Shown: positions 1 to 64,000 of the stretch, one piece after another
How the letters are laid out: each line of letters starts with the position of its first letter
How positions within the stretch are numbered: the first letter of the stretch is position 1
IMG/VR virus record: IMGVR_UViG_3300050821_006746
Coordinates: 1 to 64,000 of that record
Strand: one strand, 5' to 3'
Length of the DNA stretch: 64,000 bases
Source of the DNA: a virus
The notes under the pieces: model-generated
The model's database searches: none
What the model was told of the DNA's origin: nothing
Seen by the model: only the letters and a program-made list of their open reading frames with translations
Translations under genes and position numbers: made by a program

Positions 1-9
1 GACAATTAC

Positions 10-420
10 ATGGGGCTAAATAATCCAAATGTATTTCTGCCAATTATCAGTATTGTTGTCTCTATCCTTGTGGTAGCAGGCGGATTTGCAGCATTCAAAC
101 AAGGTTTCTTTAAGCAATCGAGCGAGATACAAGGACAGACCATTGATGCACTCAAAACGCGAGTGGAAACACTGGAGTCTCAAGCAGAATCCGATGCCAA
201 AGAGATCAAGCGCTTGAGAACCATTATCAACACGGTCAGATTCGCGCTCAAGAAGAAGGGGATACTCATCGAAATCGAGGGCGAATATATAACGCTGATC
301 GAAAATGATGTCCAGAGCAAGAGCACACGTATGCAGGCCGACGACCCAACGGGCAAAGTACGACCAATCAAAACAAAACTCAAGAATAATAGCGACGATG
401 ACGATATAGACGCAAGTTAG
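10..420 (+). CDS. Single-TM coiled-coil membrane protein (holin-like candidate)
   Basis: N-terminal TM (FLPIISIVVSILVVAGGFAAF) then coiled coil; in the late region. Confidence 0.5.
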   Translation: MGLNNPNVFLPIISIVVSILVVAGGFAAFKQGFFKQSSEIQGQTIDALKTRVETLESQAESDAKEIKRLRTIINTVRFALKKKGILIEIEGEYITLIENDVQSKSTRMQADDPTGKVRPIKTKLKNNSDDDDIDAS

Positions 421-443
421 CGTCTAGACGAAAGGATATATTC

Positions 444-2270
444 ATGTCAAATACGGTCACGTGGAACGATCCAGATAAGGTGCAAAAAAGTCAGGGACAA
501 TATTCCCCAGGTGTGATGTACCTTGTTGATCCCGTCACCCAGAAAGTAGTAAGCCCTGGAGGTGGGGGCGGAGGTGGAGGCGCTGTAACCGATATCACAG
601 CGTCGGGCAATCTGACCACAGCGAGCGGCGCTGGTAGCACGGTATCCATAGCGCTCGGCACTGGTCAGGCAACGTGGGAAGCGCAATTGACGGGTACATT
701 CTCCGCTGGGACCACCATCGTATTTGAGGGAAGCGATGATAACACCAACTGGTTTGCCGTATACGGTGTCAATGTCTCACTAGCCAATCCTACGCCTATT
801 TCCTCGATTGGCGGCGCTGGTCCATTCCTCATCCGTGGTGTCAGTTCAGGCTATCAGAACTTTCGTGTACGTTGCTCTGTTCTCCACAGTGGCGATAATG
901 TGGCAGTCGTTTTGATTGGCAGCGTGGGCGCCTCTGGCAATGGCGGACTCGCCACCAACGATGGCACATTTGCAAAGGAAACAGGCGGCAATCTCGCAAG
1001 TATCGCCACAAACACGACAGGACTAGGCACGCAAACGACGCTGGCCAGTATCTTGACGGCGCTGCAAGGCATCCTCTCGACAGAAATAATAGACCTCTCG
1101 ACAACAGGTACGATCAGCGCTGCTCAGAGCACAGAAGGTACTCCTGTAAGTAATGCTACTGTTGTGCTTACTGTGGGCAATGGGCAAAGCACATGGAAAG
1201 CGCAACTGCTTGCGGGTGGAGGTGGTTTTACAAGCGGGACAACCATTGTGGCGGATAAGTCGGTAGATGGTGGTACGACGTGGTATAGTGCTTCATTCAA
1301 GGTATCTGGTGCTAGTCCTGCTACTCCCGTTTCATCCGTCGTCGGTCCTGGTCCCATCGAGATGACAGGTGATGCATCGGGTGCCAACCGTGTGCGTATT
1401 CGTTGCTCAGTCCTTAATAGCACAGAGACCGTAGCAGTAACATTGCGGGCTAGTACTGGCGTTAGTGATGTTGGCTTAATATCATCTATTCCTGCTGGTT
1501 CCAATGTAATCGGTGGCGTAACGGCTGCTAGTGGGGCTTTTGCCGATGGAGCTATCACAACGCTTGGCACTGAGGCAGATGCAGCGTGGGGACTTTCTGG
1601 TAACGCAACAGCAATAGCCGTACTCAAGGAACTGGCGTTACTCTTGCAGCATGTAGCCTATGACAATACAAACGAGATAAAGGCCTCACTCTACGGGAAG
1701 AATAGTGCGGCGGGCGATACGCCGATTGGGGTAGATGCTTCGGGAAGGCTTACCGCTGCTATTCAGGCGGTACTTGGTACGGCATTAGCGGCAGACCAGA
1801 GCAATACAGTGCTACGCATCTCCAACTATGTCAAGACGGCCACAGCAGGCGATACAGCCCTGGCGTTGGGGCAAGCCACATTTGCAAATAGTTTGTCGGT
1901 GGTTCAGGCGTCGGATAGCCCAGCGCGTACCTGGACGCGAATTTATAACACCACGCAAACAGGTGTTTCTTCCTGGACCGGATCTGGTAGTTTGACGAGC
2001 CTCGATCAATATACCTACCTAGTTGCCAATATCAACGTAAGCGCTATTAGCGGTACGAGTATCCAATTCAAGATCAATCGCATCGATGGTTTTGCTAACG
2101 TCAACACCCTGGCTAACGGTAGCACAATCAGCGGGGCAAATACCACCGATAAGTTTTCTGTTGGCCCAGGCTGTTCACAAAACCACCCATTCGGTCAAAC
2201 GGCCTCGATAACAGCAGCGTTTACTGCTATTACTAGTGTGACGTTTACGGTTGAGGTATGGGCACGATGA
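444..2270 (+). CDS. Virion fibre / receptor-binding-type structural protein with duplicated beta-rich domain
   Basis: G/S/T/A-rich 608 aa; two related ~115-aa repeats ending RVRCSVL / RIRCSVL; RBS AAGGA. Confidence 0.65.
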   Translation: MSNTVTWNDPDKVQKSQGQYSPGVMYLVDPVTQKVVSPGGGGGGGGAVTDITASGNLTTASGAGSTVSIALGTGQATWEAQLTGTFSAGTTIVFEGSDDNTNWFAVYGVNVSLANPTPISSIGGAGPFLIRGVSSGYQNFRVRCSVLHSGDNVAVVLIGSVGASGNGGLATNDGTFAKETGGNLASIATNTTGLGTQTTLASILTALQGILSTEIIDLSTTGTISAAQSTEGTPVSNATVVLTVGNGQSTWKAQLLAGGGGFTSGTTIVADKSVDGGTTWYSASFKVSGASPATPVSSVVGPGPIEMTGDASGANRVRIRCSVLNSTETVAVTLRASTGVSDVGLISSIPAGSNVIGGVTAASGAFADGAITTLGTEADAAWGLSGNATAIAVLKELALLLQHVAYDNTNEIKASLYGKNSAAGDTPIGVDASGRLTAAIQAVLGTALAADQSNTVLRISNYVKTATAGDTALALGQATFANSLSVVQASDSPARTWTRIYNTTQTGVSSWTGSGSLTSLDQYTYLVANINVSAISGTSIQFKINRIDGFANVNTLANGSTISGANTTDKFSVGPGCSQNHPFGQTASITAAFTAITSVTFTVEVWAR

Positions 2271-3910
2271 GTGTACTTGAGTCCGATACCGGCATACGCT
2301 CCTCCGTGCTTTCTGGTTCATGGGGAGCGGCTTCTGATCAGAACACGTGGACATTGGCATCAGGGTCATCAGTGCCTCTCAGTGCGACAAAAACAAGCCT
2401 GCAAATAACGGCGTCAACCACGACGAATATGATTATTGGCGTTGCCAGTGTACAGAATGTTGCAGCATCGGTGCAAGTAACTGTTCAAAGCAGTGGAGAT
2501 AGCCCCGTTCTCTTTTTGCGTTACACGGATACCAATAATTACATAAAATGTGACGTTGTTGGCGGCTTGCTCCGTATACGTAAAAATGTTGCGCCAGGAG
2601 GATTTACCACTATTGCATCTGTATCTTTTGTGCAAACGCCAAACGTGGCGTATCAGTTCGTTTTTCAGGTTCATGGCACAACTTACTCAGCAAAAGCCTA
2701 TCAGGTCAACACACCTGATCCCGGTTGGCTTATTAGCGCAACAGCAGGCGATAGCATCCTTGCGTCTGGGAAATGGGGTCTTTCTGCTAATTCGGCTAGT
2801 TTGCCTGTCAGTTATAGTCAGTTTGCCGTGAATAATCTACGAGCCGACAATCCTTACAATATTACCGATAATCCCTATGGCGTGACGGTTTACCATTCCA
2901 ATGCCGCAACCTCAGCGCTTGCTCAACTCATTCCAGATATGCAAGCACTCGGTTTAACGTGGCTTCGGTATCAAGTGCCATTTACTGCGATTGACTCTCC
3001 ACAAGCGACGTACACATGGACATCGTTAGATGCGATGGTAAGTGTGGCCAATGCGGCAAACATCAATATCATTTTTTCGATGGATCAAGCACCATCGTGG
3101 GGGTTGGATGGCACAACTGGACTACCAACGCCTGCCTACACTACTACCGTTGCAGGATTAGTAGCAGCGCGCTACAACGGTTTGACGGGACATGGACACC
3201 TTGATTCAATCGAGATATGGAACGAGGAATTTGATTTTAGTAGCTATAACAACACGACGTATGGAGCGGTAGCCAGTGCGGGTTACACGGCTATTCGTGG
3301 TGCTGGTTTTACAGGAAAAGTCGGTTGTGCTGCCATGCTTGGCGTTAGCAATACGGCGCACATCACAAACTGGATTACCCAATTGTATACCAGCGTCGTA
3401 TCCAGCCTATTCGACTACTACAGCCTACACTACTACAATGCGGGCAATGATCCATCGGTGACAGGTGCATATCTCTCTATTCCTACAGTGCTAAGTACTG
3501 TTAACGCGGCGCTAATTGCTAATAGCGATGCACTCAAGCCGGTCTGGATCACTGAGTTTGGCTACGCAACTTCAACCAATGGCGGCCATTCTGCCGGAAG
3601 TGTGGTCAGTGCACTCCTGCAAAATCAGTACTATGCCTATATGTTGAGCGCCGCGCACGGCAACTCACAACAATCTGGCGTAGGGCCCGTGCAAAAGATC
3701 CTCTTTTACTCAATGGATACCGATCCGACGAATACAGATGGGGAGAGTATCACTCAGGGACTTACGCCAAGTGAGGCGTATAGCCAGACATTCGGCACCC
3801 TGAAAGCATTTATCGATACCTATTATTATTGGCCTGGTGCCGTCGCGCAGTTCCCTGTGACAAGTAGACGTACTGGCCAGTTCCCTGCTACGAATAGGAG
3901 AGGATCATAG
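2267..3910 (+). CDS. Clan GH-A glycoside hydrolase with N-terminal lectin-like domain (tail-associated depolymerase candidate)
   Basis: Acid/base motif IEIWNEE and nucleophile motif VWITEFG; ATGA overlap with the upstream gene. Confidence 0.8.
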   Translation: MSVLESDTGIRSSVLSGSWGAASDQNTWTLASGSSVPLSATKTSLQITASTTTNMIIGVASVQNVAASVQVTVQSSGDSPVLFLRYTDTNNYIKCDVVGGLLRIRKNVAPGGFTTIASVSFVQTPNVAYQFVFQVHGTTYSAKAYQVNTPDPGWLISATAGDSILASGKWGLSANSASLPVSYSQFAVNNLRADNPYNITDNPYGVTVYHSNAATSALAQLIPDMQALGLTWLRYQVPFTAIDSPQATYTWTSLDAMVSVANAANINIIFSMDQAPSWGLDGTTGLPTPAYTTTVAGLVAARYNGLTGHGHLDSIEIWNEEFDFSSYNNTTYGAVASAGYTAIRGAGFTGKVGCAAMLGVSNTAHITNWITQLYTSVVSSLFDYYSLHYYNAGNDPSVTGAYLSIPTVLSTVNAALIANSDALKPVWITEFGYATSTNGGHSAGSVVSALLQNQYYAYMLSAAHGNSQQSGVGPVQKILFYSMDTDPTNTDGESITQGLTPSEAYSQTFGTLKAFIDTYYYWPGAVAQFPVTSRRTGQFPATNRRGS

Positions 3911-4272
3911 TGGCAACCCTTGATTATCAGCCCTGCTATGTCGGGCAAACTTATCCATCCTGGCACATCCCTTTGCAGGCGGGCGGCGTTGCGGATAACC
4001 TGAATGGAGTAGATATTACTAAATTCACACTGACTTTTCGCACCCTTACCGGCGTGGATACGTTAGGAACTGGCACGATCACATTGGATACCGCCTATCC
4101 AGCCTACATCTTTTATAAGCCATCTATTGCCGATGTAACAACCATGAACGGTACTTCCGCAAATGGCATATTCAACGGCTCTATTATCGTCAAAGCACTC
4201 TTCCCACCATCAAACAGTACGGCAGATGAAGCTGTATTCGATCCCATTCCATTTAATATTACCCCATCCTAA
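3910..4272 (+). CDS. BppU-like baseplate/tail adaptor protein
   Basis: VGQTYP start, GTITLD and YKPSIADV segments resemble the BppU N-terminal family; structural context. Confidence 0.5.
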   Translation: MATLDYQPCYVGQTYPSWHIPLQAGGVADNLNGVDITKFTLTFRTLTGVDTLGTGTITLDTAYPAYIFYKPSIADVTTMNGTSANGIFNGSIIVKALFPPSNSTADEAVFDPIPFNITPS

Positions 4273-4283
4273 AGGAGCACGCT

Positions 4284-4559
4284 ATGTCAAAAATTGAATC
4301 GCTACTTGCTGATATCCTTGCACGCAAACAGCGTCTAGACGATCCGAAAGCGCAATCGCCAGAGATGGCAGAGGCGCTAGCCCTAGCGGACGAGTACCAC
4401 GGACTGCTCAACGATCTGCGTGAACTGTGCAATCCTACGCCTGCTCAGGTTGTGCCAGCACCGTATGTGGTCTATCCTGAGCCACGCTATCATCCTTCAT
4501 ATCAAATCACTTGGAATGCTGATGTGCCTGTTGGCAGCACGCTACAGATTGTGAAATGA
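4284..4559 (+). CDS. Hypothetical protein
   Basis: RBS AAGGAG, 91 aa. Confidence 0.7.
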   Translation: MSKIESLLADILARKQRLDDPKAQSPEMAEALALADEYHGLLNDLRELCNPTPAQVVPAPYVVYPEPRYHPSYQITWNADVPVGSTLQIVK

Positions 4560-4627
4560 GGCAAGGACATTGGCCGATTGGTACGCCCTGGTGGCGTTCA
4601 TATCCAGATTTATTAGGAGACAAAGAG

Positions 4628-4777
4628 ATGACAACAACAGAAGAAGCCAAAGTAACAAAATGCGATTATTGCGACAACACAGAAAATATCACCACGCTTA
4701 TTGACAGGACGGGCAATAATCCCGATATCCATATCTGCCGTGATTGCTACGCAACTGGTCAAGGCGAAGAGGTATAA
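4628..4777 (+). CDS. Small zinc-finger protein
   Basis: CDYC...CRDC; RBS AGGAG before ATG 4628. Confidence 0.6.
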   Translation: MTTTEEAKVTKCDYCDNTENITTLIDRTGNNPDIHICRDCYATGQGEEV

Positions 4778-4779
4778 CT

Positions 4780-5139
4780 GTGAACTACTACGATGCACGC
4801 GAGATGAGTGATGCACAAGGCAAGTCTAGTGGACTTTTCCACTACACAGCTCAGAATGACGATCGCATTTTTCCTGTAGGTTACTGTGCTCAGGGATGCG
4901 TTGGACATGCTACGCCAGATGAGGCACGCGAACACTATCGCATCTATCTGCTCGATAGCGCCAAGTATGATGGCATGTTACAAGGTGAACAGCGCCAGTG
5001 TGAGGTATGCGGTCTCTGGATACAGACATATGCTCATATCCCACTAAACATGGAAGCGCATTTCTTATGTAATGAACACCTGAATAGAGAGACGCTTGAT
5101 ACGGTGATGCATCGTGTTAAGCAGATTATTTCATCGTGA
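4780..5139 (+). CDS. Hypothetical Cys/His-containing protein
   Basis: GTG start after GAGG; CEVC and LCNEH motifs. Confidence 0.6.
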   Translation: MNYYDAREMSDAQGKSSGLFHYTAQNDDRIFPVGYCAQGCVGHATPDEAREHYRIYLLDSAKYDGMLQGEQRQCEVCGLWIQTYAHIPLNMEAHFLCNEHLNRETLDTVMHRVKQIISS

Positions 5140-5148
5140 GGAGGATCT

Positions 5149-6258
5149 ATGTTAAAGGGACTTGATTATGTGACTGGTCCTCCCATTGCCGCTATGAAAG
5201 CCGATGGCGTCTCCTTTGTGTGCAGGTACTTGTCAGAAGTTAATGCGTTGACGCAAGTCAAATTGCTCTCTGCCAACGAAGCAAAGACGCTTGGCGCGAA
5301 CGGCATAACCATTGTGAGCAATTATGAATGGTACGGCAACCGAGCGGCAGAAGGCTTTGCCAGTGGCGTAGCAGACGCGCAGATAGCAGCATCTCAGCAT
5401 ACGGCGTGCGGAGGTCCACCGGATAGGCCAATCTACTTCTCAGTGGATTTCGATACAAGCGTAACACCTACCATCATCGATTACTTCAAGGGCATATCGT
5501 CGGTTATCGGATTGCACAGAACAGGCGCATATGGCTCTTATCAAGTAATCAAGGGACTACTCGACGCCAACACTATCACTTGGGGATGGCAAACTTACGC
5601 GTGGTCAGGCGGCGCATGGGAGCCACGAGCGCATATCCAGCAATATAGCAATGGAGTGTCGTTCGCTGGTCAATCAGTGGATTATAACCGATCCATTAAG
5701 GATGACTTCGGCCAATGGATGCCAGGAGGAGGAGAAATATTGTTACAACTTACAGACCCAATGGGCAAGTACTTCACAGCCAGTACGGCGGGTGATCGTT
5801 GGCATTGTGCGAAGACCAACCAAGACATTGCCTATGCACTGCTCGTGTTCTATCGCCAGTACGGCGGTGTGTTCGGCTTGCCCATCTCAGGCGAGATCTA
5901 CCTTCAACAGTACCCAAATGTTGCAATACAATATTGCCAACGCGCTCTCATGGTCTATGACGCCAAACACTCGATTGACTTTCCAGATGGTGCCGGTGAC
6001 TGCTACCTCCTACATCTCGACTCAGGCATAGGACAACAAGCCGTTGCCAAGCCGCTCATTGCCGCTCTACAAACTCAGGTCAACACGCTCACAGCACAAG
6101 TGCAATCCCTGACGAGCGAACTAGCAGCACTCAAAGCACAGCCAACGCCCGATACGAGCGCATTGGATGCACAAATAGCCACGCTCACGACGGAATTGGC
6201 GCAATACAAGCAGGCCATAGCGAGCACGGAGACGGCGTTGGCGGCATTACCCAAATAG
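5149..6258 (+). CDS. Endolysin: DUF1906 (Rv2525c-like) glycoside hydrolase, Chloroflexi-type wall-binding repeat and C-terminal coiled coil
   Basis: FVCRYLS, PIYFSVDFD, GAYG, WQTYAWSGG motifs; FYRQYGGVFGLPISGE...QYCQRA repeat. Confidence 0.85.
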   Translation: MLKGLDYVTGPPIAAMKADGVSFVCRYLSEVNALTQVKLLSANEAKTLGANGITIVSNYEWYGNRAAEGFASGVADAQIAASQHTACGGPPDRPIYFSVDFDTSVTPTIIDYFKGISSVIGLHRTGAYGSYQVIKGLLDANTITWGWQTYAWSGGAWEPRAHIQQYSNGVSFAGQSVDYNRSIKDDFGQWMPGGGEILLQLTDPMGKYFTASTAGDRWHCAKTNQDIAYALLVFYRQYGGVFGLPISGEIYLQQYPNVAIQYCQRALMVYDAKHSIDFPDGAGDCYLLHLDSGIGQQAVAKPLIAALQTQVNTLTAQVQSLTSELAALKAQPTPDTSALDAQIATLTTELAQYKQAIASTETALAALPK

Positions 6259-6302
6259 CATTCTTGTGTAATTTATTATTGTTCAGTTTATTGGAGGTTC
6301 AT

Positions 6303-6818
6303 ATGAAGCCATTATCACCAGCTCTCACAACCTTAGCCCATATCGTTTGGGGCGGCATATTCGGTCTGCTCATCTCAGGAGGTGCGGCAATCTCGCAGTA
6401 CAACGCAACCAACGGTATCAACATCCCACAAGATGCCGCTGTGTTCGCTCTTGCTGTGCTCACTGGTATTGGTAGCGCAAGTATCGCAACGTGGAATAAT
6501 ATCAAGAAATCGCCTGCTCTGCCAGTGGCCGAAGCCGAAGTAGAGAGTGTTGCTAAAGATCAGTTTAATCAGTTCGCTCAGAGCGTGCATGGCCGCCTGA
6601 GTACCATTGAAGCATGGCTACAATCCCACATACAAACTCATGCCGCTAGCGTGCCATCCACGCCCGTACAAGCCCCTCAGAGCGCCCCTGTGCCATCATC
6701 GCTCAGCAAGATAACATTGCAGCCATTGCCAGCACAGAGCACGCCGAATATAGCGCCTGCGGGTAGCGTGCCGCTTACGACGGTACCAGCTATGCCAGTG
6801 GTACAAGTTCATCAATAA
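6303..6818 (+). CDS. Holin-like 2-TM protein with Pro/Gln-rich tail
   Basis: Two TM helices; directly after the endolysin; RBS GGAGG. Confidence 0.6.
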   Translation: MKPLSPALTTLAHIVWGGIFGLLISGGAAISQYNATNGINIPQDAAVFALAVLTGIGSASIATWNNIKKSPALPVAEAEVESVAKDQFNQFAQSVHGRLSTIEAWLQSHIQTHAASVPSTPVQAPQSAPVPSSLSKITLQPLPAQSTPNIAPAGSVPLTTVPAMPVVQVHQ

Positions 6819-6898
6819 TCTTGTGTAACATTGTGAGCAAAATAACAGCAGAGGCGACTATCGTGATGGTAGTTGCCTCTGCTGTTATTTTGAGATAA

Positions 6899-7378
6899 TT
6901 AGTCACCGAAAAAGTTACTAGCCCACTGAAAAGCCACATCACAAGCAAGAGCGGCTGCCTCATCCTCTGGCCTATCCCCAACCATCAGCGTATCCTCTGA
7001 GCTCACACCAGCCATCTCCATTGCCTCTTTCAGCATGCCAGGATTAGGTTTACGGCGCGGATCATCCTCGTTATAGTATTCAGGTAACGCCTTCTTGTTT
7101 GGACTAGAACAGGATACCAGCGAAGCCATTGCGCCAATTGCTTGCGCTGTCTCACCCAACACGGCGCGTACCTGTGCCTCAGAGAACTTTGACCACGGGA
7201 AGCAGACGCCTCCCTGATTCGAGACAGTGATAATGGTCGTGCCATTAGATGCCAGTTCTCGGCATGCTTCCACGCGACCAGGGAAGAAGTCCCAATCGTT
7301 GGCGGTCTCGCGGAAGTCACCACCTGATTTCGGCTTGCCGAGCGTCCCATCAACGTCCAAGAGAAGCAATTTATACAT
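6899..7378 (-). CDS. HAD-IIIA phosphatase (polynucleotide 3'-phosphatase / GmhB-like)
   Basis: LLDVDGTL, SNQGG, RKPNPGM, MVGDRPED motifs. Confidence 0.88.
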   Translation of the reverse strand: MYKLLLLDVDGTLGKPKSGGDFRETANDWDFFPGRVEACRELASNGTTIITVSNQGGVCFPWSKFSEAQVRAVLGETAQAIGAMASLVSCSSPNKKALPEYYNEDDPRRKPNPGMLKEAMEMAGVSSEDTLMVGDRPEDEAAALACDVAFQWASNFFGD

Positions 7379-7847
7379 TTATCATCCTCCATTGCCTTGA
7401 GCGATAGGAGAATGAAGCCACGACACAGCCATCCAGGGTAAGATCGTACGTCCCTGAAAACGCCGTGATCGGGTTTATTTTGCCGTCCTTGAGCGAGTTT
7501 CCTACGTAACTTCTGCACTGGAAATACCCGCTGTCAAACTCCCCTTGTTCTATCACGATGCCTGCGTGGAAGACATCACCGTATTGAGACCGAAACGTAA
7601 TGATGTTAATGACAGCCTGTCCGATTTCAAATCGTTGTTCTGATACCGTGTCGCCATAATTGACAGCGGCAGTAGGAAATGTTGCTTTGAGATCCATTCT
7701 CTCTTCCCTTTCTAATTCTTGTTCGATGTACCAAACTAACTGGGCGTTGATTGAGCGGTGTTCACGCTGTGCGCTTGCCTTTAGCGCTTCGAGTGTTGCT
7801 GACGGGATGTACGCCGTAAATTGTGGATCTTTGTTTGTGTTTGCCAT
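7371..7847 (-). CDS. Arc-like ribbon-helix-helix regulator fused to an unknown domain
   Basis: PQFTAYIPSATLEALKASAQREHRSINAQLVWYIEQ. Confidence 0.75.
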   Translation of the reverse strand: MANTNKDPQFTAYIPSATLEALKASAQREHRSINAQLVWYIEQELEREERMDLKATFPTAAVNYGDTVSEQRFEIGQAVINIITFRSQYGDVFHAGIVIEQGEFDSGYFQCRSYVGNSLKDGKINPITAFSGTYDLTLDGCVVASFSYRSRQWRMINV

Positions 7848-7853
7848 GTCAAT

Positions 7854-7882
7854 AGTATACCTGTATCATACCTGTATGTCAA
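7854..7882 (-). promoter_or_regulatory. sigma70-type promoter (leaderless) with direct-repeat operator
   Basis: TTGACA-N17-TATACT, ATG about 7 nt downstream; ATACCTGTAT repeated at 7857 and 7868. Confidence 0.8.
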
Positions 7883-7886
7883 CCCC

Positions 7887-8540
7887 TTATTTGCCATCCT
7901 CCTGATTTTGGTTTTCTTGCATGCGTATTTCTAAGAATCGAGCACGCAAGGCTTTCAACGCGTCTTTAGAGGTTTTTGCCTCAACGGAGCCAACTAGTTC
8001 CGTCAATTCGGGGATATGAGCAATATAGCCATCTTTCGCATTATTGGGAAGTACGTGTGCCTCATATCCCCAAACATTGCCCACACGCACATAGAGTTTT
8101 GACTTTGGTGGATGCGTTTGATTATGCTCGCTAATTCGCTGTGATCGTTGCGCATAATTGTGCATATGCCCATGTTTCTTTTTGTATGCACGAATAGCCT
8201 CATTCCCCTTTTGACTCATCTCCTGATACTTGCCGCTTTCTTTGCGCCAAGCAGTTGCACAAATTTCGTCACAAAAATGTGTATCCGATGAGTTCCACTG
8301 GTACGGTTCGCGAGAAAGCGGATCGAGGGACTTTCCGCATGCCGCACAATTTACCTCTTTGGGGCGGCGCTCTAATTTCAGGATAGAGGCATGTTCACGA
8401 GAACACACGCGATCACAGTATTTTTCGTTGTCCTTGTTGGCGATCTTTGCTCCACAATTCGGGTTCTGGCAATAGCGGATGGGCGTATTGCCTCTGTTCT
8501 GCAAAACTCGTCTCGCACCTGTTTTCTTTGGCTTGAGCAT
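7887..8540 (-). CDS. Zn-finger repeat protein with C-terminal HicB-like domain
   Basis: CQNPNC..YCDRVC and CAAC..FCDEIC; GYIAHIPEL..VEAKTSKDAL. Confidence 0.6.
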   Translation of the reverse strand: MLKPKKTGARRVLQNRGNTPIRYCQNPNCGAKIANKDNEKYCDRVCSREHASILKLERRPKEVNCAACGKSLDPLSREPYQWNSSDTHFCDEICATAWRKESGKYQEMSQKGNEAIRAYKKKHGHMHNYAQRSQRISEHNQTHPPKSKLYVRVGNVWGYEAHVLPNNAKDGYIAHIPELTELVGSVEAKTSKDALKALRARFLEIRMQENQNQEDGK

Positions 8541-8723
8541 TTCAAACTCTCCTACTTATGGAAATGCCACTTGACTAGGGTATGAAAACAGTATAAAGGC
8601 GACAATGATCGTTGTCAAGACACTTCACCCAACTAGCAAAAGTACTACAAAATTGCTCTATTCCCATCTATCATTGGATAATGTTACACAAGAAACTGTT
8701 TTCTCGGAAAGGATGCACAGAAC

Positions 8724-9257
8724 ATGAAATCTAGACTGTTGAGCTTACTACCTGATGCCAGAGTGACGATCACGCTAAGCCTCCCACGCCTCGTAGCAGT
8801 AGTACTGATCGCGGCTGTGATAGCATCGGCGTTGATCGGTGTGCGAGTATTCACCACACAGGCAGCACAATGTAGCCAGTGGTATCATTGTCCGATTAGC
8901 CAGCGATACGGGCAAAATTATGAACATGGGGTAGATCTGCTAACGCATGGATTAGCAATTACTGCGCTAAGAAGTGGAACAATCACATTTGATCGTTGGG
9001 AATGCTGGAATGACGAATGCGTGCAAGACATCACATGGCGGTTAGATTTTCCTTCGCATGCATGCAACAGTCCATTCATGTATGTTCAAATCAATCGTGC
9101 CGTGAAGGGGCTGCACGTTGGGGAGCACGTCAGCGATTGGCAACTGTTGGGGTATAGTGGATCGTTCTTTGAAATTGGTCTCACGAGTGACAGAGAATAT
9201 GGCGTGAGCGGATGGCATTGGGGTGTAAATATCTTAAAGTGTTTTCCGTATCTGTAA
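8724..9257 (+). CDS. Secreted M23-peptidase-like protein (probably degenerate)
   Basis: Signal/TM segment, HGVDL, VGEHV..QLLGYSG; the HxH motif is not visible. Confidence 0.55.
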   Translation: MKSRLLSLLPDARVTITLSLPRLVAVVLIAAVIASALIGVRVFTTQAAQCSQWYHCPISQRYGQNYEHGVDLLTHGLAITALRSGTITFDRWECWNDECVQDITWRLDFPSHACNSPFMYVQINRAVKGLHVGEHVSDWQLLGYSGSFFEIGLTSDREYGVSGWHWGVNILKCFPYL

Positions 9258-9310
9258 ATGCAAAAGAAAGGGTCCAACATCACATTGGACCCTTTCTTTT
9301 GCATTTACAG
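9252..9310. terminator. Bidirectional terminator, 26-bp perfect inverted repeat
   Basis: CTGTAAATGCAAAAGAAAGGGTCCAA, 7-nt loop, then its reverse complement; between convergent genes. Confidence 0.85.
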
Positions 9311-9322
9311 GTTCCCAATGCG

Positions 9323-9769
9323 TCAATGCATGTCGCACTCGTAGTATTGATGAAGTTCTTCGTGGGTGATCTCTTCGAGTCGGGCAACTCGGATGAGTTC
9401 ACGTTTGCGTCGGTGGGCGTGCGTTTGGTGGTCGTAGAGCTTTTCGGCAACCGGGCGGGTTGGATCGTCCTGGCTCACAACGGCCCATTTACCGCCTCCC
9501 CAGTTCACAACTTTGTAGGGCAAACCGCCGCGCTCGCGGATAGTGATTGCTGCTTCATCTAGAAAGGTGTATGGAGAAGCGCCTTCTTGCTCCAACCACT
9601 CGCGACGGATGGCTTGGCGCATCTGTTGTAGTTTCTCGGCGATTGTATCGCAAATCTGATAATGTTCTTCTAGGTCTCCATCTTCGATATTGTCGATTGT
9701 GTCCTTCCAAGTACCGATTGCTGCACCTATTTCAATAAGCTCTTCGTGTGAGAATGTCCAACGTTTCAT
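9323..9769 (-). CDS. Hypothetical protein
   Basis: RBS GGAGGTG before ATG 9769; own promoter. Confidence 0.75.
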   Translation of the reverse strand: MKRWTFSHEELIEIGAAIGTWKDTIDNIEDGDLEEHYQICDTIAEKLQQMRQAIRREWLEQEGASPYTFLDEAAITIRERGGLPYKVVNWGGGKWAVVSQDDPTRPVAEKLYDHQTHAHRRKRELIRVARLEEITHEELHQYYECDMH

Positions 9770-9789
9770 GCTTGCACCTCCTTTTATTG

Positions 9790-9842
9790 TGACCATTTTT
9801 GGTCTATTTGGATAGTGTAGACCAAAAATGGTCATATGTCAA
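9790..9842 (-). promoter_or_regulatory. Promoter with 17-bp inverted operator pair
   Basis: TTGACA-N17-TACACT; TGACCATTTTTGGTCTA (9790-9806) and its inverse (9818-9834). Confidence 0.8.
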
Positions 9843-9977
9843 GAGAGAGAATGGCCAGCAACCCACAGAGTGAACGTGCTACGGATATGGCCCTGGCTGT
9901 GATTTGATGTTTTCGGTTCTAGTGCGTCGAATAGAATAGCACAGTAGCACGGCCTTTCCGTGCGGGCTAGAACCATA

Positions 9978-10012
9978 AAGAGCGCCACCAGAGATGATCT
10001 GGTGGCGCTCTT
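9978..10012. terminator. Intrinsic terminator
   Basis: 15-bp stem AAGAGCGCCACCAGA / TCTGGTGGCGCTCTT. Confidence 0.8.
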
Positions 10013-10375
10013 GTTAATCGTCGCAGTCGCACTCTGCCGGGTCCAGGTAGGCTTGACATTCGTCATTGTGGCACTCATACGAGTCGCACAAGTCGCCGCC
10101 ACAGGCGTAACCAGGCTAATTGCATCGGCATGTAGTGCGATAGTACGAGTAACTATCTGGATTGTTCAAATCTCCGCTCACGCGGGTCAAATCGTGGATC
10201 TCTTCATGGCAAGATCTGCACTCATACGTTGCGGATATATCGTCTGCATCGCGCATTTCCGAGGGCGCCTATGGCGCCCTCGGCGTGCCTGCCTTTGGAC
10301 GTAATAAGTTCTGGCGAATACTTTGTTCTCGGCTTAGCATAATTATGTGCTCTCTTTCTCCTCGCATGTGCGAGG

Positions 10376-10642
10376 CTACATCAGCCGCTCTGCCTCGCTA
10401 CGCTTGAGTCCAGCAAAGCCCTTGTTAATGAGGAATTGATCTAGTCGGTGCTCCTGCTCGAAATCGAAATGATACCAGAGCGTGCGATCCTCCGGGTCGT
10501 GCTTGATGCACACACGATAAACGTCGTCAAATTGATCTGACTCGATCTCTATCGTGCGACCACGAGCGTCAGTGTAAGAGATCATTTGACCGGGAATCAA
10601 GTCAATGCGTGCGTTCGCATCAGTTATGGTTGTGTGGTTCAT
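10376..10642 (-). CDS. Hypothetical protein
   Basis: 88-aa ORF in a leftward chain. Confidence 0.6.
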   Translation of the reverse strand: MNHTTITDANARIDLIPGQMISYTDARGRTIEIESDQFDDVYRVCIKHDPEDRTLWYHFDFEQEHRLDQFLINKGFAGLKRSEAERLM

Positions 10643-10942
10643 GGTTTGTCTCGCTTTCTTTTTGTACGCACTGTTTAAACTCCGTAAAGCTCTCTTCGCC
10701 CTGACGTTGCACTAAGAAAAGTGTGGCAAGTCTGCGCTCTTCCTGATCCTTAAGCCATTCTTCGGCAAATGGATCATCTTTTAGGCAGATAGTTTTGATG
10801 CGATTGTCCAGCCACTCATAGCGAGTCTCCAGAGCGTTTTTGTGATACTCGTCAGTGATGGCTCCCGCCTCAAGGATCTTCGCGGTCAGATCTTCGCGCT
10901 TCTTGAGCAAAGAAGCCATATGACTTACGTGGCTATACTTAT

Positions 10943-11344
10943 ATGCCAGATATGCTTGCCAGAATGGCGCAAACCCGTGTTCGTTGGCAAAACGAGCAGT
11001 ATGGCGTCGATCAGGAAGAAGTGGAAACGGCGGCACTGGCAAAATATCGGATTAGAGCATCCTTGCCATACCGAAAAGATAAAGAGACACCGGAAGAGCG
11101 ACAATCCCGCGATAACACTGAGAATGCCGCCATACAGGATGCGATGAATGCGCTGCCCTGGCCCGGCATCCCGTTGGCAGAGTTGGCCGAACGGCACCAC
11201 ATCCCGCTCGGAACCCTGTATGCAGCGGTTAACGACAAGATCATCCCTACTCGCAAGGCAGGAAAAACGGTCCTCGTCAACACAAAGGATCGTCAGTGGG
11301 TAGAGTGGTTGGCTCGCTATAATGCTAGGCGTCGGCGCAAATAA
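10943..11344 (+). CDS. DNA-binding protein with C-terminal excisionase-like HTH
   Basis: LAELAERHHIPLGTLYAAVNDKIIPTRKAGKTVLV. Confidence 0.7.
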   Translation: MPDMLARMAQTRVRWQNEQYGVDQEEVETAALAKYRIRASLPYRKDKETPEERQSRDNTENAAIQDAMNALPWPGIPLAELAERHHIPLGTLYAAVNDKIIPTRKAGKTVLVNTKDRQWVEWLARYNARRRRK

Positions 11345-11355
11345 GCGCACAACAA

Positions 11356-11390
11356 AATGCCGCTGATCTCATTGGAAGATCAGCGGCATT
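11356..11390. terminator. Terminator between convergent genes
   Basis: AATGCCGCTGATCT / AGATCAGCGGCATT stem. Confidence 0.8.
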
Positions 11391-11412
11391 GTCTTATCGT
11401 CTAGGCACTATA

Positions 11413-12216
11413 TTATAGCATCCACGCGTTGCTCTTTGCGGGTAAGCGCTCATTCTCGCCAGTTGACTGCGGGTGCGTCTCGCTGCTATGCATCATGTCT
11501 AGCAGGATCGCCTCAGCACGCATAGCGGTGATCTGGATAGTATCCGTGGACTTGGACACGCGAGGACGCTTCTCAGTGCTCTCACACTCGTCATCCTCGC
11601 TATATGTTGCCTGATGGGGGATATCAGCAAATAGCGTTCCTCGTGCCTCTGGGATAGGTGTATGTGGCGTGGGTTGTGGCGTTGGCGCATACTGGATATC
11701 ACGAGCTGGTAGTGGACCCGTTGGCGGTTTGTTGATGGTGGATCGCAAGGCAGATGGCAATTGGGGCAATTCTTTCACTGTGGATAACTCAGCAAAGATG
11801 CCTCGCACGCCTTCCTCTTGCCATGCATGGCGCATATCACGCGCATAGGTGCCTGGTGTGGCTTCTCTCACTCGCTTGGCAATCTTGCCTGCTGGTAAAG
11901 CGAGAGCATTGATTCTGCCTGTTTGGATTCTGACAAGATTTTCTCTCGCCTCATCTGCAACGGCTTGATCGCATGGGAGACAGAAATACTTATCCTTATC
12001 GAAGAGTGATTTGGTCATTGGTTGCCCACATATCAGGCATGGATCAGGGTAACGCTCCCATGTGGATGCTGTAACAACAGCTCTGGGCGCTGGCAAGAGC
12101 GCTACGGGGGCACTCGCTATAATGCGTTCATTCTTTTCTTGCAGGCTTAGCAGGAACTTGATAAACGCGCTCATGCGTTGCTTGATGTTTAATCCGGTCA
12201 CTGACGGATTGGTCAT
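11413..12216 (-). CDS. Hypothetical protein with Zn ribbon and Pro/Thr-rich tail
   Basis: CLIC..CLPC; RBS AAGGA. Confidence 0.7.
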   Translation of the reverse strand: MTNPSVTGLNIKQRMSAFIKFLLSLQEKNERIIASAPVALLPAPRAVVTASTWERYPDPCLICGQPMTKSLFDKDKYFCLPCDQAVADEARENLVRIQTGRINALALPAGKIAKRVREATPGTYARDMRHAWQEEGVRGIFAELSTVKELPQLPSALRSTINKPPTGPLPARDIQYAPTPQPTPHTPIPEARGTLFADIPHQATYSEDDECESTEKRPRVSKSTDTIQITAMRAEAILLDMMHSSETHPQSTGENERLPAKSNAWML

Positions 12217-12322
12217 TTTTCGTGTTCCTTTTCTACTAACGTGGTCGTTAGCAATCCAAAAACGACGTATATTCCTCCAAGTCCATACGGTATTCAATGT
12301 CACGATACATCAAAATAGATAG

Positions 12323-12376
12323 AATTGCAACAATGAGAGACTTTGCGTAGATACTCAATTGATCATTGTTGCAATT
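12323..12376. promoter_or_regulatory. 14-bp inverted repeat operator upstream of the gene starting at 12216
   Basis: AATTGCAACAATGA-N26-TCATTGTTGCAATT. Confidence 0.6.
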
Positions 12377-12417
12377 TGGGAGCACTTTTGTGGTGTATCT
12401 AATGTATTGCTTGCTTG

Positions 12418-14224
12418 CTATCCGTAGAGATTAGCGTGCAATTTTCCTAGCATCTCCTCGATAGTGGTTCCCATGTGGCTATAGAGCCAGCCACGACGCG
12501 TCACGAAGTACAAACGCTCAATATTGCTACCCTCAGAGTAGAATGGCGCATGGCTAAACCTGAAAAACGCAACCATATCAAAACCAAGTTTAGCCCGATA
12601 CTCCTCGATATATTGCGTGAGAAGAGCGATACATGGTGCCATCTCTTCCTCTGCCCACTCACCCTCAAAGATCCATTGCGTGCGGTCTTCGCCTCCTGGC
12701 AAGTGACCTTTGGTGTCTGTTTGTGTCACTACTTATTCTCCCGTCTTTCTTGCCATACCTTCATAGGTGTATTCTGACTTACGGCCAGAGGTATAATGTT
12801 CCCATGCAACACCAGCAGCGACTTGATCGTTGTACCAATATTGATGTTGACCATTTGCGGCAGCCCTCAATCGTTTTTCAATACCATTCATGTCGAAGCG
12901 GATGTAAACGCGCCGACCTGAGCGGTCATACCTGTACCCAGGTGGAAGTTGAGGAACCTCTCTCATTGCTTATTCCTCCTCCTCAACAACTTTCCACTCA
13001 CCATCCACAAGCTTGTTCCGATCCCGCATGCGCACGAAATGCGCACCCGACGTGTTCGTATCTCATCCACAGGGGTATCCTTTTCTGCGAGCAGTCGCTT
13101 GCTGGTTAGCTTGCTTGAGCCAGCATGTGATGCAGATCTGCTGGCCCGTTGGGGGCGTCGTAAAGAACTTCTTGCGACATACTTCGCATCTCCAATGAGG
13201 TTTAAAAATTTTCATAGCATCTCCTTTTTGTATCGGCTAACTTGTGCCAACTAGTCCTTTTTATGGATGAGTCAACCAAAAATCTCGGAGGACCTTCCTC
13301 CTCTGGCGTGATAATCATTTCACGGTCGATATCAATGAGGTTTATCCCGCTTACCTTTTTCCATCTTCTACCTGTAGGTGTGCGTAGGACGCCAATCAGC
13401 GGCGTTGTATCGTCAAGGCTATCTGCATAGCCGACAACCTTTGCATCCACCTCCTGGCCTTTGTGGCGAATGCGTAGCACGTCGCCTAGCTCATATTCCC
13501 AGGATCGCGTTGCTCTCCCTCCAACGGATGCCAGGTGCGACCTGGCATCCTGCTATGTGTGCTACTGAACCAGAACACGCCGCTCATTGCACTTGTCGTA
13601 TAAAGCGTCAAGGAACAAGTTTAGCAAATGCTCATTATTGGCGCGCTCAAAGCAAATGATTGCAGCGGGATCATCCTTGAACAAATCGCACTGACGTAGC
13701 TTATCAGCAATCGCTTTGCCGATCTCAGGCACGCTCATTGCAGGATCATTGATGTACTGCTTAATGTAAATGCGTGCATTCCAACTGAGAATGGGCCCGG
13801 TTGGCTCTGCCATCTCGTCTAGCAGATCGAATACGTTGTCGTGAATGCTCATTGTTGTTCTCCTCTCAGGCAGGCCAGCGAGTACCAGCCTGCCATATAC
13901 GCGCTACTAGGGCAAATCGTCACTATCTAAGAATGGGTCAAAGTTGTCTCCACTAACGATGGTTACTGGACTGCGCGTCTCTTGATCCGCCTTGAACGTC
14001 GCAACAGCCTTAATTAGCGTCTCGAATGCCGATTGTGAAAGCGTGATGGTTGCACCGCCTTGATCGGCAATGACCATTTGACCATGAGAATCGATCAATG
14101 CTGTCTGGAATGTCACACGAGCAGAGGCTTCAAACTCATCTCGCTCGTCAGATAAGCCTGCTTGCAAGAGCACAAGGCGATCATAATGGCGCTCAGCAAG
14201 GATTGTACCGGGTTCGAGGTTCAT
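12418..14224 (-). other. Chain of small hypothetical genes (12418-12729, 12733-12966, 13202-13480, 13562-13852, 13907-14224 and small Zn-finger ORFs)
   Basis: Co-oriented ORFs with GGAG/GAGG RBSs downstream of the SSAP. Confidence 0.7.
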
Positions 14225-14278
14225 TGGTTGCTCCTTTCGGAGGGGCTAGACCAGTGCGATCTAGCCCCCATCTCACTA

Positions 14279-14926
14279 CTACGATGCTTTCGCTACAGGT
14301 TGCTCTTCATTCACGGCATTCATGAGTTGGTCAAGTTGCACTTGTGTGAGGCTTGCCAGCGTGTCAGCATTGACAGGATAGCCCAATTCAGCACAGGCGA
14401 AGGTGTAGAAACCGTTGGCATCTGACCAGAGATGTTTGGCTTTACCCGCGTTATAGACGGGCGTGTAGGGCTTGCTAGTGCGTTGTACGGATTGCTCGCC
14501 ATGCTCAGCAGGCTTAGCCAGTGTCACTGGTGCTGAATTATCAGATTGCCCTGTACCGCTAAATGGTTTGCCACGCTCAATTTCATCTTTGCTGGCAATG
14601 CTCTCTACAGAACCGAAGCCAGCAAATGCCAGAGCACGACCAATAGCCGATGTCTCGCCACACTCGAAAGGGTTGGTTCCGTCTGGTGTATTCTTTGGTG
14701 CATTCATCTTGATTTCGGCATTGCCAATATATTGTTGACCATCAACAACGATCACTGCCACCCAAAGCCAGCGATCCGCCACATTCGTAGGCTCACTCTT
14801 GATGATGCTGAACACAGCCTTTTTCTCGTGAACCATGTGGACACGCTCGGACACTTCTACGTAGTTCTTACCATGAAGATTAAGGGTTTTGACGCCATTT
14901 ACATTTTGGTATTGACCGCTAGCCAT
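14279..14926 (-). CDS. Rad52/Sak-like single-strand annealing protein
   Basis: KNYVEVSERV...ECGETSAIGRALAFAGFG..SIASKDEI signature. Confidence 0.7.
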   Translation of the reverse strand: MASGQYQNVNGVKTLNLHGKNYVEVSERVHMVHEKKAVFSIIKSEPTNVADRWLWVAVIVVDGQQYIGNAEIKMNAPKNTPDGTNPFECGETSAIGRALAFAGFGSVESIASKDEIERGKPFSGTGQSDNSAPVTLAKPAEHGEQSVQRTSKPYTPVYNAGKAKHLWSDANGFYTFACAELGYPVNADTLASLTQVQLDQLMNAVNEEQPVAKAS

Positions 14927-14972
14927 AATATTGCTCCTCGTCACTGAAAGGGTAATCAACTATCATGGCTAC

Positions 14973-15002
14973 ATTATATCCGACAATGGATAATGATGTC
15001 AA
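14973..15002 (-). promoter_or_regulatory. Promoter of the SSAP operon with TATCC-N6-GGATA operator
   Basis: TTGACA-N18-TATAAT. Confidence 0.75.
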
Positions 15003-15415
15003 GCACTTTCCTTTTTCTGCGAATATCTCCCTCTATTCACTTTATCGTCTTTGCGTCGTTGGCGTTCTTGCTCTCGCTCTTTAACCAGGCGTTGCGCTTT
15101 TTCGATATCAGGGATATGAAAGCCCTGTCTAAGCAGTATTCCTATGGTTTCAGCACAATCCTCTAGCCAGTCGGCTACATCCTTTGCCTCAACGGGCCTT
15201 TCTTGACGTTTCGTTGGAGTCGGCAACTGCTCCACAATAAAAGACCGATCGTAAAGAGTTAGCCTCTTGGATGCGTGCTTTATGTACTGCTTATCAATCT
15301 TGCCAGTGTTCCTCAATTGCTTGAGATCATCTGGCGAAACAAAAAAGCCCTTGCGGATACTCACCTCAAGGCTCGCCTCCAGTGGCGTAATCCATTCAGT
15401 TGTTGGTTGCGACAT
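14999..15415 (-). CDS. HTH (MerR/excisionase-like) regulator
   Basis: EWITPLEAS...VSPDDLKQLRNTGKI...LYDR; divergent from the helicase. Confidence 0.6.
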   Translation of the reverse strand: MSQPTTEWITPLEASLEVSIRKGFFVSPDDLKQLRNTGKIDKQYIKHASKRLTLYDRSFIVEQLPTPTKRQERPVEAKDVADWLEDCAETIGILLRQGFHIPDIEKAQRLVKEREQERQRRKDDKVNRGRYSQKKESA

Positions 15416-15433
15416 ATTTACCTCCATGACCAA

Positions 15434-15497
15434 ATTTTACACGACGTTGGATATTTTGTCAAAAAGGCTTGACATATCCAACGTCGGATGTTATAGT
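15434..15497. promoter_or_regulatory. Back-to-back promoters with 13-bp inverted operators
   Basis: + strand TTGACA(15469)-N17-TATAGT; - strand TTGACA(15462)-N17-TAAAAT; CGACGTTGGATAT / ATATCCAACGTCG. Confidence 0.85.
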
Positions 15498-15536
15498 TCG
15501 TCTAGACGATAAATGATTAGCAACCAGGAGGGCGAT

Positions 15537-18167
15537 ATGGCAATGGCAACTTTCACACCGACAGCACAACAGGACGCAGTGATCTCTTTCTTCGAGGCGA
15601 AGTTTGGTCCTGCTCAGCGCGATAAACTGGTTTCCGTATTCTTGAATGCAGTTGCCGGTAGCGGCAAAACTAGCACACTTATGCTCGTTGCCGAAGCCGC
15701 CAAGGCAATGGAGCAACGTACTGGCAAGAATATCAAAGGTTGCATGGTTGCCTTCAACAAGATCATTGCAACAACAGCACAAAACAAGCTCAAAGATATT
15801 GGTTCTCGCCTTGAGGCAAAGACCACCAATGCTCTGGGACACGCTATTTTAAATGAGGCGGCGCGCACTGATATGTGCCCGAAGCCCAAACTTGATACGA
15901 AGAAATATTATGAGCGTGTGCTGAACTATGTGTCTGCTCGCAAGTTCTCCTTCCCTGCTGGTCGGATACCCCCAAAGATGATTAGCAGCATCAACAAGCT
16001 GGTGAGTGCCGCTCGTCTAACCTTCACCGAACCGACTGAGGATAACCTGCTTGATATCGTTGACCACTACGGTCTTGATATTGACATCACAACCAATTGG
16101 GCGTTCATCTGGCAGGCAGTAGCACCAATCATCGAAGAGGGCGTCAATGAGTTTCTTGCGACTGGCAAGATTGACTTTGACGATCAGATTTATCTTCCCT
16201 TGCGTCTCGAATATGCCGCGCCAATGTACGATCTTCTGATGATTGACGAGGCGCAAGACCTGAACAGCGTGAGGCTCAAACTCATTCAGTCTTGCGTGAA
16301 GAACAATGGCATGCTCCTCTTCGTCGGAGACCCTTTCCAAGCCATTCAGGGCTTCGCCTTCGCTGATACTCATAGTATCCAGACCATCAAGCAAGAGACA
16401 AACGCCGCTGAATTGCCACTCTCAGTATGCTGGCGTTGTGATAACAAAATCATCGAGGTTGCTCAGGCACTCGTACCGCACATCGAGGCACGCCCTGGTG
16501 CCAATGACGGTATCGTTGATATGGTCTCCTCTTCTCTGCTGATTAAGGCGCTAGAAACCGGCTACAAGCGCAGTGGCAGCACGAAAGACGGTGATCTCGT
16601 TCTTTGTCGCGTCAACGCTGATCTGGTTCGCTATTGTCTAGACACTATTCGCGCTGGCAAGTACGCCGTCATTCGTGGCCGCTCAATCGGCCGTGGCATC
16701 CTCGCAAAGATTGATGAGATTATCGAGAAAGCTGGCAAGCCGGTCACACTCGCCAATCTCTCAGAAGCGGCGCAAGACTGGCTAGCACTGCAAATCAATT
16801 CCTTGTGGGGCAAGAAAAACGCAGAGGACAAGATTGCTAAGCTTGAGGATCAGGTTGACTCGATTGACGCCTTTGTAACTGGCTTCCTCCTCGATACGCC
16901 AACTGGCAATATTGACCAGCTTCGCGCTTACATTGAAGAGAAGTTCTCTGGAGACGAGGGCGAAGGAAGCGAAGAGCAAGATGGTATTCTGCCCATCATC
17001 TTTTCTACGGTCCACAAGGCGAAAGGGTTGGAGTTTGACCGTGTATTCATCCTTCGCCCTGACCTGATGCCCCATCCAATGGCTAAGCTCGACTGGCAAA
17101 AAGAGCAAGAGTACAATATCCTCTACGTCGCCTGCACACGCGCCAAGCATGAACTCTACTTTGTCGATGATATCCCTGAGTGTTTGAAGCACGTGGTAGA
17201 ACCAATGATTGCTCCTGAAGAGATGATTGACGAAGAGGAAGCCGTTGCTATCGCTGAAAGTATCGTAACCCCTGTCGTTGAGGCTCCTGAGATTGTAGAA
17301 GAGCCCGCTGTTACACCAGAGCCAATCATCGCAGAGCAACCAGTCGAGGTAGCGCAGCCCACGTACAACTACCCCTATAGCGATGGCAAAAGCCGCAAAG
17401 GCGCTGCCAAGACAAAGGGCGTAGCATACAATTTTCCACCTGAACTCTGCGACAAGCTTGACCAGGCGGCGGCGCTCATCCTTGAGAAAGATGGCCACAA
17501 ATTCGACAAGAGCGCCTACATTGCTGGTGTGCTTGTTGGCGCATACCCCAACATCGACGAGTTGATCGCTTCTTTGCAGGATCAGGACAACACCCCTGAT
17601 CCTGATGACCACGGCGGCGCTCCACTGCCAGCAACTAGCGAGATCGTGGAGGGTGGCTCTCACTTCTCCTCTACACTTGCCCACTTCTTCGATATGGCGA
17701 TACAGGACGCCACTAGCAGAGGTTACACGGTGCAAGCAGTCATTAACACACCGCAAGCAGCAACGCCTATTGTAGCGTCTGAGAGCCATCTAGAAACACC
17801 TATGTTATTTGACGCTCCTATCGATCCCGAAAAAGCATACAGGCGCTTCTATCATTGTGGAAGCAAGTTCTGCAAGCACAAATGGGGCTACGATTATCGT
17901 TACGATAACGAGCGCAATGAATTTTATCGTCTAGACGCCAACGGTAAGCGTATCAGTGCAGAGCAAGACGCGATCTGCCCGAAGTGTGGCAATGATGGAA
18001 AGTACGCGAAGAAGCGCACACTCAGAGCCACCTATCACCCTGGACATCGCTGCACTGCCTCATGTAAGAATGCAACTAGCGATGAATGTACGTGTGTATG
18101 TGGTGGTTCGTCGCATGGCGAGAAGTGGATGCAAGGAGTCAAGTTGCTCAAAGCGCCGAAAAAATAG
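15537..18167 (+). CDS. UvrD/Rep-like SF1 helicase with long C-terminal RHH-like and Zn-binding extension
   Basis: AVAGSGKT, IDEAQD, VGDPFQAI, STVHKAKGLEFD, YVACTRA. Confidence 0.9.
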   Translation: MAMATFTPTAQQDAVISFFEAKFGPAQRDKLVSVFLNAVAGSGKTSTLMLVAEAAKAMEQRTGKNIKGCMVAFNKIIATTAQNKLKDIGSRLEAKTTNALGHAILNEAARTDMCPKPKLDTKKYYERVLNYVSARKFSFPAGRIPPKMISSINKLVSAARLTFTEPTEDNLLDIVDHYGLDIDITTNWAFIWQAVAPIIEEGVNEFLATGKIDFDDQIYLPLRLEYAAPMYDLLMIDEAQDLNSVRLKLIQSCVKNNGMLLFVGDPFQAIQGFAFADTHSIQTIKQETNAAELPLSVCWRCDNKIIEVAQALVPHIEARPGANDGIVDMVSSSLLIKALETGYKRSGSTKDGDLVLCRVNADLVRYCLDTIRAGKYAVIRGRSIGRGILAKIDEIIEKAGKPVTLANLSEAAQDWLALQINSLWGKKNAEDKIAKLEDQVDSIDAFVTGFLLDTPTGNIDQLRAYIEEKFSGDEGEGSEEQDGILPIIFSTVHKAKGLEFDRVFILRPDLMPHPMAKLDWQKEQEYNILYVACTRAKHELYFVDDIPECLKHVVEPMIAPEEMIDEEEAVAIAESIVTPVVEAPEIVEEPAVTPEPIIAEQPVEVAQPTYNYPYSDGKSRKGAAKTKGVAYNFPPELCDKLDQAAALILEKDGHKFDKSAYIAGVLVGAYPNIDELIASLQDQDNTPDPDDHGGAPLPATSEIVEGGSHFSSTLAHFFDMAIQDATSRGYTVQAVINTPQAATPIVASESHLETPMLFDAPIDPEKAYRRFYHCGSKFCKHKWGYDYRYDNERNEFYRLDANGKRISAEQDAICPKCGNDGKYAKKRTLRATYHPGHRCTASCKNATSDECTCVCGGSSHGEKWMQGVKLLKAPKK

Positions 18168-18171
18168 CAAC

Positions 18172-18204
18172 AAAAAGAGCACGCATAGCTACCCATGCGT
18201 GCTC
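18172..18204. terminator. Terminator hairpin (U-tail on - strand)
   Basis: AAAAA-GAGCACGCAT / ATGCGTGCTC. Confidence 0.75.
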
Positions 18205-18351
18205 CCAACGCTTACGATCACCCCTGCTGCTTCGACAACAGAAGTATGCTCAGTATAGCATATCTGACAATGATAATCATTATTATATGAGCGCTTGCTC
18301 AAATATACCATACTTGATACAATCGCGCCAATGATTCTAGGGAGCCGAAAA

Positions 18352-19155
18352 ATGGGTATAATCAAGCCACCAATAGAGGTAATTTGCGCTATCTGCCACA
18401 AGCCATTTCTAGCAAAACCATACAACACGCCTAAATGTTGCTCTTCTGCATGTACACACGAACTCCGAAGCCAGATAACCCATAGGCGTGTAGGATATGC
18501 AAAACAAGTTACTCTGACTTGTCCGGATTGTGGCAACGATTTTTCGCTAAGTGCGTCACAGAAAAACCAACGACGTTGTCCAGAATGCATAAGTAAAGCC
18601 AAACTGGCCTGGCAACCAATCCAAACAGAGACTCAGGTGGAGGCAATAGAACAACCCATAGAATCTTCCTGTTGGAGAAAAGACCCGATCAATCACAAGA
18701 GGACTGATAGTATTTTGATCAAGCATCCACTTGCGCCCCTCTCTCAATACAGAAAAAGGAACGCCCAAAAGTCCGTGTACGACCTTTGGGCTTCTGGCTA
18801 TAACTTTGGCCAGATAGCAAAGATTTATAAAGTTTATCGCTACCAAGTTTCCGATGAATATTACCACGAAGTTGATAATCTAACTCAAATGGCCCAATCT
18901 ATGCACAATGATCTATTGCAAAGAATAGATGTTGTTAGCGCATTGCCACCCCAAGAAAGAAAAGCGAGAAACCCAACTCCTCACTCACTCGCAAAAGAAA
19001 AAATGAAGTCCGAAGCCATTAGGCTCCACGCAGAAGGTTTGTCTAGTTATAAAATCGCAGATATGCTTGGCAAACCGGCCAAAACAGTTCAGGGATGGCT
19101 CAAAAAAGAACAAAGGCCAAACGATCGCGCCATTGGCAACATGTGGGCGTGGTGA
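18352..19155 (+). CDS. Zn-finger plus two-HTH protein
   Basis: CAIC..CCSSAC, CPDC..CPEC; GLSSYKIADMLGKPAKTVQGWL. Confidence 0.7.
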   Translation: MGIIKPPIEVICAICHKPFLAKPYNTPKCCSSACTHELRSQITHRRVGYAKQVTLTCPDCGNDFSLSASQKNQRRCPECISKAKLAWQPIQTETQVEAIEQPIESSCWRKDPINHKRTDSILIKHPLAPLSQYRKRNAQKSVYDLWASGYNFGQIAKIYKVYRYQVSDEYYHEVDNLTQMAQSMHNDLLQRIDVVSALPPQERKARNPTPHSLAKEKMKSEAIRLHAEGLSSYKIADMLGKPAKTVQGWLKKEQRPNDRAIGNMWAW

Positions 19156-19433
19156 GAAAGGGAAATTTAATGGGCAATGAAGAAAGGGAATACTCTCCTG
19201 TTGCAGATGTGCAAGAGCAAATAGCAGCAGGAGAAATTGAGGAAATCAAACCCCGAAAGTTTGATAACCACTAAAGTGGTTACTGGCCCGCCAATCCATT
19301 TACTGTAAATGTGGTTACCATCCATTATACCCATTACATTAGCACCAAATCGCACAATTGGTATTATTGTTGTTAAATGCCTCTATTTGTCACAATCGGT
19401 ATAATGGATATTAAAACATGGAGGTGCGGTTCA

Positions 19434-19616
19434 ATGGAGCCACAAAATCTCGATCTTGAATTAAAAAAGCTGAGAAAAGAAAATGATACATTAAGAGAGG
19501 ATAACGCCACGCTAAAAGAGACGATAAAGATCCTTGGACAAAAACTGTATCCATCGCAAAACGACTTCACGAAAACGCTACTGATCAACAAAGAATCCGC
19601 GAATGAGTTGGTTTGA
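19434..19616 (+). CDS. Small coiled-coil protein
   Basis: RBS GGAGGTG. Confidence 0.55.
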   Translation: MEPQNLDLELKKLRKENDTLREDNATLKETIKILGQKLYPSQNDFTKTLLINKESANELV

Positions 19617-19732
19617 CAAAGAAGAATGCAAGTAATATGATATACAAGTGAGAGCTTGACCAGCAATCACGCATCCATCGCCTGAAAAAGCTTGCTTTCC
19701 AATCTGCAAAAATCGAGAGCGAGCTTTTTTGC
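19613..19732 (+). ncRNA. Candidate ~85-nt sRNA
   Basis: TTGACA(19613)-N17-TATGAT; no convincing ORF before the terminator at 19686-19731. Confidence 0.5.
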
Positions 19733-19748
19733 ATTCATCGTGAATATC

Positions 19749-20318
19749 TCAAGCAACGCTATCATCAGCATTTGGGAATCTTTCTAAGAAATCCTTTTTC
19801 AAGCTTTCTTCAATTTCTTGATCGATAATCTCCTCTATCCTCTGAGCCATCGCAAAACACGCATTGCTTAGTTGGGTATAGTTCTTTGTGTTTCCCTGAT
19901 CATCTGTAAATATGTAGTTACTACCTTCCTGGGCAATTTTACATTCACGATGCCAAACCACGCCAGTAATCTCTACCATGCGCTTCCACCCTCGCACGAA
20001 TTCCTTTTTGATCTCGGCAATTTGCCATAATTCCTTCTTGGTTTGAGCTTCTTCGTATTTCCTGTGTTCTGCTCGCAATGCATCTAATTTTGTATCTCGC
20101 TCTAACCATCCTTCTGTGTACTCAAAAATCACATAATTATCATTGATTTTTGGGCCTATTCGCTGTAACTTTTTCGCTGTTTCCTCTGAGTATTCACTAT
20201 CGGCAAAAAGATCTTTGAGATCAATTCCCGCATCAACAAGAGCCCTAAATTTATTCCATTCTGGTTCAAAAAATCGAATCCCTTCACAATCATATTCACC
20301 TGTCTCTACCATCTTCAA
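19749..20318 (-). CDS. Hypothetical protein (AT-rich)
   Basis: 189-aa ORF, RBS GGAGG. Confidence 0.7.
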   Translation of the reverse strand: MKMVETGEYDCEGIRFFEPEWNKFRALVDAGIDLKDLFADSEYSEETAKKLQRIGPKINDNYVIFEYTEGWLERDTKLDALRAEHRKYEEAQTKKELWQIAEIKKEFVRGWKRMVEITGVVWHRECKIAQEGSNYIFTDDQGNTKNYTQLSNACFAMAQRIEEIIDQEIEESLKKDFLERFPNADDSVA

Positions 20319-20425
20319 GCCTCCAATAATTTTAATAACCAGTATACCCCTACCACCAATAAATCAAAACACAACAAAAACACTGGCCAAACACCAGTGC
20401 TTTCAAACACACCTAATAATGATTA

Positions 20426-20849
20426 TCATTCCCGCTGCTTCGGGCCAATCTCTAGTTGCGATGACTCGTAACACGTCACACAATACTCCTTTGGATTCCC
20501 GTCCACATATGTCTCGCGCATGTGCTTTTCACAGATAAAGAGTCCACAGTGGAAGCACTGATATGCTCGCTCTCCCCAACACAGGAGATGATACGTTTGC
20601 GGATCTCGCACCTGGCAACGCTGATAGCCTTCTAGTTCAATCATGGCTCACCTCCACATAGCGCTCTTCGTCTTTGTTGTACACAAATGGTACCCCATGT
20701 GCCTCTAGCCAATCGTAGATAAGCATGTACGTGCGTGTACCTAGTTGGCGTAGAGCCATGTGTTGACCGTGTTGTGCCTGATTGGAGGCAGTAGTCAAGT
20801 GATCTAGCTTCTCTGCTACTTCCTCACTGGTAGTCTGCTTGTCGATCAT
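20426..20849 (-). other. Two small genes (20637-20849; Zn-finger 20426-20644)
   Basis: Overlapping start/stop; CFHC..CEKH..CVTC. Confidence 0.65.
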
Positions 20850-21151
20850 GGTATAATCCTCCTGATTGGTGTTTGAGGGATTAACGAGCTAGTCTATCTC
20901 ACAACAGATAGACTAGCTACCGCGCTACTCTTCTGGCTTTACTACTTTTAGTCCCTCGTCTTCATTGACAATTTGCATCATTCCCGGCTTCTCCAACGAC
21001 TTACAGATAGAGCAGGGGCAAGGGATTTCTCTCTCGCCACGCCAACGATTGCCTTCTCAAACATCCTTGACCAGTTCCCAATAGCCGCAGTAGTCGCATA
21101 CAAGTATCATTACGCTGCTTTCGTGCATATTAGGCAGCGTGTGGAAATCTT

Positions 21152-21421
21152 TTAAGTTTGGCTCTTCGGCTTCTGCTTTGTCCATTGGATCTCCTTCTCC
21201 ATTTGCTCAATCCTTGTCAGTAATTGCCTACGCTCACCCTCATCGCTCAGCATGGCCGTCAGAGAGCGCGCATGACCAATCTTCTGCGCATTGTCCCTCT
21301 GTCGTATTTGCTCTTCTAGCCGTGCCCATCGTGAGCGGATGCGTTTGCTTTTGCGCCATGCCAAGAGCAGCGTAAGAATGACAGCAACCGCGTATATCAA
21401 GATAAACCAATCTATTTGCAC
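21152..21421 (-). CDS. Small single-TM protein
   Basis: N-terminal TM plus basic coiled coil. Confidence 0.6.
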   Translation of the reverse strand: MQIDWFILIYAVAVILTLLLAWRKSKRIRSRWARLEEQIRQRDNAQKIGHARSLTAMLSDEGERRQLLTRIEQMEKEIQWTKQKPKSQT

Positions 21422-21710
21422 GATTTTCCTCGATTTGAAATACTACGATCTAGAATAACACATTGAGCAATGTATGGTTATCGCGATATTCGTATCAAGC
21501 AATAACCCACCAAAATAACAACAAAACACTCCAGTGATTTTGGCAATGGATCTGCCTTTAACGAGAATCAAAGAAGAAGTTCAATGATCGCAATAACTAG
21601 CAAGGCAACCTTCACATCATAGCCTCTTGTGCGTATTTTTCTAAACACTTTGCCTCTCGCCTTTCGGGAGGTGATTACCCGAAGATAATCACCTCCAACC
21701 TGTCGGTTTA

Positions 21711-22898
21711 CTACTCGTTTACCAAGCGCAATGCCGGAATGTTGGGATCGGTTTTCCTGTCGGAACTCGACAGGTTCCTTAACCATTGGATCAGCGAAGA
21801 AATCAGGATCAACTCTTTATTGTTTGGGGTAACTTTTAAGTCTCCCCGTTTCAAAGCGTTGTTTATCTTCGCGGTTCCTAGCCCGGTATACTGAGTTATC
21901 GTCTCGACATTGGCCGACTTTACTCCGCTTTTTAACCAGAGGATGCATTTTTCTCCGTAGGCTTGTAGTGCGGTGTCTTCCGATTGATTGACTGATCGAT
22001 GCAACTCAGCATAGCCTTTTTGCGTTTCCGTTAGCAGGCTTTTTAAGCTCTCGATTTCATCGTTTTTCGCGTCGATCGTTGAGAGCAAACTTTCCTTTTC
22101 TTGGGAGGCAAACGCCAAGATGCTTGCCTTTTCACTGGTTAATGTGGCGATCAATCTGTCTTTTTCCACGCGCAACTCTGTCAATAACTTGTCTTTTTCC
22201 GTGTTCAATGCCGTTAAGGATGCTTGCATATCCGCTTTCAAACCTGCAAGCAAACCATCCTTTTCCGCCAATCTTTCGCGTTCCTGTGGCTTACCCAAAA
22301 AGAAGAAAATCAACGATCCAAACGCAAAGATAAAAGCACTATCAGCACGCAAGATAACGAAGAATGTTGGCATAGTGAAGCTAACATTTGCTACGCTGCA
22401 ACTGATGGTAATAAAGTCCATGAGCAGAAATGTTACCGCAGGTATCCCAAAAACGATGGCCCACAATCGAGACCAGAATCCACCTGTCTTCCACATTTTG
22501 ATATGACCAACGGTTTGCACGACTGCCAGTCCAACGATAAAAATGGGCAAGGCTACATATGCAGTTGTTGCCAGGTACGTGATATACGTTGCTGTATCTT
22601 CGCTCATATAGCGCAAGATCAACTCGTGAACGTTGGCATTTACACTCATCCAGAAGGACGCCATGAGAAAGATTAAATCGCTTGCTGTTCCTGCACTTAG
22701 AATCAGCCAATAGACGAGCGCCTTTGTCCACTCCCAGGAATACAGGATGCGTGCAAGGGAAGCAATGACATTCCCGATCCGATCCATCAGTTTGGGTTGC
22801 ATTGCTGGAACCGAGATCGCTGGTGCATTACCCTTGCCAAACCAGCCGCGCTTTTTCTTTGGCTGGCTAGAGATAATGATTTCTTTTTGCTCTACCAT
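21711..22898 (-). CDS. 4-TM, coiled-coil, C-terminal HTH protein (SpdB2/DUF2637-like architecture)
   Basis: Four TM helices, 11-aa EKD-type repeats, NVETITQYTGLGTAKINNALKRG. Confidence 0.6.
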   Translation of the reverse strand: MVEQKEIIISSQPKKKRGWFGKGNAPAISVPAMQPKLMDRIGNVIASLARILYSWEWTKALVYWLILSAGTASDLIFLMASFWMSVNANVHELILRYMSEDTATYITYLATTAYVALPIFIVGLAVVQTVGHIKMWKTGGFWSRLWAIVFGIPAVTFLLMDFITISCSVANVSFTMPTFFVILRADSAFIFAFGSLIFFFLGKPQERERLAEKDGLLAGLKADMQASLTALNTEKDKLLTELRVEKDRLIATLTSEKASILAFASQEKESLLSTIDAKNDEIESLKSLLTETQKGYAELHRSVNQSEDTALQAYGEKCILWLKSGVKSANVETITQYTGLGTAKINNALKRGDLKVTPNNKELILISSLIQWLRNLSSSDRKTDPNIPALRLVNE

Positions 22899-23035
22899 GA
22901 TAAGTCCTCCATAATCGCAATAATTTCTGTATCTTTAGGTGCTTCGGTGGGTGAGTCGGTGACATTCAGACGAGCTATTTTCCTCATGTTTACGCTCAAT
23001 TTTGTTACACGAGGGGCACCCACCGACCGACTCAC

Positions 23036-24643
23036 CTATTTACCCATCGACTTTTCAGCCATAGCTTTGAGATCGTCGAGTAAATCCCGTGCCTTATTCT
23101 CTCCACACTCAAAGCCTTGCTGAACCAGCCTGTCACGCAATGAATAACGAGAGAGCTTGCCTCCAACACTTACAACCTCGTTCCATATCGCCAATGCATC
23201 ATTAATGGTTGGCTCTGGCTTCTGCTCAGGAATGGCAATCTTGGGCATCTCTGGTATTCTCGCTTGCCTGTTTGTGGTTGCGTATACAGGCGTTCTACGA
23301 CTCGCTAACCGCTGCCTATGCTGATCGTAGCCACTCATACGCACATGTTGCCGTTGGGTTACAGGAAGCATCTCTGTGTGTCTCTCCTCGCGTGGCGTGG
23401 GACTAATCATATAATCCATCAGCTCGTCTTCTTCGCCACCGCCATATTCCTCAATTAGTCCTCGAATGTCGTTACTCGTCACATGCGGGATGCTGACAAG
23501 AATAGCATGCACCAGTGGACCACCGTCAAGAATGGCATAACCCGCGCAATCTTCGCCTGAGATCAGATGCAAGAGGTTTTTGATGGCATCAAACTCAATC
23601 CCAAGCATACTCGCCTGACGGTCTCCAGACTGGAAAGCATACTTGACACTCATAATATCCCTGGCAGATGACCCACCATCCCCAAACAGCGCAGCAGGCA
23701 TCGTCTGACCAGCGATAATCACGCGTATCTTGAGCTTTGCACCTTCAGCAATGAGAGAAAGCATCGTATCAGCCACTAAATCACGATCATCTTTGCGTTT
23801 CTTGAGGCGTACCATCAAAGCAACAAACTCATCTACAATATACAGGATTTCGCGTGTTTCTTCCCATTGCTGAATAGCCGCGCTCTCGCCCTTCTTCGCT
23901 CGTTTGTGCAGTGCATTGCGGCGGTCTCGCTCGTTTTGTATCCACTGGCAATCAGCGATCATTTCTTCTGGTTGATCGAAGATGGTAAAGTATGTGCCCA
24001 TTTCACTCGACACATCACCGTGTAAATCCCATCCTCGAATGATAGATCCGCGCATAACCGCCTGAGCCACATGGAACCGTAGGCAACTCGTCTTGCCTGA
24101 GCGTGGTAAACCGATAAGAGCGACGTTGACCGACTGCACAAAGGGAATACCTGAGATAAAGTGCTTGCCATCGAAGCCAAGAATATCGCGCTCAGGTGCA
24201 ATCAGATGCCTCATCTGAGCGAATGTCGGGCTACGCTGTGGGAGCATGCTCGTTGGCAGCGTGGGCTTCGGCTGTAATTCCTCCATTGCCTCATCCCCTT
24301 GTGTAACTGGCAATGGTTGTGCTTGTCCTGTTGTTACACAAGACTGATCGACTTCTTTGGGCATAGGTCGTGATGCCCTTCTTTTACTCACCCACCGTTT
24401 AGCGGCACGAAATCCTGGACCCAAGTACTTGGCGACTTTGGCATACTCTTCTGGTGTGCCATGACCCTCCAAAACGAGCAATGCTATCGTAACAAGACCG
24501 CCTGCAAACAAACCGGCAGGACCATGTGAAGCCAGGCCAATAAATGACCCACTAACACCAGCAGTACCCGTTACCACAATGGTTTTTCGCTTTGCTACAA
24601 TGCCATCAGCCTCTTTTGCATCATTTTGCTGAACCTCTTGCAT
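23036..24643 (-). CDS. FtsK/SpoIIIE-family (TraB-like) membrane ATPase
   Basis: N-terminal TMs, Walker A GLPRSGKT, Walker B LYIVDEF, IIAGQ motif, probable C-terminal wHTH. Confidence 0.8.
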   Translation of the reverse strand: MQEVQQNDAKEADGIVAKRKTIVVTGTAGVSGSFIGLASHGPAGLFAGGLVTIALLVLEGHGTPEEYAKVAKYLGPGFRAAKRWVSKRRASRPMPKEVDQSCVTTGQAQPLPVTQGDEAMEELQPKPTLPTSMLPQRSPTFAQMRHLIAPERDILGFDGKHFISGIPFVQSVNVALIGLPRSGKTSCLRFHVAQAVMRGSIIRGWDLHGDVSSEMGTYFTIFDQPEEMIADCQWIQNERDRRNALHKRAKKGESAAIQQWEETREILYIVDEFVALMVRLKKRKDDRDLVADTMLSLIAEGAKLKIRVIIAGQTMPAALFGDGGSSARDIMSVKYAFQSGDRQASMLGIEFDAIKNLLHLISGEDCAGYAILDGGPLVHAILVSIPHVTSNDIRGLIEEYGGGEEDELMDYMISPTPREERHTEMLPVTQRQHVRMSGYDQHRQRLASRRTPVYATTNRQARIPEMPKIAIPEQKPEPTINDALAIWNEVVSVGGKLSRYSLRDRLVQQGFECGENKARDLLDDLKAMAEKSMGK

Positions 24644-24661
24644 GGTCCTCTCCTTTCCTCA

Positions 24662-25213
24662 CTAGTGATGTATCCAAGCAACAATACCCTTGATAACGAT
24701 AAGATAAAGTGCGTAATACAACAGGCCAAAAGCCATCATAAACACGATGAGCGTAAAGCCAATTTGTTGCCATCCATTTGCTCCACCATTTGCTTGGTAG
24801 TCGGACACTGAGTCAAGCAGCATAATACCAAGACTGCACGCAATACAAATCCAACTTGCAACCCGATTATGCTTAAGTGTCGAGAACACCAATCCAGTGG
24901 AGAAGAAGAATTGCACAACCTCCATTCCCCAAGCATAGGTAAATGACTCTGCCTGCATACCAACCATATTGCCCTGGAAAAAGTCTATTGGCTGCATTAA
25001 TACACTGAAATGTGGCGCGATACTAACCACTAACGACGCGCCGTGAATAAACCATGACTCGCTCGTGGTCAGTTGTACAGTAACACCCCACAAGGCAAAA
25101 AACAGAAGGAGCACGCCTAGCAAGATAGCCCCTAGCGGGTGGTCGTGCATGGCACCGCTCCTTGTGGCCGGTGTCCCTGATCCTGCCCCTGTTGCCGTTC
25201 CTGCTCCGCTCAT
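24662..25213 (-). CDS. 4-TM membrane protein (Spd-like)
   Basis: Four hydrophobic helices; directly upstream of the FtsK-like gene. Confidence 0.7.
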   Translation of the reverse strand: MSGAGTATGAGSGTPATRSGAMHDHPLGAILLGVLLLFFALWGVTVQLTTSESWFIHGASLVVSIAPHFSVLMQPIDFFQGNMVGMQAESFTYAWGMEVVQFFFSTGLVFSTLKHNRVASWICIACSLGIMLLDSVSDYQANGGANGWQQIGFTLIVFMMAFGLLYYALYLIVIKGIVAWIHH

Positions 25214-25415
25214 TGCACTGCCTCCACAGGATATTCAACAATCACCATCTGCTCGTCGCCAATAACCACATCCTTACGTGGCTGCAATGGCTCTATACAA
25301 TAGCGCGGATCGTCCCCCTCCCACCCTTCGCGTATTCGCTCTGTACTTGTGGCTTGTTCGTCTGCCATATCGAGACTCCTCTTTCTATTGCCCTACCTGC
25401 ATCGTTCTACAGGTA

Positions 25416-25471
25416 GGGACTCACTCACTCTCCTCTACCTTCATCAGCTCAGCAGAGTGAGTGAGTCCCTC
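25416..25471. repeat. 17-bp inverted repeat of ACTC units
   Basis: AGGGACTCACTCACTCT / AGAGTGAGTGAGTCCCT. Confidence 0.75.
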
Positions 25472-25678
25472 ATTCAATTGCGCCCATCGCTGAGCACTCC
25501 TACAATTCCTCGTCTTCTGTCTCATGCGCCTGTTTCCACTCAGCAACCTGTGCGGCAAACGCTACCATAAATGGCGGCCATTGTAGCCACCCGTCCTGTT
25601 GGCACTCCTCCCATGTGCCGATTCATTGCTTGTTCTACTCCTCTCTTAGATCGTCTAGACGTAACCCATGCCGTCTGA

Positions 25679-27037
25679 TCAGGATTGCCGAACCTGGGCG
25701 AGAATAAAGGACATCTCCGCCTCAAAGTAATGCTGATGAGCCTTATCAACGGCACGCCGGTCTGATTCAAGTGTCTCCTGTCCACCTACTACTGCGTATC
25801 CTTTCTCAACCATCATCTGATGAGAAGTTAGAGTATCCAATGCGCGAACATAGGTAATATAAAGCTCAGCAACTTGTGCGTCTGTAACTTCTGGTTTGCT
25901 CATTATTCGCTACTCCTCACTTTGCTTTAATCCAGTACTGACCACTGTCCCTCAAGATAGGCAATCTGACGACTCCAATAATCTCTGCTTTTATCGTCTG
26001 TTGCCTGTTCATATCCCTCTTGCGCGAGACCCAAGTCTTCTGCGATGTTTGCCGCCTCCCGGACGCTTGCCTCTAGTGGCGTATCCCCTTCTGTCAGAGA
26101 AGCTTGCAGCCATTGGCGTTCATCGCGCTTGCCATGCTCATATGCGTCTTCGTGCTGTCTGCTCATTCGCTAAAATCCTCCTCATGCCTTACGCACCTTC
26201 ATACCCACGCAAAGCCCACAAATGCCATCATCCGTCACAAAGTAATACTCATCAATCTGAGCAGGCAAATGAGGCTTATGCAATCCAATGGTTGCCTGCT
26301 CGTGATATCCGCACCATATTGCGCATCGTCTAGAGCATATCTGCCCGTTGTGTTGCTAGGGACTAACGCATAAATTTGATCGTCGCTCATTCGCACTACT
26401 CCTCGCTTGCATAATAATCTTGCACGAATTGCCTGCACTGCTCATACGAGTACTCACTTTGTGCATTGTGCAGGTTGAGCGGCGTGAGTGTCATGAAACC
26501 TAGCTCGTTCAGCACATACTTTGCTGTGTCAGTTAAGAACTCGCACATCTCTTCTTCTGTTTGTTGCTCCATTTGCTTGCTACTCTCCTTCTTCGAGTAC
26601 AGGGCACCGCTTTACTGACTTTGGGTGAGTTTCCCCACATTCGGTACAATCGTAGTAGTTCTCTGCCAGGTCGCGGATTTCTTCTCGTTTCGCGTCCAGG
26701 GCTTTAACGAGATCCCATGCGGCTGCTGGTGAGATCTCCAGATTGATGTATGGTCCGGTAAAGCCGCCTGAGATCGTCACGCTATACGCCCCGCTTCGAT
26801 CAATCGTAACCTCCATTCGCACTACTCCTCCACAATCCGATAAAAAGTCGAGGAAGCGTGACATCGCCAGCCTTCATAGCTCGCGATCCAAGTCTCATCC
26901 CCGTTCTTGAATCGCGTGATCTCTTCGAGTTCGCCTATCACGTCGTATCCTCGCCTCTCGCTCTCATCGAGGAAAAGAACACGCTTTCCGATACGCGGAT
27001 CTTCTTCTAGCAGTTGTCCTTGCTCTATTTTGCTCAT
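25679..27037 (-). other. Array of small genes (25679-25903, 25927-26166, 26235-26390, 26580-26816, 26822-27037 and others)
   Basis: Most are preceded by a GAGGAGTAG..GAATG junction. Confidence 0.7.
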
Positions 27038-27088
27038 TCGTGCTACTCCTCTCGCTGTTCAACTGTCTCCGTAGAACGCAATTTCATG

Positions 27089-27121
27089 TTTTCAAATGCT
27101 ATACTCACTATCATTTGAAAA
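27089..27121. promoter_or_regulatory. Divergent promoter region with 10-bp inverted repeat
   Basis: TTTTCAAATG / CATTTGAAAA around the extended -10 TGCTATACT. Confidence 0.65.
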
Positions 27122-27133
27122 TGAGGTATATAA

Positions 27134-27733
27134 ATGCAATATCCCATCCCGCCATATCCCGAATATCACCCGATCCAACCCAAACGCTCTGCCTGGCAAC
27201 GCTTCCGCTCACTTGGTTGTGCCAAGCAGTCATTGTTCGGCTGCCTATCACTCATTATCGTTTTCGGTGCAATCCTCTGTGCCATCGGTACACCAGCGTT
27301 TGTACAAGGCTGGCAGGTGGTATCTGCTACCGAGACCGCTACTGTAGCGCGAGTTGTAGTGACACCATCCACTCAGGCGAGCATTCGCCCTCGCATGGGT
27401 GGCCCGCTGGATGATTTCGTAGCCACCTATGGCCAACCGACAGCAACCGCACCAGATAGCGAAACCTTCCTGAGCACCGATAAGCTTGTACGCATCACGG
27501 CCTATGTGACCGCTGGAACCACTATCGTGGATCGTGTCTACGTGACGGGTCCATCCACATGGAATGCCACCGATGATTACGCGTTTTGCCTGCAACTATT
27601 ACCCGATGATGCCCAGGAGTTCCAGCGCAACGTTGGGCCAATCAACTGGCTTGACTACCATAGCAGCATGGGCGAAATAGTCATGCAGTTGCAGGTGCCC
27701 ACGTGCTTGTTGTTTGTTAGCCCACCGTCTTAG
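27134..27733 (+). CDS. Single-TM exported protein (superinfection/entry exclusion candidate)
   Basis: TM LFGCLSLIIVFGAILCAIG, Thr-rich linker, MGGPLDDFVATYG domain; own promoter and terminator. Confidence 0.6.
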   Translation: MQYPIPPYPEYHPIQPKRSAWQRFRSLGCAKQSLFGCLSLIIVFGAILCAIGTPAFVQGWQVVSATETATVARVVVTPSTQASIRPRMGGPLDDFVATYGQPTATAPDSETFLSTDKLVRITAYVTAGTTIVDRVYVTGPSTWNATDDYAFCLQLLPDDAQEFQRNVGPINWLDYHSSMGEIVMQLQVPTCLLFVSPPS

Positions 27734-27798
27734 TGCTTCATCTCACAGTGGAGCAGAGCGCAACGCTCTGCTCCACACCGTACAATAAGCGAGACAAG

Positions 27799-28473
27799 CT
27801 AGTCCTTTGCCAAATCCCGAAATTTTAATGTTCGCCTCGGCCTTTGAAGCGATTTAATAAGTGCTTTTTTCAATCGCTTCTGTTCTAATGCCAATACTTT
27901 GGCTAATCGTTTTGCCTGAACATATTCTGCAAAGCCATCGAATACTTCTTGTGGAAGCGTATCTATCAAATAACGAAACACCAATTGAAGCATTTTGGGA
28001 TCACGGCCAATAACACCATTGAAATGGTTAATAAGCATTTCCAGCCGATCTACTTGAGAAGATTCAAGGTAAATCGTAATTTTGAGCGCCCCCTCTGAGA
28101 AAAGATCGCTATGTTCACGTTTTCCATGCTGATTATGAACATAATTCGTAAGATACGGACCGGCATAAATTTCTTGAATACACTCCACTTCATAAGCAAG
28201 CGCTTCGTCTTCATCGCTTGTTTCAAGTATTTTTGCCTTATCAACCTGCATGCCCTTTGCCCATATCGAACAGATAGCAACACACTTGGCACACCTACAC
28301 CCTTTTTCGGCTTCGATTTCGTGGGCATCCATACGACCAGCAGTGCCCTTACCTACATAGAAGATTACACCGCTTAAATCCGTGCCATTATCAGCAATAA
28401 AGCCTTGTGGATACGCATATCGATAGGTATAGTACTTTTTCTCATCCATAGAAATTATGCTCCATATAGGCAC
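27799..28473 (-). CDS. GIY-YIG (LEM3-like) nuclease-domain protein
   Basis: YYTYRY...FYVGKG..RMDAHE...EALAYE...LTN. Confidence 0.75.
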   Translation of the reverse strand: MPIWSIISMDEKKYYTYRYAYPQGFIADNGTDLSGVIFYVGKGTAGRMDAHEIEAEKGCRCAKCVAICSIWAKGMQVDKAKILETSDEDEALAYEVECIQEIYAGPYLTNYVHNQHGKREHSDLFSEGALKITIYLESSQVDRLEMLINHFNGVIGRDPKMLQLVFRYLIDTLPQEVFDGFAEYVQAKRLAKVLALEQKRLKKALIKSLQRPRRTLKFRDLAKD

Positions 28474-28569
28474 AAAGCCACTTCAGTGATATTATCTAAA
28501 GGTTCACACAACGAAAAGTTACAATTTTCGCTGCGAAGAATGGAGGCTAGCTACGTCCTAGCCTCTGGC

Positions 28570-29301
28570 CTATTTCCAGTGGTCTGGATGGTAACGATAT
28601 GTCAATCGAAACTGAGGGCCGACAAGGACAAGCTTGTTGAACATTATGGCAGTACCATCTGCCGATGTGCTCTTACGCCGAATTTCAAAAACCGGCTCTG
28701 TCCTTGCTATTTTTAGTGATTTTCGCTCTTCACCAGTTGGGAACCGCGTAATCACCTCATCCTCTGTTGTCTCGATAAACACCCCATGTTTCGCCTTGAT
28801 GGCACTAAGAACATCCATATCCTTATTAGCGCGCATGGCTTCAACAAACTCTCCAGCAAGAGACGCTGGGTACCAATTCTCTGCAATGCGAAGAGGCTGA
28901 TCGTCGGCGCTCTGTAATCTCATGCGATGGACCACACGCAAACCAGAGGATTGTTTAAAGATCTGAGCTAAATCTGGCGGCAATTCCTCGATGGTCGGAT
29001 CAATAAGGTTTTCCATGATTGGCTTTAATCCATGATCCGATAGGTACTTGTCAAATGTTGGCGTAATACCCGGCAAATCCAATAATGGATAGTTAACCGT
29101 CAAGTACTTCCCTTTCTCTCTGATATATCCCTCAGAGCGAAGGTACTGTATAACGTAATACACAGTGTTGCGCGCTACATTCCATCTTTCGGCCAGTTCT
29201 GCTGTTGTTGGAATACGGCCAGAACCGGCATGACCATAAACGCCGCTAACGATCTCTTTCCGCAACTGAGAGGCTAATTCCTCCGTGCGGTCATTTGCCA
29301 T
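28570..29301 (-). CDS. GntR/HutC-family regulator with UTRA domain (KorSA-like)
   Basis: RIPTTAELAERWNVARNTV..LRSEGYI wHTH plus UTRA; RBS GGAGGTG. Confidence 0.9.
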   Translation of the reverse strand: MANDRTEELASQLRKEIVSGVYGHAGSGRIPTTAELAERWNVARNTVYYVIQYLRSEGYIREKGKYLTVNYPLLDLPGITPTFDKYLSDHGLKPIMENLIDPTIEELPPDLAQIFKQSSGLRVVHRMRLQSADDQPLRIAENWYPASLAGEFVEAMRANKDMDVLSAIKAKHGVFIETTEDEVITRFPTGEERKSLKIARTEPVFEIRRKSTSADGTAIMFNKLVLVGPQFRLTYRYHPDHWK

Positions 29302-29314
29302 AAACACCTCCTTC

Positions 29315-29374
29315 GTCCTATACATTTTTACATAGGACAATTATGATTATAGACCACAAATTATCCTATGTCAA
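29315..29374 (-). promoter_or_regulatory. Consensus promoter of the GntR gene with ATAGGAC operators
   Basis: TTGACA-N17-TATAAT; GTCCTAT (29315), ATAGGAC (29332), ATCCTAT (29363). Confidence 0.85.
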
Positions 29375-29488
29375 CCTTTTGCTCTATCTGGCTTTATCTC
29401 TTTGACATACCACACTGCGTAATGGCAACATAATCATGTTCCTACTTGAACAGTAGCAGAACATGATTATGATAAGGAGAGTGCGAGT

Positions 29489-30472
29489 ATGGCAAGAGTC
29501 TATGTGATCTGCAACACGAAAGGTGGAGTTTTTAAGACCACGAATACAGCGCAGCTTGGCTATGGATGTGCTAAACGTGGATACAAAGTGGCGATACTGA
29601 GCATGGATGCTCAATGCAATGTGGACTATTCCCTCCTGGGATACATTGAAGATGAGGAAGAGCTAGATGATGGGGCACTACAACAGTTCCAAGAAGAGTT
29701 TAAGGAGTTTGATGATGAGTATGTGTTGGAAGCAGAGGCAGAAATTGTAGATGAAGACGAAGAAGAGGAAAAGCCATATCCAGGCTTAGGTATCCCCACA
29801 CTTTACGATGTCATTATTGGCATCAATGGAGACCAGCGAAAAAAGCGTCCCATTCGAGATGTGATTGTGCAAATTCCACAACAACCAAATCTCTTCATTG
29901 CAAAAGGATCAATTGCGCTCTCAGACATGGATATCAATCTCTCTGCCGTAAGCGGGCGTGAAAAAATTCTCAAGCGTGCAATCGAATCCATTCAGGACGA
30001 GTTTGATATCATCCTGATTGACACGCCGCCAACGCTTGGGCTAGCACCTGTCAATGCCTTTGTTGCCGCTGGTAGCCGAAAAAACACTAAAGACAATCGC
30101 ATTAATGGCGTGATTATTGCTATTTCTCCACAGATCTATAGTGTTTTAGGAATCAGAATTTTGATGGGTGCATTTATTCAGTTGCGAACACAGTTAGAAA
30201 TACCACTTCCTATTTTCGGCGTCATTTGCGCTAACGTCAAAAGAACAAAAAACGCAAAGAAGCGCATGCAGCAAGTTCGAGGATTCTTTGGTAATGCTGT
30301 TTTTAAGACGACAATCCCACAAAACGAAAAAGTGGAGGAAGCAGCCGATACGCAGTTACCCTTAACTCAGTTTGCTCCCAACAGTGCAGGCGCAAAGGCA
30401 TACGACACGCTAACAGAGGAGTTTCTGAGGCGGGCTGGTCTTCCGCTTGCAAAGGAGGGAAGCAATGCCTAG
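29489..30472 (+). CDS. parA: ParA/Soj-family ATPase with acidic insertion
   Basis: KGGVFKTT, MDAQCN, ILIDTPP, C-terminal GAKAYDTLTEE. Confidence 0.9.
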   Translation: MARVYVICNTKGGVFKTTNTAQLGYGCAKRGYKVAILSMDAQCNVDYSLLGYIEDEEELDDGALQQFQEEFKEFDDEYVLEAEAEIVDEDEEEEKPYPGLGIPTLYDVIIGINGDQRKKRPIRDVIVQIPQQPNLFIAKGSIALSDMDINLSAVSGREKILKRAIESIQDEFDIILIDTPPTLGLAPVNAFVAAGSRKNTKDNRINGVIIAISPQIYSVLGIRILMGAFIQLRTQLEIPLPIFGVICANVKRTKNAKKRMQQVRGFFGNAVFKTTIPQNEKVEEAADTQLPLTQFAPNSAGAKAYDTLTEEFLRRAGLPLAKEGSNA

Positions 30473-30911
30473 TAATCCGCTTGGCAACAAGCCAAAGCGC
30501 GCACTCTATCAAAACACCGATGCACCAGAGCAAGAACTTGTTACAGAGGAGAAACAAACCGAAGTGAAGCAAGAAACAATACAAATCAAGCCAGAGGAAA
30601 GCGCAATACCAATACGCACAGAGCAACCACCGATACAGATAGCGTTAACCTGGCAGCGAGCTGGCCAACCATCATCCCACGACCGTAGAAGCAAAGTTCC
30701 ATTCAACGATCGCTACTCCAAAGATAACATCATGGTAGACAAACGCCTAGAGCCTTACTACCTCCACTATCTTGCGCAATGCAGATCGAAGGTAGAGGGA
30801 TCAAACGCAATGTTGCTAGAATTTCTTATCTCGAAGGGCTATCCGATTGATCCTCATCTTCTCGATAGAGCGTTTACACCAGAGGACGTACCACACCCAC
30901 CAAAGGAATAA
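30465..30911 (+). CDS. Putative centromere-binding partner of ParA (type Ib-like)
   Basis: Overlaps the parA stop; disordered N-terminus and a small C-terminal domain. Confidence 0.55.
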   Translation: MPSNPLGNKPKRALYQNTDAPEQELVTEEKQTEVKQETIQIKPEESAIPIRTEQPPIQIALTWQRAGQPSSHDRRSKVPFNDRYSKDNIMVDKRLEPYYLHYLAQCRSKVEGSNAMLLEFLISKGYPIDPHLLDRAFTPEDVPHPPKE

Positions 30912-30921
30912 CCCAAACCCT

Positions 30922-30950
30922 AGAGGCTACTGATATGTACAGTAGCCTCT
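30922..30950. terminator. Hairpin after the par operon
   Basis: AGAGGCTACTG / CAGTAGCCTCT. Confidence 0.7.
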
Positions 30951-30982
30951 CACTATATGCTGATAGCCTCCTAATGTTTATC

Positions 30983-31140
30983 TTATCAGTAACTCATAAG
31001 AAGCAAGTCAGTTGCTTATGAGTTACTGATAATTTGCTCATATGGACCTACTGTACATCTTATTCTCTGCTTATCAGCAACTAACTACATGGTCATGAGA
31101 ACTACATGAGTTACTAATCAGTTGAACATCAGTAGGTTAT
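30983..31140. repeat. parS-like repeat cluster
   Basis: 18-bp IR TTATCAGTAACTCATAAG / CTTATGAGTTACTGATAA plus further ATCAG and ATGAGTTA copies. Confidence 0.6.
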
Positions 31141-31192
31141 GTGTAAGTTTTATGCCCCATCGGCAACCACCACATTGTTTCCACAAATCCCC

Positions 31193-31260
31193 TTGACAAT
31201 GGGAATATCAAAGTGTATATTTGTTAGGACGGTTTGTTTAAGTCAATCTGATAGGACAAA
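31193..31260 (+). promoter_or_regulatory. Promoter with GntR-type ATAGGACAA site
   Basis: TTGACA-N17-TATATT; TTAGGAC at 31224 and ATAGGACAA at 31251. Confidence 0.7.
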
Positions 31261-31589
31261 ATGACTAGGCAAACAGCAACCCAAACGCAACGCACCCTAA
31301 CAACCGAATAGATCTCCCCGCTTGAGCACTGCCTCGTGAGTTGTCGAAGCCTCCCAGATCGGGAGATAGAGTGAGCTGGCGTATCGCCAATAAAAATAGC
31401 AGCATGGGGGACCATGTGAGCATTGGTAGCAATACTGGTGTTCTTCTGTGAAGAGGGAGAGAACAAAGCAATCTTGACGGTCATATTAGCCGTAGTTTCT
31501 GGCATCCTTGCGCAATCACGCCACAATCGCGTGTATCGCCTTGACAACAGGGATGCCAGAGCACCCGGCAAAGCAAAGACAGGTGCAAG

Positions 31590-31859
31590 ATGGAAGGTTA
31601 CAGAGCCTATTGTGCGTGTTGTGCGAATTACCGGCTAGTGCGTCGGTACATCACTGGTGAGTATTTCTGCTATCGTTGTACCAGCAAGATTAGTACTGGC
31701 TTGACAAAGCGTGGCGTTGATCTGGGGAATAGGGAGCAGGTGCTAGCGGGGATCGATGATGCGGTAAAAGAAATTGAGGAGTCTCTAGCAGGACAGAAGA
31801 AGACATTGGAGAGGGATTATCGAAAGAGCAGAAGACCAGCAAGGATTATTTCTTCTTAG
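31590..31859 (+). CDS. Zn-finger protein
   Basis: CACC..CYRC. Confidence 0.55.
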   Translation: MEGYRAYCACCANYRLVRRYITGEYFCYRCTSKISTGLTKRGVDLGNREQVLAGIDDAVKEIEESLAGQKKTLERDYRKSRRPARIISS

Positions 31860-32352
31860 CCTTACGAGCACAGGAAGCACACCAATACGTGTGTTGATCG
31901 ATCCGATGCAACGGCTTGTCGTGCTTATAGCACTTCGGACAAGTACCACGCATCTGCGAGACACCATGCACTTGGGTGAGATACATGCCTCGCTCGTCAA
32001 GTAGTGGCTTATGTTTCTTTTCTGGCATAAATAGAGTATAACACGACAAGAAAGGAGAACACACATGATTACACCAATGGAGGGCAGGCACGCAATCACG
32101 GCGTTTGTCGATGCGCATCCTGTATGGAAAAGCGTGAAGTCCAGCCTAAGCACCCAGGAACGCGATGAAAAGCAGTACATCTACTTTCAGGGATCTGAAA
32201 TTGGGGTTGTGTGGCAGGAAGGCCGTAACATTTACGCCGAGTCATTTTGGGGCTATTCACCCAATTTGGTATAGCGCCAAATAGCCGCTTGCCTCATCAT
32301 CCTGGCAGCGAGGCAAGCAGCTAACACAAAGCAGAGTTGTAAGTGAACAATG

Positions 32353-32604
32353 CTACTTCTTCGCAATCACGGTAGAGTGTTTCACGTCAACGACAATAAG
32401 CGCATTACGTAGCGAGGTAAGGTAAATAAAGGCAAATAGGCAGAGCAACAGGAAATCGAGGATGGCATGAGCATTCACGCCGAAGGAGCCGCCGAGAATA
32501 TCTATAGAAAAGGCGCGACTATCGGGGAAGCGCCAAAAAATAAAGGCTATCCACGATGCGAGCAGGGTAAAGCCCAACGATAAGAGATAAATACGTCGTA
32601 ACAC
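32353..32604 (-). CDS. Small 2-TM protein
   Basis: Two TM helices, RBS AAGGAGG. Confidence 0.6.
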   Translation of the reverse strand: MLRRIYLLSLGFTLLASWIAFIFWRFPDSRAFSIDILGGSFGVNAHAILDFLLLCLFAFIYLTSLRNALIVVDVKHSTVIAKK

Positions 32605-32684
32605 GGCCGCCTCCTTGCTAGCTTAAATACATGCATAGTGTACCATAGTATATCAGCAAGTGGAAGGGTCTAGTTATAACAAGG

Positions 32685-32907
32685 CGCAAAACGACCGCCC
32701 TGGTTTAATGAGCGGTCGTTTTGCGGATCTTCTTCATTTACCTTTTGTGCATGTGTTCCTGCGCTACTCGCTCACTCTTTCTGCTGTGCTTCACTGCTCT
32801 ACCCGGTTACGATCCGTACTAGGATGAGTCATGCGAAACTTGTAGCCGGAATGTCCGACTAGAAACATTAATGGCAGAATCATAGCATATCAATGCAAAT
32901 CGTTCAA
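32685..32907 (-). ncRNA. Candidate antisense sRNA unit
   Basis: TTGAAC-N17-TATGAT promoter; terminator at 32685-32725. Confidence 0.5.
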
Positions 32908-32919
32908 CAAAGGAGCACT

Positions 32920-33288
32920 ATGGAAGAGATTAGACAAAACGATCGGGTACAGGTTGTAGGCATGTGGCCTGATAGTGCAAGAGGCTATGTCAAGCATATC
33001 ACCACGATTGGTGATATGGCTTATGTGGTCTTTGACAAGGTGCAACAGGCCAATGAGGAAGAGGATCACAACTGGTACGAGTACAACTGGTACACGGAAG
33101 AGCACCTGCTGAAAATCGAAAGCCTCAAGTTAGGTGATCGTGTCGAGATCATAGCAGAATGGCCTATTGGTGTGATGGGTACTACTGGCCAAAGGAGCAA
33201 CGATATGATCTGGGTTACGTTTGACCAGGAGCAAGATGGCAGTGATGGAGGCTGGTATCGAGAAGCACATTTGAATAAAATCGTGTAG
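32920..33288 (+). CDS. Tandem SH3/KOW-like domain protein
   Basis: Two repeats DRV.(V/I)...WP....G...V.FD.....WY.E.HL.KI. Confidence 0.65.
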   Translation: MEEIRQNDRVQVVGMWPDSARGYVKHITTIGDMAYVVFDKVQQANEEEDHNWYEYNWYTEEHLLKIESLKLGDRVEIIAEWPIGVMGTTGQRSNDMIWVTFDQEQDGSDGGWYREAHLNKIV

Positions 33289-33391
33289 AGCGTCAAACAG
33301 CCGTCACGCGGTCTTCCAAGAAACGTGACGGCCATTCTCATCCGGGCACCCACTAGTGTCACCTGGCTAGGGTGTCCAAAGAAAGTATACT

Positions 33392-33646
33392 ATGACTACC
33401 CAAATCAAGCAAGCTGGCTTGCACCTGAGCGCACCAATAGACAACTGCGTTGGCAGGCAATATCGTGTGTCAGATGAGTACTGGACGGAGATCGTGACAA
33501 TCGCCAATGGCTGCGTTCACTGCTCATGTGAGCGACATGAGCACATGGCAGAATGTGAGCACATCATGGTTGTCGAGAAGAGAGAAGAAGAGTATCGTAG
33601 TGAGACACAACGTAGGCTTGAGTATTGTTCGTTATTTGAAGTATAG
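33392..33646 (+). CDS. SWIM-like zinc-finger protein
   Basis: CSC......CEHI. Confidence 0.65.
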   Translation: MTTQIKQAGLHLSAPIDNCVGRQYRVSDEYWTEIVTIANGCVHCSCERHEHMAECEHIMVVEKREEEYRSETQRRLEYCSLFEV

Positions 33647-33649
33647 AAA

Positions 33650-35319
33650 GTGAATGATATGAGTGTAGAAGTAACAATAGGCGTAAGCACACGAGTAAAA
33701 GCTGATGTGCAATCCTACGGCATCGTAGAAGCCACCGTGATAGCGGTTATTCCAAATGGGGATGGTAGCGACATATATCAACTCGAATGGACCAATACTG
33801 CGTGGCCCAAAGGTGGGACGGCGGTCTCTCGCGATGAGATCATTGAAGTTTTATCAATGGAGGCATAGCATGGATCTCAAATATACCCGTAAAAAGCTCT
33901 CGGAAGCCGCTATGCGCGCAGAGCACGCAAGGACACTCCCACACGACGACAAGGTATTCCACGCCTTTACAGCGGCAATGGGCGCACTATACGCTTGCTT
34001 TGAGTGGCTGCCCGATGATTTGCAGGCTGATGCGAGACAGGCATACGATGCGTTGAATGCCACATTGGAGGAAGATGTCAATGGATGAGCATACAGTCTA
34101 CGCCGCTATAGAGCAAGGTGAGACGGAGTGGCTGGCCCGCATCCTCGAAGCAGACAAAGAGCCATACTACTTCGTGCCAGGCGGTATCTATAGCGGTATT
34201 GCTATGTTGTTCAAGAGCCTGCTGTGCAAGGCACTGAATAATGCATATATGGATGTGGTAATTGTGAGCGAGGATCTGTTTAATCGTAAGGTAGTTGAGC
34301 GAGAGGCACCTGATCTGCTGATTGAGCAGAATATGACACTACCGTAGAAAGAATAAACGCATGAGCGAATATCAAGACCTGAACATGAACAAATACTACA
34401 ACCCGATGGACGAGAACAAAATTTTCGCTTTACCAACGGATACTGTAACCGAACACCCAGACGCACAGGGGAATAAGACGCTTTACATTACCCGACTGCT
34501 TCCCAATGGGAGTCAAATGAACGCTACCACTAAACCTGATAGGACAATCATTTGTAATTGGCATGAATTTTATTGGCAGGAGCTAGAAAGCTATTAATTG
34601 CGGGTTGGTAGACTGCTGTTTGGCGCTTCAGTGTCAGATAGCAGCCTGTCAATTGGCAGGATGGAAGGGCCACTCTCTACTGAGCAGAATGAGAGTGGCC
34701 GCAGAGAGATGAGACGCAATCGTTGGAAGCGAGGTAGCATCTCAGGAGGATTGTATTATGCGAGAGCATAAAAAGCAAGAAACTACCACAGAACATCCCA
34801 CACCACAACAATGGGCTATCACACTCAAAGAGTACGAGATTGCCTTCTCAGATCGTCATTTCTGCCTGACATGCAGTCAATGGGTAGAAGATGAAGGGCA
34901 CGAATGCGCAGAGAGGCAGGCCGCATAATGAGCAGGAAGGAACTCACTCAATTTGTAAACGATGAGGCACTCGTTGATCTGCTGTACACGTCGCTAGAAG
35001 AAGCACATCCTATCGATTGTGAGTGCGCCTGGTGCAACGCTGAGCAAGGACGCGAGCAAGGCGATGGATCTCACGGTATTTGCGGGTATCACCGCGAAGA
35101 AGTCTATCAAGCGTACAAATCGAGTCGTGTGGCATAATGGACGATAAAACTCTTAGCGAGATTGAAACGCGTTTACGTCACGTTGAACAGGATCTCACTT
35201 CAATGCGCGAAGATCTCCAGAAATACGGAGAAGTGCAGGCGATAAGGGATCTGGCAATCGTCAACCTTGCCATCGATATAGAGCGAGTACAGGCGGTACG
35301 TGACATGATTGGCAATTGA
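33650..35319 (+). other. Chain of small hypothetical genes
   Basis: Abutting ORFs with RBSs; hairpin at 35324-35357 ends the chain. Confidence 0.65.
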
Positions 35320-35555
35320 ACGATATGAGAGCAGGCGCTTGATCGCCTGCTCTCATACTATCCGAGTCTTGTTTGTATAGTTGCATATTTCTTTAATGCA
35401 TAGTACACTTGATACGATTTACAAAACATTTTCACGTACACTAACTATACGTGACCTAAGAATGGTGACTCAAATTTTTTTGCGTACTTTCAACTGTGGT
35501 AGGGAGCAAGCACACAAAAAATCGACCGAGCCGCCTTTTCTTTTTGGCTACTTTC

Positions 35556-36371
35556 TCAGGCTTTTTGTCCAGAGATCATCAGTGCATCGATAAACATCTC
35601 GAAGCCTGGTGCCTCAAAGTCGCTGAACACCTGTGCTTTGATGCTTTCAAAAGCCTCCTCATCAAGCACTTCAAAAAGTACTGGTTTAAAAACCTCAAAC
35701 ACGCTGCGCAAATCGGAGAGGAACCCCTCGCGTCCTTCTATGCCAACGCTCAAATCAAGCACGTATGGCTTTTGCTGGATATTGACGAGTCCCAACGCGC
35801 CAAATATCTTAGCAAACTGGTCAACCTGTGCGTAAGATGTCCCCCGTCTTTGGAGCGCCTCCATGAAATATCCATTCCAACGCTGGAGCGCGTCGCTATT
35901 GGAGTGAGGGGGCTGCTTGAAATCGATCACGCAAAATGTAGCACCTGGCTTGAGCAAATGCGCACAGTCCGCGAATATTTCCTGCACTCGTGAACCAAGA
36001 AACCAGCATGCACAACGCATCTGGATATAATCAAACGCCTTTACTTTGCCGCTTGATTTTGCGATATCAAACATATCGCCCTGTTTGTAAGTGATATTCA
36101 CATGCTCTGTGGACGCAAGGGCACGCGCATAATCTAGCAAGAGGGCACTCTTATCCAGGCCAACACACTCAGCATTTGGATAAGCGTGCGCTACTCTTCT
36201 GAGCCATCCTCCTGTGCCGCAAGCCACATCTAGTACACGTTTAGGATGCATGTATCCTGTAAAAAAGAGTGGGAAGAGATCATTGAGCAATTCGTCTTGT
36301 AAACTGAGTCTCCTTGCCTCATCAGCGTCGCTAGGAGGGATAGGATACTGACCTTGCCTGCTGTTTTGCAT
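35556..36371 (-). CDS. Class I SAM-dependent methyltransferase (LaeA-like small-molecule/protein type)
   Basis: EARRLSLQD, VLDVACGTGGW, GLD, FDYIQMR, LLKPGA. Confidence 0.88.
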   Translation of the reverse strand: MQNSRQGQYPIPPSDADEARRLSLQDELLNDLFPLFFTGYMHPKRVLDVACGTGGWLRRVAHAYPNAECVGLDKSALLLDYARALASTEHVNITYKQGDMFDIAKSSGKVKAFDYIQMRCACWFLGSRVQEIFADCAHLLKPGATFCVIDFKQPPHSNSDALQRWNGYFMEALQRRGTSYAQVDQFAKIFGALGLVNIQQKPYVLDLSVGIEGREGFLSDLRSVFEVFKPVLFEVLDEEAFESIKAQVFSDFEAPGFEMFIDALMISGQKA

Positions 36372-36387
36372 ATCGCCTTCTTTCGTA

Positions 36388-37386
36388 TCAAAACGGAACA
36401 TACGCCCTCGTAGGAAGTTTACCACCATCAAACGAGTGCCGCATGTATCCTGCTAGGATAGGTTCTCCAATGTTTTCAAGCAACGTTGTGGCATTGTTGT
36501 GTATTCTCATGCAGAGATAGCGCTGATCGCTGTCAGGCAACCCTTGCGGATGGCTTTTGCGGATCGGATCTAACATCTCTGCACGTCGCTTTACATTATT
36601 GTGCCGCACAAAATCAGCATCCCACGTTGCCATCTGCTCCTCGTCAAGATCCCAATACCAATCACCAGCAAACTCCCTTGTTTTGCCCCACGCGAGTGAT
36701 CCAATACCTGGAACAGTAACGAAACCAGGATGCCAACTTGCACCGATCCACTGTGAATAGAGCAAGAGATTGGCTGGCAGATCGGGCGAGAGTGGATAAG
36801 GATACATACGTGGCATTTTCTCATCTGGCAATAAGCCCCACACGTAGAACCACGGCGCATCCATTCTCTGACGTGCTGGCATCCAGCGACGCTGTTCTCG
36901 CTTAAAGAGATAGCGCATCATGTAAATACTTGCGACACTATTTGGCTCTAGCGAACTGTGCTTGATTGATCTTAGCAAGTGCTTGTTAAGCCATTCCTGC
37001 ACAGTTGTACGTGGTAACGCCCTAGAAGATGAGTATCTCTCAAATTCACGTCTGAACCAGTCGGGTACTATGCGCTCTGTTTGTGTCCGTGCCTCAGCGG
37101 TTACGGCAGCCACAAGGAAGTACGAGATAGTCTCACGTGCTACTTGGATCTGTTTCCAAATCTGATCGAAAAGTGGTGGAGGCTCTTGTTTACCATAAGA
37201 TGGCAACTTGATTGCGTGAGGATACGCAAAGATATGACGCACGAACGCCTCTGGCAATGGTGCAAAATTTGCCAGATGTGGACGCCATATCGATTCATCA
37301 ATCTCAGGGATCTTGGTTTGTAGCATAAATTTAGGCATCCTTATCGCGTGGTGCTGTAAGTATATCACTCCATCCGTGCATTTCAT
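36388..37386 (-). CDS. Hypothetical protein, possible internal wHTH
   Basis: 332-aa ORF co-oriented with the MTase; RTTVQEWLNKHLL. Confidence 0.7.
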   Translation of the reverse strand: MKCTDGVIYLQHHAIRMPKFMLQTKIPEIDESIWRPHLANFAPLPEAFVRHIFAYPHAIKLPSYGKQEPPPLFDQIWKQIQVARETISYFLVAAVTAEARTQTERIVPDWFRREFERYSSSRALPRTTVQEWLNKHLLRSIKHSSLEPNSVASIYMMRYLFKREQRRWMPARQRMDAPWFYVWGLLPDEKMPRMYPYPLSPDLPANLLLYSQWIGASWHPGFVTVPGIGSLAWGKTREFAGDWYWDLDEEQMATWDADFVRHNNVKRRAEMLDPIRKSHPQGLPDSDQRYLCMRIHNNATTLLENIGEPILAGYMRHSFDGGKLPTRAYVPF

Positions 37387-37918
37387 CGATATTGCACGTG
37401 GAGGTTTGGCTATCTAATTAAGGACAAGGTGAGAAAGCACAGCAACTATACCACATAAGCCAACAAGAACACAAATAGCAATAAAACAAGTAAATAGCAC
37501 GCATCTCCCTTCTGGAAAGCAGAGAATCAACAAAAATACTCAGTATTTCCACCATGCTAAAAAGCACGAAAATCTGCACCTATCAACACCTCGTTGTGTG
37601 ATTTTCCACACTTCAGCCTTGTTATACAAGCAAGCGAAACGTCATAACACCTAATTGCACTGCAAATGCAGTATTCGAGTGAACAGGTAGAGACAAGCAA
37701 CTAGAGTTATAATAAAATGAGGAATTTTTCAGAAACGGCAAATAATCCGCGAACAAAGTACTTGCGGTTCGCGGAGGCATGCATTATTATTAGAGCATAT
37801 CATTTTTCTTTTTGCTCAGGGATGCATCTACTCATATCATTGCGCCAATCCTGAGTAACGAGACAAAACGCAATCATCCGGCTCATAAGAGCCTGCTATA
37901 TAGAAACCGAGGCACAAC

Positions 37919-38158
37919 ATGCCTAGCACAATGATCCAATCTGATATGCCCGTTGTTTTGGGGCATGAAGATGATATCCTCCTAACATTCAAAGAAACCA
38001 TGAAGATGTTGCGTCTTTCTCGCTCTGGTTTGTATCGCGAGATGTGGGATGGCAACATTACGGGATACAAAATCGGGTCAACCTGGAGGTTTTACCGAAA
38101 TGACGCAAGACAGTTACTGCGCCAGGTAATCTACCATCCCGAAAAACGCCCAGCTTAA
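37919..38158 (+). CDS. Excisionase-like HTH_17 protein
   Basis: LLTFKETMKMLRLSRSGLYREMWDGNITGYKIGSTWRF. Confidence 0.85.
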   Translation: MPSTMIQSDMPVVLGHEDDILLTFKETMKMLRLSRSGLYREMWDGNITGYKIGSTWRFYRNDARQLLRQVIYHPEKRPA

Positions 38159-38298
38159 CCCACACACTTACGATTTTTAATCGTGTGAATAGCCATATTA
38201 TCGGCTATCCTGATTAAACCTTGTACTATCAGGATCAATATGCTATTCTTCTGTCATTCGCTGTTTACAGTGACACAGCAAAGGAGATAACCGCCTTG

Positions 38299-38487
38299 AT
38301 GGCAGAAGAATGGATAACAGTGAACACCATCAGTGCCGAGCTTGGAATAAGCACTGAGAGCGTTCGCAAATACATCAACAAACCAGATGGTATAGTGGCT
38401 ACTCTTGTGGGCAACTCATACCGCATCAAACGTAAAGACTACGAAGACTGGCAGAAAAGACAGGAAGGCAAAAAGAAGAAAACTTAG
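38299..38487 (+). CDS. Excisionase-like HTH_17 protein
   Basis: WITVNTISAELGISTESVRKYI..VGNSYRI. Confidence 0.8.
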   Translation: MAEEWITVNTISAELGISTESVRKYINKPDGIVATLVGNSYRIKRKDYEDWQKRQEGKKKKT

Positions 38488-38503
38488 TGACCGTCAAAAG
38501 AGC

Positions 38504-38712
38504 AAAAAGATAGCGCCGCCACCTCCTACAGTTTCGGCGCAATCGTCGGCATTCTCATACCTGGCTGGATAGATACTTATCAGGCTTACGCCTTCGGGCA
38601 CAAAAAAGCACAGGCCATCAAACCTCTGCTCCGCCTCAATTTCAGTGACGAGGTTTGTGTCCAGATAAGTCACTATGCTGCATAGCATACGTGTTGAATG
38701 ACCGATTGTCAA
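38504..38712 (-). ncRNA. Candidate antisense sRNA (~175 nt)
   Basis: TTGACA-N17-TATGCT at 38712-38684; hairpin with U-tail at 38504-38544. Confidence 0.55.
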
Positions 38713-38766
38713 GAATTTGGGCAAAAAATCTGAGGCAAAGAGCGCCCCTGACGGTCATTAGAGAGC

Positions 38767-38985
38767 ATGAGAGACAAAAGAAGAAATGAGAACTATCTTA
38801 CTGTAAAGCAGATAGCAACAATACTTGGCGTATCAGAAAAAAGGGTGCGAGATTACATCAAAAATGAAGGACTCACACCAAAGAAAACACGAGGACGTAA
38901 ACCGTACTTAGTGCATGTAGATGTGTTTAACGCATGGCTTGAGACGCGTACAACATCTGAAGGAGAGAGCAGCGATGACGAATAG
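38767..38985 (+). CDS. Excisionase-like HTH_17 protein
   Basis: YLTVKQIATILGVSEKRVRDYIKNEGL. Confidence 0.8.
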   Translation: MRDKRRNENYLTVKQIATILGVSEKRVRDYIKNEGLTPKKTRGRKPYLVHVDVFNAWLETRTTSEGESSDDE

Positions 38986-40306
38986 GCTATATATGGCAAT
39001 CACCAAAGCAATTATCGTTGTCTCTCTCCTCGTGTTGGCAGTTATCAACACCGCTAAACGCTGGCAATCCCGCAAGGAGCACCACGAAGTGCAACCTACA
39101 CCACAGGATTGCCAGCAACAACAAGAAATAGCCTCCATTATCGAGGAAGAATTTCAGCGAGAAGAGAATTTCAAGGTGTGGTACGCGCAACGCATGGATG
39201 CATCACGCATTATCTTGCCAGAGAAGCAGGTACGCAGGCTCTACGAGACGTATCTGAGCAATGAGAAAATTATCAAATCGCGAGTAGTCAGTGAGGTAGC
39301 AGATTGAAACGACAAGAGAAAAAGACCATCGAAATGCGGGTGTACGTCCCGCAAGGCATACACCGCCTGCTAGTCCAGAGACAGAACAATAATAAGCAAT
39401 TAGACAAGCCCTTCAAGTCGCTATCAGATTTTGCTCTAGATGCGCTGATAGATGGCCTATTTCGAGAAGCGTACTGCGAACAATTGCAAAAAATGAAAGA
39501 GCAACGGACATGAGTGTAGTTGCAGACCCCCAATACGAGGCAACAGAACCGATGGTATCCGTGTTCTCCCAGAGCGGCGTAGATCATCCTGTTGTCTTAC
39601 CAGAGCTGGTATTACCAGCGCAAGCGCAACCTGCTATCACGCACGACGCACATACGCGACTAGATGACCTCCTATGCGTCAAGCAAATGCAGCAAGGTTT
39701 CAAACTTGACATCATTGCCGTGTGGCTGGCTATTCCGTTGCTTTTCGGTTTAGTCGGTTGTGCCTGGGTCTTATTTATTGCTCAATTTTTCAGATTTTTT
39801 AGTTGATTAGGAGTATTCATGCACGAAGAATTAATTATAGTTGCCTACGATCTCCTGAGCAGTTACGTATTGCCAGGAAAAGCCTACGATGTGCTTGAAG
39901 CACTGGCGTACAGATCATCAATAGTAGATCTGGAACAAGAAGATCCTGATGACATTAATTATAACAAATTGAGAGTTAGTGCCATGAAAGACGCCGTATC
40001 TGCTCTGCACGCTGCGCACAAAAAATGGGACGAAGAAGCCAGCAAGCGACAATCCTTTGCCATTATCGATCCCATTTGGAACGAAGTGGAGATGCAAGCT
40101 TGACTACCACAACACGAGTGCCCTACCGCAAAGTCGATGTGCTAGCACTGCGCATTGACCCCAAGCGAACCTGTGATGTAGTCGAGGACCAGCCAGACGG
40201 CGCTACACACGTCAAAGTACGGTGGTTCGGTAAGACGATAGAAGAATACATCAGAAACGAAGATGTCATGCCACTTGGGCAAAGGCCGATAGAAGAGGTA
40301 ATATGA
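38975..40306 (+). other. Chain of small genes including TM proteins and an RHH-like protein (39304-39513)
   Basis: Overlapping start/stop codons. Confidence 0.6.
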
Positions 40307-40467
40307 GCCATTTTGACTAGCGAAACACATACCAATTGGTACGCCTACACGCACTGATAGGTACGTGCTTATGAGTCACAGTAAATCAATATTAATCTGG
40401 AATGATTCCGCTCAGCGGAAAATTGGTAAAAATTAAGTAGAAGAAAGTACCAGGCAGGAGTTGAGAA

Positions 40468-41034
40468 ATGAACAAAATACCAACGCTCTTTTTGCGCAAT
40501 CCTGAGAACATGAAACTAGTTACTCGCGAGGTTAACCCAGATGCGGCGTGGGTAGTCGACGTTTACGGCTTCCCTACCGTCAAAAAAGACGGCACAAACA
40601 TTCGTGTCGCCACAGAAAACGGCATTTGTACCTTTGTTGAAAAGCGGCGCAATCCCACGCGAGAAGAAAAGGCAGTGGGCGCTGAACCTGGCTACGTTGA
40701 TGCGCATCCCAACGATCCTGCCGACAAACACATTTTTGCTGCTGTGGATGCTACCAATTTCACTGATTGGCCTGATGGTGCATGGCCGTGTGAGGCGTTG
40801 GGGCCAAAAATACAGGGTGGCATTGAAAGTCGTGTGCCGTGTCTCTATCCATTTTCATTTGAGCCTGAATATATCTACGCGCAATTTCTGAGAGATTTCG
40901 ATGCCATCAAAGCGTATCTGGAGTCGCATCCTATCGAGGGGATTGTTTGGCACGATCGGGTACATGAGCGATTCGCGAAGATCAAGCGTAGGGATTTTAA
41001 TCTACCGTGGCCTCCAACAAAGAGAGAGAAATAA
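40468..41034 (+). CDS. RNA-ligase-like nucleotidyltransferase (DUF5565-like)
   Basis: KxDG motif (KKDGTN), EALGPKIQG, IEGIVW, FAKIKR. Confidence 0.7.
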   Translation: MNKIPTLFLRNPENMKLVTREVNPDAAWVVDVYGFPTVKKDGTNIRVATENGICTFVEKRRNPTREEKAVGAEPGYVDAHPNDPADKHIFAAVDATNFTDWPDGAWPCEALGPKIQGGIESRVPCLYPFSFEPEYIYAQFLRDFDAIKAYLESHPIEGIVWHDRVHERFAKIKRRDFNLPWPPTKREK

Positions 41035-43142
41035 TTGGACAGAAAAGAGAAGGCTAACCGACGCGCCAAAGATGCCGTTATTGCGTTGCTTGTTGCATCC
41101 GAGCAGCCACCCAATGAGGCAGAGGCGCTAACTTCGATGTTGGAATGGGAAGACCTAACCTATACACAAGTGCTTGAGGCGCTTGATTATAACCTCAAGC
41201 ACAACGCCTATCGCAATGAGCAACTGGAGAACCATGCTAACTTATGTATTCGAGAAGCAGAGAAGGTGAAGGCGCGCAAACAGAGGGAGGCGGTTAGTGT
41301 CTAGACTTACCGAACCACGCCAGTACAAGCAGCGCACCCACGAAGAGATGCAAGACGCACTCAGACGCTTCTGCAACGCTGCATGGGGCAATCATGGGGC
41401 AAATGAGCGTAGTGTCTTCTCTATCCCACCTGACGATGAGGACGCTGATATTATTTTCTCTGATGTCATGCACGAACTGGTAGAGGCACGTAAACGGATC
41501 ATAGAACTTGAGGCAGAGGTACAATCGTTGCGAGAAAGAGAGAAAGAATAATGTGGGATATTCCTAAATACTGGTTAGTAGCATTCGGCATAGGATGCGC
41601 ATTCTTATTGCTTCTTTTGGCGTGGATCACAATATTTGTGCCACTCTTCAATCAAGCCGATTACAACAACTTCAATATCGAAGAGCAACTAGACAGAGCA
41701 GAGCGCATGGGCATTCTGAGCGCACTCAAGTGCTCAGTGAAGATGGCAACCATCTACAAATTGACGTTTGCCCATAGGATCGCCTGCTTAATGAGTGAGG
41801 TGCAGCCATGATCCATAGCGACGATCCCAAGATAACATTGCTCAAAGAGTGCTACGCATTGCTAGACGATATCCGAGATGAGGGTGTGTACAAATCAGCA
41901 ATCATTCCTGGTCTGCTTGCCCGTATAGTCCCGTTTATTTTTAGCCCTATCCCATACGAAGAGGTTTCCACAGTACGCTTTCGTTGTCCTGGTTGCCAAT
42001 CGGTGATGCTTGAGGTTTTACGCAGCGATTGGGCGACATGGGACCACATTACATGCGATTGTGGCAAACGTTACCGGGTTGTATGGTGTGAAGGCGAAAG
42101 CAAAGCGTATATTTTGGAGGATGTGCAGCCATGACTCATACTATCCCTGGTCGCGCTCATACGCCAGAACAAAAACGCGCAATCATCGAGCGCTTTTACG
42201 AAGCCTGGCTTGCTGTTCCTAATTGGCGGTTGCCTCAACTTATTTACAACGCTACTGGAGGCAAGGACATTTTCTATGTAGAGGATGAGCCTTTTATGGC
42301 AGAGATAGAGCAAATATCGGAACGATGGAGGCAACCATGACCCTCATCCTCTGGGCAACATCTCCCATCACATCAACGCTCGCCATATGGGCACTATCGC
42401 GCATCATCGGCGCTGGTATGTACTATTTCGCCGGTAGAGGAAGTAAGGTGCAATCGTGAAACAGCAGTATCACAAAACGGTCAAGCTCAAGGGATGGCAG
42501 ATCGAAGACGGAGAGGACATCGACAAAGCAATACAAGAGGTTTTGGAAATTATTGCTCAGCAAAAAGGAACAATCCACCTGATCGATTTCAAAATCTATC
42601 AGATAGATACACAGCCATTGCTAGCGCACCGCGAGACGTTCTTGACGGTTATGGCAGAAGAGGGGGAGTTATGAACACACCATGCCCACTCTGCAATACC
42701 CCAACAGACCTACACTCTGATTGTCCTGGCTATCCTGGTCGCGGCAGCAAAACAGGCTTTGTCATGGCATGCAACCCTCCATGCGGCAACGCCTGCCGCT
42801 TTGAGTGCCCTTCCTGCCATTGGTGGTATCGCACGCCAAACTGCCGCGATGCGAGCAAGATGGGCATTCGTCCCGATTGGCTAGACGCTGTACTGGCAGT
42901 GTTTGAGGAGGCGGAAAATGCGCTTTAAAAATAGGCAACGCAAGATAAGCAGAGGCGTAATGCCAATTCAAGAAATCCTAGACCAATACGGAGATATGCC
43001 CATGTGCGACTTTGTAGACCTTGCCATAACTCACGGTCTTATTCCACTGAACATGCATCTCAGCCCATACGATGAATTGGCAATATACCCACAACATCGG
43101 AGCACCCCAGCGCTGTCAGTGCAGAATGGGCCTGCATCATGA
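41035..43142 (+). other. Chain of small hypothetical and Zn-ribbon genes
   Basis: ATGA-coupled ORFs. Confidence 0.65.
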
Positions 43143-43195
43143 GCACAACACAAAAGCGGCGCACATTTCGCACGCCGCTAACCTCATCTGAATAC

Positions 43196-43435
43196 TCAAG
43201 CTGCTATGGATTTACGAGGAGGCTCTACCAGCGTACTCAAGTCAACTTCAAGCGCTCTGGCCAACTTGATAAGCGTTTCTCTTCGTGGCATTCGCCTACC
43301 ATTCTCAATAGTACTGATCGTATCAACATCAACATCTGCCCTAGTTGCCAAATCAACCTGTGTCATGAGACGGCTTTCTCTCACTTCTCGCAGGCGGAAC
43401 TTCGCCCCTACAGGTCTCTTTCGTGGTCTACCCAT
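43196..43435 (-). CDS. XRE-family HTH repressor
   Basis: LREVRESRLMTQVDLATRADVDVDTISTIENGRRMPRRETLIKLARAL. Confidence 0.9.
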   Translation of the reverse strand: MGRPRKRPVGAKFRLREVRESRLMTQVDLATRADVDVDTISTIENGRRMPRRETLIKLARALEVDLSTLVEPPRKSIAA

Positions 43436-43561
43436 GTGTTATGTATCTCCTCATCGCTTATGTGGTTTGTGGTCTCTGAACATTTTCGGTGTATTTCTCT
43501 CAAGTTTAAATCACTGCCAAACAAAATTCAAGCCCAACTATCGAATGTACGTGTATTCACC

Positions 43562-43590
43562 TTGACAAACTTAGTGCAATCATGTAAGAT
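43562..43590 (+). promoter_or_regulatory. Promoter divergent from the XRE gene
   Basis: TTGACA-N17-TAAGAT. Confidence 0.7.
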
Positions 43591-43631
43591 ATCTAGAAAG
43601 AAAATCCGTTAAATTGCTAAGGAGACAATCA

Positions 43632-44072
43632 ATGAGCAAAATCACGCCTGATCAAGAAACGTTCCTTGCTTTCGTAGCAAGTGAGATCGCAGGTCAGGAA
43701 CGCCTCAATCAATTCGCGACATACGAAGCTTTGAAGTGTATTTGCGAATACTATAATCACCCTACCGAATCAACAGCGCTTGACCTGTACTTTTTCTTGC
43801 GTACCCATGACGAAAGCAGGGCAATGGTCCACCAATTCAGGGAATACACACGAACACATCAGTTAAACGAAAACGATACCACCGTCAATCGCCAATTCAC
43901 ACCCGACGACAAAATTAGCATGGTCAAGGGCGCTATTATCGGTGCATTGGGCGGTGGTCACATCGATGGACGCGACGGGGCAAGTTATTGCAAGGCCGTG
44001 CTAGCAAGCATCGCTGAGATCCTCGATATCACTATCCCAGAAGATCTCAAGGCGGCAAACGGACTGCACTAG
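43632..44072 (+). CDS. Hypothetical protein
   Basis: RBS AAGGAG. Confidence 0.7.
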   Translation: MSKITPDQETFLAFVASEIAGQERLNQFATYEALKCICEYYNHPTESTALDLYFFLRTHDESRAMVHQFREYTRTHQLNENDTTVNRQFTPDDKISMVKGAIIGALGGGHIDGRDGASYCKAVLASIAEILDITIPEDLKAANGLH

Positions 44073-44594
44073 GAGCGCAACAATGAAAACAATCGATCAA
44101 CTCAGCAAATCGGGCCTGCGCAAACGTCGCCAGCATATCATGACCATGCCGTTGACGCCTGTCCGTGCTGAGAAAATCCGGCAAATTGAGGCGAGAGAGT
44201 GGGAGTTGTATCGAGAGGAGAATCCGCCAGTGAAGGCGCCTGCAAATTTTTTTGTACGGGAAGAGGAGTGGTAAATGAGATTCAAAGTACGAACCGCCGT
44301 CCAATTGACGCAAGAGCAACTGGCCACGCTGCAACGTCATGGTTGCAGGCCCATACCCTATATCACATGGGACCATGAATGGGTCTTTGCAGCGTATTGC
44401 GAGGATGGACAAGAGCAAGAATTGCGCAATCAGGCATGGCGCAAGCGGCGCGAACACAACCGCAAAATGATGTACTTCTTTGCTCTAATGGAGCAAGAGA
44501 CGGTCTCGCTGCAAGGCACGATGGTTGCTCTTGCTGAGGTCTACGTGGATGCCGCCCAGATGGCTGCAACGAACACAAAGAAGGAGCAAGAAGC

Positions 44595-44996
44595 ATGAGC
44601 AACTTCAACAACACAACCATTGTGGTAGCATCCATTTCACCACACATCTGGGAACAGGATAAAGGCGTTTGGAAGCAGTGGGTAACATCCATCGACGTTT
44701 CGTTCAAGACGAAGGAGACATACAAGCGGATTATCACACATTTCTACGGACTGCTTAATCTACCTATCTCTCAGATAACTGAGCAGCACATCAACGATTA
44801 TCGAGACTATCTGGTAGAAGATGGTAGAACTGAGAGAACTGTCAGAACCTACATAACCGTCATTAACAAGTATTGGCGGTTTGCTCAGGCATTGCAAAAA
44901 GCAAGAACAGCAACGGAAGAGACGTACCACGATCTGACCGAACTAGAAGTCTCGGTATTTGCTCAGGTTCAGCAAGAAATGGCAGGTGAAGCATGA
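44595..44996 (+). CDS. Stand-alone tyrosine-recombinase core-binding (SAM-like) domain
   Basis: TKETYKRIITHF...ITEQHINDYRDYL...TVRTYITVINKYWRF; no catalytic domain. Confidence 0.7.
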   Translation: MSNFNNTTIVVASISPHIWEQDKGVWKQWVTSIDVSFKTKETYKRIITHFYGLLNLPISQITEQHINDYRDYLVEDGRTERTVRTYITVINKYWRFAQALQKARTATEETYHDLTELEVSVFAQVQQEMAGEA

Positions 44997-45541
44997 GCAT
45001 AGCCAATCCTGAAAACGTTCTCTGTACGCATCCCAACCAGTACCCGAAATTCGAGATTGACGTGATACCGGGCACAGATTGGGAGCTAGAAATCCGAAGT
45101 GAGCATGTCATTTATGCCTATCGATGGGATGACGAAGAATTTACCATGCAATACATCCTGTGGCCAAACGGAAACGATGCCATATTCACATCTCGTGACG
45201 ACGCCATAGAGGCTTGTAAACAATTCGAGGAGACGAAAACAAAATGAGCGAAGAGAGACAAATTGAAATTCGCCCTTTTGGCCAAATTGTTTGTCATCGC
45301 ACGCCGTCTAACCCGAAGTTTATGCGAGACCAGCATGTGATACGTCGCAACGCTACCGATGAGAGCAAGTTGGGCAACTTTGTAGCCTACTGCGAGGATG
45401 CGCGGCTTGCTTGGGTCTTCTGGGCAGGCGAGACTGAGGCAAGGAAAGTGCTACTCTCGAATTTGGCATCTATCGAGGATTGGCGTGTTGCTCGTGAACA
45501 ACAGGCTAACCTTGCGAATTATTGGAAATAGGAGCATCAAC

Positions 45542-45865
45542 ATGGAAAAACCGACTATTGTCTGTCTCTGCGGTTCCACTCGCTTCTCAGATGCATTTCA
45601 CGAAGCCAACTTACGCGAAACCCTGGCAGGCCGCATTGTCTTATCCATCGGTTGCGATTTCAAGAGTGACACCGACCTTTTGCTAGCCGGTGAACTCACT
45701 ACGGCAGACAAACATCGCCTAGACGAGCTGCACCTGCGTAAGATCGATTTAGCCGATGAGGTGCTTGTGCTCAACGTTGGCGGATACATCGGACAATCGA
45801 CAAGCAACGAGATTGCCTACGCCCAAAACCACAACAAGCCTATTCGTTGGCTGGAAGCTTTGTAG
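45542..45865 (+). CDS. Nucleoside 2-deoxyribosyltransferase-like / DUF4406-like protein
   Basis: IVCLCGSTRF...HLRKIDLADEVLVLNVGGYIGQST.NEI.YA. Confidence 0.7.
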   Translation: MEKPTIVCLCGSTRFSDAFHEANLRETLAGRIVLSIGCDFKSDTDLLLAGELTTADKHRLDELHLRKIDLADEVLVLNVGGYIGQSTSNEIAYAQNHNKPIRWLEAL

Positions 45866-46464
45866 TTCGTATTTTACTCCTTCAGTGACAGGAGAACACA
45901 TCATGTACACACTCGAAGAACGAGACGGCGCATTATACGCCAAAGAAACGAGCATTAACGAATGGCTTCCGCGCCAGGACGAAAACTGGTACTTGCTCGC
46001 CACCCCTTACCGAAATTTCGTTTCGTGGTTTGCTTCTGAGGAAGCAGCTCGCCAACTTCTCGGCATGGAAATCCGTGCTACCATCAACAATCCTGCGGTG
46101 GTTTTCCGAAATCACTTAGGTTGGCTTTTCCATCGGGCCGACGCCAGTTCTAAACCCGCCTATACCGAATCTACCCCCATACCTTCGCCAAAGATCAAAG
46201 GTCGCTGCAAGGTTGTGTGGCACAAAGGCGCATGGCACAAGGAAACCGTGAAGGGATTGGTGAAAGTCGCATGAAACCAAGCCTCAAACTACTCTACTAC
46301 TCGCTAGAACGAGCGAGCATGACCTACGCCGAAACAGGCTCACCCTATGCTCAGCAACGCGCAATTGAACTCATCGGAGAATTGCACCAATGTCTAGACG
46401 ATGTTGAACAAATCATCCTCTCAGAAGAGCGCACGCCCACTACAGGCGAATCGGAGGCGCAAGG

Positions 46465-47157
46465 ATGAAAGTTCTTATCGTAGATGAAAATTCTAATATG
46501 GTCCACATGCTCTCTGGCCTGCTCAAGCATCAAGTGGGTATCGATGTACTGGAGGCCAGTTCTCTCAGGCAAGTCGAGCAAGGCTGGCAGTGGAAACCTG
46601 ATCTTGTACTCATTGACCCTCTAGACGATACGGGCATCGACTTTTGCACCCAACTGCGCAAGAAACATGACCCGCTCATCCTGGCAATGAGCAGAGACAG
46701 AGCAAACGAAGCGCCCTATCTCGAAAACGGCGCTGATGCTTACATTCAGAAGCCGTTCCTGCCTGAGAAAGTTCTTGCGCATATCCATGCTCTTGCTCGT
46801 AGACCACGTTCGCAAGCCAGTATCAATAGCGGCATTATGCGCATAGGCAACCTGACTATTGACTCAGTGCGCAACCAGGCTCAAGCACAAGACTCTACGA
46901 TTGCGCTGACTACCATAGAGTGCCGATTGCTCTGGTATCTCGCCAACAATGCACCGCGTATTTGCTCATATGCTTTGCTAGTCGATTATGCATGGAATAT
47001 CAATATCCCTTGTGTCCGAGAAAAAACGGACACCAACTTGCTCAAAGTGTTCATGTTCCATTTGCGCAAGAAACTGGCAACACTTGGCCGCATGGGAACA
47101 GTCGAGAATGTTGTAGGCACTGGATATCAATTTATCCCAGCAGAGGAGCAATCATGA
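46465..47157 (+). CDS. OmpR-family response regulator (orphan)
   Basis: Receiver VLIVDE..PDLVLID..GADAYIQKPF; wHTH LTTIECRLL..LRKKL..NVVGTGY. Confidence 0.9.
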   Translation: MKVLIVDENSNMVHMLSGLLKHQVGIDVLEASSLRQVEQGWQWKPDLVLIDPLDDTGIDFCTQLRKKHDPLILAMSRDRANEAPYLENGADAYIQKPFLPEKVLAHIHALARRPRSQASINSGIMRIGNLTIDSVRNQAQAQDSTIALTTIECRLLWYLANNAPRICSYALLVDYAWNINIPCVREKTDTNLLKVFMFHLRKKLATLGRMGTVENVVGTGYQFIPAEEQS

Positions 47158-47516
47158 GCGACAACGACCTACATCTTGAGATTAACGATAAATGCATCGA
47201 TAAGGGAACGCCTGTTTTATTGGGCAAAAACACAGTCTTTCACTTTTCGCCGCCGCTCAACGAGGATTACTGGATATTCCGTGTCATGCTACACAAAGAT
47301 CAGGCAGTTGTGGGATTTCCGAAGTACTCAGGAATAGGCATTGGCTTTGCTCAAGAGGAGCACTACAACGTTAACCTGCCATACAGGTGCAATGCTGCAA
47401 TGGTCTACGATCACATCGAAGAGAACAAGCGCTACGATGAGATCACCAAAGAGCAGTGCATACAGGCAATACACCTGATCCAAGAAGCAGCAGAACGGTA
47501 CCAGCAATCACAATGA
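47154..47516 (+). CDS. Hypothetical protein
   Basis: ATGA overlap, RBS GAGGAG. Confidence 0.65.
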   Translation: MSDNDLHLEINDKCIDKGTPVLLGKNTVFHFSPPLNEDYWIFRVMLHKDQAVVGFPKYSGIGIGFAQEEHYNVNLPYRCNAAMVYDHIEENKRYDEITKEQCIQAIHLIQEAAERYQQSQ

Positions 47517-48315
47517 CCAGAGACCATCTTTGGCTCGCACTCAGCGGCGCTCTGCTCGTGGCGTTCGCGCTTGCCGCTATTTGGCTGTTTAGTGCGCATT
47601 ATTCGCTATTATTTGTTTCGTTTTAGGAGCATTTTATGAGTAAAAGTGGTGGATACCTTGATGTGGTTAATGACGATCTTATCTCTCGACGTGGCTTGAC
47701 GCTCAGACCACACCCAAAGCAGGTTGTGCTTGAAGGCATCCAATCTGTGGAGGATAATCGCTTTCCAGATGGTCGTGCCCTGGCACCAATAATTAGCAAA
47801 CACGAATGTGCGTGCTGGGTATGCCATCCTGAGATGTTTCCTGATGGTGAAGTTGAGGAAGGGACTGTGAGCGTGCGCAAATGGCTTACACCACGTTTCT
47901 GGAAAACGACTCTCGATGGACAACCATGCGGGTTTGTCAAAGAGGCAAAACCAGGACGACAGGGTCATGTGTGGGTATCACGAACGCCGCCACATGCCTG
48001 CTCTTGTGGTAGTCACTATTCTTGCACAATGATGTTGCATGGCAACGTAACGGTCACACCTGACGGAGATGATTACAAATGATTGTACAGCAACCCATCA
48101 CAGCACAGCAAAAAGCCGAGATGAAGACCCTGGCAAAGCAGTGCAAGGCAAAGGTCTCATTCAGTGGGCCACACATCGCACTCACAACCAAGTGCTTCTC
48201 AGGGCGCTATCCCAACAACATGGACGGCTATAGCGCCGCACTGGCAATACTTGAGAAGTTAACGCCGAAACAATCGTAGTGCATCACTTATCCCGTCAGT
48301 GATCGGGAGGACATC

Positions 48316-48927
48316 ATGAATACGCTTATACCCATTGATCCAATAGAGAATAATTTGTTAGGCAAAAGCAATGAATGGTACACACCATCTCGCTATATCG
48401 AAGCCGCAAAGGAAGTCATGGGCGGCATTGATCTTGACCCTGCTTCGAGTGAAGTAGCCAACAAAACCGTTAAGGCAGCAAGGTACTACACCATCAAGGA
48501 TAACGGACTCCTGCAGGATTGGCGTGGTCGCATATGGCTCAATCCCCCCTATGGACGCACGACTAAAATGCAGGGTCAGCACAAAAGCACCATCTATTTG
48601 TTCACCGAAAAGCTTATCAAATCCTATGAGAGCGGAGAAGTTGAGCAAGCTATCATTTTGGCAACCACTGAGGTAAATGCGCGGTGGTTTTATCCGCTCT
48701 GGAAATATCCCATATGCATACCTGACCATCGCGTCCATTTTATGGTTGATGAGAAGCTAGAAAAATATTGCCAGATGTTTGGCACCTGCTTTGCTTACCT
48801 CGGACCTAACGAAGCTCATTTTACAGAAGTCTTTTCTAGGTTTGGGCATGTTGTCAAAACCGTTGGACGGCCAGCGCCAAAGCCAATAGCACTAGACCTG
48901 TGGACACCAACAAGCGTGGCACCGTAA
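48316..48927 (+). CDS. Phage DNA N6-adenine methyltransferase
   Basis: EWYTP, IDLDPAS, WLNPPYG. Confidence 0.88.
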   Translation: MNTLIPIDPIENNLLGKSNEWYTPSRYIEAAKEVMGGIDLDPASSEVANKTVKAARYYTIKDNGLLQDWRGRIWLNPPYGRTTKMQGQHKSTIYLFTEKLIKSYESGEVEQAIILATTEVNARWFYPLWKYPICIPDHRVHFMVDEKLEKYCQMFGTCFAYLGPNEAHFTEVFSRFGHVVKTVGRPAPKPIALDLWTPTSVAP

Positions 48928-49132
48928 CGCGTTCCTTAGCCTCTCAGCACGAGGTGACCCATGACATCATTCAGCGCCTATGCGCTTACTAATAGATACA
49001 GATTCACCAACAATAGTTGCAGATTCTTGCAATCACTTGCATTTCACGGCAAATTCGTATATCCTAGTACTGACACGTTGACTTCGTTAGATCAGTGTGT
49101 TATCATGATAACGAGCGAACAGGAGAACCAAC

Positions 49133-49333
49133 ATGTTTATGGCAGAAATAGCGTACACGCCAGAGGAGGTAGCAAAGAGGCTCAGCATCACGCCGCGCAT
49201 GGCAACAGAGTATCTACGAACGGGCAAAATACCGGGTGGGTACAAGGTAGCTGGTCAGTGGAGAATAGACGAGCCAGACCTCACGAACTTTATAACAGAG
49301 CAGAAGCGCAAGGCTTCACAAAAGGACTCATAG
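49133..49333 (+). CDS. Excisionase-like HTH_17 protein
   Basis: YTPEEVAKRLSITPRMATEYLRTGKIPGGYKVAGQWRI. Confidence 0.85.
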   Translation: MFMAEIAYTPEEVAKRLSITPRMATEYLRTGKIPGGYKVAGQWRIDEPDLTNFITEQKRKASQKDS

Positions 49334-49344
49334 GGGTTATCCCC

Positions 49345-49493
49345 AAAAACGACATTGAGCCACCTAAACTTTGGCGAGTAGCAGGTGGCCCATGAACAAA
49401 GATCTCAGCAGAACGTTTAATGCGTTCTGACGAGCGACTTTGTGTCCATTCACTGGACAAATTAACTATACACTATCCGGCAAGCCGCGTCAA
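49345..49493 (-). ncRNA. Candidate antisense sRNA (~115 nt)
   Basis: TTGACG-N17-TATAGT at 49493-49465; three hairpins; U-run at 49345. Confidence 0.55.
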
Positions 49494-49553
49494 GGTGAAA
49501 CACCAACGACGACTTGAAACAGCGAGACACATACAAGCGAAAGAAGGAGAGCG

Positions 49554-52500
49554 ATGAGCACACAACCAACGCCATTGATGATTAAAACTCTAGAGCAAAT
49601 TGGGAACGACACCGTAACTGGATGGGGCTACAACAACAACCCGAATGGACAGCGCAACCTCAATGCCAACATAACCCACGCATTGATTAAACGTGGACTG
49701 CTAGAGCCTGCTGGTGAAATGTCATGGAGTGGGCAGAACACGCCTGTGTACCGTCTCTCTGAGTCAGGGAAGCAAGCATTGAGTGCTGCACTACCGCCCA
49801 CGACACCGAAAGATGAGTCTTGGAAATTAGTGTTTGCGAGAGGTGAACAATGGGCATAACAAAAATCACGTCAGCGCAACAGCAGATCCTCAACCAAATG
49901 CGCAGAGGCTATGCGCTCATTTCTCATATGGACACCAAATACCGTTCATTCAACATGCCTGCTGAGCATGGCGGATACCTGCTCAACACAGCGTCTTGTG
50001 CCATGAAGCCCGTTCTTCTCTCGACAATTAAAGCCATGCTTGGTAAAAATCTGATTGCCGAGGAAAAGCGCTATGTCTCATCAGATGGCTTCTGTGGTGA
50101 ACACCAGACGGAGAGGTGGCGCATTCACTACAAACTCAACCTGTGCATTCACTGCTATGAGCAGCCTGCTAGCGATCAGTTCAATGGCATGTTCTGCGCT
50201 GCATGCGCCAATGAGATGGGTGAGCAGTGGGAAACCGAACAAAACGAGCGTGTGAAGGAGATGGCGCAATGAACAAAAGAATGATCACGGCTATTACACC
50301 CAGGTCTGATTTTGTTGAGGTCGATCTAGCCTGTGGGCACACAATACGGTGGTTCCCGTTTAGCGAACAAACCCCTCAGCAATTGGCAGAGCACATGCAA
50401 AACCTAACACCCAAGCCAATACAAGTAGGCAAGACAAAGTTAAATTGCAAGGAGTGCACACAATGAGCAACGAAGAACGACAAGTATCGTGGATTGGCAC
50501 ACTCCACGTCACGTACAAAGCAGGCGATACCGGTATGATTATCCCCGAATATATCCTTGCCCGCATGACACCAGAACTGGTAGCAAGCGAATTGGAAAGC
50601 ATCGCACGACAAATCAGAGACGGTCAAGTACCGGATCAAGTCAAGCCGATCGATGAGGTTGATATTCTCCACCTGCGGCAAATTGCAGAGTGGCTAGAGC
50701 AACGCTATGGCACATCCAAGGAAACCATCGCGCTCCAGCCACAAGCGAAAGGACAACAACAATGATTACTGACGAGGCGATACTACAAGCAATCGAATAC
50801 AGGATGGATCAGTTAAACGCAACATTCAGCCTTGAGGATGGGCACATTTGCAGCAATAACGCTGATCTAGGAACCATTTCAAAAGTGTATCATCTTCCAC
50901 TTCATTGTCTTGCCCAACTAATCTGGAAAAGTAAGGAAGAGGCAGAGGTGAAAGCATGACACCAATCACAGCCGCCGCCACTATCCAGCGCATTGCTGAC
51001 AGTGGACTCGATATCAGCACTGAGGATTATCGGGCACTGGTAGAGGTTGCCCAATGGCTAGCGACGTTGCAAGAGCCAGTGAGCACGGAACTTGACGACA
51101 TAATTGACACACTCGACGAAACAATTGATGAGATTGTAGATACCATCCTTGACGACAACAATGTTGACACCCTCAACGATGAAGAAAGAGTTTCGCCAGA
51201 AACGTGGCTTTCTGCAAAAACAGAAATTTTGGCATTGTTGGCTCAGCGCAAGGAGAAGGCACAATGAGCAAACTCAGTTTCGCTTGTGGTCACACCGAAG
51301 AGCAAGAGCACGCACTGGTCAATGAGTTCTTTGACGGCTTGCGCGCTTACATGAAACAGTGTGGGCGCTTCATGGGCAAGCCGATTGCCGAGAACTGGCA
51401 AACACTCGACGAGCAAGCAAAAGATCACCACATTAATGTTCTGTTTGTGCGCCATGCGGTTACGCTCACAAAGTTGGCACACGACGCGATACACGAGGCG
51501 ACAAAAGCATGAACCACGAAGGCAAGCACTACATACACACCACTAAAGCGTGGTACTACGCTGATTGGGCACCACAGGAGTGGCAAGACGAAATTCGCTT
51601 TTTCACAGAGGGATCGGGAGCAATGTACATGCGCTGGTATGCTCGTCCCAACTTAACATCACGTTTAGAGGTGAACATAGGCGAGATGTATGCACTGACG
51701 ACACAAACGGAACTACTTTCAACGTTGGCTCACATTGCTGTGAGCGGCGAGAAAATGGCACCCGATGATTTTCGCGAGATCCTTGAGGAATGTGGTTTTG
51801 TGGATAGCACGCCTCTTACACAAAAAGGGCACCCCAACGAGGAGACACAATCATGATAGGGTTATCAGACATCGCAGAACAGGGCGAAGAATCGGGAAGA
51901 GAAGAAGCGGCATGTGATTATCCGTTCCTTCCTGATCCTCTAGATTATCGAGAATTGCGTCAATATGGGCGTGGTCGTGCGCAAGGCTTATACCGATTAC
52001 GCGGCAAAGCAGCACGTGTGTTTGCGCACAACTGGTCTATAGGCTACATAGCTGAGTGCAATTTATATAAACTGGTTTGCTCAGCAGAATTGCAGGAGGC
52101 GCAATCATGATAACACTCACCACAGGTGCACATCTCGCCAGTGTGCGAGAACGCCTCACAGCGCCGCTAGACGAGCAAAGCTATAACGACCTGGCAGTGG
52201 TAGCGCTCTTCTACTCGACGCACGCCACGACTGAGCAGCGTGTTGAGGCGGCATTGCTCTATGTGGAGGTGGTTCGCAAGGCGGCAGAGGCGAGACGAGC
52301 AACGCGACAAGATGATATAGCATGACACGTTGACATAATGTTGAGACAAGCGAGCAGTAAGGATAGCAACATGGAACAAGAGAAGCCACTCACAATCGAG
52401 CAGCGCATTACTCGTATCCGCCAATGTATGCAGGCTGCGGGCGAGGATTGCGTAGCATTGGGTAATCAGTGGAGCGAGTTTGGCGATTGGAACAATGGGC

Positions 52501-52779
52501 CACGCTTCTCTGTTCGCAGTCAGATAATGCCTGAGAATATGCAGGAAGCCACAAAGGAGACGCCACAAAATGCAATTTGAGCAAGCAACCAAGAACCTGA
52601 CAGATCGCACTGACTGCAACCCGAATGATTATGAGGCAATTCAATACTTCCTCATCGAGTTTGCGGAGCACATTCTTATGCATACTACACCTGCGGCAGG
52701 GAGCACGATCAAGAAGTATCAGGGGATGTCTGTAGAGCAAATCGTGGTGGCTCTTCCCGATATGCCAGAAATGGAGTGA
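49554..52779 (+). other. Chain of ~12 small hypothetical genes
   Basis: ATGA-coupled ORFs with RBSs. Confidence 0.65.
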
Positions 52780-52782
52780 CCT

Positions 52783-53208
52783 ATGAGCAGAGAACTACTT
52801 TTCCGCGCCTGGACTGGCAAGACGATGATGTACCAAGATCGGCAATACTTGGGATCATTCATCCGTCGCGTGGTCATACAAGTCTTGATGGATCACGATT
52901 TTCCCGAAGCGATGAAGCGCAAAAGCTACTTGCCCAAAGGGACCAAAATTGACGATTATCTCATGCAATACATCAACAATGAGGATATCTGCGGCAAAAA
53001 AATCTACGACGAGGACATTGTGATGCTACGTGGTAGCAACTACCCGACGCGCTATCAAGTGTACTGGAATGTGGATCAGTGGGACGTGAAAGATGCTCAG
53101 GGCAATGGCTATGATCGTGGCTACTACGAGAGTGGCTCTATTAACTGGAGAAGTGGCTTGGAAGTTATCGGCAATATGCGCGAAACCCCTAACTTACTCA
53201 ACAATTAG
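52783..53208 (+). CDS. YopX-family protein
   Basis: RELLFRAW...LMQY....GKKIYDEDIV...LEVIGNMRETPNLL. Confidence 0.85.
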   Translation: MSRELLFRAWTGKTMMYQDRQYLGSFIRRVVIQVLMDHDFPEAMKRKSYLPKGTKIDDYLMQYINNEDICGKKIYDEDIVMLRGSNYPTRYQVYWNVDQWDVKDAQGNGYDRGYYESGSINWRSGLEVIGNMRETPNLLNN

Positions 53209-53338
53209 CCTGCCCTACGGCAGTGTACATAGAGGTGTCCAGTGACCACCAACATCAGCGCCCAGCGCGCATATGATACAATCGACTTGACATTAGCCAA
53301 CAGATCAAGTAAAATGGCATTAGCCAACAAGGAGAATA

Positions 53339-53566
53339 ATGGATTTGGAAGCAGTAAAGGAGATCATCTCTTCGCAGGGATGGACACCGCAGGAAAGGAA
53401 GAAGCAGAGAGGGACGCTCTATTTGTACGCTGCCAAATGGGATGTAGAGGAACAAAAAACCATGTGGCGATACATTTGTGCGATATCCCAGGCGGAATAT
53501 CTCACAGAGGAGCAAATACTAGCAACACTCAGCAGACCACCGAGAACAAAAAGAAAGCCAGCTTAG
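53339..53566 (+). CDS. Small basic hypothetical protein
   Basis: RBS AAGGAG. Confidence 0.65.
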   Translation: MDLEAVKEIISSQGWTPQERKKQRGTLYLYAAKWDVEEQKTMWRYICAISQAEYLTEEQILATLSRPPRTKRKPA

Positions 53567-53726
53567 CGCTGGCTAATGATAACAGCGACCCGCCATTGGT
53601 TGGCACCCTACGCGGGCCGTAAAACAAACTGAACCGCCAGGCAACGTGTTCAGCGTTGTCTAGAGGCTACGTGCGCCTTGTGATAGGCACATTGTTCATT
53701 TTACCTGATTGAACAAAGGAATGCAA
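53548..53726 (-). ncRNA. Candidate antisense sRNA (~145 nt)
   Basis: TTGCAT-N17-TAAAAT at 53726-53698; terminator AGCCAGC / GCTGGCT with U-tail. Confidence 0.55.
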
Positions 53727-53784
53727 GGATGGTAGCGAAATCGTGACGAATATTCCAGCAAATCAAAAATCATTGTCTTACCCC

Positions 53785-53820
53785 TTGACATTTGCGTTCG
53801 TATCGAATACAATACGAATA
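53785..53820 (+). promoter_or_regulatory. Promoter with TTCGTA/TACGAA operator
   Basis: TTGACA-N17-TACAAT. Confidence 0.75.
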
Positions 53821-54134
53821 TCAAGTAGTAAACAAACACAAAGGAGAAAGACAATGAACGATCAAGTATACACACAGATGCTTAAAGATGTCACCACAGA
53901 GGTCAATTTTGAGAAGGCTTGCGAGATGCTAACGCAGATCCATCAGGAGTGTGATTGTCGCACCACTGAGTACTACGGTGGCAAACGCACACAACGCTCC
54001 ATCAAGAGCCGCGCCTTTGTCTGTGCCGCAAACACTGTGCGCTGGAATTTCCATAAGTTCGTCACGATGTCAAAAAATGGCCGCTACGAAGTGAACGAGC
54101 GCAATCAGCGCATTCAAGACAGGCAGGGATGGTA

Positions 54135-54332
54135 ATGGAAAAGAAACGCGGTGGACAGGAAGGCAACAAGAACGCTAAGCGGGCAAAACATCCCCGCTTA
54201 GCAGTCAGTTATTCGGGTGATCTCCTCGATTTAGCCTATGAAAAGTTGGCAGATCAAGGGAATACTGCACCTACAGAGGATCAAATAAAGGATTTTATCC
54301 GCGCAATGACAAGGAAGGGATTGGAGCAATGA
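54135..54332 (+). CDS. Small DNA-binding protein
   Basis: KRGGQEGNKNAK plus RHH-like segment. Confidence 0.55.
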   Translation: MEKKRGGQEGNKNAKRAKHPRLAVSYSGDLLDLAYEKLADQGNTAPTEDQIKDFIRAMTRKGLEQ

Positions 54333-55087
54333 AACCATTCACCTTTGGCTCACTTTTCTCTGGCGTTGGTGGTATTGATTTAGGCTTGGAGCGGGCTGGT
54401 ATGCAGTGCGCTTGGCAGGTGGAGATAGATGATTATGCAACAAAAGTACTTGAAAAACAGTGGCCCAATGTTACCCGGTTTCGAGACGTGCGAACCGTTG
54501 GAAAACGCAACCTGCCAACAGTTGACCTTCTGGCAGGTGGATTCCCCTGCCAACCTCATAGTCTCAATGGCAAAAGAAAAGCCAGCGAAGACGAACGCGA
54601 TCTCTGGCCAGAATTTCGCCGGCTTATTTGCGAGCTTAAACCCGCTTGGGTGTTGGCTGAAAACGTCATGGGGCTACTTAGTTCAGAAAATGGTCACTTC
54701 TTCGGCGGCATTCTCAGGGACTTGGCCGCGCTCAGGTATGATGCACAATGGCAAGTGCTACCAGCTTCCTCCTTTGGCGCACCACACCGAAGAGAAAGAG
54801 TCTTCATTGTGGCCTACCCTCAGAGCCTCTATGTGGAAAAATCGCAAATGGTCCAATCACAGAAAAGACCACCATTTCAATTTGGAAGAATATCTTCCAA
54901 CGATTTATCCAGAAATCAATGGAAAACCAATCAACCCTCATTTTCTGGAATGGATGATGGGATTCCCTATTGGGTGGACAGAAGTAAGGGACTCGGAAAC
55001 GCAGTTGTTCCACAAATAGCAGAGAGCATTGCTTATCGCATTCTCATGGCAGATGCAGCAAGCAAGGATGAAACGGAAGTAGCATAA
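54329..55087 (+). CDS. C5-cytosine DNA methyltransferase, alpha subunit
   Basis: LFSGVGG (I), GFPCQ (IV), ENV (VI), PHRRER (VIII), LGNAVVP (X); motif IX absent. Confidence 0.92.
   Translation: MKPFTFGSLFSGVGGIDLGLERAGMQCAWQVEIDDYATKVLEKQWPNVTRFRDVRTVGKRNLPTVDLLAGGFPCQPHSLNGKRKASEDERDLWPEFRRLICELKPAWVLAENVMGLLSSENGHFFGGILRDLAALRYDAQWQVLPASSFGAPHRRERVFIVAYPQSLYVEKSQMVQSQKRPPFQFGRISSNDLSRNQWKTNQPSFSGMDDGIPYWVDRSKGLGNAVVPQIAESIAYRILMADAASKDETEVA
54468..55019 (+). CDS. C5-MTase beta subunit in an overlapping +1 frame
   Basis: Ends in INPHFLEWMMGFPIGWT (motif IX-like); start uncertain (54429-54468). Confidence 0.75.
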   Translation: MLPGFETCEPLENATCQQLTFWQVDSPANLIVSMAKEKPAKTNAISGQNFAGLFASLNPLGCWLKTSWGYLVQKMVTSSAAFSGTWPRSGMMHNGKCYQLPPLAHHTEEKESSLWPTLRASMWKNRKWSNHRKDHHFNLEEYLPTIYPEINGKPINPHFLEWMMGFPIGWTEVRDSETQLFHK

Positions 55088-55173
55088 CCTGGCAGTGCCA
55101 GTAATATAGAGGTTTGATTATGGCACAAGTAGCACGACCACAAGAGGGCAAAGAAAAGCAAGGATGGTAGCGC

Positions 55174-55800
55174 ATGTACGAGAAATCTTACCAAGCCTGG
55201 AAAGAGTTTAAGGAAAAGCTCTATGGAAAATCTAAGGAGCAATTCGAGGATGCAACGCCAGAAGAAAAGCGGGCGTTGCTAGACAAGATGAATGCTTCTG
55301 ACGATGAACAGATACAGCAGAAAGAGATAGAGCTAAATGAGCTATTTAGCAAAATGCAAGATCTTACTCAGGAAATAGCTCGTTTAACGGAATATTCAAC
55401 AGGACATCAAGTTAGGATCATTCAACACGCCACAAGTGCTCTCAATAATTTTGTTCGCAATGGCATCCCCGATATGTTCCATTTTCCACGAGAAGACATG
55501 GACAAAATTATTCGCGCCATAGAGCAGGATCGTCGTACTCAGGCGCAAAGAGAAACGCTTGAGGGAATGCCGTATGATGCCTATCTGAAAACAGAGGCAT
55601 GGCAAATAAGGCGTTCACAGGCTCTCAAAGACGCCAAGAATAGGTGTCAGTTATGTTACAGTACAAAACTTCTCAATGTCCACCACAAGACCTATGAGCG
55701 GCGCGGACACGAACTGCCAGAGGATTTGATTGTACTCTGCAACGATTGTCACGCAAAACATCACGACAAAATTGGCAAAAAGAATTCATGGAATTTTTAG
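55174..55800 (+). CDS. HNH endonuclease-domain protein
   Basis: YLKTEAW..CQLC..LNVHHKTY..DLIVLCNDCHAKHH. Confidence 0.85.
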   Translation: MYEKSYQAWKEFKEKLYGKSKEQFEDATPEEKRALLDKMNASDDEQIQQKEIELNELFSKMQDLTQEIARLTEYSTGHQVRIIQHATSALNNFVRNGIPDMFHFPREDMDKIIRAIEQDRRTQAQRETLEGMPYDAYLKTEAWQIRRSQALKDAKNRCQLCYSTKLLNVHHKTYERRGHELPEDLIVLCNDCHAKHHDKIGKKNSWNF

Positions 55801-55818
55801 ATAGATTTTCGAGGTAGC

Positions 55819-57459
55819 ATGATGGCAAACGCAGTTAGCCCACAGGATGAGCAGAAGATCAGCGAAAAGCAAAACACACCCTGGCGTGTGAAATTTACCT
55901 GCGACAAGAAAAACCCATCCTATCAAGAAATCCGCAAGGATCTTTTTGTTGCCTGTTGGGGCAATGCCAAGATGGTAGAGGTGCTATTTCACTTCCTGAA
56001 TACTGGTAGTTGGAAAGCGCATCACAACCACATGGACGAAAACACACGTGTGATTGTCCTCCAAGAAAAGCACTCTGAGATTTTAGCTAAAGTTAAACTT
56101 AAAGTCTCAGAGCCTACGCTTATCACATTCCTCAAGATGTTTGCTCAAGTTGGCTATGTTCGCAAAGCAGCCCGCAAGGGAGCACAAGAGATCAACTTTG
56201 AGGCCGTAGAGAAAGCATTCACAAACCCGCCTGAGAAGCCGGTTATCAGCAAGGATTTAAACTTAAATTTAAGTTTAAATAGTGAGCGGTCAAATGAGGT
56301 GGATAACCTACGTCAAGAGGTCGTCAATTTGCGCGAACAAGTGCAGGATTTAAGTTTAACTTTAGTTGGATTTAAGTCACTGTACGCTCAATTTGAGCAC
56401 GAATTTAAGTTTAACTTTAGCTCGCGAACTAAAGAATTTAACTTAAATGAATCGCCTGAGAGCACACAGGAAGCCAGCTCAGACCCACTTTTTTTTCCTA
56501 AGAATCCTTCTTTAGATATAAGAGATAGAGAAGAAGATGAAGAGAGTAAGAAGGACGATTGCGCTATCGCGCCGCTCGCACCTACATTTTTCGCTTTGCT
56601 TCCCTGGCTTTGGTCGGATGGGCTGGAAACACCCACAAGGTTACTTGTGGAATTAAACTCCACTATGCCAGTTGGTGAACAACAAAGGCGCTTATGGGCC
56701 ACTGAGCAGTACAAGCAGGAATTAGCTTCTAAAGGTTGCCCTGTGATGGTAGAGATGGTTTCAGAGCCTCCACAGAACGCCATTGATGCTGCTGCTACTC
56801 CTGAGTGGATTCTGGTTCTCATGGAGCCAGCACAACCCAAACAAGTATACGCTTCATATAGCCAGGAGTCACCTACACCCCCAGAGCAAAGTATAAAAGA
56901 TACGGAGGTTGGTGCGGCGCGTGGCTATATGCAAAGTACAGATGCAAATATACCTTCTGAGCAGAATAAGTCCACAAAGCGCACACGTGGCAAGAAAGCA
57001 GAGAAGGTTGAACAGTCAAGCCTCCCTTTTGACAAGGGCATCGCGCTAAACGAGGATGAACAGCGCATTTCTGATTGGTTCTGCAAGTTCTGGTTTATCA
57101 AAATCCCGCCAACAGTAAACGCATTGTACAAAAAACATTGTGGAACTTTAGTGCCTTTTGTCCATTCTTGGGAAGAAATGCAGAGTTTAGAGAAAGTGGC
57201 GCGAGTTTGGTTGCAAAGCCAACTTAAACCAGGGACAAAGGTTGGTGGATTGCATCTAGGTAATTTCACAAACACCAATGTTTTGAATAATTGGCAGCCA
57301 GATTTACCAGACAATATTGTCGCTATCGACTCAAAACAACGATCTGGGGTTGATACCTTTGCGCATGTACCAGCCTTTGGAGGGAAAACCGAAGAGCAAT
57401 TAGATGCTGAGTTGCCGGAGACTCTTGAGTTTCTTCGTGCGAGAGGCATAGCCATCTAG
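55819..57459 (+). CDS. Putative replication initiator
   Basis: N-terminal wHTH-like region, internal iterons, directly upstream of the DnaC-like gene. Confidence 0.65.
   Translation: MMANAVSPQDEQKISEKQNTPWRVKFTCDKKNPSYQEIRKDLFVACWGNAKMVEVLFHFLNTGSWKAHHNHMDENTRVIVLQEKHSEILAKVKLKVSEPTLITFLKMFAQVGYVRKAARKGAQEINFEAVEKAFTNPPEKPVISKDLNLNLSLNSERSNEVDNLRQEVVNLREQVQDLSLTLVGFKSLYAQFEHEFKFNFSSRTKEFNLNESPESTQEASSDPLFFPKNPSLDIRDREEDEESKKDDCAIAPLAPTFFALLPWLWSDGLETPTRLLVELNSTMPVGEQQRRLWATEQYKQELASKGCPVMVEMVSEPPQNAIDAAATPEWILVLMEPAQPKQVYASYSQESPTPPEQSIKDTEVGAARGYMQSTDANIPSEQNKSTKRTRGKKAEKVEQSSLPFDKGIALNEDEQRISDWFCKFWFIKIPPTVNALYKKHCGTLVPFVHSWEEMQSLEKVARVWLQSQLKPGTKVGGLHLGNFTNTNVLNNWQPDLPDNIVAIDSKQRSGVDTFAHVPAFGGKTEEQLDAELPETLEFLRARGIAI
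56087..56450. repeat. Iteron cluster / putative replication origin
   Basis: TTTAAGTTTAACTTTAG at 56349, 56404 and inverted at 56087; 26-bp palindrome at 56255-56280. Confidence 0.75.
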
Positions 57460-57473
57460 AAAGGGTAACGGTT

Positions 57474-58430
57474 ATGGATAAGAAAGCAAAAGAGCGTATG
57501 CAACAAGCCATTGAGGATGCCAAGCGCAGACGAGAGCACATCTGTGATGATCCACAACCTCTAGGCAACCTGCTTCCAACATTGCCCAAAATTGTTGCCT
57601 TGACGGGTGTATACCCTGAATTTTTGTTTGAGACGCAGCCGAGCAATTATAGCCGCAATCCAGATGATCTCATGTATCTTTGTCCAACGTGTGGACAATG
57701 TTTCGGTGTAATCAGAAAGTCAAATGGCTATCGGCGGCGTCCTTGTCAGTGTATGCAAGACGAATACGACCGTCAGGATAGACTACGCTTTCAGGAGAGT
57801 GTGCGCCAAGAGCGCCTGGCAGTGCCAGTCAAGGAGCGAGTGACTTACACCTGGCTTGGTATGGACTATAGCGCGTTGGCAGAGCACTCACTGTCCAATT
57901 TTGAGATGCAGTATCAGCGCAACGCTTTTACGTTGGTTGCTGGCTACGTCAAGCAAAATTTAGCCCGTAGTGCCGAAAAGGATAACCTCTTGATTTATGG
58001 CGAGAAGGCAGGCTTGGGTAAGACTCATCTTGCGGCGGCATTACTTAATCTCTGCTACGAGGATGGCTATTCTTGTTTGTTCATGCTCGCAAAGGATTAC
58101 TTCGATGCGCTATGGGCATCTGACTTCAAGGACCGCTTGGCATTGCGTCAACGAGCGAGCAAGGCTGATTTCTTGCTCATAGACGACATTGACAAAGCTG
58201 AGCAAAAAGATACGAGCGCTCAAAAGTCAGAATTTTTTCAATTGCTCAATTTGCGTTATGAGGCTGGTCGTCCAACATTCTTCACGGCAAACTCTGCTGA
58301 TCTTTCTAGGTGGTTCAATGAGTGGACAATAAGCCGGGTACAAGAGCGCTTATTGAGGATACCCGTTGCTGGTAAAGATTATCGAGAGATTCGCGCTGAA
58401 CGTGCAAGGCAAGGGATAAACGCAGGCTAG
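57474..58430 (+). CDS. DnaC/IstB-like AAA+ helicase loader
   Basis: CPTC/CQC Zn site, GLGKTHLA, LLIDDI, TFFTAN, GKDYR. Confidence 0.88.
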   Translation: MDKKAKERMQQAIEDAKRRREHICDDPQPLGNLLPTLPKIVALTGVYPEFLFETQPSNYSRNPDDLMYLCPTCGQCFGVIRKSNGYRRRPCQCMQDEYDRQDRLRFQESVRQERLAVPVKERVTYTWLGMDYSALAEHSLSNFEMQYQRNAFTLVAGYVKQNLARSAEKDNLLIYGEKAGLGKTHLAAALLNLCYEDGYSCLFMLAKDYFDALWASDFKDRLALRQRASKADFLLIDDIDKAEQKDTSAQKSEFFQLLNLRYEAGRPTFFTANSADLSRWFNEWTISRVQERLLRIPVAGKDYREIRAERARQGINAG

Positions 58431-60143
58431 TGTTAAGAAAGGATACACTCACCATGAGTTACATGCCATTTAACGATGATAACCAACCATTATATGCTGA
58501 TGAGAACGAAAATATTCTTTTACGTGTGAAAGACCTCAAAAAGTTGATTGAGGATGATGTGCATTTGTCCGTTATTGATTTGAAGTCGATGAGCGTAAAC
58601 AGCGACCCTGAAAAACTGCAAGAACTATATCCTGCTCTTATGCCAGATCGCGTGTGGTTTGTTTGGGCTACGTTTCAAGCACCAGAAGGTTTAAAAACCT
58701 CACGGGCCTTTGTCATGTTGAAGGATGGTCAACTTTCTCTTCCTCTTGGGATGTTTCTTCATCTGGAGACGTTTCTTGCTGCTCATCGAAAACAGGCAAA
58801 GCGAGATATACCTGATTTGACACTGGATTATATTGAGACGTTGGAATCGATCATTGCTGACGATTGGCGTTTCTGGCGTGATTTTGTATATTTCCTTGAT
58901 CGTCACCATGCTCAGTTATTCGTTCAGGGAACACTCAAACCGCAATTTGAGAGACAGATCGTTGATTTGTATAAAAATTTTAGGTCAGTTAACTTTTTTT
59001 CAACGGAAAATGAGGCAATTGATCCATTCCCTGGCGGCAAGTTTAGTTTTGTGGAGAAGCGCGATATCGAACGCAAGAAGGAAGAATAATCATGGCACAA
59101 TGTACAGCGCTCGCTTGTCCACGTTTGCACGCTGATCCCGAAGATCGCACAATGGCTATCGACTTCTCGTCTTCACTGGTTACGCGTGACGCGCTCGGCA
59201 ATACGTGGTGCAACTATTGCATCAAACAATGTGAACTCATAAATTGGGGGAAGGCGCATAACTGGCCTGAAATCCATGTCACTGGAGAGCGAGGTAGATA
59301 TGCCATAGCACAAGGTCAATGGCATTGGCTGACGAGCGTGATGGGAAGTAACCAGGATGCGATAGACGCCTACCATGCCGCTGTGATAGCTGGGAACGAG
59401 GCTATGGAGCAGGAGATCGCGGAGAGTGTGGAGCGGGCGCATGATGCGAGGTTGCAGGCGAGGCGCGAACGTTGGTTGCACACGAGATAGCCTTGTGCAA
59501 CAATGATAATGGATGAGATAAGCCAGAGGAGAGATAGAATGGATCAGTTAACCGTATATGCTGTGTTTTTCTATATGGATGATGACGTGCCCGATGTTTA
59601 CTGTCTAGACGAAGCAGTTGCCAGGCAGATGGCTAGCAACTATGAGTCTGGCGATTATATCCTGTTGCAGGTGAGTGAGCAGGAATGGATGAGCCTGTTG
59701 AGAGGAGAGCGATAGTGGGTTGGTATACAGATGTGGTTGTCCACGTATCCATTTTGGAAAACGACGATGAGCAGGATAATTTGCGCCTCTTGCCTGAATT
59801 GCAAGCCGTGGCGCGGTTATTTCCTGTGCCAGACTGCTCGCATTTTTACGCTGGCACAACCAAAGGCTCTCACATTGATGTGATACTAAAGGGCATCGGT
59901 GCTATCAAGTGGGAATATCCCGAAGACGTGCAGGTGTGGTACAAAGACGAGCACGACGAGACTTTCAGGCTTGTTATGGGTGTGGAAGAGCAGGATAAGC
60001 GGATTGTGGAGCGGGATAGATTGCTGTATGAGGCGTGGGATTTGCTTATGGATGTGCAGGTATTTATACCACCTGAGAATTACGATTTGACTTGCGTGAA
60101 GAATTGGATTGAGAAATACAAACAGTTGAAGGGCGAAGAATGA
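58430..60143 (+). other. Hypothetical genes (58430-59089, 59092-59490, 59503-59715, 59685-60143)
   Basis: Co-oriented ORFs after the replication genes. Confidence 0.65.
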
Positions 60144-60604
60144 AAATAATCCCTGTGGGCTATGGCAACCCGAAGCACCGTGAACTTATCCCTGTGCTCA
60201 TGCAAGATCCTGATGCCGTGCTAGTGAGTGCGTGCCACTCAGATCGTGCAGCGCTCTACACATGGAGTGTTGCCAATCTTATAAAGCGCTATGGTGAACA
60301 ATTCAGGTGGATACCTCCACTTGGCAATATTCACTACAAACATCCTGAGTTTGGCATCCAGATTGCCGATCTCGACACCGGCTTATCTGATGTCTACGAT
60401 TTGTTGTTGTTGGGTAAAACGGCGCTGATTATGTGTGGATGCGGAACGATGGAACCAACGAAGAAACATCCACACGGGTGTCATCGGCGCATTATTTGCG
60501 ATGCGATGGCAGTGAGGTATGCAGATGTGGAGATTGTTCTACCTGAGACGATCTCGCCAGACGGCACGATTAGCGCACGTCAGGCGGGCGTGATGACACG
60601 TTGA
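60140..60604 (+). CDS. DUF488-like protein
   Basis: IPVGYG, WIPPLGN, IMC...CHRRII. Confidence 0.65.
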   Translation: MKIIPVGYGNPKHRELIPVLMQDPDAVLVSACHSDRAALYTWSVANLIKRYGEQFRWIPPLGNIHYKHPEFGIQIADLDTGLSDVYDLLLLGKTALIMCGCGTMEPTKKHPHGCHRRIICDAMAVRYADVEIVLPETISPDGTISARQAGVMTR

Positions 60605-60701
60605 CCGTGTTGGACGTGGGATTTTTATGTTGCGATTTGTGGGGCTTTTAACGTGGCTCTCAACGCGTTAAAATGGGTATAGCGAAAAGGAGCAAACAGA
60701 A

Positions 60702-61366
60702 ATGATTAAGAATTGCCCACAATGTGGCGGATTGATCGGCTTGAATGCCGAAAAGATAGCGCGAACGTTGGAGAATACTTTTGTCTGTGAAGGGCACCCT
60801 CAGCCATCGCCACAAGATACGCAGTTTCGTCAATGGGCTACTGCTGTCTGGGATAAACTGTTGGGCGATAGCCGCTACATCGACGTGTCAACGGGCATGG
60901 GCACTGAATTGGACACAGAGGACAGTGATCACAAGCCATATATCGATATCCTTGCGCGTGCAGGTTATGTGCTTGTAGAGCATACATTTACGGAATTTTG
61001 GAGCGGGGCAGACGCAGAGGTAGGGCATTATCCTGACATGGAATCTATCCCTGATTTGCCAGAGTTACCAGAGGAGAAGACAAGATGAACAGGGATAATC
61101 AATTTGCCGGATCGGCAAAGGCGGTCTATGAGAAATTTGTGCGAAATGTTCTCTTGTCCGATAAGGGGATGGACATTGAAGCCTTTAAGCAAGAGCAAGA
61201 AACTATTCTTGCACGTGCTGGCTATGCTCTTGTGAAGCAAGCGATAGACGAAGCCCATTCAGTACTGAATGGGAATTGTACGGATTGCTACGAACACATC
61301 ACCGCTTATGATGTTTTGCGTGACATACCAGATATGCCCACATTGCCAGAGGAGACGACAAAATGA
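60702..61366 (+). other. Tandem paralogous genes (60702-61088, 61085-61366)
   Basis: Shared ILARAGY.LV and IPD.P.LPEE.T C-termini. Confidence 0.75.
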
Positions 61367-62388
61367 GTATTGATAATCCCACTAAACACATCCTTGTAAA
61401 AGATGTACATCAGTTTGAATGGATGCTCTACCGGCGTGGCTGCACATCGTTTGCTTCGTGGAGTGATGTGCATGGAATGGTGTACGCGACGATGCTTGGT
61501 AATGAGGTATATCAGTTTCGAGAAGACTTTTTCTTGCACGAGACTGTAGAGATTGTTTCTCATCGTCTAGAGGTTATGATGGGCAACGGGATGCACTTTG
61601 TTTGGTGCAAGCAGTGCCACGAGCCATTGTTGAAAATAGAGACAGGACATGCAGAATGGATTGAAACTGGTGGCGATGCGTATCAGATGTATGATAATGC
61701 GATTATGCTGATGCCAGGCGTTGCCTTTGAGATGACAATCGAATATCGTAGCGCGAAGGCTGGACCCGCTTCACCTGTGATCGAGTCTTGTGTAAATTGT
61801 GGCGTGTTGTTGGACGGGAACACTAGCGAGATCGAAGATTGCCAGGATTAGGCCCAAGAAAAAGAAATAGCCAGTGACCCAACGTACCAGAGAAGCGCAC
61901 ATGAGTATGCACCAGTTTGGTATCTCTCGTGTGCGCTTTATATTGCATTGCAATATATCAATACGCGGCAATTCGTGCTAGAATGTGCTCAGAATTCCAA
62001 TCCTTCACAGTGACGAGGAGACACCATCATGAGCTTTCTAGACCGTATCCGATTACAACGACCCACCTATGCCACAAAGATTATCGTGCCCGAAGAGATC
62101 AAGGCATTCGATCCCATTACGCCACTTCCTGAGCCACCAACGCCGCTTGTCGTACAAGTGCAGACGTGCGGTTATTGTGGCGGTCCATGCGAGAGTGAGC
62201 CGCATCAGTTCACAAATGGTGATTTGTACTTGAAGCGGTTGCCTTTCTCTTTCTTGTGCAACTCTTGTTGGAAGATGCGTGAGGACTTGCGCACACGGCA
62301 TAATGTGGCTAACACCAATACCCTTGTAGTGGGCAAGCCGCAGCGTATGCGCAAGGTAGAGGCGCGAGCAGAGGCAGAGCAGGCGTAG
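61363..62388 (+). other. Two hypothetical Zn-finger genes (61363-61851, 62029-62388)
   Basis: CxxC pairs; RBSs. Confidence 0.6.
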
Positions 62389-62435
62389 GGCAAAGAGAGA
62401 GGCTAGCGTTGGTTGCGCTAGCCTCGTGGGATTGA

Positions 62436-63809
62436 CTAGAGGTCACTGTAGTGTTCCCACGGCCAAGTACCATCATCGTACATCCACTGCCACTCTGCTG
62501 TGCTAAATGTTTGCAGGTGCTTATCGTGCTGATAGACGTGGATAATTTCTGAATCGTTCTCATCCTCCTTGAGCGTGATATGGCAATCCTCAAGTGCGTT
62601 GGTCAAGACGCCTGCTTGATCCATCTCGAAACACGATGTTGCGTTGTCGTCGCCTGCTGCATCAGAGTTGTTCTCGTGTGAGTAGATAGCCTCTACAGCG
62701 GCGCGCACCACGTAGACCTCGCTGAGCAGAGCGCTTAGGTGCTTGTGTAGGCGCTGGTTCTCTTTGCGTAGCGCTTCCAGTTCGGTTAGGGGCTGTTGTG
62801 GTTGGTCGTGCATGTGCTATTCTCCTTCTAACCAAAGTGTGGTATGTATTCCGGTTGAAACTCACGATCAATAAGTTGCTCTGCTTTTGCCTGTGCCTCT
62901 TCTTGCGTGGCTTCGGTTGCCTCAGTCACACTAAACGGCTTCTTGACGCGATAAAACCACATGCCGTCATCTGCTGGTTTAACGAATGCGCGAATGCCGT
63001 TTCTGTTGTCTCGATTGGCAAAAACGATGTGGAGTGTGTCGGTGTTATGGGCACGACGCCAGTAGTAGAATTTCATGGTTGTTCTTCCTCTGTGACTTTG
63101 CTAAGTTTCCGTTTGAGTTCTCGTTTATGCTCACTCGATAGGTTGATAGCCTTCTCCAGATCGTCTAGAAGATCATCAGGTGCTTCCAAGATGAGCAAGA
63201 GCGTTCGCACAAAGAACTGTACGAGATAGTCGTGCGTTGATTCGTATTCATGGCGTCGTTCCTGCGTTTTCAAAACAATCCTCCCATTTTCGTGATCTGC
63301 CTTGCGTCGAATAAACGCGCTTATCGTTTTCGTCGAGGATCACATAATAGCCGCTGTACACCGTCGCATGATCCCAATTGGCCGCTTGCTGTGCCTCTTC
63401 TAGCGTCTCCCACGTTAGCGGTGGTGAGTGCCCGATTGCGCCGTGTGTGAGGACGTGGAAGCCCTCACAGCCACTATAAGCCATACGATACATACTAAAA
63501 CCCCGCTATTTTCGTTGTATCTTTGCCCATACGGTTGAGCATCCGATAGATGTTGTTTTGTGCCCACTCCGCAGCGAGCCAACAATCATCAACATAGAGG
63601 TACTGGATTTGTTGGATCTCCTCCAGTGTGATCGTTTTCCACTCAGGCTCTCCCAAGCGGATGTACATTTCATCTAGCCAACTTGAGAGACGTGGAGCGC
63701 TCTGCTCGTAGTGTCGAACAGCTTCCGCAAGGAACTGCTTGAACTTTTCGACAGATAGAAACTGTTTAGGCACTATCGATTCTCCCTTATGGCTTGCAGG
63801 TGTTGGCAC
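62436..63809 (-). other. Leftward chain of small hypothetical genes
   Basis: Abutting ORFs converging on the hairpin at 62399-62425. Confidence 0.65.
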
Positions 63810-64000
63810 ATGGTACGCCCGCCGTCGAATTTGGTAAACATTGTGCTTAATGCCATCTCTAGTCCCTGATTGCCCTCCGCCATTTTCCAGATAGCCGCCT
63901 GCGCTGCATCGTCATTGGCGTCAAATGCCTGAGCGTACTCCATCAGGTAATCGCGCTTGCCTGCGTTGATACGTTCTAGGCGGGCCTGTGCCGCCTCTCT

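Follow-up and report, generated by a model that had tools for sequence, protein, structure and literature searches.

The window analyzed here comprises the first 64,000 nucleotides of a virus record of 109,141 bp that is terminally repeated and CheckV-complete, and the carrier is a complete 109-kb temperate tailed phage. An endolysin gene is found inside the window, and the genes for TerL, portal, protease, capsid and adaptor are located beyond it on the same record, in agreement with the tail and lysis context reported in a first-pass annotation of this DNA; the open reading frames described in that annotation are all present where it placed them. The features of the region are as follows.

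21152-21421, minus strand: 89-aa protein with one transmembrane (TM) segment and a charged helix/coiled coil, downstream of the module; no family matches
21711-22898, minus strand: P0002, polytopic membrane protein (395 aa) with four TM segments, a long helix and a Xis/HTH_17-like domain
23036-24643, minus strand: P0001, membrane-anchored FtsK-clade P-loop ATPase (535 aa), assigned from motifs, AlphaFold model and profiles
24662-25213, minus strand: P0003, small four-TM membrane protein (183 aa), assigned from hydrophobic segments
27799-28473, minus strand: GIY-YIG nuclease-like protein between regulator and module (PF22945, 8.5e-9)
28570-29340, minus strand: GntR/HutC-type regulator carrying a UTRA effector domain; heads the leftward gene string (Pfam UTRA 5e-18, GntR 2e-5)
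29327-29374, minus strand: sigma-70-type consensus promoter, TTGACA-17-TATAAT (12/12 at 29374-29346), with an overlapping 16-nt inverted repeat
29489-30472, plus strand: ParA-type partition ATPase, divergent from the GntR gene (AAA_31 4e-28, phrog_164 4e-38)
30447-30911, plus strand: 154-aa ORF overlapping the ParA stop; no family match
30963-31140, no strand: clustered, related palindromes (18-nt perfect inverted repeat at 30983-31032; more copies at 31070-31082 and 31106-31129)

The GntR/UTRA regulator was originally placed just upstream of the module, but its gene is in fact 3.3 kb away, with the GIY-YIG nuclease gene and about eight small ORFs intervening. Its linkage to the module is nevertheless upheld by a second phage (G003), in which a 50% identical homologue heads the equivalent cluster; the GIY-YIG gene is also represented within that cluster (homologue in L019). 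The regulator, which shares 26% identity over 152 aa with KorA of pIJ101, is a candidate repressor analogous to Kor/TraR, and the segment 29327-29374 is, from its sequence, a candidate operator/promoter through which the leftward genes would be autoregulated. Within the proposed parA-partner-parS locus the ParA assignment is confirmed, while the 154-aa product is a candidate centromere-binding partner and the palindrome cluster a putative parS.

The ATPase and its membrane partners

P0001 comprises an N-terminal hydrophobic hairpin (residues 21-39, weak, and 40-58, clear), a disordered linker, a RecA-type motor (residues ~120-404) containing Walker A (GLPRSGKT, 178-185) and Walker B (IVDEF, 268-272) motifs, and a C-terminal three-helix HTH-like domain (480-532). 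A hydrophobic segment is also present ahead of Walker A in 121 of 156 family members. No Pfam family claims P0001, P0002 or P0003; for P0001, the FtsK_SpoIIIE family gives an E-value of 0.068 (13 bits versus a cut-off of 24), and phrog_1358 (‘FtsK/SpoIIIE-like') matches weakly (E 1.7e-5). The AlphaFold model is of modest overall quality (pLDDT 64), with a core (residues 120-404) at 80-97, for which the top fold match is TcpA, the FtsK-like coupling protein of Clostridium perfringens pCW3 (Z 20.6, rmsd 3.5, 252 aligned). The FtsK motor (Z 17.9) and EccC/EssC (Z about 16.7, with individual domains in the range 15-17) also match, and lower scores are obtained for HerA (13.4), TrwB (10.0), VirB4 (9.6) and the STIV2 packaging ATPase (9.0). 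As modeled, the motor groups with the FtsK clade (TcpA, FtsK, EccC), from which it is very divergent, and not with the HerA, VirB4 or packaging ATPases that the first-pass annotation had named as competing assignments.

That annotation had also likened the ATPase to TraB/TraSA, a proposal which holds for the FtsK-clade fold and the SLP2-like size and layout. A family profile built from 89 sequences, however, when compared by hhalign, is no nearer to the SLP2 TraB-like protein (prob 92, E 5e-7) or to pIJ101 Tra (prob 90, E 1.5e-6) than to the E. coli FtsK motor (prob 95, E 5e-8), and therefore does not indicate a specific TraB ancestry. The C-terminal domain is predicted with confidence (pLDDT about 90), and winged-HTH Pfam families (HTH_24, IclR, HTH_36, MarR_2, HTH_5) match several family members, at unspecified positions within those proteins; because of these two observations the earlier label of a probable winged HTH is, as a prediction, reasonable for P0001.

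The P0003 gene lies 18 bp upstream of the P0001 gene and encodes four hydrophobic segments (28-46, 55-73, 118-136 and 156-174); 16 close relatives were found, and homologues are situated immediately upstream of the ATPase at three other loci (L008, L012, L019), making P0003 a candidate membrane partner or recruiter of the motor. In P0002, the four TM segments are accompanied by a single continuous helix (residues 178-314, ~135 residues), which is a coiled-coil spacer of variable length, and by a C-terminal Xis/HTH_17-like domain, as illustrated by HTH_17 matches in 6 of 33 homologues and by comparison with Pukovnik Xis (prob 0.85-0.92). The proposed identity of the membrane proteins as Spd proteins was not borne out, with no homology detected to pIJ101 SpdB, the SLP2 SpdB2-like protein or DUF2637. 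The protein at 21152-21421, at the left edge of the region, has one TM segment and a coiled coil, not four TM segments, and its membership of the module is uncertain.

Gene linkage, relatives and host

As anticipated in the first-pass annotation, the ATPase homologues co-occur with membrane genes: relatives of P0001 are linked to genes for polytopic membrane proteins at every locus examined (L007, L008, L009, L012, L013, L019, L040/41, L043, L044). Four phage records, all of them temperate, carry the module with the ATPase and polytopic membrane protein side by side, and the entire GntR...4TM-ATPase...GIY-YIG-P0002 cluster recurs in G003. The partner membrane proteins of distant relatives have a common layout and no detectable sequence likeness. 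The position of the operon in the phage is moron-like.

In Ktedonobacteria genomes, relatives of the ATPase directly follow a replication protein of the prim-pol type (PDB primase, 4e-40) or lie beside a large serine recombinase; both settings are AICE-like. The family is present in 11 of 151 genomes of the class and in 9 of 301 in a phylum sample; four of those nine were already positive in the class sample and account for all of the matches below 1e-40. The named close relatives belong to Ktedonobacteraceae, in line with the host originally suggested, which, judging only from named MAG proteins, is probably a mycelium-forming member of the Ktedonobacteria. The description of the element as a phage-plasmid fared less well: a tyrosine recombinase gene on the 109-kb record leaves its plasmid state unproven, and ParA is missing in two of the three other module-bearing phages. 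A search of the whole record with Pfam Relaxase and AAA_10 (VirB4/TraC-type) gave zero matches, consistent with the reported absence of relaxase and T4SS genes.

Comparison with known translocases and probable role

According to Thoma et al. 2015 (PMC4447253), TraB of Streptomyces transfers dsDNA on its own and the Spd proteins are diverse membrane proteins; one of them, SpdB2, has four TM segments, oligomerizes, binds DNA and forms pores. The phage module and the TraB/Spd systems of pSVH1, pIJ101 and SLP2 have several features in common: the motor is one FtsK-like protein, anchored in the membrane and ending in an HTH; next to it is encoded a polytopic (4-TM) membrane protein of some 380-400 aa; the cluster includes a regulator gene of the GntR/UTRA type; relaxase and VirB4 are lacking, by Pfam search in the case of the phage; and the host is mycelial. 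The layout parallels that of S. lividans SLP2, where a 383-aa SpdB2-like protein, itself with N-terminal TMs, comes ahead of a TraB-like protein of 539 aa with two N-terminal TM segments, compared with 395 aa for the partner and 535 aa for the ATPase here. The location of ATPase relatives beside replication/integration genes of small integrated elements is also shared with TraB-type AICEs. In contrast, homology to the Tra proteins is remote (hhalign E 5e-7 to 1.5e-6) and no better than to FtsK, the phage membrane proteins have no detectable Spd homology, and no clt-like array of short direct repeats was found near the operon. Furthermore, the long coiled coil and Xis-like HTH of P0002 have not been described for SpdB2, the host phylum is probably Chloroflexota rather than Actinomycetota, and the carrier is a 109-kb tailed phage.

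The idea of such a system on a phage is less novel than the first-pass annotation assumed. [quoted passage not shown] The likeness is at the level of description, and any relation to pZL12 is remote at best because a tblastn search with the ATPase as query, covering 50,697 phage records from GenBank as well as 72,556 plasmids, gave zero matches. FtsK-like genes of unknown role are also frequent in phages of Streptomyces, some of which have no demonstrated plasmid state (bioRxiv 10.1101/2024.02.16.580700, PMC11536984); these are likewise phage-borne in viruses of mycelial hosts, but match P0001 weakly (phrog_1358) and with no BLAST-level similarity in any GenBank phage.

A septal segregation pump is an unlikely alternative to transfer, though the likeliest of those considered. 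[quoted passage not shown] FtsK/SpoIIIE and SmeA-SffA indeed combine a membrane anchor, a RecA-type motor and a C-terminal DNA-recognition domain, SffA forms an operon with a small membrane protein much as P0001 is paired with P0003, ParA and parS-like repeats are nearby, and in the profile comparison FtsK scores no worse than Tra. However, P0001 is far smaller than E. coli FtsK (1329 aa), falls below the Pfam cut-off and is found on phages and integrated elements rather than as a core gene, this task would normally fall to the host's own FtsK, and ParA is not a constant companion of the module. Both the additional membrane-tethered DNA-binding protein and the position beside replication/integration genes of small integrated elements fit transfer better.

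Somewhat less likely still is a life-cycle or conflict role at the membrane, such as exclusion of superinfecting DNA, aid to genome entry, or FtsK-HerA-type anti-phage/anti-plasmid defense. Consistent with this are the presence of the module in four phages, all temperate, its moron-like position, a weak PADLOC match to mad8 (E 7e-6, 24 bits), matches of 13 of 89 relatives to nSTAND_NTPase5 and of 11 to HerA DUF87, and the occurrence of HerA-type defense complexes in the fold list (Z 10-13). The FtsK-clade matches nonetheless exceed HerA and the defense complexes by 4-7 Z units, no defense family scores convincingly, there is no fused nuclease, SIR2 or other effector, and the GIY-YIG protein is separate from the ATPase and not always adjacent in relatives.

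The top structural match could also reflect a TcpA-like coupling protein that feeds DNA into a conjugation channel supplied by the host or by another element, in single-stranded, relaxase-dependent mobilization. This is improbable, since the lead of TcpA over FtsK is about 3 Z units, sequence identity to TcpA is 13-16%, Pfam Relaxase and AAA_10 are unmatched in a complete phage, and the C-terminal HTH and membrane DNA-binding partner fit FtsK/TraB logic. An EssC/EccC (type VII-like) ATPase exporting phage or host proteins, suggested by the matching folds, is barely credible given the single ATPase domain of P0001 (several in the matched entries), the DNA-binding-type domains on both ATPase and partner, and the fact that no WXG100-like substrates or T7SS genes were noticed nearby by inspection short of a family-level search.

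We tentatively favor, ahead of these alternatives, a module that is TraB/Spd-like in function, rather than a demonstrated member of that family, and that by analogy resembles in build the Streptomyces plasmid machinery pushing dsDNA between hyphal compartments. The three genes at 24662-25213, 23036-24643 and 21711-22898 would encode a membrane-embedded dsDNA translocation apparatus of Ktedonobacteria temperate phages and integrative elements, in which P0001, presumably a hexameric ring held at the membrane by its N-terminal hairpin, would use its C-terminal helix-turn-helix to recognize DNA of its own element and would pump that DNA through the membrane. Of its putative membrane partners, P0003 and P0002, one may recruit the motor or form the channel, and the other may hold DNA as a membrane-tethered arm whose spacer measures about 20 nm. 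Expression would be under the control of the GntR/UTRA regulator, whose gene heads this leftward string. Virion-free spread of the phage is, by pure inference, conceivable on this basis; the likeliest use of the apparatus would be transport of the phage or prophage genome through cross-walls to adjacent compartments of the mycelial host, or to neighboring hyphae.

The ATPase and its place in the FtsK clade

All ORFs that the first-pass annotation had called were recovered at the same positions, and three of them are treated here together as the module, in the order in which they are transcribed:

24662-25213, minus strand: P0003, small membrane protein of 183 aa with four hydrophobic segments
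23036-24643, minus strand: P0001, FtsK-like ATPase of 535 aa
21711-22898, minus strand: P0002, 4-TM/coiled-coil/HTH protein of 395 aa

A further ORF at the left edge is 89 aa long and has one TM helix, not four. The ATPase has an N-terminal Gly-rich hydrophobic hairpin (residues 21-58), then the motor (residues 120-404) and a C-terminal three-helix domain (residues 480-532); by sequence, the remainder of the protein is made up of a low-complexity linker and a C-terminal block. Its Walker A (GLPRSGKT, residues 178-185) and Walker B (IVDEF, residues 268-272) motifs are invariant in the family. Standard profiles recognise this family poorly. Pfam FtsK_SpoIIIE (PF01580) scores P0001 at 13 bits (E 0.068), under the gathering cut-off of 24 bits, reaches E<=1e-3 in only 2 of 89 relatives, and found nothing in a six-frame search of the whole record. 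Among PHROGs, phrog_1358, 'FtsK/SpoIIIE-like', is matched at E 1.7e-5. There was no match to the PDB by sequence, with either P0001 or a 16-sequence profile, none by tblastn to GenBank phages and PLSDB plasmids at E<=1, and none to NCBIfam for the three module proteins, save one far below cut-off for P0002. Of the 16 close relatives, those with names come from Ktedonobacteraceae metagenome-assembled genomes (MAGs), and the P0001 profile retrieved 318 proteins at E<=1e-3 from 1.84 billion representatives. PADLOC produced only a weak match, to mad8, and membership in a defence system was rejected.

The AlphaFold model of P0001, built from the family alignment, has a pLDDT of 80-97 over about residues 140-310 and is also confident over the last 55 residues (overall pLDDT 64). 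In the Foldseek ranking TcpA, the coupling protein of pCW3, comes first (1e-8), ahead of FtsK motors and, after these, EccC/EssC. The corresponding VIA-align scores are as follows.

VIA-align Z scores of the P0001 model against reference ATPases
TcpA: 20.6
FtsK: 17.9
EccC/EssC: 16.7
HerA: 13.4
TrwB: 10.0
VirB4: 9.6
STIV2 B204 packaging ATPase: 9.0

On these values the ATPase does not group with VirB4, HerA or the packaging ATPases, the grouping against which the first-pass annotation had set its reading, and by Walker motifs, VIA-align and hhalign it lies, at the level of the fold, in the FtsK clade of the FtsK-HerA superfamily. An Atlas look-up places it, by features, nearest to clusters of viral FtsK/SpoIIIE-like proteins; among its neighbours in structure are FtsK-domain proteins of actinomycetes that carry HTH domains of the IclR/MarR type. 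The winged HTH proposed for the C-terminus corresponds in the model to the three-helix domain, and its wing is putative.

Whether P0001 is a TraB in the strict sense is a separate matter. The comparison proteins were Tra/KilA, SpdA, SpdB, KilB and KorA of pIJ101, an SpdB2-like and an FtsK/SpoIIIE-domain protein of SLP2, and the product of E. coli ftsK. With hhalign, an 89-sequence P0001 family profile aligned about 200 motor columns to each ATPase, giving a probability of 92% (E 5e-7) for the TraB-like protein of SLP2, 90% (E 1.5e-6) for pIJ101 Tra and 95% (E 5e-8) for the E. coli FtsK motor, at a resolution that is low because the templates are single sequences. The Tra proteins were detected only by the broad profile A3 and were missed by the narrow profile A1. 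Since the E values for the Tra proteins are no better than that for E. coli FtsK, the family is, as far as sequence comparison reaches, a remote member of the FtsK clade without demonstrable special affinity for TraB. The proposed TraB kinship holds for the layout of anchor, motor and C-terminal domain and is not supported by sequence, in which the family is no nearer to the Streptomyces Tra proteins than to FtsK. The likeness in layout is strikingly close: in SLP2 the gene of a 383-aa protein with N-terminal TMs lies ahead of that of a 539-aa ATPase with two N-terminal TMs, which has the layout and size of P0001. A short-repeat array of the clt type was not found near the operon, the only 8-10-mer clusters in the 109-kb record lying at 56.1 kb and 105.9 kb, in a search that would miss a degenerate or dispersed site.

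Membrane partners and conserved linkage

P0002 has four TM helices, followed in the model by a single unbroken helix (residues 178-314) and a conserved C-terminal domain that matches HTH_17 in 6 of 33 homologues and resembles the Xis of mycobacteriophage Pukovnik. Homologues differ in the length of the coiled coil, owing to EKD-type repeats, as would be expected if it is a spacer. The three genes are closely packed, with 18 bp between P0003 and P0001 and 137 bp between P0001 and the downstream P0002, and a GGAGG-type ribosome-binding site precedes each. P0003 and a membrane-tethered Xis-like protein are both tightly linked to a motor of the FtsK clade that has a membrane anchor and a helical domain at its C-terminus. 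As an integral membrane protein with about four TMs, encoded beside the ATPase, P0002 resembles SpdB2-type proteins, and the Xis-like HTH fold of the model suggests that it may bind DNA. The SpdB2/DUF2637 homology that had been suggested for the membrane proteins was, however, not detected: DUF2637 (PF10935) has no match in the whole record at E<=10, hhalign of the P0002 family against the SpdB2-like protein of SLP2 and SpdB of pIJ101 gave probabilities <1, and the Atlas yielded no usable match. Even between plasmids of Streptomyces, the diversity of Spd proteins often prevents the assignment of homologues (Thoma et al., PMC4447253), and the missing homology therefore lowers the case for family membership more than that for analogy. 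When the P0002 family was compared by hhalign with the 4-TM partners in two distant relatives (L043, L013), the result was not significant, and all-against-all BLAST of the large membrane partners revealed likeness in layout only.

The linkage recurs in other phages and contigs.

Gene order around relatives of the module
L007, G001, a 33-kb phage fragment with tail genes common to the present record: 316-aa Zn-ribbon/5-TM protein, 173-aa 4-TM protein, ATPase
L012, metagenome contig: order as in L007, adjoining a tyrosine recombinase
L008, metagenome contig: 4-TM protein, ATPase, 422-aa TM/coiled-coil/HTH-like protein
L009, metagenome contig: 4-TM protein, ATPase, 333-aa TM/coiled-coil/HTH-like protein
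L013, G002, a 327-kb terminally repeated phage with capsid and terminase: 366-aa 4-TM protein, then directly an ATPase 26% identical to P0001
L019, G003, a 64-kb phage record: GntR, P0003 homologue, 554-aa protein, GIY-YIG, P0002 homologue in operon order

In the operon of G003, where the GntR and P0002 homologues are 50% and 43% identical to those described here, the position of the ATPase is occupied by the 554-aa protein (L019 4927-6591), whose N- and C-termini resemble the ATPase family and whose P-loop core (GIRRSGKTT, YLDEAQ, ILTQR) escapes the family profile. Because its ends are family-like while its core is unmatched, the motor core appears, from sequence, to have been exchanged and the ends retained. 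In L007 (1566-2516) and L012 (6507-7496) the large partner carries an N-terminal CxxC...CxxC zinc-ribbon-like segment in place of the C-terminal HTH, and its gene lies upstream of the 4-TM gene, not downstream of the ATPase. In L009, homologues of two small ORFs of the window (26580-26864 and 13907-14224, both minus strand; 40% and 44% identity) stand side by side a short way downstream of the module, and one of these proteins, of 94 aa, ends in a CxxC...C motif.

Carriers, control genes and host

The record that bears the module is 109,141 bp long, with the window as its bases 1-64000; it has direct terminal repeats by IMG/VR class, with 97 bp common to both ends, and is rated 100% complete by CheckV. 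Outside the window lie genes for a large terminase (phrog_979, 2e-127), a portal, a head protease, an HK97-type major head protein and a head-tail adaptor, followed by several proteins of >1000 aa, none with a PHROG match. With these virion genes and, in the window, an endolysin, a UvrD-type helicase, a DNA methyltransferase, HNH nucleases and a DnaC-like loader on one molecule, the description of the module as lying inside a tailed phage is correct. For conjugation through a type IV secretion system, the two families searched in the complete record, PF03432 (Relaxase) and PF12846 (VirB4-type), gave no match. The genes that bear on control and replication state, with the endolysin, are:

5149-6258: endolysin
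28570-29340: GntR/UTRA gene, first of the leftward string, confirmed by family match
29489-30472: ParA, followed by an overlapping 154-aa ORF
30963-31140: cluster of related palindromes, parS-like
72004-73032, minus strand, beyond the window (L014): tyrosine recombinase (PF00589, 1.6e-22)

Ahead of the GntR/UTRA gene, a perfect TTGACA-17-TATAAT promoter and a 16-nt inverted repeat overlap. The gene had been placed just upstream of the module; it is real, but it lies 3.3 kb upstream, and the gene of a GIY-YIG nuclease and some eight small ORFs separate it from P0003. Such a candidate repressor gene linked to the operon, as in Kil-Kor systems, recurs in G003, whereas the other loci have no such regulator near the module. 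The GIY-YIG gene, kept within the string in G003, is one of several stand-alone HNH, GIY-YIG and homing-endonuclease-like genes scattered over the record (18295-19155, 27799-28473, 55174-55800 and, beyond the window, 93381-94202).

ParA, the overlapping ORF and the palindrome cluster are plausible components of the proposed parA-partner-parS locus. Further features in favour of a putative phage-plasmid state, besides the virion genes, are the DnaC-like loader and iterons in a putative initiator gene; against that state stands the tyrosine recombinase, a possible integrase or Cre-like dimer resolvase, with no tRNA in the surrounding 3.5 kb. A tyrosine recombinase is found in all four phage records, ParA in only two. 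The iterons, five to six clustered 10-12-mers of the TTAAACTTAAAT type (56093-56441), lie inside an ORF without family match (55819-57459, 546 aa) directly upstream of the loader (57474-58430), and the cluster looks like an iteron origin embedded in an initiator gene, the arrangement of lambda O. The repeats at 105933-106186 (about 10933-11186 of L005), 8-9-mers AGCGGGAAC / CCCGCTAC at about 42-bp spacing, fall inside an 1152-aa ORF (105342-108800) and are probably a repeated peptide unit of that large protein.

In genomes, the P0001 family occurs at E<=1e-10 in 11 of 151 sampled from the class of the Ktedonobacteraceae MAG and in 9 of 301 sampled across the phylum; four of the nine had already been matched in the class sample, and all phylum-wide matches below 1e-40 belong to these four. 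In the Ktedonobacteria genome G017 one copy directly follows, and overlaps, the gene of a 1139-aa protein with a prim-pol-type primase N-terminus (PDB 4e-40), and is followed by a 4-TM 383-aa and a 2-TM 526-aa protein, while another is flanked by a 3-TM protein and a large serine recombinase. These settings recall the integrative and conjugative elements of actinomycetes, with their replication gene, FtsK-like Tra, membrane proteins and integrase. Capsid searches (PF05065, phrog_10) were negative in each of five Ktedonobacteria genomes that carry relatives, which, with no known-prophage genome as positive control, is weak evidence that those copies sit outside prophages. Scanning the genomic loci for tRNAs yielded a single tRNA-Arg, in L045. 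At L044 (10743-13460, G017:C21) one open frame runs from a large serine recombinase N-terminus (resolvase/TP901-1/phiC31-like, residues 25-193) into a full threonine dehydratase (residues 623-893), and the element with the ATPase relative may be inserted in or abut ilvA, like the intervening elements known in sporulation genes. The carriers of the module are temperate phages and integrated elements linked to Ktedonobacteria, and Ktedonobacteria (Chloroflexota) are, from the named MAG proteins, the probable host of the present phage.

Possible function and significance

TraB-type conjugation moves dsDNA by a single FtsK-like motor, without a relaxase or a type IV secretion system. By a comparable mechanism, the P0001 motor would form a hexamer, recognise the DNA of its element and pump dsDNA through a membrane or cross-wall. 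P0003 and P0002 would recruit the motor and form or gate the passage, and the regulator would, in the manner of kil-kor control, keep the module silent in the absence of a signal. Its likeliest use, put forward tentatively, is the spread of a phage or prophage genome within or between hyphae. The fuller proposal, that mycelial Ktedonobacteria have their own single-motor, relaxase-free dsDNA transfer modules, convergent with or anciently related to TraB/Spd, and that temperate tailed phages captured these for virion-free spread from compartment to compartment or hypha to hypha, is more doubtful.

The main rival is septal segregation of a plasmid prophage into spores by a SmeA/SffA-like system (PMC6428758), which is unlikely. 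A function in exclusion or defence is somewhat less likely still, a TcpA-like coupling role is highly improbable, and EssC-like secretion is barely credible.

The concept itself has Streptomyces precedents: the plasmid-phage pZL12 carries a tra locus (PMC3583192), its relative pSLE1 combines phage-particle genes with ParA/ParB (PMC4487206), SpdB2 homologues of actinophages have been proposed to serve the spread of phage DNA (PMC4447253), and FtsK-like genes are reported from many Streptomyces phages (bioRxiv 10.1101/2024.02.16.580700; PMC11536984). TraB-type conjugation outside Streptomyces is not described in the literature cited here, and in literature searches on Ktedonobacteria in connection with TraB, or with phage and mycelium, no title or abstract dealt with DNA transfer or phages of these bacteria. 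New are the probable host phylum, three protein families without Pfam coverage, a linkage conserved across phages of 64-327 kb and integrated elements, and the membrane-tethered coiled-coil/Xis-like partner. The three families (about 320 representative ATPases and 52 P0002-like proteins) could extend annotation resources for mobile elements. If the reading as a hyphal spread module is true, the phage would be a second virus, after Streptomyces pZL12, that is also able to move as naked DNA, which bears on how phage spread and lysogeny are modelled in multicellular bacteria. Ktedonobacteria share with Streptomyces, from which they differ in phylum, a mycelial and spore-forming habit; the occurrence of a comparable gene set among their phages and integrated elements would suggest that mycelial growth itself selects for such DNA movement.

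Follow-up and report, generated by a model that had tools for sequence, protein, structure and literature searches.

Candidate antisense and small-RNA units among independent promoter-hairpin sites in an uncultured 109-kb phage

We judge the chances to be about even that the promoter-hairpin units listed for this phage are a mixed set, in which independent one-offs, antisense and small-RNA units like the OOP RNA of lambda among them, stand beside chance promoter hexamers. The window analyzed covers the initial 64 kb of a complete metagenomic genome of 109 kb, which belongs to a lineage-isolated, uncultured phage with a ParA-type partition gene. With Chloroflexota as the sole hint to the host, the promoter rules were derived from the phage genome itself. 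We infer promoter firing, RNA ends and function from motifs, positions, folding and enrichment statistics. The sites at 38712, 49493, 32907 and 18260 and a few unlisted ones are probably genuine host-RNA-polymerase promoters. For 38712, 49493 and 18260, the predicted anatomy of a promoter, an 80-180 nt structured RNA and a hairpin with a T-run is supported.

Promoters were scored with a PWM, and sites on both strands were ranked across the 109-kb genome. A site was called strong if it had at least 14 bits or matched TRTGnTATnnT, and was considered to face no gene if none lay within 300 nt. All six -35/17/-10 hexamer pairs of the original prediction were found on the minus strand at the positions claimed for them, but their description as near-consensus applies to 38712, 49493 and 32907 (14.5-15.4 bits, rank 14-21) and not to 33412, 34778 and 53726. 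The first two match the consensus at 10 of 12 positions each, and 32907 matches at nine of 12 plus the TG. These three resemble the sigma-70/sigma-A consensus (TTGACA-(16-18)-TATAAT) at a level where the sites of the genome are overwhelmingly intergenic; nearly all of the top-scoring sites at this level lie between genes and point at gene starts, and the 93.8 kb of coding DNA has only six sites as strong as these three. The other three are at noise level (11.1-11.4 bits, rank 80-99), with a -35 element that is TTG only and no TG.

The phage's own promoter signature is TTGACA-17-TATAAT and TRTGnTATAAT. The most intergenic-specific 8-mer in the genome, TATGCTAT, has all nine of its copies in spacers, which make up 14% of the genome, and orphan sites are included among the nine. 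Thirteen of the 16 copies of TRTGnTATnnT are also intergenic; most face genes, and four of the 13, including 18262 and 18312, are orphan or antisense. The TRTG motif (T-17G-16T-15G-14) is a described promoter element (PMC6212719, PMC5036317), and the phage sequence TATGCTAT(A/G/T)(A/C)T fits the '-16 region' extended -10 of Gram-positive bacteria (TRTGnTATAAT) reported there. This likeness concerns the promoter class alone, not the RNA units.

These patterns bear on an alternative that is unlikely, although it deserves serious attention, namely that no antisense promoter is functional, that the hexamers are chance occurrences in A/T-rich spacers and that the hairpins are sense-strand mRNA elements, which would lie between cistrons and serve as stems for processing or stability, or as attenuators or non-canonical terminators. 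Orphan strong sigma-70/sigma-A-type promoters pointing away from genes exceed chance in the phage: 10 strong intergenic sites face no gene genome-wide vs 1.64 +/- 1.25 expected, and none of 300 shuffles reached 10. This excess, like the distribution of the 8-mer and its orphan sites, argues against chance. However, a generic promoter scan of the region gave no excess (21 sites vs 26.8 +/- 5.7), and half of the six units do not rise above noise. The excess of antisense sites with at least 14 bits in co-directional spacers is marginal (two vs 0.39 expected, P ~0.05); sense sites of that strength in the same spacers number eight vs 0.32 expected.

The two antisense sites just counted are 38712 and 49493. 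At 38.6 kb, a strong antisense promoter (TTGACA-17-TATGCT, 38684-38712, minus strand; 14.5 bits, rank 19) that includes TATGCTAT is found 55-83 nt ahead of the ATG at 38767, where the next sense gene starts. Folding predicts an antisense RNA at 38497-38677 (minus strand, z = -3.0 on that strand) that would be either a short form of ~70 nt, with a weak terminator at 38608-38629 plus T6, or a long form of ~180 nt, with a canonical terminator at 38509-38544 plus TTTTTGCTCTTTT on the minus strand. The predicted 3' end at ~38497 is ~10 nt from the stop codon (38487) of a rightward 62-aa gene, 38299-38487, that matches HTH_17 in Pfam. The TRTG extended -10 promoter of this gene (TATGCTATTCT; 38239-38487 for promoter and gene) is convergent with the 38712 promoter.

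The 49.4-kb unit is arranged in a similar manner. Its strong antisense promoter (TTGACG-17-TATAGT, 49465-49493, minus strand; 15.4 bits, rank 14 genome-wide) precedes by 61-89 nt the ATG (49554) of the next gene on the sense strand, and the antisense RNA predicted by folding (49340-49458, minus strand) is ~118 nt long, with three stem-loops, an MFE of -45.2 kcal/mol, a concordant centroid structure and z = -4.0 on the minus strand. The last hairpin, 49351-49385, folds better on the minus strand (-18.7 vs -13.8) owing to G.U pairs, and its T5 run is offset from the stem by 7 nt, which is non-canonical for a terminator. The predicted 3' end at ~49340 stops ~10 nt short of the stop codon (49333) of a rightward 66-aa HTH_17 gene, 49133-49333 (Pfam, 3.6e-9). 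The sense promoter of this gene (TTGACT-17-TATCAT with the TRTG element TGTGt, 16.3 bits; 49078-49333 for promoter and gene) is convergent with the 49493 promoter. Only four HTH_17 genes occur among the ~205 genes, and the spacers 3' of them are ~6% of the co-directional spacer DNA. That both strong in-operon antisense promoters follow such a gene is another point against chance hexamers.

We suggest that the strong promoters are of the sigma-70/sigma-A type, with the TRTG extended -10 of the Gram-positive -16 region in several cases, and that they fire leftward within or beside rightward gene arrays to give ~80-190-nt non-coding RNAs that end at T-run hairpins. At 38712 and 49493, an HTH_17 gene with its own promoter would face an antisense promoter head-on at a distance of 420-470 bp, with the antisense RNA restricted to the spacer directly 3' of the HTH_17 gene. 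The action would most likely be in cis, by polymerase collision or occlusion and/or by pairing of the antisense RNA with a read-through sense transcript, and expression from the regulator gene into the downstream genes might thereby be limited or processed, as lambda OOP does with cII. A mechanism that simply blocks translation is inapplicable because ribosome-binding sites and coding regions both lie outside the predicted RNAs. The original prediction had several units straddling the ribosome-binding site or start of the next sense gene; the promoters do overlap these, but transcription is predicted to begin left of the Shine-Dalgarno sites, so that the RNAs themselves do not.

OOP-like antisense and small-RNA units are an already known kind. 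As is predicted for the phage units, the lambda OOP RNA (PMC5869508) has its own sigma-70-type promoter opposing the early rightward operon, is short, ends at an intrinsic terminator and lies 3' of a small gene for an HTH regulator, close to the operon start. The 38299-38487 and 49133-49333 loci both combine an antisense promoter and a putative terminator with a convergent HTH gene near the operon start. However, OOP extends into the 3' end of the coding region of cII, and the phage RNAs at 38.6 and 49.4 kb stop ~10 nt short and occupy spacer only, so that overlap with the coding 3' end would need read-through. In addition, the phage units have no sequence similarity to OOP, and a role for RNase III is unsupported. 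In coliphages 186 and P2, face-to-face promoters (pR/pL and Pe/Pc) flank a small excisionase-like HTH regulator. Convergent promoters likewise bracket a small excisionase-fold HTH gene here, and transcriptional interference would be expected. The opposing promoter drives the immunity repressor in those switches and a short predicted non-coding RNA here, and the promoters are tens of bp apart there vs 420-470 bp here. In five Pseudomonas phages (PAK_P3, YuA, LUZ19, LUZ24 and phiKZ), mapping by ONT-cappable-seq and RNA-seq found 20 antisense RNAs with their own start sites, and 9% of the phage terminators were antisense (PMC10914365). Several independent antisense units per genome, some with antisense terminators, are thus common to those phages and this one; however, the units were mapped experimentally there and are predicted here, and the phage and host lineages are unrelated, with no common sequence.

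The 38.6- and 49.4-kb units share the element GACGAG-N(1-4)-TTTGTGTCCA, which adjoins the hairpin at a near-equal offset in both. The sharing of TTTGTGTCCA had been noted originally and is correct: the 10-mer occurs at 38654-38663 and 49439-49448, the sole two exact copies in 109 kb. Another reading, which we consider very improbable, is that the sense strand is functional at both loci; the element, which follows the first (HTH) gene in each rightward unit, would then be a nut-like or regulator-binding site, and the presence of the antisense hexamers would be incidental. This corresponds to the antiterminator-binding hairpins offered earlier as an option. Besides the uniqueness and offset of the 10-mer, its position 3' of a small regulator gene resembles that of lambda nutR, which is located after cro. 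In addition, an AlpA-type HTH protein is a processive antiterminator in Pseudomonas aeruginosa (PMC7969949). However, there are only two copies, for which BLAST gives E = 0.06-0.2, other pairs of units share 10-mers by chance and no common fold surrounds this one. Furthermore, the 22.6 kb scanned contains no canonical sense-strand terminators to antiterminate, and a pattern search of IMG/VR gave chance coding-region matches only.

It is also conceivable, if improbable, that the strong leftward promoters drive small leftward protein genes of a moron-like or leaderless sort rather than regulatory RNAs. Examples would be a 59-64-aa ORF at 38494-38688 and the 83-aa gene at 32353-32604, of which 32907 would be the distal promoter. 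The ORF at 38494-38673 is barely above the codon-usage threshold, and a 64-aa library protein, P0126, is 98% identical to it, although P0126 is probably the phage's own gene call. Beyond P0126 the ORF has no homologue, and a search of 1.8 billion representative proteins with the 59-aa minus-strand product returned a self-hit only. The ORF has no Shine-Dalgarno site, its ATG falls within the -10 hexamer and the terminator T-run forms its last codons. Because the shared 10-mer is in different reading frames in the 38.6- and 49.4-kb units and the ORF is without a homologue, coding on the minus strand is unsupported as an explanation. The 49.3-kb unit contains no credible ORF with a plausible start, and neither does the 18.2-kb unit.

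The 32.8-kb region is the other place where a leftward protein gene has to be weighed. The promoter TTGAAC-17-TATGAT (32879-32907, minus strand; 14.5 bits, rank 21) is strong, has a TRTG element (TATGcTATGAT) and adjoins the Shine-Dalgarno site of the sense gene at 32920. Inspection of the sequence gave a leftward 83-aa ORF at 32353-32604 (minus strand) with an AAGGAGG Shine-Dalgarno site, a GTG start and no Pfam match, and therefore 32605-32919 is a divergent control region. Thus, 32907 sits beside a leftward gene rather than inside an operon, where it had been placed. Its position 285 nt upstream of that gene, which has a good Shine-Dalgarno site, speaks for a distal promoter. However, near 32650 there is an extended -10 (TGaTATACT) that belongs to the gene itself, and a symmetric hairpin at 32685-32723, flanked by A4 and T4 and shaped by folding like a bidirectional terminator, lies between the two. 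We predict that this hairpin is either the end of a ~190-nt leftward RNA from 32907 or an attenuator before 32353-32604.

The best small-RNA candidate is the 18260 unit. The extended -10 that had been reported at 18260 (TGcTATACT) is present, and PWM and TRTG matches indicate two tandem leftward TRTG promoters at 18252-18331 (minus strand): TTGGCG-18-(TATGg)TATATT at 18331-18302 upstream and TATGcTATACT at 18262-18252. The candidate RNA, placed at 18163-18246 (minus strand) by folding and its terminator, would be ~80 nt long, or ~130 nt from the upstream promoter. It folds better on the minus strand (-40.9, z = -6.1, vs -22.3 on plus), includes a 12-bp stem-loop with five G.U pairs that forms on the minus strand only, and ends at a textbook terminator (18205-18176, a 13-bp stem followed by T5) that ranks second genome-wide. 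That stem and terminator are sensible on the minus strand alone, which does not fit hairpins that are merely sense-strand mRNA elements.

The second of these promoters, 18262, shares its -35 and spacer with a Fur-box-like palindrome at 18269-18285. The Fur box GATAATGATAATCATTATC matches at 17 of 19 positions by eye (18266-18284), and the 7-1-7 form TGATAATnATTATCA matches with one mismatch at 18271-18285 and at 20414-20428, with four matches of this form in the window vs 0.33 expected. By its sequence, the 18260 promoter therefore carries a putative Fur box.

The extended -10 described as a mirrored unit at 20849 (TGgTATAAT, 20847-20855, plus strand) was read directly in the sequence but is outside the strong-site list; it consists of the start codon and Shine-Dalgarno spacer of the leftward gene 20637-20849, and the hairpin at 20889-20918 has no T-run on either strand. 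Like 33412, 34778 and 53726, it would be explained by chance hexamers, located either where an A/T-rich spacer separates a Shine-Dalgarno site from its ATG or ahead of a strong sense promoter, and adjoining what would be ordinary sense-strand intergenic hairpins. For example, 33412 (TTGCTT-17-TATACT, 33384-33412, minus strand; 11.1 bits, rank 99, no TG) has its -10 directly before the ATG at 33392, within the spacer after the Shine-Dalgarno site, and is probably a chance match. The same is probably true of 34778 (TTGCTT-17-TACAAT, 34750-34778, minus strand; 11.4 bits, rank 82), where the -10 is the Shine-Dalgarno-to-ATG spacer of the gene at 34758 and no T-run lies 3' of the hairpins. The adjoining 160-nt structured element (34598-34757) folds on the sense strand (plus -67.5 kcal/mol, z = -5.4, vs minus -46.0, z = -3.2), and its hairpin at 34600-34657 has -31.9 on plus vs -11.9 on minus. 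The third, 53726 (TTGCAT-17-TAAAAT, 53698-53726, minus strand; 11.4 bits, rank 80), is 59 nt upstream of a strong sense promoter (53785-53813, 17.0 bits).

Most spacers are indeed structured (z of -3 to -5), as the original prediction had it. Its statement that a U-tail often follows is partly correct: canonical T-runs occur at 18205-18176 and 38544-38509 and an offset one at 49351-49385; those at 33300-33332 and about 53630 are weak, and 34778 has none. As the plus strand is rich in A, minus-strand T-runs are partly compositional. The minus strand of the region has no significant excess of simple terminator-like sites (six vs 3.3, P = 0.12), a result in favor of the alternative of non-functional promoters. 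Hairpins 10-15 nt past stop codons favor it too, being common genome-wide and in many cases better folded on the sense strand (34600-34657, 13869, 14242 and 64809). Clusters of such post-stop hairpins have been described (PMC8355165).

The dispersed family itself has to be given up. All-against-all blastn (word size 6-7, ~36 pairs) had a best E of 0.02, and no unit has a paralogue in the 109 kb. RNAalifold found no consensus pairs among the six predicted RNAs, and the two best units gave four trivial pairs (-0.44 kcal/mol) and no common fold. The loops that had been called related are common 7-mers, each present three to eight times in 39 kb, and the five include one loop that was listed twice, once per strand. 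The P1 C4 and P4 CI RNAs, to which the units had been compared, control early or antirepressor genes; both are processed from longer sense transcripts and act via short seed repeats. The resemblance is that these are small phage RNAs of plasmid-type or satellite prophages, and a ParA-type gene is present here too. However, the phage units have no seed repeats of the C4/CI type, and no Rfam family, the C4 model included, matched at gathering thresholds over 64 kb. With E up to 1, two stretches returned sub-threshold noise only, with the C4 model unmatched: Thr_leader (25.6 bits vs a gathering score of 55) on the 32.7-kb hairpin, plus two unrelated matches.

A broader reading, tentative and rather unlikely in our opinion, is that the phage has a genuine RNA layer of six to eight or more stand-alone or antisense small units located in spacers, mostly with TATGCTAT-type promoters, possibly in a Chloroflexota host, and including two HTH_17-antisense cassettes and a Fur-boxed small RNA. 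Within the window, candidate sites for such a layer lie at 18.2, 19.6, 32.8, 38.6 and 49.4 kb, and the rest of the genome has further ones at 69.1, 74 and 104.4 kb. If this reading is true, the near-perfect Fur box over the promoter would link a phage small RNA to the iron status of the host.

In conclusion, the family claim is dropped, and the analysis leaves three to four credible candidates, set apart from four that look like chance. Annotation of the remaining genome can draw on the phage promoter signature. If transcribed, the strong units would be new cases of cis-antisense or small RNAs that stand at the front of early transcription units, and the recurring layout, in which an excisionase-fold regulator is set against a convergent non-coding promoter, may be a timing or insulation device.

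The window is bases 1-64000 of an IMG/VR phage record that is 109,141 bp long, has direct terminal repeats and is judged complete. Nearly every gene between 32.9 and 62.4 kb is rightward, small and closely spaced; this plus-strand array includes methyltransferases, an HNH endonuclease and a DnaC-like loader, with a ParA gene and a GntR regulator just upstream of it. Megablast and blastn searches against 50,697 phage records found no similar phage. The only pointer to a host is a hint of Chloroflexota, from a named homologue of the DUF5565 protein and a metagenome-assembled Chloroflexia genome. The gene set consists of home-made calls with manual fixes, and so some of the "spacers" may contain uncalled genes. 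After the ParA gene and its partner gene come 1.15 kb in which no gene was called (30912-32064). There, an 18-bp inverted repeat without mismatches (30983-31032) and a related inverted pair of 35 nt (30963/31106) are found together with a rightward promoter of 16.7 bits at 31193, and CTTGACAA is present three times (31192, 31540 and 31700). The arrangement resembles a partition site with a control region after it.

Judging from its sequence, the phage evidently uses sigma-70-type promoters. A standard sigma-70 weight matrix was applied to all positions on both strands. The 12 best matches genome-wide all face a gene start, 11 of them in spacers and one inside a gene on the sense strand, and there are eight sense sites of at least 14 bits in co-directional spacers versus 0.32 expected. 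In an unbiased 8-mer count, TATGCTAT is the most intergenic-specific 8-mer of the genome: all nine copies are in spacers, which make up 14% of the genome (18262, 32889, 38239 and 38689 in the window and, in the coordinates of the full genome, G000:C1, 69123, 69155, 73975, 74235 and 93355 beyond it). It fits the TRTG extended -10 element, a "-16 region" known from Gram-positive and from mycobacterial promoters (PMC5036317, PMC6212719). When generalised to TRTGnTATnnT, 13 of the 16 copies are intergenic and nine of those 13 face a gene. The TATGCTAT copies at 69123 and 69155 point towards one another in a convergent spacer, at a distance of 32 bp, and a short TATGCT/AGCATA inverted repeat is present at 18245-18262 and 38674-38689.

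Some of these predicted promoters face no gene. When both strong-site definitions are pooled over every spacer, 18 sites have a gene start ahead of them within 300 nt; the other 10, compared with 1.64 +/- 1.25 expected, have none. None of 300 shuffles reached a count of 10, and therefore the genome's excess of gene-less promoters is real. Coding DNA has just six strong sites in 93.8 kb. For three of the 10 orphan sites the "spacer" is long and contains a known RNA locus or uncalled genes; the seven true orphan promoters are at 18252 (-), 18302 (-), 19641 (+), 38684 (-), 49465 (-), 69145 (-) and 104371 (+). The sites behind this excess differ from those that the original prediction named. A generic promoter scan of 32-52 kb gave no excess (21 sites versus 26.8 +/- 5.7), and antisense sites of at least 14 bits in co-directional spacers are only marginally enriched, with two (38712 and 49493) versus 0.39 expected (P about 0.05).

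The predicted -35/-10 pairs all lie on the minus strand where they had been placed, but the description "near-consensus" suits only half of the six pairs scored. In the genome-wide matrix scan, 49493 (15.4 bits, rank 14), 38712 (14.5 bits, rank 19) and 32907 (14.5 bits, rank 21) are strong, whereas 33412, 34778 and 53726 score 11.1-11.4 bits and rank 80-99. The -10 element of 34778 is the GGAGG-to-ATG spacer of gene 34758, that of 33412 is directly 5' of the ATG at 33392, and 53726 is 59 nt upstream of a 17-bit sense promoter.

Units 38712 and 49493 are alike in layout. Each is downstream of an HTH_17 gene of 62-66 aa, which in turn has a promoter of its own 37-60 nt upstream, and the HTH_17-gene and antisense promoters are convergent, 420-470 bp apart. 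Only four HTH_17 genes are present among about 205 genes; the spacers that follow them represent about 6% of the co-directional spacer DNA, so the probability that both strong antisense sites are there by chance is about 0.004. The minus-strand unit at 38.6 kb (TTGACA-17-TATGCT) has two terminators, the one at about +70 weak and the one at about +170 canonical. The T-run of the canonical one abuts the HTH_17 stop codon; a 59-aa minus-strand ORF under this unit has no homologue among 1.8 billion representative proteins. The minus-strand promoter at 49.4 kb (TTGACG-17-TATAGT) reads into three well-defined stem-loops (-45.2 kcal/mol, z = -4.0), and because the T5 run is 7 nt past the last stem, termination there is uncertain. 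As predicted, 38654 and 49439 have a 10-mer in common, TTTGTGTCCA, and these are its sole copies in the genome. It is suggestive since it is unique and at a nearly equal offset from both promoters; other unit pairs also have 10-mers in common by chance in the all-against-all BLAST. A shared peptide was rejected as the explanation because the reading frames differ between the two units. The pattern TGGACACAAA-N(1-4)-CTCGTCA had 13 matches in IMG/VR, all of them chance matches in coding DNA.

The unit at 18.2 kb has two tandem leftward TRTG promoters and a predicted RNA of 80-130 nt. The RNA has a 12-bp stem with five G.U pairs, which makes this stem impossible on the plus strand; the minus strand folds at -40.9 kcal/mol (z = -6.1) versus -22.3 for the plus strand. 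At its 3' end, a 13-bp stem with T5 after it makes a textbook terminator, ranked second in the genome. A 17/19 match to the Fur-box consensus overlaps the proximal promoter in its -35 and spacer. This match is the first of two identical, inverted 17-bp copies of AATGATAATCATTATTA, at 18269-18285 (+) and 20414-20430 (-), the first overlapping the leftward promoter and the second encoding the final codons of ORF 20426-20644. The 2.1-kb segment between them contains, besides two small ORFs and an orphan small-RNA-like unit, a zinc-ribbon/HTH_23 gene and one leftward gene of 187 aa. The copies might be operators, for Fur or for the phage itself, or might mark where an inserted cassette begins and ends. 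The orphan unit, absent from the original list, occupies 19613-19735 (+); its promoter (TTGACA-17-TATGAT, 16.1 bits) and the stop codon of gene 19434-19616 overlap, and the predicted RNA of about 85 nt leads into a 12-bp, A5/T6-flanked bidirectional terminator between convergent genes.

The leftward promoter at 32.8 kb (32907; TTGAAC-17-TATGAT plus a TRTG element) would give about 190 nt of RNA, up to a symmetric A4-stem-T4 hairpin. It had been placed inside an operon; its spacer is in fact divergent, and an 83-aa leftward ORF with an AAGGAGG site and its own extended -10 starts at 32604.

The units do not form one family. An all-against-all BLAST gave a best E of 0.02 and RNAalifold found no consensus pairs. 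No Rfam model reached its gathering threshold, and relaxing the cut-off to E up to 1 added only sub-threshold noise. The supposedly related loops are 7-mers that have 3-8 copies each in 39 kb; at 33.3 kb, TTCCAAG and TTGGAAG are the two strands of a single loop. The minus strand shows no enrichment of simple terminator-like sites (6 versus 3.3 expected, P = 0.12), and its T-runs are partly compositional owing to the plus-strand A excess. Beside unit 34778, structure in the 34598-34757 spacer belongs to the sense strand (-67.5 versus -46.0 kcal/mol), with one hairpin at -31.9 sense versus -11.9 antisense; these 160 nt (+) form three hairpins (z = -5.4 as sense RNA) and have no Rfam match. Because the predicted RNAs would begin left of the Shine-Dalgarno sites, they would leave ribosome-binding sites unmasked.

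In the 22.6 kb of rightward genes at 32600-55200, no simple canonical intrinsic terminator was found on the sense strand versus 1.1 expected, and strong internal sense promoters are present at 43562, 49078, 53287 and 53785. Strong canonical terminator shapes, 11-bp stems followed by T-runs, also occur on the antisense strand inside rightward coding regions (43155-43179 and 18759-18794, both minus). Short, perfect, G+C-rich hairpins are found 10-22 nt past stop codons and directly 5' of the next Shine-Dalgarno site, mostly in leftward operons (window 13526-13550, 13869-13894, 14242-14268 and 21667-21696; full genome 64246-64268, 64809-64832 and 66525-66544). Several have similar loops (TCGCA, TACTCG, TTCG), some are stabler on the sense strand, and a T-run follows on neither strand. 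The palindrome GTCTAGAC, mostly as GTCTAGACG, has 12 sites versus about 1.7 expected, four of them in spacers (window 422, 4333, 15500, 16636, 17929, 25653, 41299, 46392 and 59603; three more beyond the window).

Relatives that might reveal conservation or covariation were sought. Six different proteins used as queries in IMG/VR led to no syntenic locus, one locus (L002) having a single gene in common with the phage, and a metagenome scan with the DUF5565 protein gave 36 loci, all mosaic and none covering the units. Two loci with HTH_17 homologues had no convincing convergent promoter, the sole match being inside a GIY-YIG coding region, and two GTDB genome scans gave distant matches only. Closer relatives are known from proteins alone: P0121-P0123 (Logan; longest contig 48.8 kb) are 78-84% identical to the 49.1-kb HTH_17 protein and P0125 (ENA; contig of 631 nt) is 80% identical to the 38.8-kb one.

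The best-supported reading is that the credible units, those at 18.2, 32.8, 38.6 and 49.4 kb, would be independent OOP-like cis-antisense or small-RNA units. In the two HTH_17 cassettes, leftward firing in the spacer may limit or process sense transcription that reads through past the regulator gene into the genes downstream, whether because polymerases collide or occlude one another or because an RNA duplex forms. The terminators at the 3' end of the HTH_17 gene would shield that gene from antisense transcription. Presumably a small-RNA terminator can be tolerated within an operon because, being in reverse orientation, it would not stop sense transcription. The predicted anatomy is equally compatible with RNAs that act in trans. 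Lambda OOP is the classic single case of a phage antisense RNA (PMC5869508), and phages with several antisense RNAs having their own start sites have been documented (PMC10914365). If the cis-antisense or small-RNA reading is true, the units would be further antisense RNAs of this documented kind, in an unexplored phage lineage.
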